Of a DNA stretch of 64,000 nucleotides, positions 1 through 64,000 are shown one piece after another. The notes beneath the pieces are model-generated. The model made no database searches. It saw only the letters and a program-made list of their open reading frames with translations, and had not been told where the DNA came from. A program made the translations under genes and the position numbers. The stretch spans positions 23,498,001 through 23,562,000 of the forward strand of contig CM059431.1 in NCBI GenBank assembly GCA_030390025.1. The letters are read 5' to 3'. The DNA is from Squalus acanthias (lineage: Eukaryota). The first letter of the stretch is position 1, and every line of letters starts with the position of its first letter.

Positions 1-311
1 AGTACAATCAGTTGTGGTGCATGGTGAGATTGCCTAATACTGGGGTCAATCTGGGGAGCACCTGGTGTGTATACAGTTAATATTTCTAAACGGCTTTGTA
101 AGGTATATTCAATCCTCCAAATGCATTGAAATTTAAGTGCCTTGGGTCCTTTTACTATGTTAAAGGCGCTATATAAATGCAAGTTGTTGTGATTGTGTTT
201 TAATAGTTCAGATTGAAAACTGCTAATTTTATGATTGCTATCGGATATATGAGCATTAGCGAGGTATTGGTTACGAACAACTATAATCAGCGTTTAATAT
301 TATTGTTAAAG

Positions 312-401
312 TTTTACAGGCGCCTATCAGAAGAATTGTCTCAGAAGCGATGGGAGCGTATTTCAGTATCTCAGCCGATGCAGCCAACCAGTAGATCGCA
401 A
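312..401 (+). CDS. VPS36: VPS36 internal coding exon (1st in window, probably exon 5)
   Basis: AAG acceptor; FYRRLSEELSQKRWERISVSQPMQPTSRSQ resembles VPS36 FYRRLSEEMTQRRWE...; GTAGGT donor; 90 nt, phase 0/0. Upstream exons (GLUE domain) lie outside the window. Confidence 0.93.
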
Positions 402-1504
402 GTAGGTATTAATGTGAAAATCCCTTCCATGATTTATTGTGATCATTCAAAAAGTTCACTGTACTAAATGTATGAGAAGTGATCTGCCTGCATCCACCAC
501 TAGTCTCGTATTCCCCTACAGCACTGCACCCATTACCCATTTGTGCTACCTGCTTCTTTTTATGTGGCAGATTTTTTTTTAATGGAAGGATGGTTGTTGG
601 GGTGAGGGGTGGTGGTCGGGAAGGAGAGGAAGCCCGGGAGGTGGGGGGTTGCTTATTGAACTGGCAAGTGTTGGTCGATATTGCACTTTTTGTGTTGATT
701 ATCAGGATGAAAGTGTTCCCGGGTATAGCATAAATTTGGTTAGATGCAGTGTTAAAACTCTGTATACCCTGTTTCGATAGTGTGGCTTGATTTCAACCTC
801 AGATGACCTCTGTTTCAACATGAGTCATTCTTGTAGCCTCTTTTCAGTCAAATTGATAATTACAGATACTTCAGTTCTGTGTAGTCACATCCATTAGGAA
901 CTGGGTCATTGCAATTAGAGCTCTTGCATCTGGAAGAGAAAGAACCTTTGTCCCATCTCTCTGGGCTAGCTTTGATCTATGTTCCCAAAAGTGAGAAAAA
1001 ACAGTGTGCCACCTACTTTCCCACCGCACACTCTTTGATTTTGAACTGTAGAGGTTGTGTGGAGCAGGGTTGTAAAATAATTGAAACTGGACTGGCGGAA
1101 AAGAACTACAAAACTATTTTAAAAAATGTTTACCAGTACTTCGTTAATAGTTAAAGACAATTTAAACAGCATAGCTGTTTTGATGTTTATACTCGGCTTG
1201 AGCAGTTAATAATGATGGGTGAAATGACCCACTTAGATACACCTACGATCAACCTGGTTGAAACTGCCCAATCTTATTTCAATTAGGGCCCTTAAAGCTG
1301 TAAGAGAGAGGACTTTTAAGATTTTAGTAAGTACACAATTGACATTAATTTGCATACATAATCTATTTATACATGAACATTTGTACATGGATAAATGTGC
1401 ATATCTGTTTCATATATAATTTATTTATTATAAATGCAGTCAACTACATTTATTATCTATGTTCTAAAAGAATATTTAATGGTTCAGGCCATTCGGCACA
1501 ATCA

Positions 1505-2003
1505 GTGCATGTCTGGGCACCACACCTTAGGAAGGATATATTGGCCTTGGAGGGAGTTTACCAGAATGATGCCCGGACTCCCAAGGGTTAAATTACGAGA
1601 TGAGATTATACAAATTAGGGTTGTATTCCCTAGAATTTGGACGATTAAGGGGTCATTTGATCGAAGTTTTCAAAATATTAAGGGGAACAGATAAAGAGAA
1701 CCTATTTCTTCTGATTGAGGAGTCTAGGACTAGGGGGCATAGTCTAAAAATTAGAGCCAGACCTTTCAGGAGTGAAATTAGGAAACACCTTTTACACACA
1801 AAGGGTGGTAGAAGTTTGGAACTCCCTTCCACAAACAGCAATTGATGCTAGATCAATTGTTAATTTTAAATCGGAATTTGATAGCTATTAAGGGATATGG
1901 GCCAAAGGCGGGTATATGGAGTTAGATCACAGATCAGCCATGATCTCATTGAATGGCGGAACAGGCTGGAGGGGGCTCAATGGCCTCCTCCTGTTCCTAT
2001 GTC
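1505..2003 (+). mobile_element. CR1 LINE 3' fragment
   Basis: WAPHLRKDILALEGV / LGLYSLEFGRLRG RT C-terminal peptides; CR1 3' tail (atcagccatgatctcattgaatggcggaacagg...ctgttcctatgt). Confidence 0.9.
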
Positions 2004-2009
2004 GGCATT

Positions 2010-2180
2010 TACCCTCCACGTGAGCAGATAGTTCTGATCACATTTACCCACCCTGTTCCTGTATCCCTTCAACCCCTTTTCCTTCATCCACATATCCAAT
2101 CTAATCTTGAATGTTGATATAATTTCTACCTCAACCACTAACCATGGAAGTGAATTCCACAGCCTCACAACTCTCTGTGA
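2010..2180 (-). mobile_element. CR1-type LINE 3' fragment (tail-to-tail with the previous copy)
   Basis: Minus-strand SQRVVRLWNSLP...FKIRLDMWM...GLKGY peptide. Confidence 0.75.
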
Positions 2181-2217
2181 AGACTTTGTGGCATTAAAAG
2201 CATGAAGCTTCACTTTA

Positions 2218-2918
2218 GGACCAGCCACACAAATATTGTGGCAACAAGAGAAGGTCAGAGGCTGGGTATTCTGCGGCGAGTGTCTCCCCTCCCAAAGCCT
2301 TTCCACCATCTACAAGGCACAAGTCAGGCGTGTGATGGAATACTCTTCACTTGCCTGGATGAGTGCAGCTCCAACAACAGTCAAGAAGCTCGACACCATC
2401 CAGGATAAAGCAGCCCACTTGATTGGCACCCCATCCACCACCTTAAACATTCACTCCCTCCACCACCGGCATACCGTGGCTGCAGTGTGTACCATCTACA
2501 AGATGCACTGCTGCAACTCGCCAAGGCTTCTTCGGCAGCACCTCCCAATACCCGCGACCTCTACCATCTAGAAGGACAAGGGCAGCAGGCGCATGGGAAC
2601 ACCACCACCTCCAAGTTCCCCTCCAAGTCACACAACATCCTGACTTGGAAGTATATCGCCGTTCCTTCATCGCCGCTGTGCAGCGCCTTGGGACGTTTTA
2701 CTACGTTAAAGGCGCTATTTAAATACAAGTTGTTGTTGTCGCTGGGTCAAAATCCTGGAACTCCCTCCCTAACAGCACTGTGGGAGTACCTTCACCACAC
2801 AGACTGCAGCGGTTCAAGAAGGCGGCTCACCACCACCTTCTCAAGGGCAACTAGGGATGGGAAATAAATGCTGGCCTTGCCAGCGACACCCACATCCCGT
2901 GAACAAATAAAAAAAAAA
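2218..2918 (+). mobile_element. Non-LTR LINE family B 3' fragment (CR1/L2-related), with a short L2-type tail inserted at ~2679-2737
   Basis: YKAQVRRVMEYSSLAW...HSLHHRHTVAAVCTIYKMH RT C-terminus; tail ...aaataaatgctggccttgccagcgacacccacatccc...polyA; six near-identical copies in the window. Confidence 0.88.
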
Positions 2919-3584
2919 TACTGCATTGTGCATTACTTGGAATAATGGTTCTGTACTTATAAAATGGAATATCGTCAGACTTTGTATGAGCATTGCCACA
3001 GGAAGCGGATATATACTTCAAAAGGAAACATTTGCAGAGCTGTGGGGAAAGAACAGGGGAGTGGGACTAATTGGTAGCTCTTTCAGTGAGCCGGCACAGG
3101 TACGATCAGCCCCCTCTGTGCTGTATGATTCTATTCCATGGAGTGATAGAGATATGGTTTGACTCTGTAATTTCTCACTCAGAGTGAGTTCTTAATTTCA
3201 ATTATGCCAATGAAGGAAAATGCAAAGCATGGATTTTGTACTTCCTTCAGGCAGGAATAATCACCTAGCGTCACTGACACACGAGCAATGTTGCTGGAGG
3301 TTGAGGAGCAGGTTGCCTGACGTCTGTCCCAGTCAGGGAATGGTGCGTAGCAGAGAGAAAGATGATTACATTTTAAGAAGGGACAAAAAAGACAAAACAG
3401 CCAGACTGAGGTCTCAACTGCTGCTGGTAAAAATAACTGACTTCCCTTCGAAGTTCATTTCCTGTGGGAGCTTTTAACAATCACATGTAGTAGGAAGTAT
3501 TTGCATTTGCAAGAGAACAAAAACTTTGAATAGACGATGTACCACTTTTGGTGTGAAATTACTAAGAGTTTCCTATTTCTACAG

Positions 3585-3671
3585 GCAGGAAAAGTGAGGG
3601 CTGTAGGAATTGTGGGTATTGAAAGGAAGCTGGAGGAAAAACGAAAGGAGACCGACAAAAACATCTCTGAA
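3585..3671 (+). CDS. VPS36: VPS36 coding exon
   Basis: tttctacag acceptor; [29 protein letters not shown]; GTAAGT donor; 87 nt. Confidence 0.97.
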
Positions 3672-4207
3672 GTAAGTCATTCTAAATGTTCAAGGCCAGC
3701 CATCCGTCTGGATCCGCTGAGACCATTTCCTGTGAAATGCTGGTGTGAGTGCTGTGTTGAAACACATCTCGGAGAGTGTTTCACCCTGAAAAGCCAGGTT
3801 AGGTAGTTAGTATTTAGGAAGGAAATGTCATTTATATGAGTACGCTTTTCTTTAATGTTTGCACCTTGTTTGTTTTATGCATATTATAAACGTGCCTAAG
3901 ATAAATTTGTTGCAAACTTAGTTTGTGCTTCCCTAATTTGGATATTACACTATAGTACAGAGCTGAAGACAATAAAATTAAGATACAGTTGTTTCTGTCC
4001 CAAAGACGTAGTAATTGGTGTATCTCTTTCTTCTGGATGTCTCCACGTGACACTAAGGCTACTAGCAACACGACAGTGATATTATGCATTCATAAGAAGG
4101 TACTTGCTGCACTATGTAGGTTGTCTTTAAGGAATTGACAAAGGTTTGCAAAGATTATATTCTTAAAAACATTTTATCGAAAGAAATATAATTTCTGGTT
4201 TATCACC

Positions 4208-6723
4208 ATAAGAACATAAGGAGCAGGAGTAGGCCAATCGGCCCCTCGAGCCTGCTCCGCCATTCAATAAGATCATGGCTGATCCAATCTTGGCCTCAAC
4301 ACCACTTTCCCGCTCTCTCCCCATAACCCTTGACTCCCTTGTAGTTCAAATGTCTGTCAATCTCCGCCTTGAATATATTCAATGACTCCGCCTCCACAGC
4401 TCTCTGGGGTAGAGAATTCCAAAGATTCATGACCCTCTGAGAGAAGAAATTCCTCCTCATCTCCGTCTTAAATAGGCGACCCCTCATTCTGAAACTATGC
4501 CCCCTAGTTCTAGATACCCCCACTAGGGGAAACATCCTCTCAGCATCCACCCTGTCAATCCCCCTCAGAATCTTATATGTTTCAATACGATCACCTCTCA
4601 TTCTTCTAAACTCCAATGAGTATAGGCCCAAACTGCTCAACCTTTCGTCATACGTCAACCCCTTCATCCCAGGAATCAACCTAGTGAACCTTCTCTGCAC
4701 TGCCTCCAATGCAAGTACATCCTTCCTTAAATATGGAGACCACAACTGTACGCAGCACTCCAGGTGCGGTCTCACCAGCGCCCTGTAAAGTTGCATCAAA
4801 ACCTCCCTACTTTTATACTCCATACCCCTTGCAATAAAGGCCAACATTCCATTAGCCTTCCTAATTACTTGCTGTACCTGCATGCTAACTTTTTGTGTTT
4901 CATGTACTAGGACCCCCAGATCCCATTGTACCGCAGCATTTTGTAGTCTCACTCCATTTAAATAATAATTTGCTTTTTCATTCTTCCTTCCAAAGTGGAT
5001 AACCTCACATTTTCCCACATTATACTCCATCTGCCAAATTTTTGCCCACTCACTTAGCCTATCTATATCCCTTTGCAGACTCTTTGTGTCCTCCTCACAA
5101 CTTGCTAACCCACCTATCTTTGTATTATCAGCAAATTTGGCTACAGTACACTCGGTCCCTTCATCCAAGTCATTAATATAGATTGTAAATAGTTGAGGCC
5201 CCAGCACTGATCCCTGTGGCACCCCACTAGTTACTGATTGCCAACCGGAAAATGACCCATTTATCCCGACTCTGTAGTTAGCCAATCCCCTATCCATGCC
5301 AATATATTACCCCCCAACCCCGTGCGCTCTTATCTGTGCAGTAATCTTTTATGTGGCACCTTATCGAATGCCTTCTGGAAATCCAAATACACTACATCTA
5401 CTAGTTCCCCTTTATCCACCCTGTTTGTTACATCCTCAAAGAACTCTAGCAAATTTGTCAAACATGATTTCCCTTTCATAAAACCATGTTGACTCTGCTT
5501 GCTTGTCTTATGATTTTCTAAATTGTCCTGTTACTACCACCTTAATAATGGATTCCAGCATTTTCCCAATGACAGATGTTAGGCTAACTGGCCTATAGTT
5601 TCCTGCTTTCTGTCTCCCTCCTTTCTTGAATAGTGGCGTTACATTTGTGGTTTTCCAATCCGCTGGGACCTCTCCAGAATCCAGGGAATTTTGGTAGATT
5701 ACAACCAATGCATCCACTATCTCTGCAGCCACTTCTTTTAAAACCCTAGGATGCAGGCCATCAGGTCCAGGGGACTTGTCGGCCTTTAGCCCCATTAGTT
5801 TGCCTAGTACTTTTTCTCTAGCGATAGAGATTGTTTTAAGTTCCTCCCTCCCTATAGCCCCTTGATTATCTATTATTATTGGGATGTTTTTAGTGTCTTC
5901 TACCGTGAAGACCGATCTAAAATAATTGTTTAGAGTCTCTGCCATTTCTCTATTTCCCATTATTAATTCCCCAGTCTCATCCTCTAAGGGACCAACGTTT
6001 ACTTTAGCTACTCTCTTCCTTTTTATATACCTGTAGAAGCTCTTGCTGTCTGTTTTTATATTATTTGCTAGTTTACTCTCATACTCTATCTTCTCCCTCT
6101 TTATAATTTTTTTAGTCATCCTTTGCTGGTTTCTAAAAATTTCCCAATCCTCTGGCCTACCACTAATCTTCACTACATTGTATGCCTTTTCTTTCAATTT
6201 GATACCATCCTTAACTTCCTTAGTTAGCCACGGATGGTGCATCCTTCTCGTAGAGCCTTTCTTTCTCACTGGAATATACCTTTGCTGAGATTTATGAAAT
6301 ATCTCCTTAAATGTCTGCCACTGCTGATCTACCATCTTGCCCTTTAATCTATTTTCCCAGTCCACTTTAGCCAACTCTGTCCTCATACCCTTGTAATTGC
6401 CTTTATTTAAGTTTAGGACACTAGTTTCAGACCCAAGTTTCTCACCCTCAAACTGAATTTGAAATTCTACCATGCTATGATCACTCTTTCCCAGGGGATC
6501 CTTTACTATGAGATCATTAATTAATCCTGTCTCATTACACATTACCAGATCTAAAATAGCCTGCTTCCTGGTTGGTTCCTCAACGTATTGCTCTAAGAAA
6601 CCATCCTGAATACGCTCTATAAACTCGTCCTCAAGACTACCCTTGCCAATTTGATTTGTCCAATCTATATGATGATTAAAATCGCCCATGATTATTGCAG
6701 TACCTTTCTTACAAGCCCCCATT
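4208..6723 (-). mobile_element. 5'-truncated CR1 LINE, ORF2 (endonuclease end + RT) broken by indels
   Basis: ORFs 5508..6722 (MGDFN, LDLV, SDHSMV, KSPGPDG, NYRPVSLTS) and 4296..5297 (GVPQGSVLGP, KFADNTK); CR1 tail ending in cttatgtt-type repeats. Confidence 0.96.
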
Positions 6724-6880
6724 ATACTATATTACAGAAATTAGCATGCCAACACTGTATCTATCAACTAGGGAGATTCTCTGAATGTTAAGGCAGTGCT
6801 ACAGGTGAATCTGGGGCTCAAAACATAATGGTAAAGTGGCTTTTGAGTGTCAGAGCACGAATGCTAACTGCTATAGAGTA

Positions 6881-7040
6881 CATGATGCGGAGATGCCGGT
6901 GTTGGACTGGGGTGGACAAAAGTGAGAAGTCGCACAACACCAAGTCACTTCACCTGATGAAGGGGCAGCAGCTCCGAAAGCTTGTGAGTTCAAATAAAAC
7001 TGTTGGACTATAACCTGGTGTTGTGCGACTTCTCACTTTT
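6881..7040. mobile_element. Penelope-like element terminal (pLTR) remnant, family 1, with inverted tail
   Basis: Same sequence as at 10241, 14717 and 62362; inverted segment 6918-6942 vs 7016-7040; 12-bp TSD tgcta(t/c)agagta. Confidence 0.8.
6950..6987 (+). ncRNA. Minimal type-I hammerhead ribozyme motif (PLE family 1)
   Basis: UCAC-CUGAUGA-A-GGGGC(AGCA)GCUCC-GAAA-GC-UU^GUGA: full core, stem I UCAC/GUGA, palindromic AGCU stem III; predicted cut after 6983. Confidence 0.82.
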
Positions 7041-8412
7041 GCTACAGAGTAAGTTGTTCCCAATCTGCACTAAATGAAGGCTGTGGTATTTCCCTCAGAG
7101 AGGGGAGAAAGTCTCAAGCAAGGGTCAAGCCTACTGGTACCTACCGACTCCTGGCAGGGGGCTACAGTGGTCACTGGGAGCAGGCCAAATTTCTGCCCTT
7201 TAAGCGGCAGAGCTCTGAAGGCCAAGTGGATCTGAAAATTGAGAATAACTTGCATGGAAAGATAACTATGTCAAAGAAAAATGGGACTTGTTGAAGAGTG
7301 AATTCCATTTTTTTTATATATTAAGAGATGCCAAAATCTTTAAGACGTCTGACAGAAATTGTAGAAAGCATTACAGTCAGTCATAATTGTAGGTCTTACT
7401 TACAGAAAAGGAATTGCTTAGTAGCAGAGTGCTACACTTTTATAATTTATTTAAAAAAAAAAAAATTGTATTTACCATACACAGGTAATGTAACCGCTTC
7501 TTATTTTCATGATTGAAGAGTCAGGTAACTCTTAACATTCAGTGCTTGGGTTACACAAGCCTGCAGAGAAAAAGGCAGATTACAATGCGGACCATGCACT
7601 GTCACATTAAAAGCTTAATCCATATTTCTGTAATTCAATTTGAACAAAACAAAATCTGTTTTTTTAACCCTTCACTGGTAGTGTTTGGTTCTTTTCTTTT
7701 TGGTTTTAAAGTGCTATAAACTCATTACATGTTTCAGGAGTGCATATAATTCATGCAATGCTGAAACCATAATAAGGTTGAATTCAGAAAAAAAATCAAT
7801 AAATATCTCACTATATATTGGGTTAAAGTACCATGTAATCTCCTTTCCCCCTCCGCCATCCTATTAAAAAAAAAACCCAAAACAAGCAAAACTTCACGGC
7901 GAAAAGTAATGTTCTCTGAATTTCTTTTTAAGTCCTTTGGATATGACAAACTATTTTGATTTTACAGATGAATGATATCATAGTTAGTGACCCCAGGTTC
8001 TAGTAAAGGTTTCCTGCCAGCGCTGTTTGTCCCTGATAAGAATCCTGCAGTTCAATTCTGTTTATCACAGGAAGTTCCTGTTAGGTGTGTTCCCATTCCC
8101 TTTTGTTCCCAGAGTCTCTCTGCACAATTCCATCATTGGAGAAACAATGCTAAGTAGACTATTCTACTGGCTGTTTTTTAAAAAAAAAATTAGTCCTGGA
8201 ACTTTCCACAGGCCATTCAGCTTATTATCCCAAAGAATGTTTAGTATTTTTATTTGCATTACTTTAGATCAGAATATGTTTACACTCGAGAGCTCAATAC
8301 GGATTTAGGATTGCGTCTATTTAGCCACACCACTTAAAAATAGGGAAAACTTATGGCTTGTGACCATAGGTATATATTTTTTAAATATTACTGTGATATA
8401 GAATTATTTTCA

Positions 8413-8877
8413 GTGTTAGCCGTGGCTCAGTGGGTAGCACTCTCGCCTCTGAGACAGAAGGTTGTGGGTTCAAGTCCCACTCCAGGGACTTGAGCACAAA
8501 AATCTAGGCTAACACGCCAGTGCAGTGCTGAGGGAGTGCTGCATTGTTGGAGGTGCCGTCTTTCGGATGAGACATTAAACTGAGGCCCCGTCTGCTCTCT
8601 CAGCTGGATGTAAAAGATCCCATAGTACTATTTCGAAGAAGAACCGGGTTCTCCCCGGTGTCCTGGCCAATATATATCCCTCAATCAACATAACAAAAAC
8701 AGATTATCTGGTCATTATTAGATTGCTGTTCGTGGGCGCTTGCTGCGCGCAAATTGGCTGCCGCGTTTCCTACATTACAACAGTGACTACGCTTCAGAAG
8801 TACTTAATTGGCTGTAAAGCGCTTTGGGACGTGCTGAGGTCATGAAAGGCGCTATATAAATGCAAGTCTTTTTCTTT
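8413..8877 (+). mobile_element. Full-length tRNA-derived Deu-domain SINE (SacSINE1/AmnSINE1-like)
   Basis: A box TGGCTCAGTGG, B box GGTTCAAGTCC, Deu-like core gaggtgccgtctttcggatgagac...aaagatcccat, L2-like tail aaaggcgctatataaatgcaagt. Confidence 0.88.
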
Positions 8878-9156
8878 TATTAAGCACTGATTTTTTTTTC
8901 AGTGTAAATAACTTGGAGTAATTGGTTCTCAGATGATTTATATGGATAAGTGACAGCGTATTATTTGTACCTTGCAATTTAAAAGATGAAGCTCTACAAT
9001 TGCCTTCAGTAAATAGAGTCAGATATTTTAAAAATTTGATTGCTTATTTGCACTGCTAGAATAGACTTAAGAAGGAATTCCCAAAAGGCAGGTTGCCGAG
9101 AACGTCCAGTTACATTTTGTCTGCACTGCAAGTTTCAGCAGGGCTGTGCTATACTA

Positions 9157-9478
9157 GCCAAGGCTTCTTCGGCAGCACCTCCCAAACCCGCGACCTCTAC
9201 CACCTAGAAGGACAGCAGGCGCATGGGAACACCATCACCTCCAAGTTCCCCTCCAAGTTACACACCATCCTGACTTGGAAATATATCGCCGTTCCTTCAT
9301 CGTCGCTGGGTCAAAATCCTGGTACTCCCTCCCTAACAGCACTGTGGGAGTACCTTCACCACAAGGACTGCAGCAGTTCAAGCAGCTCACCACCACCTTC
9401 TCAAGCGAAATTAGGGATGGGCAATAAGTGCTGGCCTTGCCAGCGACACCCACATCCCAGGAACGAATAAAAAAAAAA
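9157..9478 (+). mobile_element. LINE family B 3' end
   Basis: Near-identical to 2520-2918; ends in polyA. Confidence 0.88.
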
Positions 9479-9826
9479 CTAGCCTCTCTGCACCACTCTC
9501 CCCCATTTACTTTTCCATTTGCCACTGACTGCTGAATCTGTCAGTAGTAGTTCACAAGACCTATGAGAAAATAGGTGTCCCTTGTTGCCAGAACAAGGTA
9601 AGTTGGAGAGGTTAGATTTCCACATGTGGCAGGAGGACCGTGTGTTTGATGTCACCTGCACTTTTATAATACAAAAGCACCATTAAACAGTCAGGTTTTG
9701 CAAGTCCACCACCACCCTGCTTAGTTACCATTTGTTTTGAGATGCTGATTTAAAATTAAAGTTATGTATGCAAATTTTACCCTGCTGTCCAGGATGTTGA
9801 CTACTTACTTGGTCTCAAGCCAACAA

Positions 9827-10227
9827 TTTTTTTTTATTCGTTCATGGGATTTGGGCATCGCTGGCAAGGCCAGCATTTTATTGCCCTCGAGAAGGTGACG
9901 GTGAGCCGCCTTCTTGAACCACTGCAGTCTTGGCACAACTGAGTGACTTGCTAGGCCATTTAAGAGTCGACCACATTGCTGTGGGTCTGGAGTCACATAT
10001 AGGCCAGACCAGGTAAGGACGGCAGATTTCCTTCCCTAATGGACATTAGGGAACCAGATGTGTTTTTACGACAATAGTTTCATTACTAGTCTTTTTTTAT
10101 TCCAGATTTTTATTTAATTAACTGGATTTAAATTCCCCAGCTGCCGTGGTGGGATTTGAACTCATGTCTCCGGATCATTAGTCAGACCTCTGGATTCCTA
10201 GTCCAGTAACATAACCACTATGCTACC
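9827..10227 (-). mobile_element. tRNA-derived SINE sharing its 3' tail with LINE family B
   Basis: Minus-strand head gtagcatagtggttatg...gagttcaaatccc (A/B boxes); central gggaaggaaatctgccgtccttacctggtctggcc; tail gggcaataaaatgctggccttgccagcgatg...polyA. Confidence 0.82.
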
Positions 10228-10240
10228 CTACCTATTATAA

Positions 10241-10427
10241 AAATGAGAAATCGCACAACACCAGGTTATAGTCCAACAGTTTTATTTGAAATCACGAGCT
10301 TTCGGAGCGCTGCTCCTTCGTCAGGAAAGCTCGTGATTTCAAATAAAACTGTTGGACTATAACCTGGTGTTGTGCGACTTCTCATTTTTGTCCACCCCAG
10401 TCCAACACCGGCATCTCCGCATCATGG
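10241..10427. mobile_element. Fold-back PLE pLTR remnant, family 1
   Basis: 65-bp inverted arms 10239-10303 / 10325-10389 (1 mismatch); 13-bp direct repeat ctacctattataa at 10228 and 10428. Confidence 0.82.
10292..10328 (-). ncRNA. Hammerhead ribozyme motif with stem I disrupted by the inversion junction
   Basis: Minus strand UUUC-CUGACGA-A-GGAGC(AGC)GCUCC-GAAA-GC-UC^GUGA; core intact, 5' strand of stem I replaced. Confidence 0.6.
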
Positions 10428-11099
10428 CTACCTATTATAAGCATTCTTAACCCTTCTAAGGCAACTGCATGCCAAAACTTTCAGGTAAGCAGGTCAGTAA
10501 TTTTGAACCCCCCCCCCCGGGCTTCCCATAAATCCACTGGCCCCCTGTTGATTCATTGTTTCAGCTGAGCTCCATTATACATGTTGCTACATTGAAACTT
10601 ACGTTTGAAAAATATTCCAACAAGGCGTACTCTGTCAGAAATAAGAGATTCTAATAGATTTTGTAGACACGCTGCAGCTGAGATCTTGAACTCAAGGCTG
10701 ACACTGGCCTGCAAGTTGCGGATAAGAAATTAATATTTCAGAAATTGGAATCATGAGGTTTAATTGTAATTCTTTACTTAAGGGTTAAGATCAGCTGCAG
10801 TGTGGCTGCATAGCCTCTCTAAAGCTACAACAGATGTTCCCAGTACTCTACATTTGATCCTGATGTGCAAGCGGACTGTACCCAATTCGGAAGCCAGCCA
10901 TGTTTGTGAATTTGTAATATTTTTACTTCTAAGTAAGTTGAAACTGGGCTGGTTTGAATTTTTTGAAAATAGATGAAATTCCACCCACTGTCATTGAGAG
11001 TACTGTAAACAGAAACAGTTCACAACGAATTATAATTAATGTCATTGTGCTTTTTTTGATTTTTCAGGGTGAGGGGCAGGGATTATTTTTGTTTATGCA

Positions 11100-11196
11100 A
11101 TGAGTTATATGGAGTTAGGTCGCCAATCAGCCATGATCTCATTGAATGGCGGAACAGGCTCGAGGGGCTAAATGGCTTACTCCTGTTCCTATGTTC
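11100..11196 (+). mobile_element. CR1 3' tail fragment
   Basis: atcagccatgatctcattgaatggcggaacaggctcgaggggctaaatggcttactcctgttcctatgttc. Confidence 0.8.
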
Positions 11197-12289
11197 CAAT
11201 AATGATTGCTGATAAGCACTTCAGAAACTGAATAGGAGGGGTTACTGAATCCAACTTTGAGGAAGGGACCTAAGATTAGTGAGTATACAGTTGCTAACCC
11301 AGGATGCTTTAGATTCAACTGCGTATTAATTCAGCTCTTTTCATTGCCACTTTGGTAATATCATCTTCTTTAGGCATTTCTACCTGCGGCTCCAGGAGAT
11401 CACTGAACCAATACCCGCAGCCTGCGAGAGCTGCTCTCCCCATGTTACTTTTGCACATACCGTTGGTGATTATGGGCCTTGTTCAAAGGCCAGTGGGGAA
11501 AAAGGCACTTGTTTTCCATGCCTTTTCATTGTAACCCATGAAAAATCAATTCCCTGTACCATTAGGATCACAGAGGTTGGGTTGTTTATTTTTCACTGTG
11601 CCACCAGCCATGCTGTGCTATCTATGTAATCCATTATGTGAGAAGTAAAAAATGAGGCTTCTCTCGTCTCACTTCGTTAGTTCAGTGTATGATTTCCTGC
11701 AGTCCAAAAGAAACTTTTGGGCAACACCTACCACCATGCAAGTTTTAAAATGTATATTAATTTGTAAAGTGAGAGAGGCAAAATTATCTAACAATTGGAG
11801 AAAAAAGATCTTTTCCTAGCCAGGACTTCGGGGGGGGGGGGGGGGAGGTGGTTTGGACTTCTGCCCAAAGCTATTGCAAAGTCAGTGAGGCAGCTGCACC
11901 ACCCACTGAAAACAGGCATCAGGAGGTGGGGGCGCTAAAAGTAGTGTCCCGGCGAAGTTAGCACCCCAAAGTGGGGAGCGACTCAATTTTTCCCCCTTAC
12001 TCTTCCAGGCCCAACAAAGCTCTTCAGAAAATTTCTTGGCCTTTTATTGGGTAATCCTTTTAAGGCCACTCACAGCCTGACACAAATGGGGGGACGGCTG
12101 TTAAAATCACCTCCATTGAGTGACGTCGTTCCTTGCTTTCATAGTTTGTGCCCTGCAAGCCTCCTTCAGCAATCATGGGTGAGAACAATTGGTATTTCTA
12201 GAGTACAGCTAAAATATTTTTATGATTGACGTTTACGGTTAGAGAAGCCAAATAGAGATGTCCAACATAAACCACACGATCAATCTTAC

Positions 12290-12690
12290 GGTGTCAGTGG
12301 TAGCACACTCGTCTCTGAGTCAGAAGATTGTGGGTTCAAACCAAACTCCAGAGACTGCTGCACACAATCTAGGCTGACATTTCAGTGCAGTACTGAAGGA
12401 GTGCTGCACTGTTAGAACTGCTGTCTTTCGGATGACATGTTAAACCGAGGCCCTGTCTGCCCTCTCCGGTCGACATAAAAGATCCCATGGTGCTATTCGA
12501 AGAAGAGCAGGGGTGTACTTTCAGTTTCCTGACCAACATGTATCCTTCAACCAACATCACTAAGATAGATTATTTGGTCATTTTTCTCATTGCTGTTTGT
12601 GGGACCTCGCTGTATGTAAATTGGCTGCTGCATTTCCCTACATTACAACAGTGACGACACTTCAAAAGTACTTAATTGGACGTAAAGCCT
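12290..12690 (+). mobile_element. Diverged Deu-domain SINE
   Basis: Colinear with 8413-8877. Confidence 0.82.
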
Positions 12691-12842
12691 CTCAAGTAGC
12701 AGTAATAGAGACAGTGATACCTTGGGGAGAATTCCGTCTGAAACCTGTTAGAACAAGCTCCTTGTTTCTGTGGCAAGATGTAGATAGTTGGGTTTTTTCA
12801 CATTCCAAATGGGATCTGATGTTTGCTAATACAGTTGATATT

Positions 12843-13608
12843 GGCCCAGAAATTAAACATCGATGGTTCCCGTGGGGGTAAGGATTCCCCGCGATATCGC
12901 ACTCCGCGCCTACCTTTTTGTTTGGGGCCCACATGAACTTTAGTTTCAGAGCCTCTCCCTGTTGCAACTGTGCAGTGCTTGCGTGACCCAGAGGCGTAAT
13001 TAGTTCGTGCGAGCTCTGGGATCACGTGATTCAGTTAGAGCCAATGGCAGCACACCATCTTTCATTCATAGTTTTGATGGCAAGTGCTGTCAAAGTTATG
13101 AATACTACAAGCCCCCAAAAGAACAGCTAAACCTCAATTAAATTTTTTTAAAAAGCCATCACATTAATAAAATAAGTATAGTTAAATAAATTAACCACTT
13201 TAAACAAAAAATTAAATTTTTGAAAAAATTTAAAATCTTTTTAAAAGTTATAAAAATAAACTTACCTTTCTTTAAAGTCTCTAAAAAAGATAAACCTGTT
13301 GAAAAAAATTTAAAATAACACTTAATTAACTACTTACCTTGTTAAAAGGGGGTCCTACGCCTGCTTTCTTTGTGTGTAAAATCTTCACCACTTACCTGCG
13401 CGTTCAAACCTGGAAAAAAAAACTAAGTGCGCTGCGTGCGCACAACCTGTACTGCACACGCGGTTCACTTAGGAACCGCCCCCTTTGCAATTCACGAAGT
13501 GCCGGTTTCCCGCGCATGCGCAGTGCATGCAGGAAACCGGCAATTCGGGACCTGATACGCGAGAGTACACAGTGCGTACTCTCGCATATTAGGTTTAATT
13601 TTCGGGCC
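12843..13608. mobile_element. PIF/Harbinger-like MITE (copy 1)
   Basis: TIR GGCCCAGAAATTAAAC / GTTTAATTTTCGGGCC; 3-bp ATT duplication; CpG-rich ends, AT-rich centre; homologous to 17996-18748. Confidence 0.8.
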
Positions 13609-13947
13609 ATTAGCTGTCCTTATTCAAAAACTTCACACTTACAAACTTTACTTTTCATCAGTGCCAAACTTCCCTCTGAATTGAAGGTGCTTATGTTTAT
13701 TTTTGTAATATAATTGTGAATATTAGTTCTTTGGTCCATAGTAGCTCCAATTGTAAGTTGTTCTTCCTGTTGGGGAAGCATAATGAAAGACACAGTTTCC
13801 CTCCAAATATTGTGCTTTGTTTTTGCTTACTATGTGTTAAATTTAGAACACAAAATACATTTATGGAGAGAATTCCACAATGTAATTGAAAATGTCCATA
13901 TTTTTCCTTTAATCTAAATTATTCACCATGTGAATATGCAGCCTTAC

Positions 13948-14240
13948 ATAGAATTACATAGAAGATACAGCACAGAAACAGGCCATTCGGCCCAACCAGT
14001 CTATGTCAGCGTTTATGCTCCACTCGAGCCTCCTCCCGTCTTTCCTCATCTAACTCTATCAGCATAACCCTCTACTCCCTTCTCCCTCATATGCTTATCT
14101 AACTTCCCCATAAATGCATCTATACTATTCACTTCAACCACTCCCTGTGGTAGCGAGTTCCACATTCTAACCACTCTCTGGGTAAAGAAGTTTCTTCTGA
14201 ATTCCCTATTTGATTTCTTGGTGACTATCTTATATTGATA
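13948..14240 (-). mobile_element. CR1-type LINE 3' fragment
   Basis: Minus-strand tail (...ggccgaatggcctgtttctgtgctgta) and FTQRVVRMWNSLP-like coding. Confidence 0.75.
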
Positions 14241-14716
14241 TTCATCTTATGTTTTATAATTTTTATTGTGCTCAATTTGAAAACCAATGGTATGCAAATA
14301 TGCTGCAAAATTCACCACCAATCAAGCATGTAAAAAGTAATTTTAGTCCCAACATCTCCCCATTTTTGATACAATGAGGTGGAAAGCAGATGTTTGCCCT
14401 GCTTCCAAATTTCACTAAATAATTTCCTGCAATTTAGGAACTGACAAATGATGCCATTAGCACAAGATCACACGATACTTACAGATGGGGAAGGCCCATT
14501 TAAGTCATCCATCCAGAACAACCCTACACTTCCCCCATTATCGCATCTAGTTGTTTCTTAATTGATTCCAAGGCGTTTGGCACCATTACTCGGCCCAGAT
14601 ATCCATTTCAAGTATTGATCACTCTCTGTGTGAAGAGCTGACATATCAGTTATAAAGTTATCCTTTACTACTTTAAACCTGTGCCCCATTGTCCTACTCT
14701 CACCATTTAATTTAAA

Positions 14717-14900
14717 AATGAGAAGTCGCACAACACCAGGTTATAGTCCAACAGTTTTATTTAAAATTACGAGCTTTCGGAGCTGTTGCCCCTTCGTCAG
14801 GTAAAGGTACAATGAGGGAATCTATTACACAGTATATAAACACAGAAAGCAATTTGTCTGCAGAGATACAATCTTTCAGGGAGGCATTACATCAAATTTA
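14717..14900 (-). mobile_element. PLE pLTR remnant, family 1
   Basis: Shares aaaatgagaagtcgcacaacaccaggttatagtccaacag with the other copies; 12-bp TSD atttaatttaaa (14705, 14901). Confidence 0.8.
14767..14804 (-). ncRNA. Minimal type-I hammerhead ribozyme motif (PLE family 1)
   Basis: Minus strand UUAC-CUGACGA-A-GGGGC(AACA)GCUCC-GAAA-GC-UC^GUAA; stem I UUAC/GUAA. Confidence 0.82.
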
Positions 14901-15381
14901 ATTTAATTTAAAGTAGAATTCCAAATTAGCCTTTACCATGTCATTTACTATCTTGTATCCCTCTATACGATCACCCCCAAGATGCTTTGTTTCCAGTCTG
15001 GAAAAGCCCACGTCTCTCCAGTCTTTTTTCATAACTCAGACCCTTAATGCTGGGATCAGCCTCGTGGCTTTTCTCTGTAGTTTCCAGCATTTGAATGTCT
15101 CCCTTTTTTCTCAGCAACCAGAACTGATCACGATACTAAAGGTACGGCCTGACCCAAGCACTGTAGAGTTTGATCCCTACTTCTCTCTGACTTGTATTCT
15201 ACTGTTTTGGCAATCTAGTTCAACATTCTGTTGGCTCTGTATTAACATTTTAATTTCAGATGTGTTGTCTTTTAAGTTTTGCGTACACAATTATGACAAA
15301 ATAGTCATGTGTTTTTATAATTCTGATTATTGCTGTATGCCACATTGTAATTGTAAGCCTATTTTTTCCTTTGATTTCCAG

Positions 15382-15414
15382 GCCTTTGAAGACCTCAGTA
15401 AACTAATGAAAAAG
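15382..15414 (+). CDS. VPS36: VPS36 33-nt micro-exon
   Basis: tttccag acceptor; AFEDLSKLMKK; GTAAGC donor; joins in frame between ...NISE and AKEMV... Confidence 0.95.
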
Positions 15415-16419
15415 GTAAGCTTCCACCAACTCTTCCTAATCAGCTTGTAATGATATTGTACGTTACCTGAGATGATTTAAATAACTGGTATTTGATGAAT
15501 AAGCTGATAAGTGGTTCCTCCATATTTAATGAAAGCAAAGATAACATATACAAATGGAAACTATTATTATGGACCTCTATGTGAAGAAGCAAATATTTCA
15601 CTTTAATTTTAGAACGTGTACTGAAGTAACCATCCTGTCGAAAATCAGAAACCTCCCTCAACAAATACTATGAAATGCTTCTAAATCTCTGCATCTATTC
15701 TTGCAATTCTCTCAGCTGAGCAGCAGGCAGAGGCAGTGGCTAGCCACCGACCTAGAGATTATCTTCTTCACCATCCTTTCTCATGATGAGAGCAGAGGCC
15801 ACTGCAAGGCTCACTCTGTCATTGCAGCCTCCCTGTTGTTACCTTTATCACCTTCGCATTCAGTTTTAAGTTGCTTGTCTTTCCATACTTTCTAAATTCT
15901 GTCCAGATAAGCAGCTGTGAATTTATCCTCCTCCTACTGAAACTCCCAACTCCTTCATTACTAGCTGATCTTATCATCTCGTCAGAATATAAATTGAAGT
16001 CACTGTCAGAGCCAGTGCAGGAGATAGACAATAACAACAACTGATCACATTTTTATAGTGCCTTTTAATGTAGAAAAACATCCCAAGGCACTTCAGAGAT
16101 CTAATCATCTAAAAAAAAATAGATGGGTTGAGGCCTGGGATTCGATCACCCATCTGACCTCTTTCTTGTCGAATGGTGCATGGCATATGGTGCACCTGTA
16201 ACAAATAAACGGGTGGGTATGTGTATATGTTATTCATTTAAAAAAAAAAAAAAAATTCCAACACAAAAAATAGAAACACATTGCAGCATCGCCTACATAT
16301 TCTGTAGAAATTGGATATCTAAGTTTGATTTACCCTGTTGTGATGAGTTCTTGGTCACAACGCTCCTGGTGAGTCCAGGGTCCTCCCCATAGAGGACAAG
16401 AACATTCAGAGGGATAGTT

Positions 16420-16798
16420 ACATAGAAACATAGAATCTAGGAGCAGGAGTAGGCCATTCGGCCCGTCGAGCCTGCTCCACCATTCAATACGATCATGGCT
16501 GATCATCCAAATCCAGTACCCTGTCCCTGCTTTAATCCCCACAGTACACATATCCCACCCTACCCCCGTAACCCCACGTATTTAATTCCCCCCTAACACT
16601 AAGGGTCAATTTATCATAGTCAAATCAACCTAACCCGCACATTTTTGGACTGTGGGAGGAAACCGGAGCACCCGGAGGAAACCCACGCAGACACGGGGAG
16701 AATGTGCAAACTCCACACAGACAGTCACCCGAGGTCAGATTCGAACCCAGGTCCCTGGCGCTGTGAGGCACCAGTGCTAACCACTATGCCACCGTGTT
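16420..16798 (-). mobile_element. HE1-like V-SINE with CR1 tail
   Basis: tRNA head ggtggcatagtggttagcac...gggttcgaatc; V-domain tgtgtggagtttgcacattctccccgtgtctgcgtgggtttcctccgggtgctccggtttcctccca; CR1 3' tail. Confidence 0.88.
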
Positions 16799-16887
16799 AC
16801 ACATGGGCAACTCCAGCATGGCTCCTGGTGGGTTCTGAGAACAGCATTCCCCAAGGCTTTGTTGGTTGTCTACTCATTTTCTTATAA

Positions 16888-17046
16888 AAACATAAGAAAT
16901 AGGAGCAGGAGCAGGCCATTTGGCCCTTCGAGCCTGCTCCGACCTTCAGTAAGATCATGGCTGATCTTCTACCTCATCTCCACTTTCCTGCACTATCCCC
17001 ATATCCCTTGATTCCCTTAATATTCAAAAATCTATCGATCTCTGTC
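16888..17046 (-). mobile_element. CR1 3' end fragment
   Basis: cataagaaataggagcaggag...gatcatggctgatc, same tail as at 4208. Confidence 0.8.
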
Positions 17047-17459
17047 TCTCATGTGTGGCTTGAGAGGGAGGAGTGAGGGGGGCATCTAAAAGAATGTTAT
17101 ACCCTCATGAGAAATTACCAAAAAGAACACCTTAAAAAAAAAACTGTCAAACGATAAACAACAAGACACCAGTACAAGCAGTTATAATGAGGCTGCACAT
17201 TCCCTTTGTTTAGAGAAGTGGCTTAGATGTGGATCACAGCAGCTCATACTGGTAATTGTTGATGGGTGGTTTGAAATGAAAGCCTGTTGATGGTCATTAT
17301 AATGCCAAATGATCATCTCGTACAACTCATGTCACTGCTAATTCATGATGGTCAATGCTTTAAACTTTACTAATGTAAGTCTTTTTATCTGACTAATGAA
17401 TTATAGAATGTATTCAAAATGGACTAAGTGATCTAAGTGTATATTGCTTTTTTTTTTAG

Positions 17460-17537
17460 GCCAAAGAGATGGTTGACTTGTCAAAATTAATAGCAAATAA
17501 AATCAAAGACAAGCAAGGTGACATTTCTGAGGACGAG
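17460..17537 (+). CDS. VPS36: VPS36 coding exon
   Basis: polyT-AG acceptor; [26 protein letters not shown]; GTAAGA donor; 78 nt. Confidence 0.96.
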
Positions 17538-17589
17538 GTAAGAAATTTGTCTTGCAAATTTTTAGAATTTTAGTTGACCTCAAAGAAAT

Positions 17590-17985
17590 AAGGAATATTT
17601 GTATAGCATCTTTCAAGTTGCTCAGGAACGTCATAAATCTCTTCACAATCAATTAACTTTGAAATATAGTGATCGCTGTTATGTAGGCAGATACGGAAGC
17701 CATATTGCACGCAGCAAGATCCCACAAACAGCAGTGCAAAGAATGGCAATTTAATTTGCTTTATGTGCTGTTGGTTGAGGGAGGAATGTTGGCCAAGGCA
17801 TCAGGGAAATACTCCCTACTCTTCTTCCAAAATGCCATGGGATCTTTAACGTCCACTTAAACAACTGGAACAGGGAGATAGGACTTCGCTTTAATATCTC
17901 GTCTGAAGGACAACACCTCTAACAATGCAGCATTCCTTCAGCACTGTTCTAAAGTGTCAGTCTAGATTATGTGTTCAAGTCCAGG
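17590..17985 (-). mobile_element. Diverged Deu-domain SINE
   Basis: Reverse complement colinear with the 8413-8877 core (tgccatgggatcttt, cccacaaacagca). Confidence 0.72.
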
Positions 17986-17995
17986 ATGAAATAAT

Positions 17996-18748
17996 GGCCC
18001 AGAAATTTGACTCGGAGGCTTGCCGCCGGGGTAAGGATCCCCCGCGATATCACACTCCGCGCCGGCCGTTGTGTTTCGGGCCCACAGGAACTTCGGGTCC
18101 TGGGCCTCTCCCTGGTGCCGGCGCACAGTGTGTGCGTGTCCCAGAGGCGCAGTTAGTGCGATGCGACCTCTGGGATCACGTGGGCCATGGAGAGCCAATG
18201 GCAGCAGACTATCTTTCATTCATAGATTTGACAGGAGACCTGTCAAATCTATGAATACAAATTGCCCCCAAAAGAACAGCTAAACCTCAAATAAATTTTT
18301 TTAAAAACCATCACATTAATAAAATAACTATAGTTAAATAAATTAACCACTTTAAACAAAAATTAAAATTTTTGAAAAAATTTAAATTCTTTTTAAAAGT
18401 TATAAAAATAAACTTACCTTTCTTTAAAGTCTCTAAAAAAGATAAACCTGTTGAAAATTTTTTTAAATTATACTTAATTAACTACTTACCTTGTTAAAAG
18501 GGAGTCTTACGCCTCCTTTTTTCATGTGTAAATTCTTCCATACTTACCCTCGTGTTGAAACCTGAAAAAAAACCTAAGTGTGCTGCGTGCGCGCAGCCTC
18601 TAGTGCGCACGCGGTTCACCTAGGAACCGCCCCCTTCACCATACCGGAAGTGCCGGTTTCCCGCGCATGCGCAGTGCATGCAGGAAACTGGCACTTCGGG
18701 ATCTAATACGGGTGAGTACTCTCCCGTATTAGGCTGAATTTTTGGGCC
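17996..18748. mobile_element. PIF/Harbinger-like MITE (copy 2, same orientation as copy 1)
   Basis: GGCCCAGAAATT...AATTTTTGGGCC termini; AAT/ATT flanks; highly similar to 12843-13608. Confidence 0.8.
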
Positions 18749-19659
18749 ATTATGTATTAGACATGATTGGATAAAACAAAAACTTTGTTTAAGTTGCCAA
18801 TCCAATAGCCCAGCCAAGAAATCATTGCAGGTGCTTCTTTTGGTGATATAATCTACTCAGTCAACAAAGATCCAAGCAAAAAAAAAGCAGGAAAAATAAT
18901 TTAGCTCGAATAGAAGGGCAGGACTATATTTCTCTCAAAGGGAAGTCCGCTCTTATCATCAACCTCTGATAAGCACATACTTTTTCCTTTGGTCCTGCAT
19001 TAATGTGTTAACAATCATAATAGGACATGTCTCTGATGAGCATAACAACTTTAACAGTGCCCTCAAATGTGCTATAACAAGAGCTGACTTTTACATTTTG
19101 GGAGAAATGTAGTTTTACATTTCTGTTCTAAGCAAATCAGCCACACTGCTAAATGTATTTTTTTCTGCTCATCTTGCTTGGATCTTGTTGATTTAGTCTT
19201 TGTGAAATTGTGTAATCGTGTTCATTATTCTTGTTGGTATGCAAGATGTCACTATGTTTGGTGCTTGAAGAGGTGACTAAGATTCAGCTGGTATTTGATA
19301 ACATCAGCTGATATTGGATTTACCAGGGGTGTTAAGTTGAGGCAAGGCTATTTTCTGCTAGGGCAGAAAGAAAAACCCAGCACTGAATTACAGGGGCCCA
19401 AGACCAGTTTTCCTGGCCACATTTTCAGCTGGGGGCATAGGCACAGCCACCAACAAAGTAATCATAAGGAAGCCAGGTACCTGCCCACATGCTTTCACTT
19501 AAGACTTGTTCAAACCAATTGTCATTCTTAACAAATTTTTACAAAACTATTTGATTCAGTGGTTCTCAAACTTTTCTGGGCTGGAGGCCATCAAAACCAC
19601 ACTCGGTCTTTGATATCCCTCTAGTTATTGGTAGTGGTAAGCTCACAAAAAAAAGTCTC

Positions 19660-20015
19660 TCCTCCTTCACTTTTATTTCAGTTGCTATCCTCCATTACTT
19701 CTTTTTTCCCCTCTCCTCCTTCACGGCTGTTTCTGTCTCCCTTCTTCACAGTTAGCTCTCTCTCTCTCTCCTCTACTGCTGTCTCATACTCCTCCTTTGC
19801 TTTTTCCCTTACTGTCCTCTTTTGTTTCTCTTGATCTCTACACTTTCACTTGTTTCTTATTTTCTTCCTCACTTTCATCTCTCACTCTCCACACTAACTT
19901 TTGTCTCTCTTCCCTTACTTTCGTCTCTCCTTCCTTAGTTTTTTCCTTCCCTTACTTTTCCTTTTCCTCTTTTCCCCTTTTGCCTCTGCAACAGTTTTCT
20001 TTTTACTCTACTTCC
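19660..20015 (+). repeat. Pyrimidine-rich low-complexity tract
   Basis: ~350 nt dominated by C/T, including (CT)n. Confidence 0.7.
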
Positions 20016-21014
20016 TAGAGCATTGGAGCTGCTGCATAGGGAGCTGCATGCGGAAGGCGAGAGGGCTGGGTGGATGGCTCAATCATCCAAGAAGTGGGGC
20101 TTTAAAACAAGCATGGGGAAATGGACTTGAAAAAGAACACACAACAGCAGGACTTTAAAAAGAGAAAGGGTTTGGGAAATTGAGAGACTATTTATTGCTA
20201 AATGTTGGTTTAACATTATCTTGACCATTCTGGATGGTGGTTAAAAGAAGTTGAGGTTTAAGCCTTAAAAATGGATCGGTGAATCGCCATTCTTAGAGGT
20301 TCCGGCCATTTTTCTCACTTAAATCAGCACGATATTTACAGGCAAATGAAAATTACAGGCGGATACAATAAATAGAAGAAAATCTATTTTCCTTTTAGTG
20401 TATATTTTTAAGTAAAATAGATTCCTTCATAAATAAGAAAATATGCAAGAAAAGGCATTTGGCCCAGCAGGCTTGCTTCTTCCATGTATCATGTGTAATT
20501 TACCCTATTATGGACTCCATCTCACCAATCTAGTTTTTGAAGTGAATTTTTTGCATATATACTTCATTACCCTCAAAAGTAATTGTGCAAAACTCAAAAA
20601 TACTCACCTATTCTCACTTCTTTACTATTCAATCCTGGCTTGCTGATCTCCACAGACAACAGTCACCTTGCAGTGTAGTTGTACTTCATTCTTGCAAGAT
20701 GATGCGGTTTGGTTTGTTTGAATTTCATGACTATCAGGTCTCTGGCTAAAAATTTAATGTCCTATTTCATAGTCAAAATTCAACTGTGTGAGAATTGCTA
20801 GATTAATAAATCTAGGTTGGCATGAACCAGTAGCTTGCTAGCTCAGATTTCCACTGTTTCTTATTTCAGCTGAACCCCATAGTTTTTTCCCCAAAATATA
20901 TACTTTAAAAACTTTTATGGCGTTTTATCCATCTGTTGATTTCATCCAGTCATGTTATGTGAAACATTTTTTATATGTTGTGAAACTAAAAGACATGTAT
21001 TCTCTGTTGCACAG

Positions 21015-21149
21015 ACTATTCGTTTCAAGTCCTATTTGCTGAGCATGGGTATAGCTAATCCAGTTACCAGAGAGACGCATGGATCTGGAACACATTACCA
21101 TATGCAGTTGGCTAAACAGCTGGCAGGAATGTTGCAAGCACCTTTAGAG
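21015..21149 (+). CDS. VPS36: VPS36 coding exon
   Basis: CAG acceptor; [45 protein letters not shown]; GTAAAT donor; 135 nt. Confidence 0.97.
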
Positions 21150-21299
21150 GTAAATGATTCTCCTTAGTTGCTTTTTCTCAGCCCCATGATCAATATTCTA
21201 TACAGTGATACCTGAATTTGAAATGAAAGCATTGTGGGTTTGGACTAAACTAAAAATGTAGTCATTCACAATTGTAAACTAGGCACATAACTATATTAC

Positions 21300-21945
21300 A
21301 AGGACAACTTGCATTTATATAGTGTCTTTAAAGTAAAATGTCCCAAAGAGTGTAATCAAACATAAAATTGACACCAAGTCAAAGAAGAAGCTATTAGGAT
21401 GGGTGACTAAAAGCTTGGTCAAAGGAGTAGCATTTAAGGAACGTCTTAAAGGAGGAGAGAGGCGGAGAAGCTTAGGGAGGAAATTTCAGAGCTTTGGGCC
21501 TAGACAGCTGAAGGCACAACTGTCATGCTGGGGTGAAGAAGTGGGGGTTGAACAAGAGGCCAGAGTTCTCGGAGGGTTTCAGGGCTGGAGGAGGTTTTGA
21601 GAGGGGCGAGGCCATGGAGCGATTTCGACATGAGGATGAGAATTTAAAATCGAGGTTTTGGTGGACCGGGAGTCAGTGTAGGTCAGCAAGCATAGGGGTG
21701 ATGGGTGCACAGGACTTGATGCGACCTAGGACACAAGCAGCAGAGTTTTGATGAGTTCAAGTATATGTAGGGTGGAAGATGGGAGGACGGTCAGAAGAGG
21801 ATTGTAATAGCTAAGCAACACAAGCTTGAATGAGCGTTTCAGCAGCAGTTGGGCTGAAGCAGGACTAGGTCTTTCTAACGGAGAGGATATGGGGTCAGAA
21901 GCTCAGCTCACGGTCAAATAAGATGCCAAAGTTGCAAACAGTCTG
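21300..21945 (-). mobile_element. L2-type LINE 3' fragment
   Basis: Reverse of the L2 tail (acaacttgcatttatatag) and of the L2 3' region seen at 42400-43790. Confidence 0.7.
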
Positions 21946-24292
21946 GTTTGTATGCTTATACACACATGTAAAATTTTATGTAAGCGCATTAAGTGCTTCA
22001 AAAAACTAAAACAGGCATCTCAGCTCAGCACTTCTCTGGAGTACTTTCAGACCCTGGGACCACCTCCACTTACCAAGAATTCCTTGTCAATACTCCCAGA
22101 TCCCAGGACCATCTCAGTATTTCCAAGTTCTGGGACCCCAGCCAATTATACCTGACGGCTGCACCACTCTAAACCCTAGGGTCCTTGTACCTTCCCCCGC
22201 CCTCAGTACTGCCAGATCCCACATCCCTTCCAGCCCCCAGCACTGCCGCACCCACAGAGCGCACAAACTCCAGTACCTCCCCTAAACTCCCCTTACAATT
22301 CTGCAGAATCTGTATATCGTACCAACCCCACCCCACCAGTTCGAGCATCCCCACATCAATGCGACCAATCCTAGGCCACCCCACTTCTACAAAAACCCAG
22401 GCCCCACCCTAATGCTCCTAAATCCCACCCTTTGCCACATCAACAGTGTTGCTTAACAAACACATGCTTACTTCCAAGATGCTACATCTTGCCTACCATT
22501 TTCCTGCGTATCCTGGGCTTTAGAAAAGGTAAGCGATAAAAATTGAAATCTGTATTAAAGCAACATATAAAAATCAAAGTGATGGATTTCCAATTTTCAT
22601 GGAAAAATGAAGTGTTCTGGAATTTCACCAGAATACAATGTGATAAAAAGGCAATTTGACTTATTCAGTCAACATAAATAAGTGGCACTGACGATGCTAC
22701 ATAGCATGACAGTGTTGTTATGAAAAAGGCTATTCTCCAACTCAACATAAACAATGGTATGGGAGGTCCATTACCACAGTGTGGTCCACTACATTAGCCA
22801 CATTGGGAATCCAGATGTTGCTAATTGCATTTCTGATTAGTAAATAAAAAATGAGTAATAGACACTTGTTGAGCATATGCTCGCAATAATCATTTGCACA
22901 GCGTATGCATGCGTACTTTAACCTTTCTGTGGGTTTGTTGGTAAACTAGTAAGAAAAGCAGAGTGTTTTTTGATCATTGTGAGTGCTTTATTTCCTTGGT
23001 TACTGAATGGTGGTAGGTGTTTGTTAAGTAAATATACACACTGGAAGTACATTGACCTGTATTGCATGAGTAATGAGTACAGCATCTTTTACTAAAATTA
23101 ATGCATGTGTCACCATAGCCATATCTGTGGCTAGTCGGCAATTTCTATTGGACAACACTGCACGACAGCAAGTTGCAGTTATAGTGCCTTTTGATACAGA
23201 AAAAAGTCCTGAGGTATTTCAGAGATATTTTCAAAACAAATTATACAAATTTAAAAGTGGTAATTTAAAATGTTTTACTAATATACACAATTTCTGACTT
23301 TCATGCTTCAGATGGTTCATAGCGATTCAGATGTCTAAAGCAAGCTTTTGTGTTGCACTTGGAAACAGTATAAAGAGATAAAAGCAGTCATTTGGAACAT
23401 ACAGATAAACTATAGCAATTGAAAATACTGCAGCCATAATGTCTCCAAGCTGATAACTAATCCTGCATATGAATTCACCCAGTGTTTAATTAACATCAAT
23501 TAGACTTTCTAGCCATCCGAGAGAGACACACAAAATAATGCATTGTGTTTTAATAGTGTAGTGTTGCTGTACTTGTAAGACTGCCATGAAATATGCCATC
23601 TCATTGACATATGCCCATCTGTATATGTACGGCATGTCCCTGAGCACTTTTCTGCCCTCGTGACACCTTAAATCTTCCAAAAATTCAATGGGGGTCGGGC
23701 GGAAAGTCCAGGCCTATATGTCTTGTGTATAGCATACAGATGTCACACTTCAGAGTCTCGTATTTATTTTTAAAATATTTGCCTTTGTAATACATTAAAA
23801 AGAAAAGAGCCCCAGTTATTTCCTGTTAGTTTTTCTAACCTTGGAGTGGAGCCAGGGATTTATAAATACTGCCAATCTACCGAGAAACAATTACCCTCTC
23901 ATTTATTCGAGGATTTGCCTGTTTGCAGCAATTTGACCTTAAGCCTTAAAACGATAGGTAAGGTTACACACAGTTCCGTCTTAGTAGCAGAAAAATACAT
24001 TGTGTGTCACACAGTATAATGCTACTCCTCCAGTAAACAGCATTTCCTCCTAATTACTGTGACTGCCATGGAACATCCACTAGTATAATGACATTTAATT
24101 TTGTGAACTTCAAGTGTTCCTGTTAAAAGAAAATATGTTTTAAACATGCCAAAGCAGCCTTTTAATTAGATGAACGTTACATTAACAGGAAAACTGGAGG
24201 CATTTTGCATTATCACTTTGTCATAAGAAAAATCTGCACAACTGTTCTATTTTGTATGAAAAGATTTTTAAATCACTCTTAAACTTTGACAG

Positions 24293-24358
24293 GAACAAGG
24301 TGGAATGATGGCACTGACAGAGGTCTATTGCTTGACAAACCGAGCTCGAGGAATGGAG
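24293..24358 (+). CDS. VPS36: VPS36 coding exon (winged-helix region)
   Basis: CAG acceptor; [22 protein letters not shown]; GTAATG donor; 66 nt. Confidence 0.96.
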
Positions 24359-24653
24359 GTAATGGCACAATGTGTGAATAGCTTTCTAGTGTTCACATAG
24401 ATGTAAAACAGAGCAAATTTAGCTTCGAGGTGTAAAGTGGAACAGGCTAAAACTGGCATTAGCTTTTGGACACGAGTATTAATATTCAGGACAGATTGAT
24501 TGCAGACTTGACTCTGAAGCTGATTAAAGGGCAGTTATGGGACTGGGAAGTGTGGCAAATGACTGAGGGCAGGCTATTAACATACACTTCCACTTCTCTC
24601 CACATTTCTTGCTCTTGGTCAGCCAGCAGTGTGCTTAAATGGTGAAAGACATG

Positions 24654-24783
24654 GAGCGGAACTTTCAACTTCAGCGGGCCATAAAACTGATGGTCTCAGA
24701 TAGGCCGCCCGTTATGCACCCCGCCCGATTTCTTTTCCATTGAAGCCAGTTTTACATCCCCGCTGAAGTTGTAAGTTCCGCCT
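24654..24783. mobile_element. ~130-bp MITE
   Basis: TIR gcggaactttcaacttcagcggg / cccgctgaagttgtaagttccgc (22/23 match). Confidence 0.7.
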
Positions 24784-25145
24784 ATAGTTTCCCTTCCTCC
24801 AGTCAACAAGGTGCCTCACCTTTACAAGGTATCTCTTCTGACATTATTGGGAATACACCATCTAGAGGAAGTCAGGGTGGACTAGTGCATGTTAAATTGG
24901 AAAACTATTTGAACTAGGTATCTAGAGTGTGCCAAATGTAAATGTTCAAATATCAATTACTATTTTGTGAGCTCGAAATTCAGTGTTTCACACTTGGTCA
25001 GTGTTTTAATTTTGCTGTCTACTTTAAAAAAAAAAATGTAATGCAAGAAATGTTTTTTTTCCACTTTTATTTTTAACAGCCTTTGCTATTTGTAACAACT
25101 CCTTTACAAAAAAAAATTCTAATTATTATGTTTTGTTTCCATTAG

Positions 25146-25210
25146 CTTCTCTCACCAGAAGATTTAGTGAATGCTTGCAAAATGTTTGAGGCACTGAAGC
25201 TACCGATGAG
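25146..25210 (+). CDS. VPS36: VPS36 coding exon ending in a GC donor
   Basis: TAG acceptor; LLSPEDLVNACKMFEALKLPM + AG; donor AG|GCAAGT; the AG joins the A of the next exon to make an Arg codon. Confidence 0.93.
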
Positions 25211-25471
25211 GCAAGTAGACATATAAGATTTATACCAGTTTCTCACATACATGAGCATAATATGTCATAATGTCATCGGAAGGCATATTTATTTTCCCAT
25301 TTTAGATTGAGCTTTATGACTCAACAGACCTTGCGTTAGATCATCTTAGTTTCTCGCATATATATTTTGCATACTCTGTTTTATATCACGGCACCAATGA
25401 AAGCAGTATTACCTTGAAGTGGGACTGTATGGTCAACAGATGAATTCAATGGGCGCATTTCTTTTTTTTAA

Positions 25472-26176
25472 AACCATCGCCGAATCCCCCACCATCAACA
25501 TCCTGGGGGTCACCATTGGCCAGAAACTTAACTGGACCAGCCACATAAATACTGTGGCTACAAGAGCCGGTCAGAGGCGCTGGGTATTCTGCGGCGAGTG
25601 TCTCACCTCCTGACTCCCCAAAGCCTTTCCACCATCTACAAGGCACAAGTCAGGAATGTGATGGAATACTCTCCACTTGCCTGGATGAGTGCAGCTCCAA
25701 CAACACTCAAGAAGCTCGACACCATCCAAGGCAAAGCAGCCCGCTTGATCGGCACCCCAGCCACCATCTTAAACATTCACTCCCTGCACCACCAGCGCAC
25801 TGTGGCTGCAGTGTGTACCATCTACAAGATGCACTGCAGCAACTCGCCAAGGCTTCTTTGACAGCACCTCCCAAACCCGCGACGTCTACCACCTAGAAGG
25901 ACAAGAGCAGCAGGCGCATGGGAACACCACCACCTCCAAGTTCCTCTCCAAGTTACACACCATCCTGACTTGGAAATATATCGCCGTTCCTTCATTGTCG
26001 CTGGGTCAAAATCCTGGAACTCCCTCCCTAACAGCACTGTGGGAGTACCTTCACCACACAGACTGCAGCAGTTCAAGAAGGCGGCTCACCACCACCTTCT
26101 CGAGGGAAATTAGGGATGGGCAATAAATGCTGGCCTTGCCAGCGACGCTCACATCCCAGGAACGAATAAAAAAAAA
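25472..26176 (+). mobile_element. LINE family B 3' fragment
   Basis: IAESPTINILGVTI...YKAQVRNVMEYSPLAW; same tail and polyA as other copies. Confidence 0.9.
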
Positions 26177-26297
26177 TTGATAAATGATTGAAACAAGATA
26201 ACCATTCTGTTCAGAAAATATGGGTTGTACTATGGATCATTGTGATATTTCCTCAATGCTAGAAAATGATTAATTGTGGCAAATATTTATTATAAAT

Positions 26298-27754
26298 CTG
26301 GGAGGGAAAGGGGTGAAGGCAGAAGTGTGGGAAATAGGACATACACGGTCGAGGGCCCTGTCAACCACAGTGGAGGACATTCCTCGGTTGAGGAAAAAGG
26401 AAGACATATCAGAAGCACTGGTGTGGAAGGTGGCATCATCAGAACTGATGCGACGGAGACAGGGAAACTGGGAGAATGGAATAGAGTCCTTACAGGAAGC
26501 GGGGCAGGAGGAAGTGTAATCAAGGTAGCTGTGGGAGTCGGTGGGCTTATACTAGATATTGTTTGACAGCCTATCCCCAGAAATCGAGATAGAGAAGTCG
26601 AGGAAGGGAAAAGTCAGAGATGGATCATGTGAAGGCGAGGGAGGGGTGGAAACTGGAAGCAAAGTTGATGACATTTTCCAGTTCGGGACGAGAGCAGGAA
26701 GCGGCACTGATACAGTCATCAATGTACCGAAAAAAGAGCTGAGGGAGGGATCCTGAGTAGGACTGGAACAAAGGATGTTCCACGTATCCCACAAAAAGGC
26801 AGGCATAGTTGGGACCCATATGGGTTCCCTTAACGACACCTTTTATTTGGAGGAAGTGAGTGGAGTCAAAGGGAAAGTTGTTCAATGTAAGGACAAGTCC
26901 AGCCAGGCAGAGGACGGTGGTGGTGGATGGGGACTGGTACGGCCTCTGTTCAAGGAAGAAGCGGTGGGCCCTCAGTCTGTACTGGTGGGGGATGGAGATG
27001 TAGAGGGACTGGACGTCCATGGTGAAAAGGAGGTGGTTAGGGCCAGGAAACTTGAAACTGTTAAAGTGGCAGAGGGCATCGGAAGAGTCGCGGCTGTAGG
27101 TTGAAAGACACTGGACAAAGGGAGAAAAAATAGTCGAGATAGAAAGAATTAAGTTGCATGGGGCAAAAACAGGCTGAAACGATGGGCCTACCAAGATAGT
27201 CCTGGTTGTGGATCTTGCGAAGGAGTTAGAAGTGGGCCGTGTGGGGTTGGGGAACTATGAGATTGGAGGCAGTCGGGGGGGGGGGGGGAAGATCTCCAGA
27301 GGAGATGAAGGCACTGACGGTCTGGGAAACAATGATGTTCAGTGGTGGGGTAGTGGTACGGGGGAAGTAGGAGGAGGTGTCAGAGAGTTAGTGTTCAGCC
27401 TCCGCAAGGTAGAGAGGTCGGTTCGCCAAACAACAACAGCGCCGCCCTTGTCAGCATGTTTAATGACAACATTAGGGTTGGACCTGAAAGAACGGAGTTT
27501 TGCAGGTTCATAGGGTGGTAGGTTAGAGTGAGTGAGGGGAGTAGAGAAATTGAGACGGTCGATGTCATGCCGGCAGTTCCCAATGAAAAGGTCAAGAGAG
27601 GGTAAGAGGCCAGAGGGAGGGATCCAGGTGGAACGAGAATTCTGAAGACTGGAGAAAGGGCCCACTGTGCAGGGAAGACTCCTGGCCAAAGAAGTGGGCG
27701 CGGAGGTGAAGGCGACGGAAGAAGAGCTCAGCATCGCGTCGAGCTCGAAATTCA
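26298..27754 (-). mobile_element. Penelope-like element reverse transcriptase fragment (pseudogenised)
   Basis: IKHADKGGAVVVW, LFTMDVQSLYISIPH, QIKGVVKGTHMGPNYACLFVG, FRYIDDC, FLDFSISI: PLE RT motifs spread over several frames. Confidence 0.9.
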
Positions 27755-28959
27755 ATGTTTTGATTTTGCTGTCTACTTGGCAGCATTTGCTAAAATTGCC
27801 CCATAATACACTAGCCAAAGCAATGATGTCGTAGTATCGGAAGTTTGCAAGTAGGAGGCAACTTGGAAATTTGAAAACAATAATCCCGTCCTCTCAATGA
27901 GCACTCAGCTGGTGCATCCTAGTCTCATTCACCTCCATGAGATCAGCGCTTATTTGACAGACTCCCAGTTATCTGCTGAAGCAAAAGAGCAGCAACAAAC
28001 AGAACAATGGTAAATAACATGATTATCAATTGCATCTTTCTACTGTTTGCCAAGCACCTTCACCTCCTTCCTTTCCTTCAATCTGAAGTTCTGCTTTTCT
28101 TCTTGAACCATTTCTGTAAAAATTTCTAAAAGCTGTATTATAAAATGTAACGTACAGCAGCTTGAACAAATACCAATTTAAATAGCAGAATATTTTACAA
28201 CTTTATTTGATTTGCTCATTGCCTAATTTTTAGCAGGCTATTGAATGAAACGGTAGGCTAAATTTTAAAAAAGAACCAGGAGAGAACTGAACATATTAAG
28301 AAACATCACAATTTAAATCTGAGGCTGCACTTTTAGATCACTTTGGTATTTGTTATTAAACTCGGAGTACACTTTTGCCCCAAAGCAAGTTAGGATTGGG
28401 TGCCTATTAACACAAGAAATGGCAGTATAATTTGAACATCAAGCCTCAATCTGATACCGATCACACTAAGTGGTGCAAGACCCCTTGTAAAAGGTTGACA
28501 CCATTTTGAGTTCACACCCACAGCAGTATAAATCCTGTCTAATGTGAAGTCGCTTTTTAAAACTGCACAGGGAGCTATATGAAATGCTTTTAATGCGGGG
28601 GCTTAGTCAGGCACATGCAGTGTACATTCACATTTTAATCTCCTGAGAGGTGCAAATGAGTGCAGCCCCACGCGCCGCTCCTCAGTAACACTTTCCACTC
28701 TGATGTCTGGTTGCTGTGGGTGGGAATTCTCACAACGGTTTTGTGAGATTTCGCAAAATGCTGTGAAAATTCCTGTCCACTACAGCATTCCATCCTTCAG
28801 AGCAGCAGTAGGAAGACCCCGAGAGTGGCACTAAGAGGCAAGGGGAAGAATGCAACCCAAAACTGAGAGGAGAGGAGTGAAAAGTTCCAGCATGAAAGGG
28901 GAGAATTGTGCCAGTTTGAAATATGGATGAGAGGGAGAAGAGTCCCAAGATTAACAATG

Positions 28960-29300
28960 GGTACGATAGTGTAGTGGTTATATGACTAGTAATCCAGAGG
29001 CCTGGACTAATAATCTAGAGAAAGCGAGTTCATAATCCCACCATTTCAGCTTGAGAATTTGAATTCAGTTTAAAAAAATTTAAATTTGGAAATAAAATCT
29101 TACCAGTAAAAGTGACCATGAATCTATCGGATTGTCTTAAAAACCCGAAGGAAATTTGCTGTCCTTACCTGGTCCCACACCAAGGTGGTCAACACTTAAC
29201 TGCTCTCTGAAGTGGCCCAGTAAGCCATTCAGTTAAGGGCAACTGGGGATGGGCAATAAATGCCGGCCTTTCCAGTGACACCCGCATCCAATGATTAATA
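28960..29300 (+). mobile_element. tRNA-derived SINE (same family as 9827-10227); partial copy also at ~29805-29935
   Basis: tagtgtagtggttatatgactagtaatccagagg head; gaaggaaatttgctgtccttacctggt; tail gggatgggcaataaatgccggcc. Confidence 0.72.
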
Positions 29301-30139
29301 ATGAAAGCAAAGCCTGTGTGAATTAAAGCGGAGAGGAAGCAAATAAACTTGAGAGAATGGTGAAGAGTGTCAGTGTGAAATAGAGGATGTGGGAAGAGAA
29401 GGACTCTGTGAATTGGTGGTAGGGAGAGAATTATGCTTCCGCGCCACTGACGACCATATAAACAATCAGATTAAATAACTAGCTGATTTCTCCCCAAGAA
29501 ATTAGGGCAAATTCCAGCAGTTTTTGCCACAGTCTTCCACTCAGCAGTGCTAAAATGTTGGTTACTTCTGCAGCTTAGGCTACAATAAGCCTGTTGTCCC
29601 CACCGCTCTTTCAGTGTAACTACAGATTATGAGCCGATATTCAGGGCTCTTCCCGAGTTGTCAGTTTTTTTGAAACGATTGGTCAGCTTTTGCATGTTTC
29701 TTTTTAAGTTAATATGTAAAGATCTGTTAGTACTGTAATTGTTTTTGTAGCCTCATTTTTAACGCTGCTAACAAATATAGTTGCACACTGGATGTAGTGA
29801 TTATGGGAAGAGAACCTGCCAACTCTACACGTGACTCCAGTCCCACGCTAAATGGTTGACTCTTAATGCGATAAGGGGAACTAAGGATGGGTAATAAATG
29901 TCAGTGTTGCCCACATCCTGAGAATGAAAAAAAATAATCATATGATTGTAAATTCAGTACTCAACTGTTTACAGCTTTTGTTTAACAATAGTATATAGCA
30001 ATAAAATGCTTTGTGATGGAGCACTCCGATAGTGAAGTGGGTAAATGCATCATATGGTGCATGAGTAAACCATAGAGACCACAAGCTCAGCTTTGATGTC
30101 TGGTCTTTGTTAAGCCAGGATAGCAATTTGGTCTCAATG

Positions 30140-30320
30140 CCAAAGGGATTGGGGGGGTGGGGGCAGGACGGGACGAAATAAGAGTTCCTGCTCCTGGTCA
30201 CTATCCAGTAACATATCTGGATGTCTATTGAAAGTGACCTTCATAGGCTGCTGACACTGTCGAGGCACACACATGAAGCGTGGTGACTTGAGTGAGGGCT
30301 GCATGGAACCCAAGTACATC
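30140..30320 (+). repeat. Old dispersed SINE-like repeat (other copies on - strand at ~54180-54440, ~55740-56130, ~56200-56490)
   Basis: Shared degenerate motifs ctgacact...cacacatgaagaat and gggttcctgctcctg...cagtgacccctgct; family not identified. Confidence 0.45.
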
Positions 30321-30480
30321 AAGAGTCCACCGTCTATTAATTACTCCCCTATATAATATAGGACATGAAACCATATATGAATGTGTGGCGGATACAGCAG
30401 ATTTTATAGTGATTATTTGTAAGCTTTGCTAACTTTAAAGGCCTCTTTCAATTAATAAAATTAATTTATTTTTCCCACAG

Positions 30481-30565
30481 ATTGCGTATTTTTGATAGTG
30501 GAGTGATGGTAGTTCAGCTACAGTCGCACAATGAAGATGAAATGATTGCTTCAGCGCTGGAGACT
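30481..30565 (+). CDS. VPS36: VPS36 coding exon
   Basis: tttcccacag acceptor; (R)[28 protein letters not shown]; GTAAGG donor; 85 nt. Confidence 0.96.
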
Positions 30566-31172
30566 GTAAGGAATTTTCCTTTTAATAATCACTAATGTTT
30601 AAACAACCTATGGTTTAAATAGTCAGCTACAGGATATTCGGTAGGGGCAGTGATCTATCAAGAAATAAACCATGACATGGCACCCAGCCTAATTACATGA
30701 ATGACACCGTATAAGCAAACACAGTAATGTGTCATTTTTATATTTAAAAAATGCATGAAAAAGTGGTGCAAATCACAAGGTATAAAATGTTTAAAGAGCA
30801 CCAGGTTTATGAAGCATATTTTAACATGCTGTAACCCTTCCATTCCATTCTACATACCTGTCCCCATCTAGGAAGACAAGCATGCAAGCTGCTCCCAATT
30901 AACCATCCATTAAGAGGTTGCAGGGAAAGCCTAAGGCAACTTGTCTTCATTATTTTTTTTCTCCCCAGAGGGAAATATCTTGTGTCTTTGGATATTCTTC
31001 CCTGATGCCCTGGTCAAAATCAGAGACTTCTTATATAGAGAACTTTCCCTGCTGTATGCACAGCACATTACTACACCACCAGAGAATACCTATTAGGGCT
31101 CTTTTTATACTGCTCAGCTAACTAGCTGTCTAACAAATTATAGGATATTTTTCTTTTTTTTTCTGCACACAG

Positions 31173-31249
31173 GTGTCAGAGAAAGGTTTCCTTAGTTCCG
31201 AAGAGTATGCTAAACTTGTGGGCATTTCAGTACTCCTGGCCAAAGAAAG
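31173..31249 (+). CDS. VPS36: VPS36 penultimate coding exon
   Basis: CAG acceptor; VSEKGFLSSEEYAKLVGISVLLAKE + AG; GTAAAT donor; followed by an 85-nt intron. Confidence 0.96.
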
Positions 31250-31334
31250 GTAAATAATTATTACAGATTTGTACGTTTGAGCATTTTACCAAACATTATT
31301 ACACATTTGCCTTTTCACTTTTTTTTAAACCCAG

Positions 31335-31428
31335 ACTACTACTAGCAGAGAAATTTGGCCACCTGTGTCGTGATGACTCTGTTGAAAGCCTGCGATTTTA
31401 CCCAAATTTATTTCTGACACAAGACTGA
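31335..31428 (+). CDS. VPS36: VPS36 last coding exon (to TGA)
   Basis: CAG acceptor; (R)[30 protein letters not shown]; matches the VPS36 C-terminus. The ten exons total 810 nt with no internal stop. Confidence 0.97.
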
Positions 31429-33500
31429 ATATTCACCTGTGACAATCTGTGCTGTATTTTCCTCGGAGCCCAGTGACTGAGCTGTGTGTCGGTGTATCGC
31501 AGAATTACTGGATGAGCTTGCACTCCAGAATGTCGCACATTTAAATTCAGACGCTTCAAAGCCAGTGTGTCGTAGAAAGGTACAGCCAGTGATAACGAAA
31601 TGACGTACAGGACTCTACTTTGTATGTATGTTCAGGGCATAAGCAATTGCCCTGGTCCGAGCTATACTTTTTCTTTGAGTTGCACCAGTTTTTTTTTGTA
31701 GCATTGTGCAACTGGTTTACTTCTGGATTCCAACCCGATGAACCAAAACTGATGAAGTCAAATTAAATCTTGTAAGACTTCCACAAGTTTCAATTCTTAA
31801 CTCCCTGCATGTAAAGGTTTTTTTTTTATTGTGCTTTTATAATAAGGGAGATCCTTATATCAAGTTCCAACAGTAACCAATGTCGAGGGTTGTTTTAATT
31901 TTGATGTATCAAAATTCATCTCTGACAATATTTTTTGAATTTTTATGTTCTCGCCATTGTCAAAACACTATTTTGCCTTTTCTGCTTTCACATTCTTTCA
32001 GGTTAGTGTTTTGTGTTTTCCCCCTTATTTAATTGTGACTTGCTCAGTTTATAGTTTTCCTTGTCTGTTCTTTGTTACACTGCCTTTTTTGATTTATTTT
32101 CCTTTTTGTTGCATTTTCTTTTGCCCTGCTTTCATCTTATTTTTTTCTTCATGGGGTAGGACAAATATAAAGGGCAGGTCAAGAAGTAGTCAGAAAGAAA
32201 ACCTCAGAGGTAGCAGAATCAGTTGGGAGGCTGTGGGAGAAATGTTTGAGAGACTTGTAATCAAAGGAAGGGAAAGACCTAGACAAAAAGGAAATGGAAG
32301 CGATATGCTTAAATTAAACCAAAGCATTAGGGATAGGGAGGGGACGAAAGAAGAAAGGGGAACAGATACAGAAGTAAAACATAGCCAAGATTGCGTGAAA
32401 GAGAAGTCGAGATCCAGCAAAGGATCTGTTGAATTTCCCTTCTCTCCCAAATCCTGTATTAATGCCATTGTTAAGCCTTTGCGCAATAGAAAAAACTGAT
32501 TTAGTCATCACTCTGCAATGTGTGAATAAGCTTTCAAACTGGCAGAGCATTATGGAATTTAGAGGATGGAATGGGAAGCACATGGGAACAAAATGTAGTT
32601 TTTTATTATTTTTAAAATTGGCCAGTTACTACCTCTAAATGACATGGACACTCCTGTAGCTCTAATTTGTAACTGTTTGGTGCCTGATTTGCTATTATTA
32701 GCTTCACCCGATTAGTGACTTTTGGATTGGTATTGTTTCTGTAATATACTGATGAATAGGGATAACATTCAAAAAGGCGACTGGAGATGGGCCAACGGAT
32801 TATTTAAGCCGTGAATGTCATACATGTGGGTGAGGCTAACTAAGTTGGGGTTCTGTAGGATCAGTAGGTAAATTATGTCAAATGGATAATGTCATTACAG
32901 TAGGAATATTACACTATCCATGATACGCTAGGGCAGGCATGTTTAACTTGCAGCTCTATGGTCACATGTGGCCCCCACCGAGCACTGGCAATCGGTCCTC
33001 AAAGCCTGGGCAATTCAATCCCTTTTCTTATTTGCTAGTTTGTCCTGTTCCAATTTTGTAGGCCTGGAGGTTTGAAAGGAGCTGTTTTAGCACTCATTTG
33101 TGTATCAGAACACCAAGAGCTGTCTATGTTAGCAACTTGAGATATATACTAATTAATGGGACATGGGTTTAAACGTTATAGATGGCCGCCGAGTTTCCAT
33201 GACACATACCCAGGTCGCATTTGAAAAGTTTGGACAACCCTACTTATTAGAGGTAATTTTATGAGTTGGTGCTGTCGGCAGGGAGTCTCACCCGCTTACA
33301 GCGCAGAATGGAAATTTGGGGCCACACTGCTCATGATTTTCCAACCAAATGGTCAGTGGGCAGTACTAGCTAGAAATTCTGATGCGTGCTCCCATCAGAT
33401 GAGGCTCCCCTATGGCAGCGCAAACTCATAAATTTGTTGTGCAAAGTATGTCCTCTAACACTCCTATTTTACTGTGATGCAGTGTATTTATTGTGAAAAA

Positions 33501-33678
33501 AATAAATGGCATGTGCAGCAACTGCAAATCAATTTGGATGCAACAGTTCAGTTGTAAACACTTATTAGAGGTCTCTGCTGCTATGGAAAATGTGTAAAAT
33601 TGGCAGCATATGTTTAAAACAGTTTGAGAACTTTTCTGGGGGGCGGGGGGGGGAGAGTTTTTAGATCCATAAAATAAA
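33501..33678 (+). terminator. Candidate VPS36 polyadenylation signals (AATAAA at 33501 and 33673)
   Basis: Two AATAAA hexamers at the end of a ~2.2-kb region with no recognisable repeats after the stop; the second is followed by a T/GT-rich tract. Actual site unverified. Confidence 0.5.
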
Positions 33679-34127
33679 GATTTGTATTTACTTCTGTTTT
33701 CATTTGTGTGTTAATTCTGCGTTTCTTTTAAACTCATGTCTGTCTGGGAGATCCCTGACTGTCTGAAAAGTTACCTTGATGGATCATAGTCCAAAGCATT
33801 AAAGATCAGAGCTCAGCCCGCCCGAAAATTACATCAATAACCAAATGAAAGACCTACACAATTAATCAGTACTATATGCATCTTTCACACTAGTGCATGT
33901 CATCAAATTTAGGGGCATAGGCAGCTATTTTTTTATCTTATTTGCAACTTTATTATAAGTAATAGTCACAGTTTACAGCCATTAAATCGCCCTGCATTGG
34001 TACTTTTATGCGGGGAGCATTTGTATTAAGGAACGGAAGAGAAACAAAAAGTTCTCGGCAGAACAAAATCGTTATTTTCAAATGTGTCTACAAAAACGGA
34101 GCTTAATTTTGTAACTAGAATGTCTAG

Positions 34128-34980
34128 GGGGGAGAAATTTGGTATCGCCCCGTTTGGGGCGCAATTATCGGCCTGGCGCTAATTATCACCTCCGACTGCA
34201 AACTTGGCTTCTATCGCCCCTGGAGGTGATTGGAGCGCTAAATCAGGCGCTACACACCTCTCTTAAGGCGATAACGCCGAGGAGCGAGGCGCTACCTCAG
34301 AGCACTGGCGAAGCTCATGTGATGTCAGTTAGCAATGGAACACAGACACACTGGCACCAGCCAATTCTTAAAGAGGAGGGTCGATCTTGCTCTCCATCCA
34401 CACCCTGCTCATTGCAGCCTTGAATCTTGGCCTGGAGAGACCTGTACATCAAATCTGCTGGAAAGAACAATGGAGACACCCAGGGAAAGAGCTCAGAGTG
34501 CAGCCCCCATAGTCTTCTAAATCGATGCAAGGAAGGTCAAATCAAAATGAACCTGCAGAGTGCTGCTCAGTACCCAAAACTCCTTCACACAGCGTTGAAT
34601 CTCTCCAGAAGTGTGTCTCTCTCTCAGAATGCGTGGTGCAAAAATGTCGCCAACAAAAAAAGGCAGGAAGCGGTCGCCTTTAATTAGCGCTCCCCCAGTC
34701 CCTTCCTGACTGCAAAACGCTCCCCTCAACCTGTCGTTGCTAGCGGCAGGCGGTAAGACGGGGCGCCACTCAATATCCGGTCTGGGGCGCTACTGGGGCG
34801 TTGCACGCTTGACTGACGTCACGATCTGCAGGCACAGGAGATCGTGGCGGTAGTGTTTCGCGCCGCCGCAAAATGTCTGGTCAATTTCGCGAGCGGCGCA
34901 AACATCGCCGCGCCTGGGCGCTAGTTGCTTTGCGCCCTAGGGCGCTAACGGGAGGCGCAAAGCAACCGAATTTTTCCCCC
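34128..34980. mobile_element. CpG-rich PIF/Harbinger-like non-autonomous DNA transposon
   Basis: TIR GGGGGAGAAATTTGGT / ACCGAATTTTTCCCCC; many GGCGC subterminal motifs; TSD not clear. Confidence 0.72.
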
Positions 34981-35089
34981 GCGGTGTCTAAGGTTCTGTG
35001 CTGATTGATGGTAGTGTCCATCTGTGGACATCTCCTTGTAGAGTCTAATTGTATCTTTAAATGAATTCTGGAGCACATCGAACTTGAAA

Positions 35090-36050
35090 ATGCTGAGAGG
35101 CATAGGTGATGGAGCTGTAAACAGACTAGTTGACCTGGATTATGAGTGAGAAACTAGTGAAAACAGATTCAAAATTAACAAGCCTCAAGTGCGACAATAT
35201 TAGACCCCTTCCACACACAAAATAGTGGATATACAGAGAAAAGCGATTAGTGTTGTGCTAATTAAATGTTTTGAAAAAGCTGGACAAATGTTTGTTTGGG
35301 AACAGAGGTTAAAAGTCCTAGGGACAAGTATAAACTGAGAACATATGAAAAAGGACAGGAATAGACCAACTGGTCCATCAAGCCTGTTCCATCAAGACAT
35401 AGTGCAACCTTCACACACCAGCAACTCAACTCCTCCCCAAATCATGCAGAAAACCAGTGGGAAATTCTCAGGCCAATTTAGGAAACAGACTCTGGAAAAT
35501 TCCTTTCCATTCCCCAAAGGCAATCAAACAAGCTCCCGGAGACTGCAGCAACTGATACTACTTGAAGGAACTCATCCAGCTTCCTTTACAAGGCCTGTAG
35601 CAAATCCACACTCACTGTACATTCTGACAATCTATTCGAGATGTCATTGACTCTGTGAAAAGAAGTACATCCTGCCCTTTAACCTAATTCTGTTTCTTGT
35701 ATTTTATATTGATGCCTGTCTCCTCCTTGTCTATGCTCAGTTAACTTATCCACCTGAACAGAATCGATTCTCTTCATCATTTAAAGACTTCAATCGTATC
35801 TCCTCAAAGTCTATGCAGCTTCAGTGTAAAAAGCCCCAGTTCCCTGAACCTACCCTATTAACTAGAGTTCTAGGATGAAGCATCTTTCTGGTGGCCCTCC
35901 TCTGGACCTTTTCTAGACCCTCGATATCCCCCACAATGTGAGGGGACTAAAACTGGACACAGTATTCTAGATGTGGCCTTAACAAGGTAAGTATCATATT
36001 TCTAATTTTGTATTTAACTGTTCTAGCTATGCACCCCAGCACTCTCTGTT
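35090..36050. mobile_element. Old CR1 fragments (+ at ~35090-35340, - at ~35340-36050)
   Basis: Degenerate CR1 RT C-terminal sequence (e.g. aaactggacacagtattctagatgtggcct). Confidence 0.6.
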
Positions 36051-36350
36051 AAATATAAATTGTTCTCTCTCCACCCCCCTCCATTCATCAGATTGTCTAA
36101 ATGCTACTTCTCTCCCTGGGACCACTGTAAAATAATCAAGATTACCCACCACTATAAACAAGATGTACCAAAATGCTTCCAGAGTTATGGAAATAGTGTG
36201 TAATTGGATGTCACAAATTTAGAAAGTATTGTAATAGTATTTAATGTCAGGATTGAGGGATGGTCATCCCACTAAAATTTGTCTATGGTCTTATGTTACA
36301 GCAGATAAATTCTATTTTTTCTAATATTTACATATAGATCAGCATTTTCG

Positions 36351-36813
36351 GTGTTAGCGTGGCTCACTGGTAGCACTCTCTTGCCTCTGAGTCAGAAGGT
36401 TGTGGGTTCAAGTCCCACTCCAGAAACCTGAGCACAAAATCTAGGCTGGCACTCCAGTGCAGTACTGAAGGAGTGCTGCACTGTCAGAGGTGCCGTGTAT
36501 TGGATGATGCATTAAACCGCAGCCCCGTCTCCCCCCCTCAGGTGGATGTTAAAGATCCCATGGCACTATTTTGAAGAAGAGCAGGGGGAGTTCTCCCTGG
36601 TGTCGCTGCCAATATTTATCCCTCAACCAACATCACTAAAAACAGATTATCTGGTCATTATCACATTGCTGTTTGTGGGAGCTTGCTGTGCGCAAATTAG
36701 CTGCCGCGTTTCCTACATTACAACAGTGACTACACGTCAAAAAGTATTGACTATAAAGTACTTTGGGACATCCGAGGTCGTGAAAGCCACTATGTAAATG
36801 CAAGTCTGTCTTT
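36351..36813 (+). mobile_element. Full-length Deu-domain SINE
   Basis: Colinear with 8413-8877, including A/B boxes and tail. Confidence 0.88.
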
Positions 36814-36884
36814 CTGCCACTATCATTTAAAATTTTTTTTTGAAAAGGTGAGTTTAAAAAAAAGACATTATATTGAATATATAT

Positions 36885-37739
36885 GAAGCAGTCCATGCCC
36901 GCATGCAACAAGACCTGGACGACGTTCAGGCTTGGGCTGATACGTGGCAGGTAACATTCGCGCCACAGAAGTGCCAGGCAATGACTATCTCCAACAAGCG
37001 AGAGTCTAACCACCTCCCCATGACATTCAACGGTATTACCATTGCCGAATCCCCTACCAGCAACATCCTGGGGGTCACCATTGGCCAGAAACTTAACTGG
37101 ACCAGCCACATAAATACTGTGGCAACAAGAGCAGGTCAGAGGTTAGGTATTCTGCGGCAAGTGTCTCACCTCCTGACTCCCCAAAGCCTTTCCACCATCT
37201 ACAAGGCACAAGTAAGGAGAGTGATGGAATACTCTCCACTTGCCTGGATGAGTGCAGCTCCAACAACACTCAAGAAACTCGACACCATCCAGGACAAAGC
37301 AGCCCGCTTGATTGGCACCCCATGCACCACCTTAAACATTCACTCCCTCCACCACTGGCGTACCGTGGCTGCAGTATGTACCATCTACAAGATGCACTGC
37401 AGCAACTCGCCAAGGCTTCTTTGACAGCACCTCCCAAACCCGCGACCTCTTCCACCTAGAAGGACAAGGGCAGCAGACGATTGGGAACACCACCACCTCC
37501 AAGTTCCCCTCCAAGTCACACACCATCCTGACTTAGAGGTATAGCGCTGATCCTTCATCATCGCTGGGTCAAAATCCTGGAACTCCCTACCTAACAGCAC
37601 TGTGGGAGTACCTTCACCACACAGACTGCAGCAGTTCAAGAAAGCGACTCACCACCACCTTCTCAAGGGCAACTAGGGATGGGCAATAAATGCTGGCCTT
37701 GCCAGCGATGCCCACATCCCACAAACAGATTAAAAAAAA
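36885..37739 (+). mobile_element. LINE family B 3' fragment (longest copy)
   Basis: ORF 36873..37424 MQQDLDDVQAWADTWQVTFAPQKCQAM...; tail and polyA. Confidence 0.9.
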
Positions 37740-38910
37740 TTGGAGACTTTTTCAATTTACCCTCCACGCTGCCATGGCATTTCGGCTCACAATCCCGTAG
37801 AATGGTGGGATGTGGGTTTATGCCTGTGATCCCTACACAATTAAGGCCCTAATCCCAACCATGTTTATGTTGGGTGGTGCCAGGAGGAGGTTTGCATTCG
37901 GCCTTGTGGGGGAATAGAGGCAGTCGTCACTGAGCTGCTCGTATGGGCTGGAGAGACTGAGGTTCTGGGAAAAATTAATTCAAAAAAAGGAGGGGTTTGA
38001 TCCTTTAATAAAAAGTAAAAGTTTCCATTACTTAGGTATAATTTAAAATCTGGAAAGCATAGAAAATCCTTACTTTAATACAATATCCATCATTGTGATA
38101 TATAAGTTTCTTTGGTTATGTATTTTAAAGAAAAGTCAAATGTACAATTTTGTTTTGCAAATGATATTCTCAACAAGCTCCGAAATGTGTTGTGTCTGGA
38201 GAGATCTGAAACACAAGGAAGCATGTTAATCATTTTACCACTTTTCTGTGGTGAAGACAGAAATAAGAAGAAATACTTTCTTCAGCAACCCAACAATTTA
38301 TTACAATGAACTGCCTGAAAGTATAAAGTATAACTCATTTTAAGAATTCCTATTGGTTGCTAAAATTGGAATCAGATTCTTAACCACAAGTCTACAATTG
38401 TGAGGAGTGGGGAAGATGTATAATCTCTTGAACCTTTTCAGCAAGTGGACACTGCGATTGGATTTTTATAAATTACATTTTTACACATGTTGCTTGACAT
38501 CTGAGGGCTGAAATTCCTGTCTTTGCTAATAATCGCGAAACAGTGGTTGTGTATGAAGTGATAATATATCACTTTTAACTTAAGTATACTTTTTTGTAAA
38601 ATTATTGAAGACAAAAATGTTATCCCTCCCTCTCCCCCCCCCAGCCCTGTTTCTGTCCAGGGATAAATGTTATTGAACTAATAACAAAAATAAAATGACA
38701 GCTATCACTTATGAAATAAATAAAATTTACCTACTTCAAGTAACACACTTTCCAACGGCGCAACTTCCCCCAAGATCCAACCGACAGTTCTCTCTCTGAC
38801 AGTGACCGTCATGGTGACTGCACAACTGCCATCATTTCTGAAACAAGTCACAGCTCTAAGCACAGAACAGAAACCAAACACCTCCTGAGCAATTAGGTGG
38901 CAAGAACAAA

Positions 38911-39653
38911 GGGCTGGATTTTGCCAAATGGGAGGTTTTTGGAGGCGGGACTCCCACTTGCCGGGTTTCAGTCCCGCCTCCATCAACTTCTGGCCAAACC
39001 CACACTATTTTCCCTTGATTGACCATGTTAAGCCCGCCCAGCGGGCTTAGCAGGCCAATTAAGGGAAAGCCGGTTACAAAGAACGTCAACATATGACCTT
39101 TCATCTGTCAAAAATGTTGACAGATGAATTGTCATTGTTTGACAGCTCTGTGAAGCTGTCAAACACTGACATTCTCTGTAGTTTGATGAGTTCTTGAATA
39201 CAAGAACTCATCAAACCTCTTTCTTTTGCAGAAATTAGATGGTTGTTGCATTGGAGAATTCAACAGCCATCTGTCATCTCTACCGCGGAGGTGCGAAACT
39301 CCCCACATACCCACTGTTTGAAGCCTGCAGGAAGAAACAAAGGTAAGTAATCTTTTTTTAACACTTTCCACTTACCTCACATACTCACCTCTCCACACTT
39401 GCACCCATCACTTACCTTCACAGCGCACTTTTGACCCCCGCAGACCCACTGCTCGCCTCGGTGACCCTGGCAGGGTTCGCAGCCTTCGGGAAGCCCGCAC
39501 TTGTGTGGGCAAAATGGGGATAATCCTCTTATCTGCCTGTTAACTACCTGTTAACAGGCAGATAAGTGGCACTAAGTGGGTTGGGCACCCGCCCCCAAAT
39601 TCTGCCATTTTCCCGGCAGACCCGCCCCCCCCAGGGCTGGCAAAATCCAGCCC
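38911..39653. mobile_element. PIF/Harbinger-like MITE
   Basis: Perfect 16-bp TIR GGGCTGGATTTTGCCA / TGGCAAAATCCAGCCC; 3-bp AAA duplication. Confidence 0.82.
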
Positions 39654-39835
39654 AAAGAGTGTAACTTCACTTTGGAAACATCCACAAGCAATTGATTTTT
39701 TTTTTAAAAAGCAGCAAGGGTAAACCTGCCTCTGTGATAGATTCCTGCATAGCTGTTATAACAAGACCATTTATCATGCCCTGATATTTGCATTCTCTGA
39801 GGAAGTCACATATCCAGCATTTTCATCAGATATCC

Positions 39836-40150
39836 CTTCGACAGCACCTCCCAAACCTGCGACCTCTACCACCTAGAAGGACAAGGGCAGCAGGTGCATG
39901 GGAACACCACCACCTCCAAGTTCCCCTCCAAGTCACCATCTTGGAAATGTATCGCCGTTCCTCCGTTCCTTCATCGCTGGGCCAAAATCCTGGAACTCCC
40001 TCCCTAACAGCACTGTGGGAGTAGCTTCACCACACGGACTGCAGCGGTTCAAGAAAGCCGCTCACCACCATCTTCTCAAGGGCAGTTAGGGATGGGCAAT
40101 AAATGCTGCCTTTGCTAGCGATGCCCACATCACAGGAGCGAATAAAAAAA
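39836..40150 (+). mobile_element. LINE family B 3' end
   Basis: Same 3' UTR and polyA as other copies. Confidence 0.87.
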
Positions 40151-42865
40151 AGTCTGTTTCTCAGAAGCCGGAATACGATACCATATTGAAGGCTCCAGAG
40201 CTCTATGGCTGACTGTGCTATGCATTAAGAAAATCACTCAATTTCAGGGCTGTGTGATTGAGAGAGTCAACAAGTCAAGGGCCTAAATCAGATTGACAAT
40301 CACATGGTATCTGGTTTGAGATGTTGTAGCAGCTACTTATTCGCTCTGATTACTGTGACAGATTGGCAGTAAGGATATTGGACTAGTTATCAAACTCTGA
40401 CTATATCCTTGTGGGAAAAGACAATGTTTACTCCTGTCCACTGGGATAAGACAACACCAGTTGACAGGGACCACTGAAATAGACAAGCGGGGAGCAGCTA
40501 ATTGTTTGGGTAGGGTTTTGAAATCCTGGTCTGGGTTGGCTGGCTTTTCTCCTCCCAGTTACAGTATTAAAAAAAGTTATTATTTTTACTGAACATTGTT
40601 GCTTACTTTGTTTTAAATTAGAGGAAATAATTATTCCTTAACCACAGCTTTGTATAATAACAATGTGCTAGATGTTGCATATACCAAGTGCTTTAATAAT
40701 AACTTTGGACTGCTAGCAAGAAATTCAGACATTTTAATTGCAGCCTCCAGTTCCCTGAGAATACTTCTTTCCCCCTCTAAGTCTCTTCCTTTTTTAACCC
40801 TCTCCTGAAGGTAGTGACCTATGTTGAGGAATGATTCATGGGCACCTGTACTTTGTCAAAGCAGCAATTACCCACTGAAGTATTGGGGAAGCTATGTACA
40901 TTTTCTAACTCTGATTTTAAGTCCTTGTTATTCTGTCAAACTGCTGTTCTTGCTGTGTGCCAAGAACTGCATCATTCACAGGGGAATGGAGACTGTGATT
41001 AAAAGATCTGAATTTCTTGCTACCAGTCCAAAACTCTGTTGTTAAAACACTTTGTCCATTGAAAATGCAGTCTATTTTTATTATACAAAATTGTGGTTGA
41101 GGAATAATTAAAAATAACTTCCTCTGACTTAAAACAAACTAGTTAACAATGTTTCAGTGAAAATAATGTACTTCTTAGTACTGTGACTGGAAGGAGAAAA
41201 GGTGGCCAGCCCACAACAGAGAAATTCTACAATCATCACTCACTACTCCAGGATCATCCTGGAATGGAGAGGTAGACCCTGGCTTTTTCTCTACTACCAA
41301 CTATCTCCTTTAACCCCTCTCCCCTGCCCCCTCCACACTCCCCTCCAACAAGTGCTGAGAGCTCATGGACATCTTTGTCACTAAGATTGAGACCTGCCTC
41401 TGTGGCATCCCTCCCTTCCCCTTGCCAATCAGGCCAACCAAGCCAAACTTCCTCCAAAGCTCTCACTTGCCTCACCCCTGAATCCACGACTTTCTCTATC
41501 TTCTCTCCTATCTCCCCTATGCGCTCTCCGAGCACATCATGTCCATGGGACCCACCTCCTGCTCTCTCAACCCCATTCCCACTAAGCTGCTTGCCATCCA
41601 ACTTCCCTGCCTAGCCAACTTCCATCCCATGCTAGCTGACATTGCAAATGATTCCCTCTGCTTGGATACAGACCCCCTCCCTTTCAAAACCACCCTCCTC
41701 TAAAATCCCACCTTTGTCCCCTTTGTCTTACAAGCTACCACCCCATCTCCAACCTCCCTTTCTTCTCCAAAGTCCTTGAAAGTGATGTCTCCTCCCAAAT
41801 CCATGACCATCTTTTATGCAACTCTATGTTTGAACCTCTCCAATCAGGTTTTCGTCCTTGCCATAGCACTGAAACAGCCATAATCAAAATCTCAAATGAC
41901 ATCCTCTGTGGCTGTGAGTGTGGTGTAGCATCCTTCTCAACCTCTCTGGAGCCTTTGATACGGTTGAACAACAACCTCCCTTCAACGCCTCTCCTCTGTT
42001 GTCCAGCTGAGTGGATCTGCCCTCTCTTGGTTCTAGTCTTACTTATACAATCATAGCCAGAGCATCTCCAGCAATGGTTCCTCCTCATGCCCCCACACTG
42101 CTACCTCTGGAGTCTCCCCGGGAACTATCCCTGGCCCTCCTCTTCCTAATCTACATGCTGCCTCTTGACATCATCCGCAGACATGGCATCAGGTTCCACA
42201 CATACACAGACAGTATCCACCTCAACCTTTCCGCTACGTCCTGCATGAGCTGGAAGTTCATCCAGTTAAACATTGGGAGGAGCAAAGACGATGGCATACT
42301 CCATACTCTCGCCACCAATTCCAGCCCCCTCCTGGTCACTGTCTCAAGTTCAAGCCAACTGTTTGCAACCTCAGCATCCTATTTGACCCTGAGCCGAGCT
42401 TCCAACCCCATAGCCCCTCCATCATAAAGACTGCCTACTTCCACCTTCGTAATATTGCCCGTCTCTGCCCCTGCCTCAGCCCATTTGCTGCCGAAAACAT
42501 TCATCCATGCCTTTGTAACTTCCAGACTCGACTGTTCCAATGCTCTCCCATCCTTCACCCTCCATAAACTTCAGATCATCCAAAACTCTGCTGCCTGTAT
42601 CCTTTCTCACAGCAAGTCCCGTTCAAAAAGGTGCCGTCTTTGGGATGAGATGTTAAACTCTCAGGTGGGCGTAAAAGATCCCATGGCACTATTCAAAGAA
42701 GAGCAGGGGAGTTCTCCCGGTGTCCTGGCCAATATTTATCCCTCAACCAATATCACTAAAACAGATTATCTGGTCATTATCGCATTGCTGATTGTGAGAA
42801 CTTGAGTGCAAATTGGCTGCTGTATTTTCCTACATTAGAACAGTGACTGCACTTCAAAATGACTT

Positions 42866-43425
42866 ATTGTATACTGTATTCGCTGCTCACGATGCAGTCT
42901 CCTCTACATTGGGGAGACCAAACGCAGATTGGGTGACTGCTTTGCGGAACATCTCCGTTCAGTCCGTAAGGGTGACCCCGAGCTTCCGGTCGCCTGTCAC
43001 TTTAATTCTCCGCTCCACTCCCACTCTGACCTCTCTGTCCTCTGTTCCAATGAAGCTCAACATAAGCTCGAGGAACAGCACCTCATCTTTTGATTAGACA
43101 CTTTACAGCCTTCTGGACTCAACATTAAGTTCAACAATTTCAGACTATAACCCTGCCACCCCCCCCCCCTTTTTTTCAGGCGGCGGCTGTTGATGATTCT
43201 GCCATCCCCATTTGCAACATGTAATCTCTCCTGCCTTCAAATCTAGCACAGACCGTCCCTTTAGTTCCTCCCCCCCCCCCCCCCCCCGCACCTGCTTAAA
43301 ACCTGTTACATCTCCAACTTTTACCAGTTCTGACGAAGGGTCACAGACCTGAAACGTCAACTCTGTTTCTCTCTCCACGGATGCTGCCTGGCCTGCTGAG
43401 TGTTTCCAGCATTTTCTGTTGTTAA
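42866..43425 (+). mobile_element. Penelope-like element 3' fragment, family 2: GIY-YIG endonuclease remnant + pLTR
   Basis: Translates VYCIRCSRCSLLYIGETKRRLGDCFAEHLRSV...HKLEEQHLIF*LDTLQPSGLNIKFNNFR; 13-bp TSD ttcaaaat(g/t)actt. Confidence 0.88.
43326..43362 (+). ncRNA. Minimal type-I hammerhead ribozyme motif (PLE family 2)
   Basis: AGUU-CUGACGA-A-GGGUC(ACA)GACCU-GAAA-CG-UC^AACU; stem I AGUU/AACU, palindromic ACGU stem III, GUC cleavage triplet (cut after 43358). Confidence 0.82.
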
Positions 43426-44379
43426 TTCAAAATTACTTTATTGGCTGTAAAGCGCTTTGGGACGTCCTGAGGTTGTGAAAGGCGCTATATAAATGCAAGT
43501 TCTTTCTTTCACCCATCACCCCTACGCTCACTGAACCACATTGGCTCCTGGTCCCCCAACACCTCAAATAAAACTCTCTGCCTCCTGTCTTACTCCCTTC
43601 ATGTCCTCACTCTTCTCTATCGCTGTGACCTCCTCCAGTCCTACAACCCTCTGAGAAACTCTGCATTCCTCCAGCTTTGACCTCTTGTGTATCCTCCACT
43701 CTCTTCGTCCCACCATTGGTGGCCGGGCCTTTCGCCTTCAGTGCCCAAAGCTCTGGAATTCCTTGCCTCAACCTCTCTGCATCTCCTCTGACGGTACAAA
43801 ATGCGTGAGGGTTAAATCCCAGTCACATTGAACTCATTGGACGGCGTGTAGCGCAGTCGCACAATTTGTGGCAGTCAAACAGAACACCTCTGTTCTATCT
43901 CTTATCGAATATTCAGGATGGCTGGATTTCACACTTGAGAAATGTGAAAAACGTTTATGTTTGCTTGAGACAAAAACAGCAAGAATTAAACAACGAACGG
44001 CTGTCACAGTTAACTATCGGAAATCAGATTGTAAATGAAATGATTCTGTGATCTATATTCTGGAGCAAAACCAATATATGGTAAAACAAATGACTGGGTG
44101 AGAAAAGTTGAAGAAAAATCTTGAAAGTGAACTATATCTCGTGTATATAAAGGCATCGCGGGCTGTGAATATAAAGCTTGGATTCAAATTCGGGGGTCCG
44201 GTCCACGGATTCCCAAATTTGCTCATTTCCAACATTATCTGTGTCTATATTATCTTTTCACTTCGCTCCTACTTTCGTTCTCTTATCGTGGTTTTATTTT
44301 TTTATCTAGCGGAGTTTAATATTTGTCATTCAGAAACAGAAGATGTTTGAAATGCTGGTGGTTTCCGTACCTGCAGACA

Positions 44380-44560
44380 GCCCTTACTGACCAGTGTGAA
44401 TGTTCCAGGATCACGATCCCTCTCCCATTCCATTCACTGTAGAACGGAAGAGCAGCGAGGCGAATCCGAGCACCGCCCACCACCCGCTTTAAACAAGAAG
44501 CAGATTCCCCGGCTGAACAACTGAAAAGCTGGCAAGCTGCACCGGTCCGGCCACACAGGG
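44380..44560 (+). promoter_or_regulatory. THSD1: Putative THSD1 promoter / non-coding exon 1
   Basis: Local CpG enrichment, ACGGAAG (ETS-like) at ~44444, CCGCCC GC-box at ~44473, donor GG|GTAAGA at 44561. TSS not determinable. Confidence 0.5.
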
Positions 44561-44601
44561 GTAAGAGGGGCTGAGAGCTCGGAACAGGCCGGCAAACAGA
44601 C

Positions 44602-45215
44602 GTGAGAGACCCAGAGCCGGACTGTCAGACAGAGAGAGACCAGAGAGAGAGAGAGAGAGCGAGAGCCGGACTGTCAGACAGAGAGACCAGAGAGAGAGAG
44701 AGACCCAGACTGTCAGACAGAGAGACCAGAGAGAGAGAGAGACCCAGACTGTCAGACAGAGAGACCAGAGAGAGAGAGACCCAGACTGTCAGACAGAGAG
44801 ATCAGAGAGAGAGAGACCCAGACTGTCAGACAGAGAGAGAGAGAGACTAGAGAGAGAGAGAGACCCAGACTGTCACAGAGAGAGACTAGAGAGAGAGAGA
44901 GACTAGAGAGAGAGAGACTAGAGAGAGAGAGAGAGAGAGACCCAGAGCCGGACTTTCAGACAGAGAGAGACTAGAGATAGAGACCCAGACTGTCACAGAG
45001 AGACTAGAGAGAGAGAGAGACCCAGACTGTCACAGAGAGACTAGAGAGAGAGAGACCCAGACTGTCAGACACAGAGAGACTAGAGAGAGAGACAGAGACC
45101 CAGACTGTCAGACAGAGAGAGTCCAGAGAGAGAGACCCAGAGCCGGACTGTCAGACAGAGAGACTAGAGAGAGAGAGAGCCAGAGCCGGAGAGTCAGACA
45201 GAGAGACCCAGACAG
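44602..45215 (+). repeat. GA-rich minisatellite (~37-39-bp unit cccagactgtcagaca(ga)n-cca/cta-(ga)n)
   Basis: About a dozen degenerate units directly visible. Confidence 0.93.
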
Positions 45216-45629
45216 TCGGTGCCAGCTGGAAGTACGGTCCAAGTGACAAAATAGGTCCGAATTTTTTAAAGATACCGAATTATAAATAGCGCCTTTCAGA
45301 ATTTTTTTGATAAACTGAATGATTGGCACAATCTTCAATAGGAAATCCTGATTTTATTGATCATTTTTACTATTTCGTGAGAGATTGGCAGCACCTTTGA
45401 AGTAGCTTATATTAAATTTCTGTTACTTATTTACACTTCTATTCAGTTGTATTTAGTTCTTATGCTTTGTTTAACTCGATTTTGTTTAAGTTATGCATTT
45501 TGTCCGGTTGTGATTTCCTCAGGGTTGTGTTTGTGTGGAACGGATAGCATTGCAATAATCATGAGGCTTTGAGTATGAGAAAAGACATGAAGAGTGAGGA
45601 GAAACCGAGTTCGCACACCAGTGTTCGGA

Positions 45630-45699
45630 ATGAAACAGCCTCTGACCCGAAGTCTCCCAGGTTTTACACACGTGCTGGTGCTGGCACTGTGTGGATATG
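45630..45699 (+). CDS. THSD1: THSD1 first coding exon (exon begins ~45523; signal peptide)
   Basis: ATG; MKQPLTRSLPGFTHVLVLALCGY + G; GTGAGT donor, phase 1; resembles the THSD1 N-terminus (MK...LLLVVLCDY). Confidence 0.85.
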
Positions 45700-45763
45700 G
45701 TGAGTGCAACAAGATCCAAGCAAGGATCACATGAATATCCGCGTTCGATGAACAGTGTCAATA

Positions 45764-46504
45764 TCATTGAATCATAGAAATTTACAGTACAGAAGGAGGC
45801 CATTCGACCCAATCCCACTTTCCAGCTCTTGGTCCATAGTCTTGTAGGTTACGGCACTTCAAGTGCATATCCAAGTACTTCTTTAATGTGATGAGGGTTT
45901 CTGCCTCTACCACCCTTTCAGGCAGTGAGTTCCAGACCCCCACCACCCTCTGGGTGAAAAAAGTTCTCCTCAACTCCCTTCTAATCCTTCTACTATAGAA
46001 TCATAGAAATTTACAGCACAGAAGGAGGCCATTCCATCCATTGTGTCTGTGCCGGCAGAAAAGGAGCTCTCCAGCCTAATCCCACTTTCCAGCTCTTGGT
46101 CCGTAGCCCTGTAGATTACGGCACTTTAAGTGCATATCCAGGTACTTTTTAAATACGATGAGGGTTTCTGCCTCTACCACCCTTTCAGTGAGTTCCAGAC
46201 CCCCACCACCCTTGGGGTGAAAAAAGTTCTCCGCAACTCCCCTCTAAACCTCCTACCAATTACTTTAAATCTATGCCCCCTGGTTATTGCCCTCTCTGCT
46301 AAGGGAAATAGGTCCTTCCTATCCACTCTATCAAGGCCCCTCATAATTTTATACACCTCAATCAAGTCTCCCCTCAGCCTCCTCTGTTCCAAAGAAAACA
46401 ACCCCAGCCTATCCAATCTTTCCTCATAGCTAAAATTCTCCAGTCCTGGCAACATCCTCGTAAATCTCCTCTCTACCCTCTCTAGTGCAATCACATCTTT
46501 CCTG
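45764..46504 (-). mobile_element. CR1 3' fragments in tandem (45764-45993 and 45995-46504)
   Basis: RKDVIALERVERRFTRMLPGL...FFTPRVVGVWNSL; the 3' ~230 nt occur twice. Confidence 0.88.
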
Positions 46505-46756
46505 TTCAACAGTATATAAAGAAGTTGAAGCAATGTGGTTGCGACGATATTCGAGCAAGGCTAGAATGTTGCCTTAGGAAAGTAGCGATTTTAATTCCCA
46601 CTGTACTGCAATGTATGCAGGTAGCCAAAATATTGCATCTGTTGTGTGACTAACAATTAGGAAATATTGGTTTAGTTACTCCAACAGCTGTTTTATTACG
46701 GACAACTTCTACAAAGTATAAAATACAGCGCGAATGAAGGAAATCCCATACATTCT

Positions 46757-48505
46757 GGGATAATGGGACTCAAGGCGGATAAATCACCTGGACCTGATGG
46801 CTTACATCCTAGGGTCTTGAGGGAAGTGGCGGTAGGGATTGTGGATGCATTGGTAATAATTTTCCAAAACTCCCTGGACTCAGCAAAGATCCCGGCAGAC
46901 TGGAAAACTGCTAATGTAACACCCTTATTTAAAAAGGGCAGTAGACAGAAGGCTGGAAACTATAGACCGGTTAGCCTAACATCTGTGGTAGGTAAAATTT
47001 TGGAGTCCATTATTAAGGAGACAGTAACGGGACGTTTGGATAATCATAATTTAATAGGACAAAGTCAGCATGGTTTTATGAAGGGGAAGTCATGTTTGAC
47101 AAATTTGCTGGAGTTCTTTGAGGAAGCAACATACAGGGTGGATAAAGGGGAACCAGTGGATGTGGTGTATTTAGACTTCCAAAAGTCATTTGACAAGGTG
47201 CCACACAAAAGATTATTGCTTAAGATAAAAAATCACGGGATTGGGAGTACTATTCTGGCATGGATAGAGGATTGGCTATCTAACAGAAGGCAGAGAGTTG
47301 GGATAAATGGTTTATTCTCAGACTGGCAATCAGTAACTAGTGGTGTTCCGCAGGGGTCAGTGCTGGGTCCCCAACTCTTTACAATCTATATTAACGATTT
47401 GGAGGAGGGGACCGAGTGTAACATATCAAAGTTTGCAGATGATACTAAGATGGGAGGGAAAGTAGTGAGTGAGGAGGACATAAAAAATCTGCAAGGGGAC
47501 ATAGACAGGCTAAGTAAGTGGGCAGAGATTTGGCAGATGGAATACAATACTGGAAAGTGTGAGGTTATGCACTTTGGCAGGAAAAATAGTAGAGCAAGTT
47601 ATTATCTTAATGGCAAGAAACTGGAAAGTACTGAAGTACAAAGGGATCTGGGGGTCCTGGTGCACGAAACTCAAAAGGTTAGTATGCAGGTGCAGCAAGT
47701 GATTAAGAAGGCCAATGGAATGTTGGCTTTCATTGCTAGGGGGATAGAATACAAAAATAGGGAGGTATTGCTTCAGTTGTACAGGGTATTGGTGAGACCG
47801 CACCTGGAATACTGCATACAGTTTTGGTGTCCATACTTAAGAAAAGACATACTTGCTCTCGAGTCAGTACAAAGAAGGTTCACTCGGTTAATCCCGGGGA
47901 TGAGGGGATGGACATATGAGGAGAGGTTGGGTAGATTGGGACTCTACTCATTGGAGTTCAGAAGAATGAGAGGCGATCTTATTGAAACATATAAGATTGT
48001 GAAGGGGTTGGATCGGGTGGATGCGGGGAGGATGTTCCCAATGATGGGTGAAACTAGAACTAGGGGGCATAGTCTTAGAATAAGGGGCTGCTCTTTCAAA
48101 ACTGAGATGAGGAGGAACTACTTCACTCAGAGGGTGGTTGGTCCATGGAATATGCTGCCCCAAAAAGCTGTAGAAGCTACATCATTACATAAATTTAAAA
48201 CAGAAATAGTCAGTTTCCTAGGAGTAAAGGGAATTAAGGGTTACGGGGAGCGGGCAGGAATTTGGACATGAGTCTAGGTTCGGATCGGTCATGGCCCTGT
48301 GGGTAGCGTAGCGGGCCCAGGGGCCGTGCAGCCTGATCCTGCTCCTATTTCGTGTGTCCAATTCTGTTAGGTTCAGGAGATGGTTCTGTGATAGTAGATT
48401 GGCGGTTAGGATCAGATCAGCCATGATCTTATTGAATGGCGGAGCAGGCTCGAGGGGCCAATTGGCCTACTCCTGCTCCTATTTCTTATGTTCTTATGTT
48501 CTTAT
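46757..48505 (+). mobile_element. 5'-truncated young CR1 LINE with an uninterrupted RT ORF (46763..48271, 502 aa)
   Basis: KSPGPDG, NYRPVSLTS, QHGFMKGKSCLTNL, YLDFQKSFDKVPH, GVPQGSVLGP, KFADDTK; tail ends in (ttcttatg)n. Confidence 0.96.
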
Positions 48506-49179
48506 TCTCATGCACTATAGGCTAATCTCATAGACGCATAATTGGTTTCAAGTTAAAAGCAAATGAACATAAAGTAAATACCTTATTGCAGCAACCCCAA
48601 TTTAAGATCAACAAGAACATAGTTCTTAAATACTTTATGTATGACGCACTTTTGGACTTCGTAATTAAAGTTTTGGTCCTTTTAAGAAGGTAGAATTAAA
48701 ATTGGAATTACAAATCATTAAAAAAAATATTTTTAATAAATATTAGAAGTGAATGTTCCCGGCTGGTCGAACAGAAAACTTTAAGGGCTTTTAAAAAGGA
48801 AATGGACAATTTTCCAGGACTCCTGGTCATTAAATGAAAATAATCTAGAAATGTCTCATGAAATAAAGGAATAATCGGACAGGTTTGCTCAACGGACCAA
48901 TGATCTTCTGTCCGAAATATATCACTATGACATTCTAAAGATTTCACATTTGATAGTAAAAGTCAAATTCAGAGTAAGATTTTGGATTTCTAAACTTCCA
49001 TTTTTTTTTTAAAAAGTGCATTTCAGAGAAATCAGATTCTCAGCGCTTCAGATGTGAGCACTGTAACCTCATTGTAGCTCTCCCCCTACACCCGCACTGC
49101 AACCTTTCCACTAATAAAATGGCTAATATGGGATACTAATGGTGCAATAAATTAGAGTCAGTGCCAGAACACTGATTGG

Positions 49180-49720
49180 TGCTTTTGTCACCTCCAGACT
49201 CAATTACTCCAATATTATCTTCACTGATCTTCTATTGTCCACACTCCACAAACTCCACCTTGCCCAAAATACAACCACAATTTTTCCTGTCCTGCACTAA
49301 GTTCTGCTCACCCACTGCCCCCATCCTCATTGACCTACACTGCCTCATCATCCAGCAGTACATTAAATTTAAATTCCTTGTTTTCATCGTCAGATCTCTC
49401 CATGGCTTTGCACTTCCTTACCTCTGTAACTTCCTCCAGCCATAATTCTCTGCCCGCGCCTGTTGGTCCCCATAACACCAGTTCTCTTGTATCTCCCCTT
49501 CCCTTTGCCCCATCATTGGTGGCAGTGCTTTCAGTCACCTCAGTCTTCCTATCTGGAACTCCTTCCCTAATTCCTCCTCCTCTCTGTCCTACTTTAGAAT
49601 CCTCCTCAAAACCTACCTTTACAACCTAGCTTTCAGTCACCTCTCTCCCTTGACTCAGAGTTTGTTGCCCATAATATTCCTTTTTAAAGTACCTTGAGAT
49701 GTCTTGTATGTTGTTGTTAT
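49180..49720 (+). mobile_element. Degenerate L2 3' fragment
   Basis: tgcttttgtcacctccagactcaattactccaa...; similar to 42500-43790; ends in ttgttgtt. Confidence 0.65.
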
Positions 49721-50174
49721 AGTTTCCAAAATCAGGATCACAATTACTACATTTGAATCAAATGTGTATACACAACTGCCTATACTGGCTTACTCAGTGA
49801 TGTATTTGATTTCCATAGAACAAGTTTCATGGTCATAATTACATATTATTTAGTAATGTATAAAATCAGTTCTTATTAACTTCAAGTGTTAATCTGTCAT
49901 TTATTCCATGTTATTAGTTTGTTGATTTTTATATACTGTAGACTGTACAAAGATACCATATGAGATATATTTTATATGATGGCAAGTAATATACAGGTAC
50001 GGTATTTCAAAGAATTTCACAATTTGGGGTATTGAAATCACAGTTATGAGACTGTACAAGTAAATCACAATGTAGGGTATGGCTCAAATATAACTTTTTC
50101 ATTTTCATTATGAGTTCAAGTGGTCACATTTTTCCTTTTGGCTGTAACTGAAAATAGGAAAGCATCTGCTCATA

Positions 50175-51240
50175 AAACTGATCACTCTTGATGACTTCAA
50201 CCTTCACCTCAAATCGGTTACCCCCTCCCTCTCATTTGACTTCTCTGCCCTTTTGTCCTCACTCAACTTTATCGTGCATGTAACCTCCTCCACGCACAAC
50301 CTCGCCCACCCCCTTGACCTTGCTATCATTTGAGGCTTCTGGGGTCTCTACCAGTGATAAGGTCATCTTCAATCAATGCCTCCTCTCTCTCTCTGTCCCC
50401 CTGCCCATCTTGCCATTCACTATCCTCACTCACTGCTCCTGGAAAGAACTTAATTCCAGATCCCTCATTCGTATCCTCTCCAATTCCAAATTCCTTCTTC
50501 TTTGCCGCTCCTGCTTCTGCTTGTGGTTTCTCAACAGCTCTCTTAACTCTGACTGACATCTTCATCCCCTCTAAGTCCCTCAATCTCCCTAACTCCCACC
50601 AGTCCCTTTGTTACACTGCCCTGTTTCACATCACGCCTCATCATCCACTACCAGATCCAGCCTGAGCACCTAAAGGAGCTACATCTTCCTCTTCACGGCC
50701 AGCTCTACTATGTTAGGATCATCTTGGCGCATACGGAGAATCCTAGACTTCTCAGCGACAAACTGCCTTCTTTGATCCATTACCCACACTCTCCATCCTC
50801 ACCTCCAATGTTAAGCGCAAGGGGTTTATAGACTTCTTCGTCCCTACAATTGAGACCTTCCACACAGTTACCTCAGCTGCCATCTTCTTCTCTCCTGTCC
50901 CCTCCAACTTCTGCCCTATTTCAGGCCTCCCCTTTATTGCTCTACCAATTCTCCCCTTTCCGCACAGCCCTCACCAGGCTCGTTTTTTCCATGACACCCT
51001 GTTCCCTCAATCCTCTCCTGAACACTCAATGACCTCTTCTTGCCCCAATGCTTGCTGATATAAATGGCTCTCTTTGCTTGAGCAGTGTCATCACCTCCCT
51101 CCTCACAAAACCAACCTCATCCCCTCCATCCTTTACAACTACTGACCTATATCTGACCTCTCTTTCTTCTCCAAGGTCCTTGAATAAGTTTCCAACTCTG
51201 TGCCGAACCGTTCCTAAAATGTCCCCTTTGAATCCCCTTT
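50175..51240 (+). mobile_element. Degenerate L2 fragment (endonuclease/linker region)
   Basis: gatgacttcaaccttcacc (GDFN-like), cccttgaccttgctatc (LDL-like); C-rich sense strand; similar to 41230-41830. Confidence 0.55.
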
Positions 51241-51441
51241 GCCCTGACCAGTGCCAAGAACATGGTGTGACAACCCCTAAAGTGGAATGCAATGCAAAAA
51301 CCATCTCAGTGCTGTTGAACTGCCTTTCTGACTAATGTACATCCAAAACCACTTCACTTGCAAGCTGGCTGTATAATTGGCCCATAAACGCAAACATTTT
51401 GTGAAATAAATCTAAATGTAATATCCTCTCTTTTATTGTAG

Positions 51442-52392
51442 CTGTTTTTGCCGAAGTCAAATATCGACTTTCAAGACAACCTTGGCATGTGGCTCTGAGC
51501 AACCAGACCGTTCATGTTGACTTCAAAGGACTGAACAACGCAAGCGCACAAAATTTAACTGTGTCACTGGTAGACGTGAGGAGAAACCAAACTATCGCCA
51601 CAAAACTGATCCCTGGAAACCGATCCCAGGGCTCTGTGGAGTTTGAGTGCTTTCATTTCAATTACGCTGGCAACTTTGAGTTTAGAGTCACAGATTTCAC
51701 AAGCAACGGCACCATCCAGTGGACAACTGACTTATTGCACGTCGAATGGCCAGTCTTTCACACTGAAGTGGAAAGGAAACCTGACTCACAGAGCAACTTC
51801 CAAATCGAAGTATTTACTCACGAGTATTTATGCCCCTGGAAAGTAAATAGGTTGACGTTATTTCTGGATGTTACAAGGATTGATTTTAATGAACCTGGAA
51901 CTTATAACACCGACAAAGTGTTAAAGAAAACGATAAATAAAGAAATTGAGCTGTCTAATTCCCAGTGGGTGGTGTTTGATTGCAATGATTTCAGCGAAGA
52001 CGCGTTCATAAAGATTTCGCTGAGATCCCCGTGTACCAATTCAGTGATCTCCTCAAAAGGACCGCTGGTGTTTGCCCAAATCGTTGGGTATAAACTGCTT
52101 GTTGATCATTTGAGAGCGGCTACATGTGAATCGTCTGCAGAGGTTCGGATAGTGACACCACCTTGCGCCCGTGCACAAGGCAAGATTTCTGTGTATAAAA
52201 TCCAGAAAGGCGCTCCCTTCAGAAGATTTGTAGCTGAAAGGTGGCTGCGCCCCAGGGATAACAAGACCGAATTCAACTGCTCTGTGTTTGACACTGGGAA
52301 AAATAACTACTGCTTCGAGTATGTTAGCATTCTGAATCACAGCCACACTTCCACCAAAGTTGTAAACTGTGTCACGCTTCACAGACACGCAG
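51442..52392 (+). CDS. THSD1: THSD1 large ectodomain exon
   Basis: TAG acceptor; (A)VFAEVKYRLSRQPWHVALSNQTVHVDF...VEWPVFH...FNCSVFDTGKNNYCF...; donor G|GTTCGT; 951 nt, phase 1/1. Confidence 0.95.
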
Positions 52393-52766
52393 GTTCGTAT
52401 TACTCCTGGATTTCCCTTTCTGTTACTTTATTGACCCACTTAATTTAAAAAAAAGTTTTTTTTTCTCTCTCCAAGAAACTACGACTGTTGCCAGGATATG
52501 AGAACATACTGCACAGTGATAAATGTATAATAATTTATATAAAATTAATGGATTGCGTATACAAGTAAGAAAATTATATTTATCAATTCCTTGAACCACC
52601 ATATAATTTCCTACATTGGTTTAATAACTGGTCCGTGACTATCCAAAAGAGATAAGTGTAGAGTATTAATGTTGAAATACCTATTTCAAACAAAAAATAC
52701 CATGTTGATGTACTTCAATCAAAGTTAATGTTTGAAATAGTTTGTCATCCCAAGAATAGTTACATT

Positions 52767-53905
52767 GGCCTGGATTTTGCGGTCAGCGGCAAAGGAATGG
52801 CACTCGCTGTTGACCTCGAGAAAAGCTGCCCACAAAGATTTAGAAGGCTCCAGAGTGGAGACTTCCTCTATTCTGACCTCAGTTTGATTTTGGCGCCTTC
52901 TATAGGGGATCTGGGCAACACGGTGGCATAGTGGTTAGCACTGGTGCCTCACAGCGCCAGAGACCCGGGTTCGAATCTGACCTCGGGTGACTGTCTGTGT
53001 GGAGTTTGCACATTCTCCCCGTGTCTGCGTGGGTTTCCTCCGGGTGCTCCGGTTTCCTCCCACAGTCCAAAGATGTGTGGGTTAGGTTGATTTGGCTATG
53101 ATAAATTGACCCTTAGTGTTAGGGGGAATTAAATATGTGGGGTTATGGGGATAGGATGGGATATGTTAGGGGGAATTAAATACGTGGGGTTACAGGGGTA
53201 GGGTGGGATATGTGTACTGTGGGGATTAAAGCAGCGACAGGGTACTGGATTTGGATGATCAGCCATGATCGTATTGAATGGCGGAGCAGGCTCGAAGGGC
53301 CGAATGGCCTACTCCTGCTCCTAGATTCTATGTTTCTATGTTTCTATGTCCAGCCACAGGGCAGGCTGATCAGCCAATCAGATTGAAGAATTCTCACAGA
53401 CGGCAAAACAGGAAGTTAAAAGCAGAGAATATAAATCACATTTCAATCATTGTACAGAAAGGGAAATAAAGATTGTGATATACACATGGGATTATGGTAG
53501 AAACTTAAATATCAGAACACAAACTTAAAAAAAATACTTTTTTTAAAAATCTGCAATTTTTAAATGTTTTTCTGAGGGAATGAGACTCTACAATTGTAAA
53601 ATAATTTTTTCAGGGCCAAAGGAGTTGTTCAGCAGTAATCAGCAGAAAAGTCCGTTACTCCTGATTGAACAAGGCTTAACTTTTTCATTGGTCCTTACAG
53701 CGAGAATAGTGGGCAAATAGTATAACTTCTCGTCAAATCAGTGATTTCTATTTTGATTGTATCTGCAAGGACTGGAACAGCGCACCCTGTGGAGGAGCAG
53801 GGTATCTCTGACAGCAACGTCTGGATTTCCGCGTTTTACTGTGCACGTGCAGGCGCCAGAAGTTGCTGTCAGCCTTGCCGTTATTACTACCGCAAATTCC
53901 GGGCC
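52767..53905. mobile_element. PIF/Harbinger-like MITE interrupted by an HE1 SINE
   Basis: TIR GGCCTGGATTTTGCGGT / ACCGCAAATTCCGGGCC; ATT duplication. Confidence 0.72.
52913..53349 (+). mobile_element. HE1-like V-SINE with an internal 47-bp tandem duplication (53117-53210)
   Basis: tRNA head, V-domain, CR1 tail ending (tttctatg)n; the 16420-16798 copy has only one 47-bp unit. Confidence 0.88.
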
Positions 53906-55904
53906 ATTGTATATATATATATATCATGAGTTATGAATTCATTCTCCATCTCAAGTGTTTCAAAGCTGTAATATCTCCATAAATAATGGGCAACACACAT
54001 ATCAATATTAACAAAACTTCGAAGGATGCAGTAATGATCAGCTTTTTCTTTGTAACCCATGAATTGCAGTTGAAGCTATGTTCTTTGCAAACAATGAGTT
54101 TAAAGGGACAGAAAGAAGTATTGATCAGAATTGAAAGAAATATGTAGCTACACTTCTCTCTGTTAATTTTCTTTTTCTCCGGTGGCTCCGATTCTTACTG
54201 CAGTTCCATGGGCCCTCCAGTACTTCGCCTGTGTGCCCATTCTTCATGTGTAAGGTTACACAGTGAGTGTCAGCAGGTTAGTTGACATCACAGCCAAGGA
54301 GGATCCAGTCATCACCCAACATCCCACAAACACAAATCTCTCAGCTGGATAATGGCAGAAGTGGGATCCTGACGATTTTTCCACTTCCTAACCTACAATG
54401 CTGAGTCAATTGTAGTGCCCACTCTAACTAGACTTTCCTAATGCTGTTGCAGTTTACACCTGGATATTACTGTTGGTGATATTAGTGGATGAACACTTGA
54501 CGCATTGGTGTGACATTTCTTTGTGTGCTATTTTAGCAGAGGCTTGCATTAAAATAGCAGGCAATAAAAATGTTATGCAAACTCATTCACCTGTTAATAT
54601 TGCCAGCAGTAATTTCTAGGTTATGCTGTAGTTGCATTGTTCCAACCCTAAGTGATGTTATGTTGTTAAATTCCACACAGTTATTATTGATTTTATCATG
54701 TTACCAGCATCCAGTATTAACAGACTATTATGTTGCAATTATGCAATATTTTTCTCTTAACTTCATTCATGCTGAAGTTGTGGAAAATGCAGTTGTGCTA
54801 GTACACTTGTCACCATTGATTATTCTGGCTACTGTCCCGTTCTTAATGGATGTCAATAATAATTAACTGGCTTAAAGAATAGTTGCTGTCAACCAATCAA
54901 TGAATGAAAGAAAGAGTTGAAGGACCCACTTCCTACCATCCCATTGGTACAGTTTATTAGCTTACCAAGATGCTGTGCCAGCCACTGATGATTCACCATA
55001 CGGTGAGATCTAGATCTCAACAGGGATGTCAGGTAAAGGTAATAAGCAGAGATGTGGCACTTTCCCAGAACTAAGGAGGGGAAACTGGAAGGCAGGTCAC
55101 CCCAGGCTGTTCGTCTGTCCCTCTGAGCAACCAGTTCAACAGCAGTATTGGCAGAGGTCGGGGTACAGCTACCCAGCCCACTGGATTTGTGAGGGGAATG
55201 GTGTGTGACATGGGAATGCTAATTTGAGACAAAATGTACATGTGCAGGCCACCCCATAATGCTTCACACAAGGTTTTGGCATTGTACTTGTCATTGCACA
55301 ATGCATTACGATTATACTGAAATCACCTTCATGCAGCACTTACGCAGAAACATTACATGGTGCTGGTTTAGTTTGTATCAATCCATGCAGTCCATACTAC
55401 TTACACTTCCTCTTTTTAGACTCAATTGTGGCAGACATTGACACAGCACCAGTCCCCAAAGTGTAGTCTAACCCACATATAAATGTGGAGCACAGCAGGT
55501 TTCAACTGTTGGTCATATAGCTATTTATTACAACAGTCCATTTTTATCACAGTACTGTGTCTCTTTAAAAAGTAACCTTTTCAATGTTTGTCTTCTGGTG
55601 TTTCAGGTTTCCTACTGGTACTGCTCTGTACTTTTTCAAAAAAAAAAATAGTTTTGTGACCTGCCTTTACCAATACTCTTGATGACATTGTAAGTGTACC
55701 TCTTTTTTCATTACTTCTCACCAATTCTCTCCCCTCTGCTCTCCTGAAGGTATTAACTGGGACACAGTTCCACAGGTGGGATCACACTCCAGTACCTTAC
55801 CTAAGTTGCCAGTATTCTTGCATGAACGTTGACAGTAAGTGTTGGCAGACTATTCAACTGCAGCAGCAACTCAGCCAAACTCAATCCTGCCTCAGCCAAT
55901 ATCC

Positions 55905-55960
55905 ACATAGACACTCACACATGCACGCACACGCACACACACACGCACAAACACACACAT
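55905..55960 (+). repeat. Imperfect (CA)n microsatellite
   Basis: cacacatgcacgcacacgcacacacacacgcacaaacacacaca. Confidence 0.85.
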
Positions 55961-56583
55961 CCGTTCCAGCAGGGCTATTGGGGCACAAGCCCTGGCTAGT
56001 TTTACCTTCCCTAACCCAGAGGCACTGAAGCCTAGTGCAGCACCTCTAGTTGTGTTGAACTCAGCACAGATTGAGAAGGAAACCTTGGACTTTCCTGGTC
56101 TCTATAACTCATCTACTCGCTGGATAAACGGGTCTAGTCATTGAGAAAACTTGAAAACATACCGTGACTGGTTTTTTCTTCCTCCTGATTTTCTCTCTTT
56201 ATTCTCTCAATTCTTTTTGGATACAGTTTGAATCCCTCATTCAAATGACTATTTTTCATGTGTGAGTGTGAACAGTGAGTGCTATTTGATCACGGGAGGC
56301 CAGTCCTGTTGTCACTCACTATCCGTGCATATGTACTTTGAGCAGGGGTCACTGCACCAGGAAGAAGAACCCTGGCTAATTTTCCATCTCCTTAACCTAA
56401 GTCTGAAGCATGCTCCCATTGTTGCTCTGCTTGATATCAATTAACTTAGCACAAACCTGTGATCAGGGATTGAACCTCGTACCGTCTGCATATGGTGCAT
56501 TTACCCGTTGAACCTTTTGGGAAAGAGGGGGTTACATAAAAGTTTTTTGTTAATCCTGTGGTATAGCATAACACATAAAGTAA

Positions 56584-57061
56584 CCAACAACACTCAAGAA
56601 GCTCGACACCATCTAGGACAAAGCAACCCACTTGATTGGCACCCCATCCACCACCTTAAACATTCACTCCCTCCACCACCGGTGTACCGTGGCTGCAGTG
56701 TGTACCATCTACAAGATGCACTGCAGCAACTCACCAAGGCTTCTTCAACAGCACCTCCCAAACCTGCGACCTCTTCCACCGAGAAGGACAAGGGCAGCAG
56801 GCGCATGGGAACACCACCACCTCCAAGTTCCCCTCTAAGTCACACACCATTCTGACTTAGAAGTATATCGCCGATCTTTCATCGTCGCTGGGTCAAAAAC
56901 CTGGAACTCCCTCCCTAACAGCACTGTGGGAGTACCTTCACCACACGGACTGCAGCGGTTGAAGAAGGCGGCTCACCACCACCTTCTCAAGGGCAACTAG
57001 GGATGGGCAATAAATGCTGGCCTTGCCAGTGACGCCCACATCCCAGGAACAAATAAAAAAA
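56584..57061 (+). mobile_element. LINE family B 3' fragment
   Basis: IGTPSTTLNIHSLHHRCTVAAVCTIYKMH; tail and polyA. Confidence 0.88.
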
Positions 57062-57245
57062 GCCCATAATTATTCAATCAACAACTTGCAGTATTGTATC
57101 TAGAGACTTGTTCAACCATAAATATTTTCAAGAAATATTAGGCAGGAGGATACAAAGAAAACATTCAGTGTCAATAGACAAAGCATGTTCATTTTAATAT
57201 GTACAAAGAGAAAAGTAAAATAACAATATTTTTTGCTGTCTGTAG

Positions 57246-57404
57246 AAAGAGGGAGTGTTTGGTTGTCTTGGAGTCCATGTAGCGTCACTTGTGGTGACGG
57301 AGTGCGTGAAAGGTACCGACAATGTGTTGCAGCTGTCTCAGGGGCAATTGGCTGTAGTGAGGAAGAGAAAGAAGTTTCTCACTGTTCACTTGTGGATTGC
57401 ACGG
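57246..57404 (+). CDS. THSD1: THSD1 thrombospondin type-1 repeat exon
   Basis: TAG acceptor; (E)RGSVWLSWSPCSVTCGDGVRERYRQCVAAVSGAIGCSEEEKEVSHCSLVDCT + G; GTAAGT donor; 159 nt; six Cys, CSVTCG and RxRxR motifs. Confidence 0.96.
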
Positions 57405-58007
57405 GTAAGTAAATCCATCAAATGTAAATGTTCCACCTCAGAAAATATTCACCGCTGTCGCGCGTTTGCCTTATCTCTTTTTCTTGTTCGCTTACATGCA
57501 TTGTATTTATAGAATGGTAGAGGTGATGGAAGAGCAGGATAGTGTTCAATGAGCTACTGTAATAGGGAACTCAATACTGATAAACATGGGCAATGAACTA
57601 CGCAGGATGATAATGTTAATAGAGTTGCAAATTCATTGTTTTTTAGAGACCAAGGTAAGAGCTATAGAATGAAGGGATATTGAACTAATGAAAAGGAAAG
57701 GGAGATAAACCAATCATGGGATTACTCGTGGAAACAGATGGTATTGTTGACAGATGTTGGTGGATCTAATGATGGAATATAAAAGTACAGTGGCTAAGTT
57801 TAAAATGACAAGTGCAAAGGTTGCTCTAGTTTGCTTACAGTGCTATTTGGCCATGGAAAGAATGAGCTTTATAATTGATTTCAGTGAGTGGTTTTAAAAT
57901 TGACTTTGAAGATAAATAGAGAGCTTTCTTGGGTAGAAAGTAGTACTCCCGCTTATATAGTTCTTTATCACATCACTCAAACATCTCAAAGCACTTCACA
58001 TAGAATA

Positions 58008-58406
58008 AAGAAAAGAAAGACTTGCATTTTTATAGCGCCTTTCACGACCACCGGACGTCCCAAAGTGCTTTACAGCCAAGGAAGTACTTTTTGAAGTGTA
58101 GTCACTGTTGTAATGTAGGAAACGCGGCAGCCAATTTGTGCACAGCAAGTTCCCACAAACAGCAATGTGATAATGACCAGATAATCTGTTTTTGTTTTGT
58201 TGATTGAGGGATAAATATTGGCCAGGACACCGGGGATAACTCCCCTGCTCTTCTTCGAAATAGCGCCATGGGATCTTTTACGTCCACCTGGGAGGGCAGA
58301 CGGGGCCTCGGTTTAACGTCTCATCTGAAAGACAGCACCTCCGACAGTGCAGCACTCCCTCAGCACTGCACTGGAGTGTCAGCCTAGATTTTTGCGCTCA
58401 AATCTC
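58008..58406 (-). mobile_element. Deu-domain SINE (head missing)
   Basis: Reverse complement colinear with 8490-8877. Confidence 0.88.
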
Positions 58407-58629
58407 TTGTAATAATGAATTACTCTTAAGTGCAGTGGTTGTATTATGCAGGAAAACATGGCCGCTATTTTGCACATAGCAAGCTACCCACTGGATGAGG
58501 TGTGTAAGTGGCACTAAATTAATTGTGCCCCAGTATAAGCTAGCATATTCAGGAAAGGAGGAGGAGAAAATTCAAAGGAAAAAAACCTGAAAATAATAAA
58601 AAAGAATAAACTACTTGAATATGAGGAGA

Positions 58630-58990
58630 ATCATAGAATCATACATCACAGAAGGAGGCCATGGGGCCCATCGTGCCTGTGCTGGCTCTTTGAAAGAGCT
58701 AACCAATTAGTCACACTCCCCTGCTCTTTCCCCATAGCCGTGCAATTCTTTCTTTCTCAATTATATATCCAATTCCCTTTTGAAAGTTATTATTGAATCT
58801 GCTTCCACCACCCTTTCAGGCAGCGCATTCCAGATCATAACAACTCGCTGCGTAACATTTTTTATCCTCATCTCCCCCCTGGTTCTTCTGCCAATAATCT
58901 TAAATGTGTGTCCTCTGGCCACACCTGCCAGTGGAAATAGTTTCCCCCTATTTACACCATCAAACCCCACATAATTATCAAACCTCGATT
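58630..58990 (-). mobile_element. CR1 3' fragment
   Basis: TQRVVMIWNALPERVVEADSIITFKRELD peptide and tail. Confidence 0.82.
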
Positions 58991-59137
58991 AAATCTCAAT
59001 TTGACTTCATGTGCTCAGCATATTTGGTAACATATTCAGCTGCACTGTCTGAAAATCTTTTGATTTTAATTACTTCTTTTTTAGTCAAGACAGGCAATCG
59101 CATCAAATCCTGCCACAGACTCATTAAGTAGGTTTGT

Positions 59138-59537
59138 ATTCCCTCGAGTGCAGAAGATTAAGGGATTATCTAATTGAGTTGTTTCAGATGCTTAAATGAG
59201 TTGATAGGGTAGATTGAGAGAAACTATTTCCTTTGGTTGTGGAGTCCAGAACAAGGGGGCATAACCTTAAAATGAGAGCTAGGCCGTACAGGGGAGATGT
59301 CAGGAAGCAATTCTTCACACAATGGGTAGTGGAAATCTGAAACTCTTATCCACAAAAAGCTGTTGAGGCCAGGTCAGTTGAAAATGTCAAAACTGAGATT
59401 GATAGATTTTTGTTAGGTAAGGGTATTAAGGGTTACGGAACCAAGGCGGGTAGATGGAGTTAAGGTCAGCCATGATTTAATTGAATGGCGGAAGGGGCTC
59501 GAGGGGGCTGAATAGCCTACTCCTGTTCCTGTGTTCC
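59138..59537 (+). mobile_element. CR1 3' fragment
   Basis: Similar to 1620-2003; ends ~50 nt before the THSD1 last-exon acceptor. Confidence 0.85.
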
Positions 59538-59585
59538 TAAAAAGTGCTATTTTTACTTAAGTGTTCAATTTCTTTCATGTTACAG

Positions 59586-61129
59586 AACAGAAATCTGGAG
59601 CTCCTGGAACAGTTCAAAATGAAGCATATAAAACAGGCAATATAGTGATGATCACAGGAATTTCTCTCTGTTTGGTGATAATCGTTGCCACCATTGCTAT
59701 CACTATACGGACAAAACTATCATGTAAGGCACAGAATTGCAATACTGCAGCGAGACAGGGTTCAGTACCTCCACACAACTTCAGGAAAACCCCTGAGGGC
59801 GAAAGGAACTTCTGCGACCTCAGTCACCAACGTGACATTTTAGCTGACAATGTGCCCCCGCTTCATGTAGAAGATGGTATGAGTATCCCTTTAGCTTTCA
59901 GGAGGAGCCAGCATTTCATTCCAAATCAGGACACACTAACTGAGGAAAACCTAGGACCGCAAAGCACCCAGAAAGTGATCCCTCCTATATTTGGATACCG
60001 TTTGGCACATCAACAATTGAAAGAAATGAAAAAGAAAGGGATAACGGAAGCAACTCAAGTGTATCATGTAACACAGCATCCACTAGATGACACAATCGTT
60101 AATGAAGGAGGAGCCCAGACTACAGAAGTAGCTCACGCTGAATCCAGCACTGTTACAGCGCCCTCTTTGGACAAGGAAAACAATGCGGAAGGTAACATGA
60201 ACAGATTTCGTATTAAATCTCCATTTTTGGATCAAAAATCGATTTACTACAAACAACAAGCAGAAAAAGCGAATCATAGAATGGATTTTATGATTGCACC
60301 ATTTCCAGAACAATTTAGTGACTTTTTCCTATCGTGCCAAACGCCACAAATAAGCAGTGCTGTACCTATCTGTGAAGGAAACAATAAAACACTTCCAATT
60401 AGGCCAGGAAAGCTCAGGCATTGCGAAAGGCTAACGGAGATAGAAATGCATGAAAGAGGATATGGCAGGAATCCTAACTTTAGGAGGACGTCTAGCTTCA
60501 ATGAATGCAAAACCGGGAAGTTCTACAGGGAAAGAAGTATGTCCACTTGTACACAGAAGCTTCCATCCCTATCACACTCCAGAGCTATTTGTAGGGCAGC
60601 AACTGTGACTGACAGATCCACTGGTGACAAGACTGCAGCGCAGTCCAGATTTAATAATGCTAGCTCAGCAAAGCCTCATGTCCGGAATTGCAGTGCATTC
60701 ACATCAGAGACCTCAAAATATCATATGAAAAGTAGTCAAACTGGAGCTCGAACTGGTAAAGCTGAGCTGGCAAGTGATCAGCCAATAACAAATGGTGTTG
60801 TTAATAACTTAGAAACCTATACAGGCAAAAGAAGGTCGAGCACACCAACTAACCGATATAAATTAACTCCTAAAGTCAGTGATCCCAACCCTGAGAAACA
60901 ATCTAATTGGAGGTACCCAAGGAGCAATCCATTGCCTCGCCATCAGTACAGACAAGATCGGTGTCAAAGTTTCCCTTCGGATCCAAACTTTCTTCTGTAT
61001 GACAATTCTGGTTTTGAGTTAACTGCTTCAGAGCAGCGGATAATTGATATGCCGGCCCATTTTAGTTCACATGTGAAAGAGGACGAAGAGGACGCTAGTA
61101 CTTTAAGCAATGAAAAGCTGGTGATCTGA
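59586..61129 (+). CDS. THSD1: THSD1 last coding exon (TM helix + cytoplasmic tail)
   Basis: CAG acceptor; NIVMITGISLCLVIIVATIAITI (TM); QKVIPPIFGYRLAHQQLKEMKKKG, FRIKSPF, FRRTSSF, CQSFP, STLSNEKLVI*. Spliced CDS 2724 nt = 907 aa. Confidence 0.97.
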
Positions 61130-61810
61130 GAAGCTTGAAAAAAGAAACCTTTCACGTCCGTGTAAAATAATTGTTCATCATGTCTTAATCCAAGTGCACC
61201 TATTACTACTGCTTGTAAAAGTGAATTTGTTTTGCTAACAGTGAGGAGGCAGTTTCCATAGGTTTGTACTTAGGCTACGAATCACATTTTCTCTTCGGAA
61301 TGAGGATGGTTCCAGAGGCAAGAAACCACCATTTCTTTTCTGTCCGCCCATTATGTTGACTTTACCTTCCCCAACTTTGAGTTCTATAGAGGGTTACAAT
61401 CCGATCTCAGTTTTTTGATGCACCATAGCAATGGAGGGAGCTAAATTTTAGGGAATTTTTTTTCGGACAAGTGGGCTTATTTCCACATCGAGTTCGGAGC
61501 CAAGCCAGGTAGGCCCATGAAAATTTTGCGCTGTATTTAAAAAAAAAACTTTCCTGAAAACAATTGGAGGATGGACTGTTAATCTACTGAGGATATACTC
61601 AACCACGCGTGCTACTGATATTAATGTCTAAGCACAGTGGTACTTTAAATATTCAAATAACCTTATTGATGCGCAAGATGTTTGTTGAATTTCTGTGCAT
61701 ATGTGCACGTCGGTGGTCTATGTACATGTTTATAGGTTTTAAATATACAGTTGTGTTTCTACACGGTGACCTTCATTTAAAGAAATGAATTCTAAGCTGC
61801 AAAGTTCTCA

Positions 61811-61816
61811 AATAAA
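61811..61816 (+). terminator. Candidate THSD1 polyadenylation signal
   Basis: First AATAAA I found after the stop, ~680 nt downstream. Confidence 0.55.
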
Positions 61817-62361
61817 TGTGATACTTTTAAAGCTGTGATTTCCAATGACATTATTAGACACAAAAGACATGCTTTGTTAGGGCTCTGTTCTCTGAATCTT
61901 AAATCAAATCCTAAAACCAACACATCTACAAATCAATAACCTCTGTCCACCTGGTGTGCAGTAGGAGTACTGAATACAATCTGGATGAGGAGTTGGAGGA
62001 CATCTTTATGGTGACACACTTGGGTGCATACCTCCAATAGGTTCTGTGAGGAATAGTTAAATATTCTATAACATACCTATTTTAATAATTGAACTCCAAC
62101 TATACCTCAAAATTGTTACACCTTTTGGTCCTCTGACTTTAGTTTTTTGTACATTCCCCTCTCTTTTCCTTACTGTAGATCCTTTAATTGCCTTGGACCT
62201 GCTGTCAGGTACTCCCCCCCGCAAAGCCCTTTGCTTCTCTACTTCCCTCATCTCCTTTAAATGTCTTCTCAAACCTTTTCTTTTTGACCAGGCTTTCAGT
62301 CGCACTTCCTAATATTTCCTTCCATGGCTCAGCGTCTGTTTCTCTGTCTATTTCCATTTGT

Positions 62362-62489
62362 AACTTTACCTGACGAAGGGGCGACAGCTCCGAAAGCTTG
62401 TAATTTTAAATAAATCTGTTGGACTATAACCTGGTGTTGTGCGACTTCTCATTTTTGTCCACCCCAGTCCAACGCCGGCATCTCCGCAT
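62362..62489 (+). mobile_element. PLE pLTR remnant, family 1
   Basis: Matches 10325-10427; perfect 13-bp TSD tatttccatttgt (62349, 62490). Confidence 0.85.
62366..62403 (+). ncRNA. Minimal type-I hammerhead ribozyme motif (PLE family 1)
   Basis: UUAC-CUGACGA-A-GGGGC(GACA)GCUCC-GAAA-GC-UU^GUAA; predicted cut after 62399. Confidence 0.82.
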
Positions 62490-64000
62490 TATTTCCATTT
62501 GTGCAGCACCTTGGGATGTTTCTTACGTTAGATTCACTATATAAATGCTAGTTGTTGTTGTTGGCTGGGAGGTGGGGGAATTAACAAACGGCTACATTTC
62601 TTCTGGAGCTGGCTGAGTGATACCCGGTTGTGATTCCCAAAGCAAATCAAATCAATTACCAGTAATGTATTAGGCACAGACACTCACTATTGTCCATTAA
62701 GATTATCAGCAAACTCATGCAACCATGCATAGGTCTTGTACCACTAGATGGTTCCTCCTAGTTATGTGGCACTGGACAGCTCTACAAACAGGAGCTTGCA
62801 AGGTTCCCCAGGTTGTTGCCAGTTTGCACATTTACTCCAACTTAATCAGGAGAAATACCTGAAGGAACCATCCCCATTTTTCGAGGATTGTTCCAGGCGT
62901 GCCATCAGTTTATTACCCCTTTAGCTTAAATTTATGATGGAGACTTTTTAAATCTTATTGACTGCACTCAACCTTTTTCCCCTTTGTCCTCCCCTTTATA
63001 CGCCAATTAATTTCTCTCCTTTCCCAAAAGGGATCAGACAGCACTGTTTAATACACCGACTTTGTTATGGAACTAACAGACCTACTGCTTGTGTGTTTAG
63101 TATGACAACAAAATGGACAGACACTATTTATCCTGGTTAAATTAGTCATCCTTTATTTGACCTTGGTGTATTAACATGGAGAATATGTACAGTATTTTGC
63201 TTAGCTCTGTAGTTTCATACATTATACCGCATTCTGTTGTTCTATGAAAAAATTGAAATAAATGTTTTGAAAACCAAAACAATTTAAAGCTGCATAATCC
63301 CACAATTTGGAGGTCACCTTTTTAAAAAAATGTCATGATTACTTTTTGAAATGAAACCCTGAAAAATATTTATAAATATTATTGTCAGTTTTGAAGACAT
63401 ACATTTTAAAATGTAATGATATTTTACTTAAACATCAAATGTAAAAATATAACTTCACACCAGAGCGATAGATAAGACCAGAAGTTTTTTAATGAGTTGA
63501 CAGGTAGCTGAATTATAAACACGTTTGTCTCTTCAATTAACTCCCAGTCTGTGAATTCCAATGTAAAGTTAGGCTTCATGTATTTGGACAGAATGGGTGT
63601 AGGTCAATCAATTCATGTCATTTTTAAAATTGTACATCTTCAAAATCAACTTGAGTTCATAATTTAATTAGTTCTCTGTAAGTATTAAAAATAAAGATAA
63701 TGGAATCCTGTAGCATTTATAATAAAATGTTATTTCATTAAAAACTCCATCTAAAGCAATCCCTTTGGAGATTTCCCCCCACTTTTTTAAAGCAAAGATT
63801 GAAATTTTGTTTACAAGTGGTGCTGAACTGGATTCTACGTTGGTATTTCCCATCTATCGTAGACTCTGGAGCAAGCAGCACAGAATGTGGGTCTGTGGCA
63901 CTTGTCAATAAGATGGCCCCTACTGCATTCTGATTTTGGGGAAAACATATACAAACAGCTCTGAACACAAATAATTGTCAAATCAAATTTTTGGTGAACA

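What the first reader, a model, noticed from the sequence alone, without database searches (positions are those of the whole stretch)
6950..62403. A dispersed family of minimal hammerhead ribozymes whose stems show compensatory changes within this window
Seen: four short TSD-flanked insertions (6950+, 10292-, 14767-, 62366+) carry CUGANGA-A-stemII-GAAA-GC-UH-stemI. Variation falls only where a hammerhead tolerates it. Stem I is UCAC/GUGA in one copy and UUAC/GUAA in two (C-G to U-A double change). Stem II toggles between G.U and A-U. The loop varies (AGCA/AGC/AACA/GACA), N7 is U or C, and H17 is U or C but never G. Established: PLE terminal repeats carry minimal type-I hammerheads whose palindromic stem III is thought to need dimerisation. 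Inference: the ribozyme was under selection in at least two active subfamilies, and these 130-190-bp insertions may be a non-autonomous ribozyme-bearing mini-element rather than random truncations.
Basis: partly seen in the sequence, partly recalled or inferred. Interest (0 to 1): 0.72.

Follow-up and report, generated by a model that had tools for sequence, protein, structure and literature searches.

The report
Penelope retroelement stubs carrying minimal hammerheads
The four short insertions are cut-off end pieces of a very abundant Penelope-type jumping gene whose small self-cutting-RNA motif is a known feature; what they add is that the motif's base pairs are kept across tens of thousands of copies and that many short copies stop where the element's RNA is predicted to begin.

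Summary
In detail: four TSD-flanked insertions (128-187 bp) carry a minimal type I hammerhead motif. Copy 2 lacks the 5' strand of stem I. They are not a separate mini-element. Copy 4 is identical over all 128 bases to the 3' pseudo-LTR plus tail of a full-length Neptune-type Penelope-like element (3,041-bp unit, intact 892-aa ORF). Thirty insertions in a 1.16-Mb sample run from 77 to 1,877 bp, and copy 2's junction occurs only 6 times genome-wide. Selection on the fold is supported: of 58,804 exact motifs, the variable stem I pair is C-G 35,408, U-A 21,017, U.G 1,995 and C.A 384; N7 takes all four bases. This is one compensatory pair, and such covariation is published (PMC4209133). Truncation is not random: 14 of 31 arms that reach the ribozyme core stop within 20 nt upstream, none in the next 40 nt, near a TATA/Inr-like motif. 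Short copies are likely run-off cDNAs from the RNA's 5' end. 94 of 105 inverted insertions have one tail; about one in eight joins two subfamilies. Cleavage is untested. The scan has noted such elements many times on other DNA.

The parts
6881..7039 (.). Copy 1, 159 bp: inverted tailed arm (about 6881-6945, - strand) joined head-to-head to a tail-less arm (about 6944-7039, + strand)
   Evidence: TSD 6869-6880 / 7040-7051 (12 bp, 1 mismatch)
6950..6987 (+). Minimal hammerhead motif of copy 1 (stem I UCAC/GUGA, N7=U, loop AGCA, H17=U at 6983)
10241..10427 (.). Copy 2, 187 bp fold-back: tail-less arm with the ribozyme core (10241-10328, -) and tailed arm starting at G12 (10325-10427, +)
   Evidence: TSD 10228-10240 / 10428-10440 (13 bp)
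10292..10324 (-). Hammerhead core of copy 2; the 5' strand of stem I is missing (junction)
14717..14900 (-). Copy 3, 184 bp, single tail-less arm that keeps about 100 nt of 3' UTR with the TATA-like box (about 14833-14838) and Inr-like motif (A at 14813)
   Evidence: TSD 14705-14716 / 14901-14912 (12 bp)
14767..14804 (-). Minimal hammerhead motif of copy 3 (UUAC/GUAA, N7=C, loop AACA, H17=C)
62362..62489 (+). Copy 4, 128 bp, single tailed arm, identical to the 3' pseudo-LTR plus tail of the full-length element in L178 (6289-6416)
   Evidence: TSD 62349-62361 / 62490-62502 (13 bp)
62366..62403 (+). Minimal hammerhead motif of copy 4 (UUAC/GUAA, N7=C, loop GACA, H17=U at 62399)
62456..62489 (+). 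Optional tail of about 35 nt; in full-length copies it runs up to the ATG of the ORF

Best explanation
The four insertions are 5'-truncated end pieces of an autonomous Penelope-like retrotransposon (Neptune-type by motif), and the hammerhead motif is part of that element's pseudo-LTR, where selection on the source elements likely kept its fold. Shown: the parent has a 3,041-bp unit with one 892-aa ORF, direct pseudo-LTRs and often an inverted arm; insertions end at two fixed 3' points about 35 nt apart (without and with tail); inverted insertions nearly always carry exactly one tail and a 11-14-bp duplication. Inferred: the element's protein nicks both target strands and primes reverse transcription from each nick at one of two internal sites beside the start codon, as shown in vitro for an anole Poseidon element; the two cDNAs join through short homologies. 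Inferred, about even odds: the common short class arises when priming occurs on the RNA's 5' pseudo-LTR and the enzyme runs off the RNA start 7 or 13 nt upstream of the ribozyme core. The ribozyme probably cuts only as a dimer or with protein help, and most copies were made from uncut RNA.
For: Full-length intact ORFs in L178 and L182 with RVT_1; copy 4 identical to L178:6289-6416; tandem ORF-pLTR-ORF in L128 and L137. Lengths 77-1,877 bp, median about 217, for 30 insertions in 1.164 Mb. One tail in 94 of 105 inverted pairs, 12 of 13 in the random blocks; exact 11-14-bp TSD in 79 of those 94. Stem I pair counts C-G 35,408, U-A 21,017, U.G 1,995, C.A 384 (99.3% paired, C.A expected 13,026 if independent). 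In 32 motifs found by a downstream anchor, N7 is C18 G11 U2 A1 and 8 loop II types occur, while 9 of the 13 core and palindrome positions are invariant. 5' ends: 14 of 31 arms reaching C3 stop at -20..-1, 0 of the other 17 at -60..-21 (p=7e-4). TATA-like boxes 25-33 nt before an Inr-like motif recur in diverged subfamily UTRs; short arms reach further in subfamilies whose Inr lies at -13 than at -7 (medians 8.5 and 5, n=26 and 32, p=0.009). Literature: PMC4209133, PMC11167929, PMC8557442, PMC3846280.
Against: The covariation is one base pair; subfamilies descend from each other, so the 2x2 table reflects few events. The fourth pair of stem I is C.A in 8 of 32 unbiased motifs. The 45 nt downstream of the ribozyme are as conserved as the core, so conservation alone does not prove catalysis. 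Pfam does not recognise the GIY-YIG domain; that and the clade rest on motifs read by eye, with no tree. The RNA start is predicted only: ends scatter, some pass the Inr (6 of 32 and 5 of 26), 16 of 47 arms end inside or below the ribozyme, and 45 of the 58 short arms come from pattern loci, many chosen for short spacing. The anole element's start sites lie inside the ORF, here the tail ends at the ATG.
Confidence: 0.8

Rival explanations
1. A non-autonomous, ribozyme-bearing mini-element (SINE- or retrozyme-like) with its own short master, mobilised in trans by the Penelope protein.
For: 18 of 30 random insertions are 250 bp or shorter; 5' ends pile up; short copies that keep the promoter-like motif (copy 3) could be transcribed; L090 holds two fold-backs with one junction 1.4 kb apart; discordant arms may be commoner in the shortest pairs (5 of 14 against 1 of 22, p=0.024).
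Against: No shared junction at scale (6 and 3 copies genome-wide, with different subfamily variants and tail polarity); short copies carry the haplotypes of long ones, copy 4 is identical to an intact element; 5' ends spread over about 20 nt; none of the four is a tandem array; the short-pair excess of discordance was not repeated in a second set (3 of 14 against 6 of 54, p=0.38).
Confidence: 0.08
2. Plain random 5' truncation, with the pile-up caused by reverse-transcriptase stalling or microhomology joining at the hammerhead helices rather than by the RNA start.
For: Junctions favour short homologies: 12 of the first 51 very short fold-backs join exactly at the AGCU palindrome (read by eye). 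16 of 47 arms end inside or below the ribozyme.
Against: A stall should fall at the 3' foot of a helix, not after it has been copied; it would not shift with the Inr position between subfamilies or leave -21..-60 empty.
Confidence: 0.3
3. The motif is kept as an RNA structure (protein-binding site or dimerisation signal) and rarely or never cuts; the catalytic core is a by-product of that role.
For: Most arms read through the predicted cut site; no peak of 5' ends at the site among very short fold-backs (6-7 of about 100 arms at the site, 4-8 one base upstream, by eye). Ribozyme mutants did not change insertion in vitro in PMC11167929; minimal hammerheads cleaved weakly even as dimers in PMC4209133.
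Against: N7, the one free base of the CUGANGA box, varies among subfamilies while its neighbours do not, and H17 was never G in 32 unbiased or 176 parsed motifs: the pattern that catalysis demands. Three insertions have both arms starting at the cut site (two, one).
Confidence: 0.25
4. Inverted insertions whose arms belong to different subfamilies arise after insertion, by gene conversion or by deletion between two neighbouring copies, not from two RNA templates.
For: In some pairs only stem-loop II differs (L010); one candidate pair (L289) proved to be two separate insertions; palindromes are prone to breakage (recalled).
Against: 9 of 11 discordant pairs fetched have one exact 11-14-bp TSD around both arms and one tail; partner arms keep the same GUAA or GUGA lineage, whereas conversion from the pool would often bring in the majority GUGA type.
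Confidence: 0.3

Closest known systems
Minimal hammerheads (min-HHR) in pseudo-LTRs of metazoan Penelope-like elements (Cervera and de la Pena 2014, PMC4209133; parts 1-2 of 4 read)
   Same: [quoted passage not shown]
   Different: At least 58,804 exact motifs here against about 4,000 (coelacanth) and 9,000 (Xenopus) reported there; no shark in the parts read; no 5'-end analysis there.
EN+ Penelope-like elements, Neptune clade, with inverted 5'-truncated copy and one-sided 30-40-bp tail (PMC8557442, PMC3846280; passages)
   Same: Single RT-EN ORF, CX4CX2C linker motif, partial tandems, inverted arm, tail at one end, long TSD; a TATA plus Inr-like motif in the pseudo-LTR was noted for Pen2a_Av.
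   Different: Here the tail rule, TSD length and 5'-end pile-up are counted on many young copies; clade not tested by a tree.
PAc, Poseidon element of the green anole (Frangieh et al. 2024, PMC11167929; parts 1-2 of 4 read)
   Same: Two internal priming sites that define the tail; both target strands extended; hammerhead in the pseudo-LTR not needed for insertion in vitro.
   Different: In PAc the ORF starts within the ribozyme and priming is 111-118 nt into the ORF; here the ribozyme lies about 120 nt upstream of the ATG and the tail ends at the ATG.
Animal non-LTR retrozymes (PMC7229834, passages; bioRxiv 10.64898/2026.07.22.740005, part 1 of 5 and passages)
   Same: Short, non-coding, type I hammerhead, related to PLE pseudo-LTRs, found also in a chondrichthyan.
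   Different: Retrozymes are head-to-tail arrays with a ribozyme per unit; these copies are single or head-to-head and match the ends of an ORF-bearing element.

Membership tests
EN+ Penelope-like element | Single ORF with reverse transcriptase | tested here: met
   892-aa ORF in L178 and L182, RVT_1 above cut-off
EN+ Penelope-like element | C-terminal GIY-YIG endonuclease with CCHH motif | tested here: inconclusive
   Motifs read by eye in the translation; no Pfam or PDB hit
EN+ Penelope-like element | Pseudo-LTRs from partial tandems | tested here: met
   Direct repeats 3,041 bp apart in L178; ORF end-pLTR-ORF start in L128, L137
EN+ Penelope-like element | Inverted 5'-truncated copy and 30-40-bp tail at one end only | tested here: met
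   94 of 105 inverted pairs have one tail; the 4 with two include an internal tandem pLTR
Neptune clade | CX2-5CxxC motif between RT and EN | tested here: met
   CX4CX2C in the L178 and L182 translations; definition from PMC8557442. Shared with Nematis.
Neptune clade | Placement in an RT phylogeny | not tested
   No reference PLE sequences were fetched
Minimal type I hammerhead of PLEs | Core CUGANGA / GAAA / UH, extra base after A9, G10.1-C11.1, palindromic 15.2-16.2 | tested here: met
   features from PMC4209133
Minimal type I hammerhead of PLEs | Covariation in stems across families | tested here: met
   One two-sided pair in stem I with a U.G intermediate subfamily, one one-sided pair in stem II; few independent events
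Minimal type I hammerhead of PLEs | Self-cleavage after H17 as a dimer or with protein | not testable with these tools
   Only contigs were served for RNA runs; no peak of arm ends at the site
Non-LTR retrozyme | Head-to-tail array with a hammerhead in each unit | tested here: not met
   The four copies are single or inverted; arrays elsewhere in the genome were not searched for
Non-autonomous mini-element (SINE-like) | Own master: one shared 5' end and private variants, discrete length | tested here: not met

The most novel reading that the evidence does not exclude
Penelope-like elements insert with two RNAs at once: a dimeric enzyme holds two transcripts, paired through the hammerheads' palindromic stem III, primes one at the tail site and one at the tail-less site from the two target nicks, and most often copies only the 5' pseudo-LTR up to the capped RNA start, like a retroviral strong-stop DNA. 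The ribozyme dimer would then be a template-pairing device, and the tens of thousands of short copies a map of the promoter and of two-template events.
Probability: 0.2. Interest if true: 0.65.

Novelty: new member of a known kind. Interest (0 to 1): 0.3.

Why it matters
The ribozyme and the layout are known, so the finding as written is ordinary. The value is in scale: a young family with roughly 96,000 insertions (30 in 1.164 Mb scaled to 3.7 Gb; rough) and intact source copies gives countable footprints for open questions on Penelope-like elements: where the RNA starts, whether both target ends are primed, whether one or two RNAs are used, and what the hammerhead does. The subfamily-specific shift of 5' ends and the mixed-arm insertions give direct tests.

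Tried and rejected
Rfam: no hammerhead family matched. Pfam on the C-terminal 141 aa and PDB on the whole ORF gave nothing; the protein atlas gave no result. Public RNA-labelled runs were contigs only and cannot show starts, cuts or strand; the element's end is present in contigs of three coded organisms laid, not shown to be transcribed. Monomer folds and homodimer co-folds do not single out the hammerhead dimer; not informative. A self-propagating fold-back mini-element was rejected on junction counts of 6 and 3. A peak of 5' ends at the predicted cut site was looked for and not found (the pattern excludes arms ending downstream of the site, so only upstream neighbours could be compared). 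An excess of mixed arms in short pairs was seen in one set (p=0.024) and not in another (p=0.38). My first reading, a smooth length distribution, was dropped. Lunse et al. 2017 (dimer cleavage) is not held; I saw only its reference line and the summary in PMC6765202. Searches for prior print: Penelope + shark + hammerhead ribozyme, 1 review, listing only; Penelope + strong-stop + retrotransposon + hammerhead, 0; two-template terms, 3 unrelated listings; promoter terms, 3 listed. No supplements were opened; those of PMC4209133 and of the preprint may list shark families.
Full report
Observation. The hammerhead pattern hits the window 5 times against 0.73 expected, and 0 of 100 shuffles reach 5; the fifth hit, at 43330, has an ACGU palindrome and belongs to another family. 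Each insertion has a 12-13-bp target-site duplication, and the inserts measure 159, 187, 184 and 128 bp. Copies 1 and 2 are head-to-head pairs of arms; copies 3 and 4 are single arms. Copy 2 has lost the 5' strand of stem I at its junction and folds into a different hairpin. Rfam has no match.

What they are. The window is G000:C7:23498001-23562000 in a 3.7-Gb genome, shark-like by its repeats (recalled, and so called in earlier notes). Copy 4 retrieved 40 places at 99-100% identity, of 616 candidates. In most of the 30 loci fetched, the shared sequence runs on upstream for variable lengths into the end of an ORF. A search with an N-terminal piece found full-length copies: L178 and L182 each hold an intact 892-aa ORF, and L178 has direct repeats 3,041 bp apart plus an inverted arm. 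Pfam finds RVT_1 but not the endonuclease; by eye the translation shows the DKG motif, a CX4CX2C linker and GIY-YIG and CCHH-like motifs, which PMC8557442 (passages) gives for the Neptune and Nematis clades. All 128 bases of copy 4 are identical to L178:6289-6416. Copies 1 and 3 likewise match families whose members extend upstream. The tail of about 35 nt ends at the ATG of the next unit.

Mini-element or truncation. I took 11 blocks chosen without regard to the element except the window itself, 1.164 Mb in all. They hold 32 matching pieces, which are 30 insertions after joining two split ones, of 77 to 1,877 bp: 18 up to 250 bp, 7 of 251-600, 5 longer. That scales to about 96,000 insertions (rough). 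The junction of copy 2 occurs 6 times in the genome and a second one 3 times, with differing subfamily variants and tail polarity. There is no short master.

The 5' ends are not random. The script placed 44 arms; I corrected two artefacts (copy 3 matched itself, one arm over-extended) and added three arms that the anchor missed, giving 47. Relative to C3: 16 end at 0..+50, 14 at -20..-1, none at -60..-21, 7 at -199..-61 and 10 run beyond -200 (Fisher p=7e-4 for 14 of 31 against 0 of 17). Subfamily UTRs have diverged, yet each keeps a TATA-like box 25-33 nt before an Inr-like motif whose A lies 7 or 13 nt upstream of C3 (read by eye). Short arms reach further in the -13 lineages (median 8.5, n=26) than in the -7 lineages (median 5, n=32; p=0.009); 45 of these 58 arms come from pattern loci, many chosen for short spacing, and 6 of 32 and 5 of 26 pass the Inr. 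A promoter in the pseudo-LTR is known for Penelope (PMC2377424, passages), and a TATA plus Inr-like motif was noted in an Adineta element (PMC3846280, passages). I infer that short copies are run-off cDNAs primed on the 5' pseudo-LTR of the source RNA. I did not find this in print or in the scan's notes under those words, though note e1-9987643 reports the fixed start on another genome.

Selection on the fold. Exact genome-wide counts for the variable stem I pair are C-G 35,408, U-A 21,017, U.G 1,995 and C.A 384: 99.3% paired, with 13,026 C.A expected under independence. The U.G class is mostly one subfamily, that of copy 2, in the 100 rows listed, which fits a path through a wobble; C.A looks like scattered later mutation where the partner arm could be seen (L266). 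In 32 motifs located by a downstream anchor and allowed up to 3 mismatches, N7 is C18 G11 U2 A1, loop II has 8 forms, H17 is U25 C7, 9 of 13 core and palindrome positions are invariant, and G12 is A in 4, at a CpG. Against: this is one two-sided pair among related subfamilies, the outer stem I pair is C.A in 8 of 32, and the sequence downstream is equally conserved. PMC4209133 (parts 1-2 of 4) already reports covariation in such families, single motifs on truncated copies, and weak cleavage only as dimers.

Mechanism. Of 105 inverted pairs, 94 have one tail, 4 have two (one arm being an internal tandem repeat) and 7 none; of the six of these seen in the cut output, two are cut by the locus edge and one has a partly deleted tail. 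An exact 11-14-bp duplication was found in 79 of the 94. This fits priming from both target nicks at two internal sites, as shown in vitro for PAc (PMC11167929, parts 1-2 of 4), where ribozyme mutants did not affect insertion. Arms of one insertion sometimes carry different subfamily variants: 6 of 36 pairs on C1:1-9.08 Mb (read by eye, after dropping one pair that proved to be two insertions) and 9 of 68 by a crude rule, two pairs being common to both sets and at least one a probable private mutation. Nine of 11 such pairs fetched share one exact duplication and one tail. Two RNA templates are the simplest reading; later conversion is not excluded. Very short fold-backs (931 matches, about 465 insertions) join most often at the AGCU palindrome, 12 of the first 51, and show no clear peak at the predicted cut site (by eye), so most templates were probably uncut.

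Verdict. A new member of a known kind: truncated ends of an active Neptune-type Penelope-like element with its minimal hammerhead. The selection claim is moderately supported, the mini-element claim is not, and the best new lead is the pile-up of 5' ends at a predicted promoter. The scan's notes hold 189 findings with these words in at least 16 genomes and several on mixed arms.

Noticed in passing
window 43326-43362 (+): A fifth minimal hammerhead motif with an ACGU palindrome and a different stem II, after what reads by eye as the decayed end of a Penelope endonuclease ORF: a second PLE family.
   Followed up: partly
window 26625-27893 (-): Broken reverse-transcriptase frames of another Penelope-like element, 32% identical to the L178 protein over 176 aa.
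   Followed up: partly
window 51405-52448 and 59561-61129 (+): Large exons of a THSD1-like gene (three THSD1 Pfam domains in the first; none in the second). Copy 4 lies about 1.2 kb beyond the end of the second frame, on the same strand.
   Followed up: partly
L090 (G000:C5:92762757-92765865): Two fold-back insertions 1.4 kb apart share one junction that occurs only 3 times in the genome, with different target duplications and loop variants.
   Followed up: partly
L194-L195 region, G000:C12 and C14 blocks; C14 block 98766-98987 (G000:C14:30098766-30098987): A doubled fold-back on C14 in which two outer arms both start exactly at the predicted hammerhead cut site. The C12 block held only one insertion in 100 kb.
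   Followed up: partly
L020, L034, L047, L054, L056, L084: Short arms joined to inverted pieces from distant parts of the ORF, i.e. template jumps within the element during insertion.
   Followed up: no
L267 (G000:C1:13371998-13375033): An inverted pair of element ends encloses an unrelated G+C-rich inverted repeat, probably nested insertions.
   Followed up: no
window 44564-45223: Tandem array of a 39-nt purine-rich unit.
   Followed up: no
window 4296-6731 (-) and 46676-48271 (+): Two LINE reverse-transcriptase fragments in opposite orientation, about 79% alike; CR1-type by recalled motifs.
   Followed up: no
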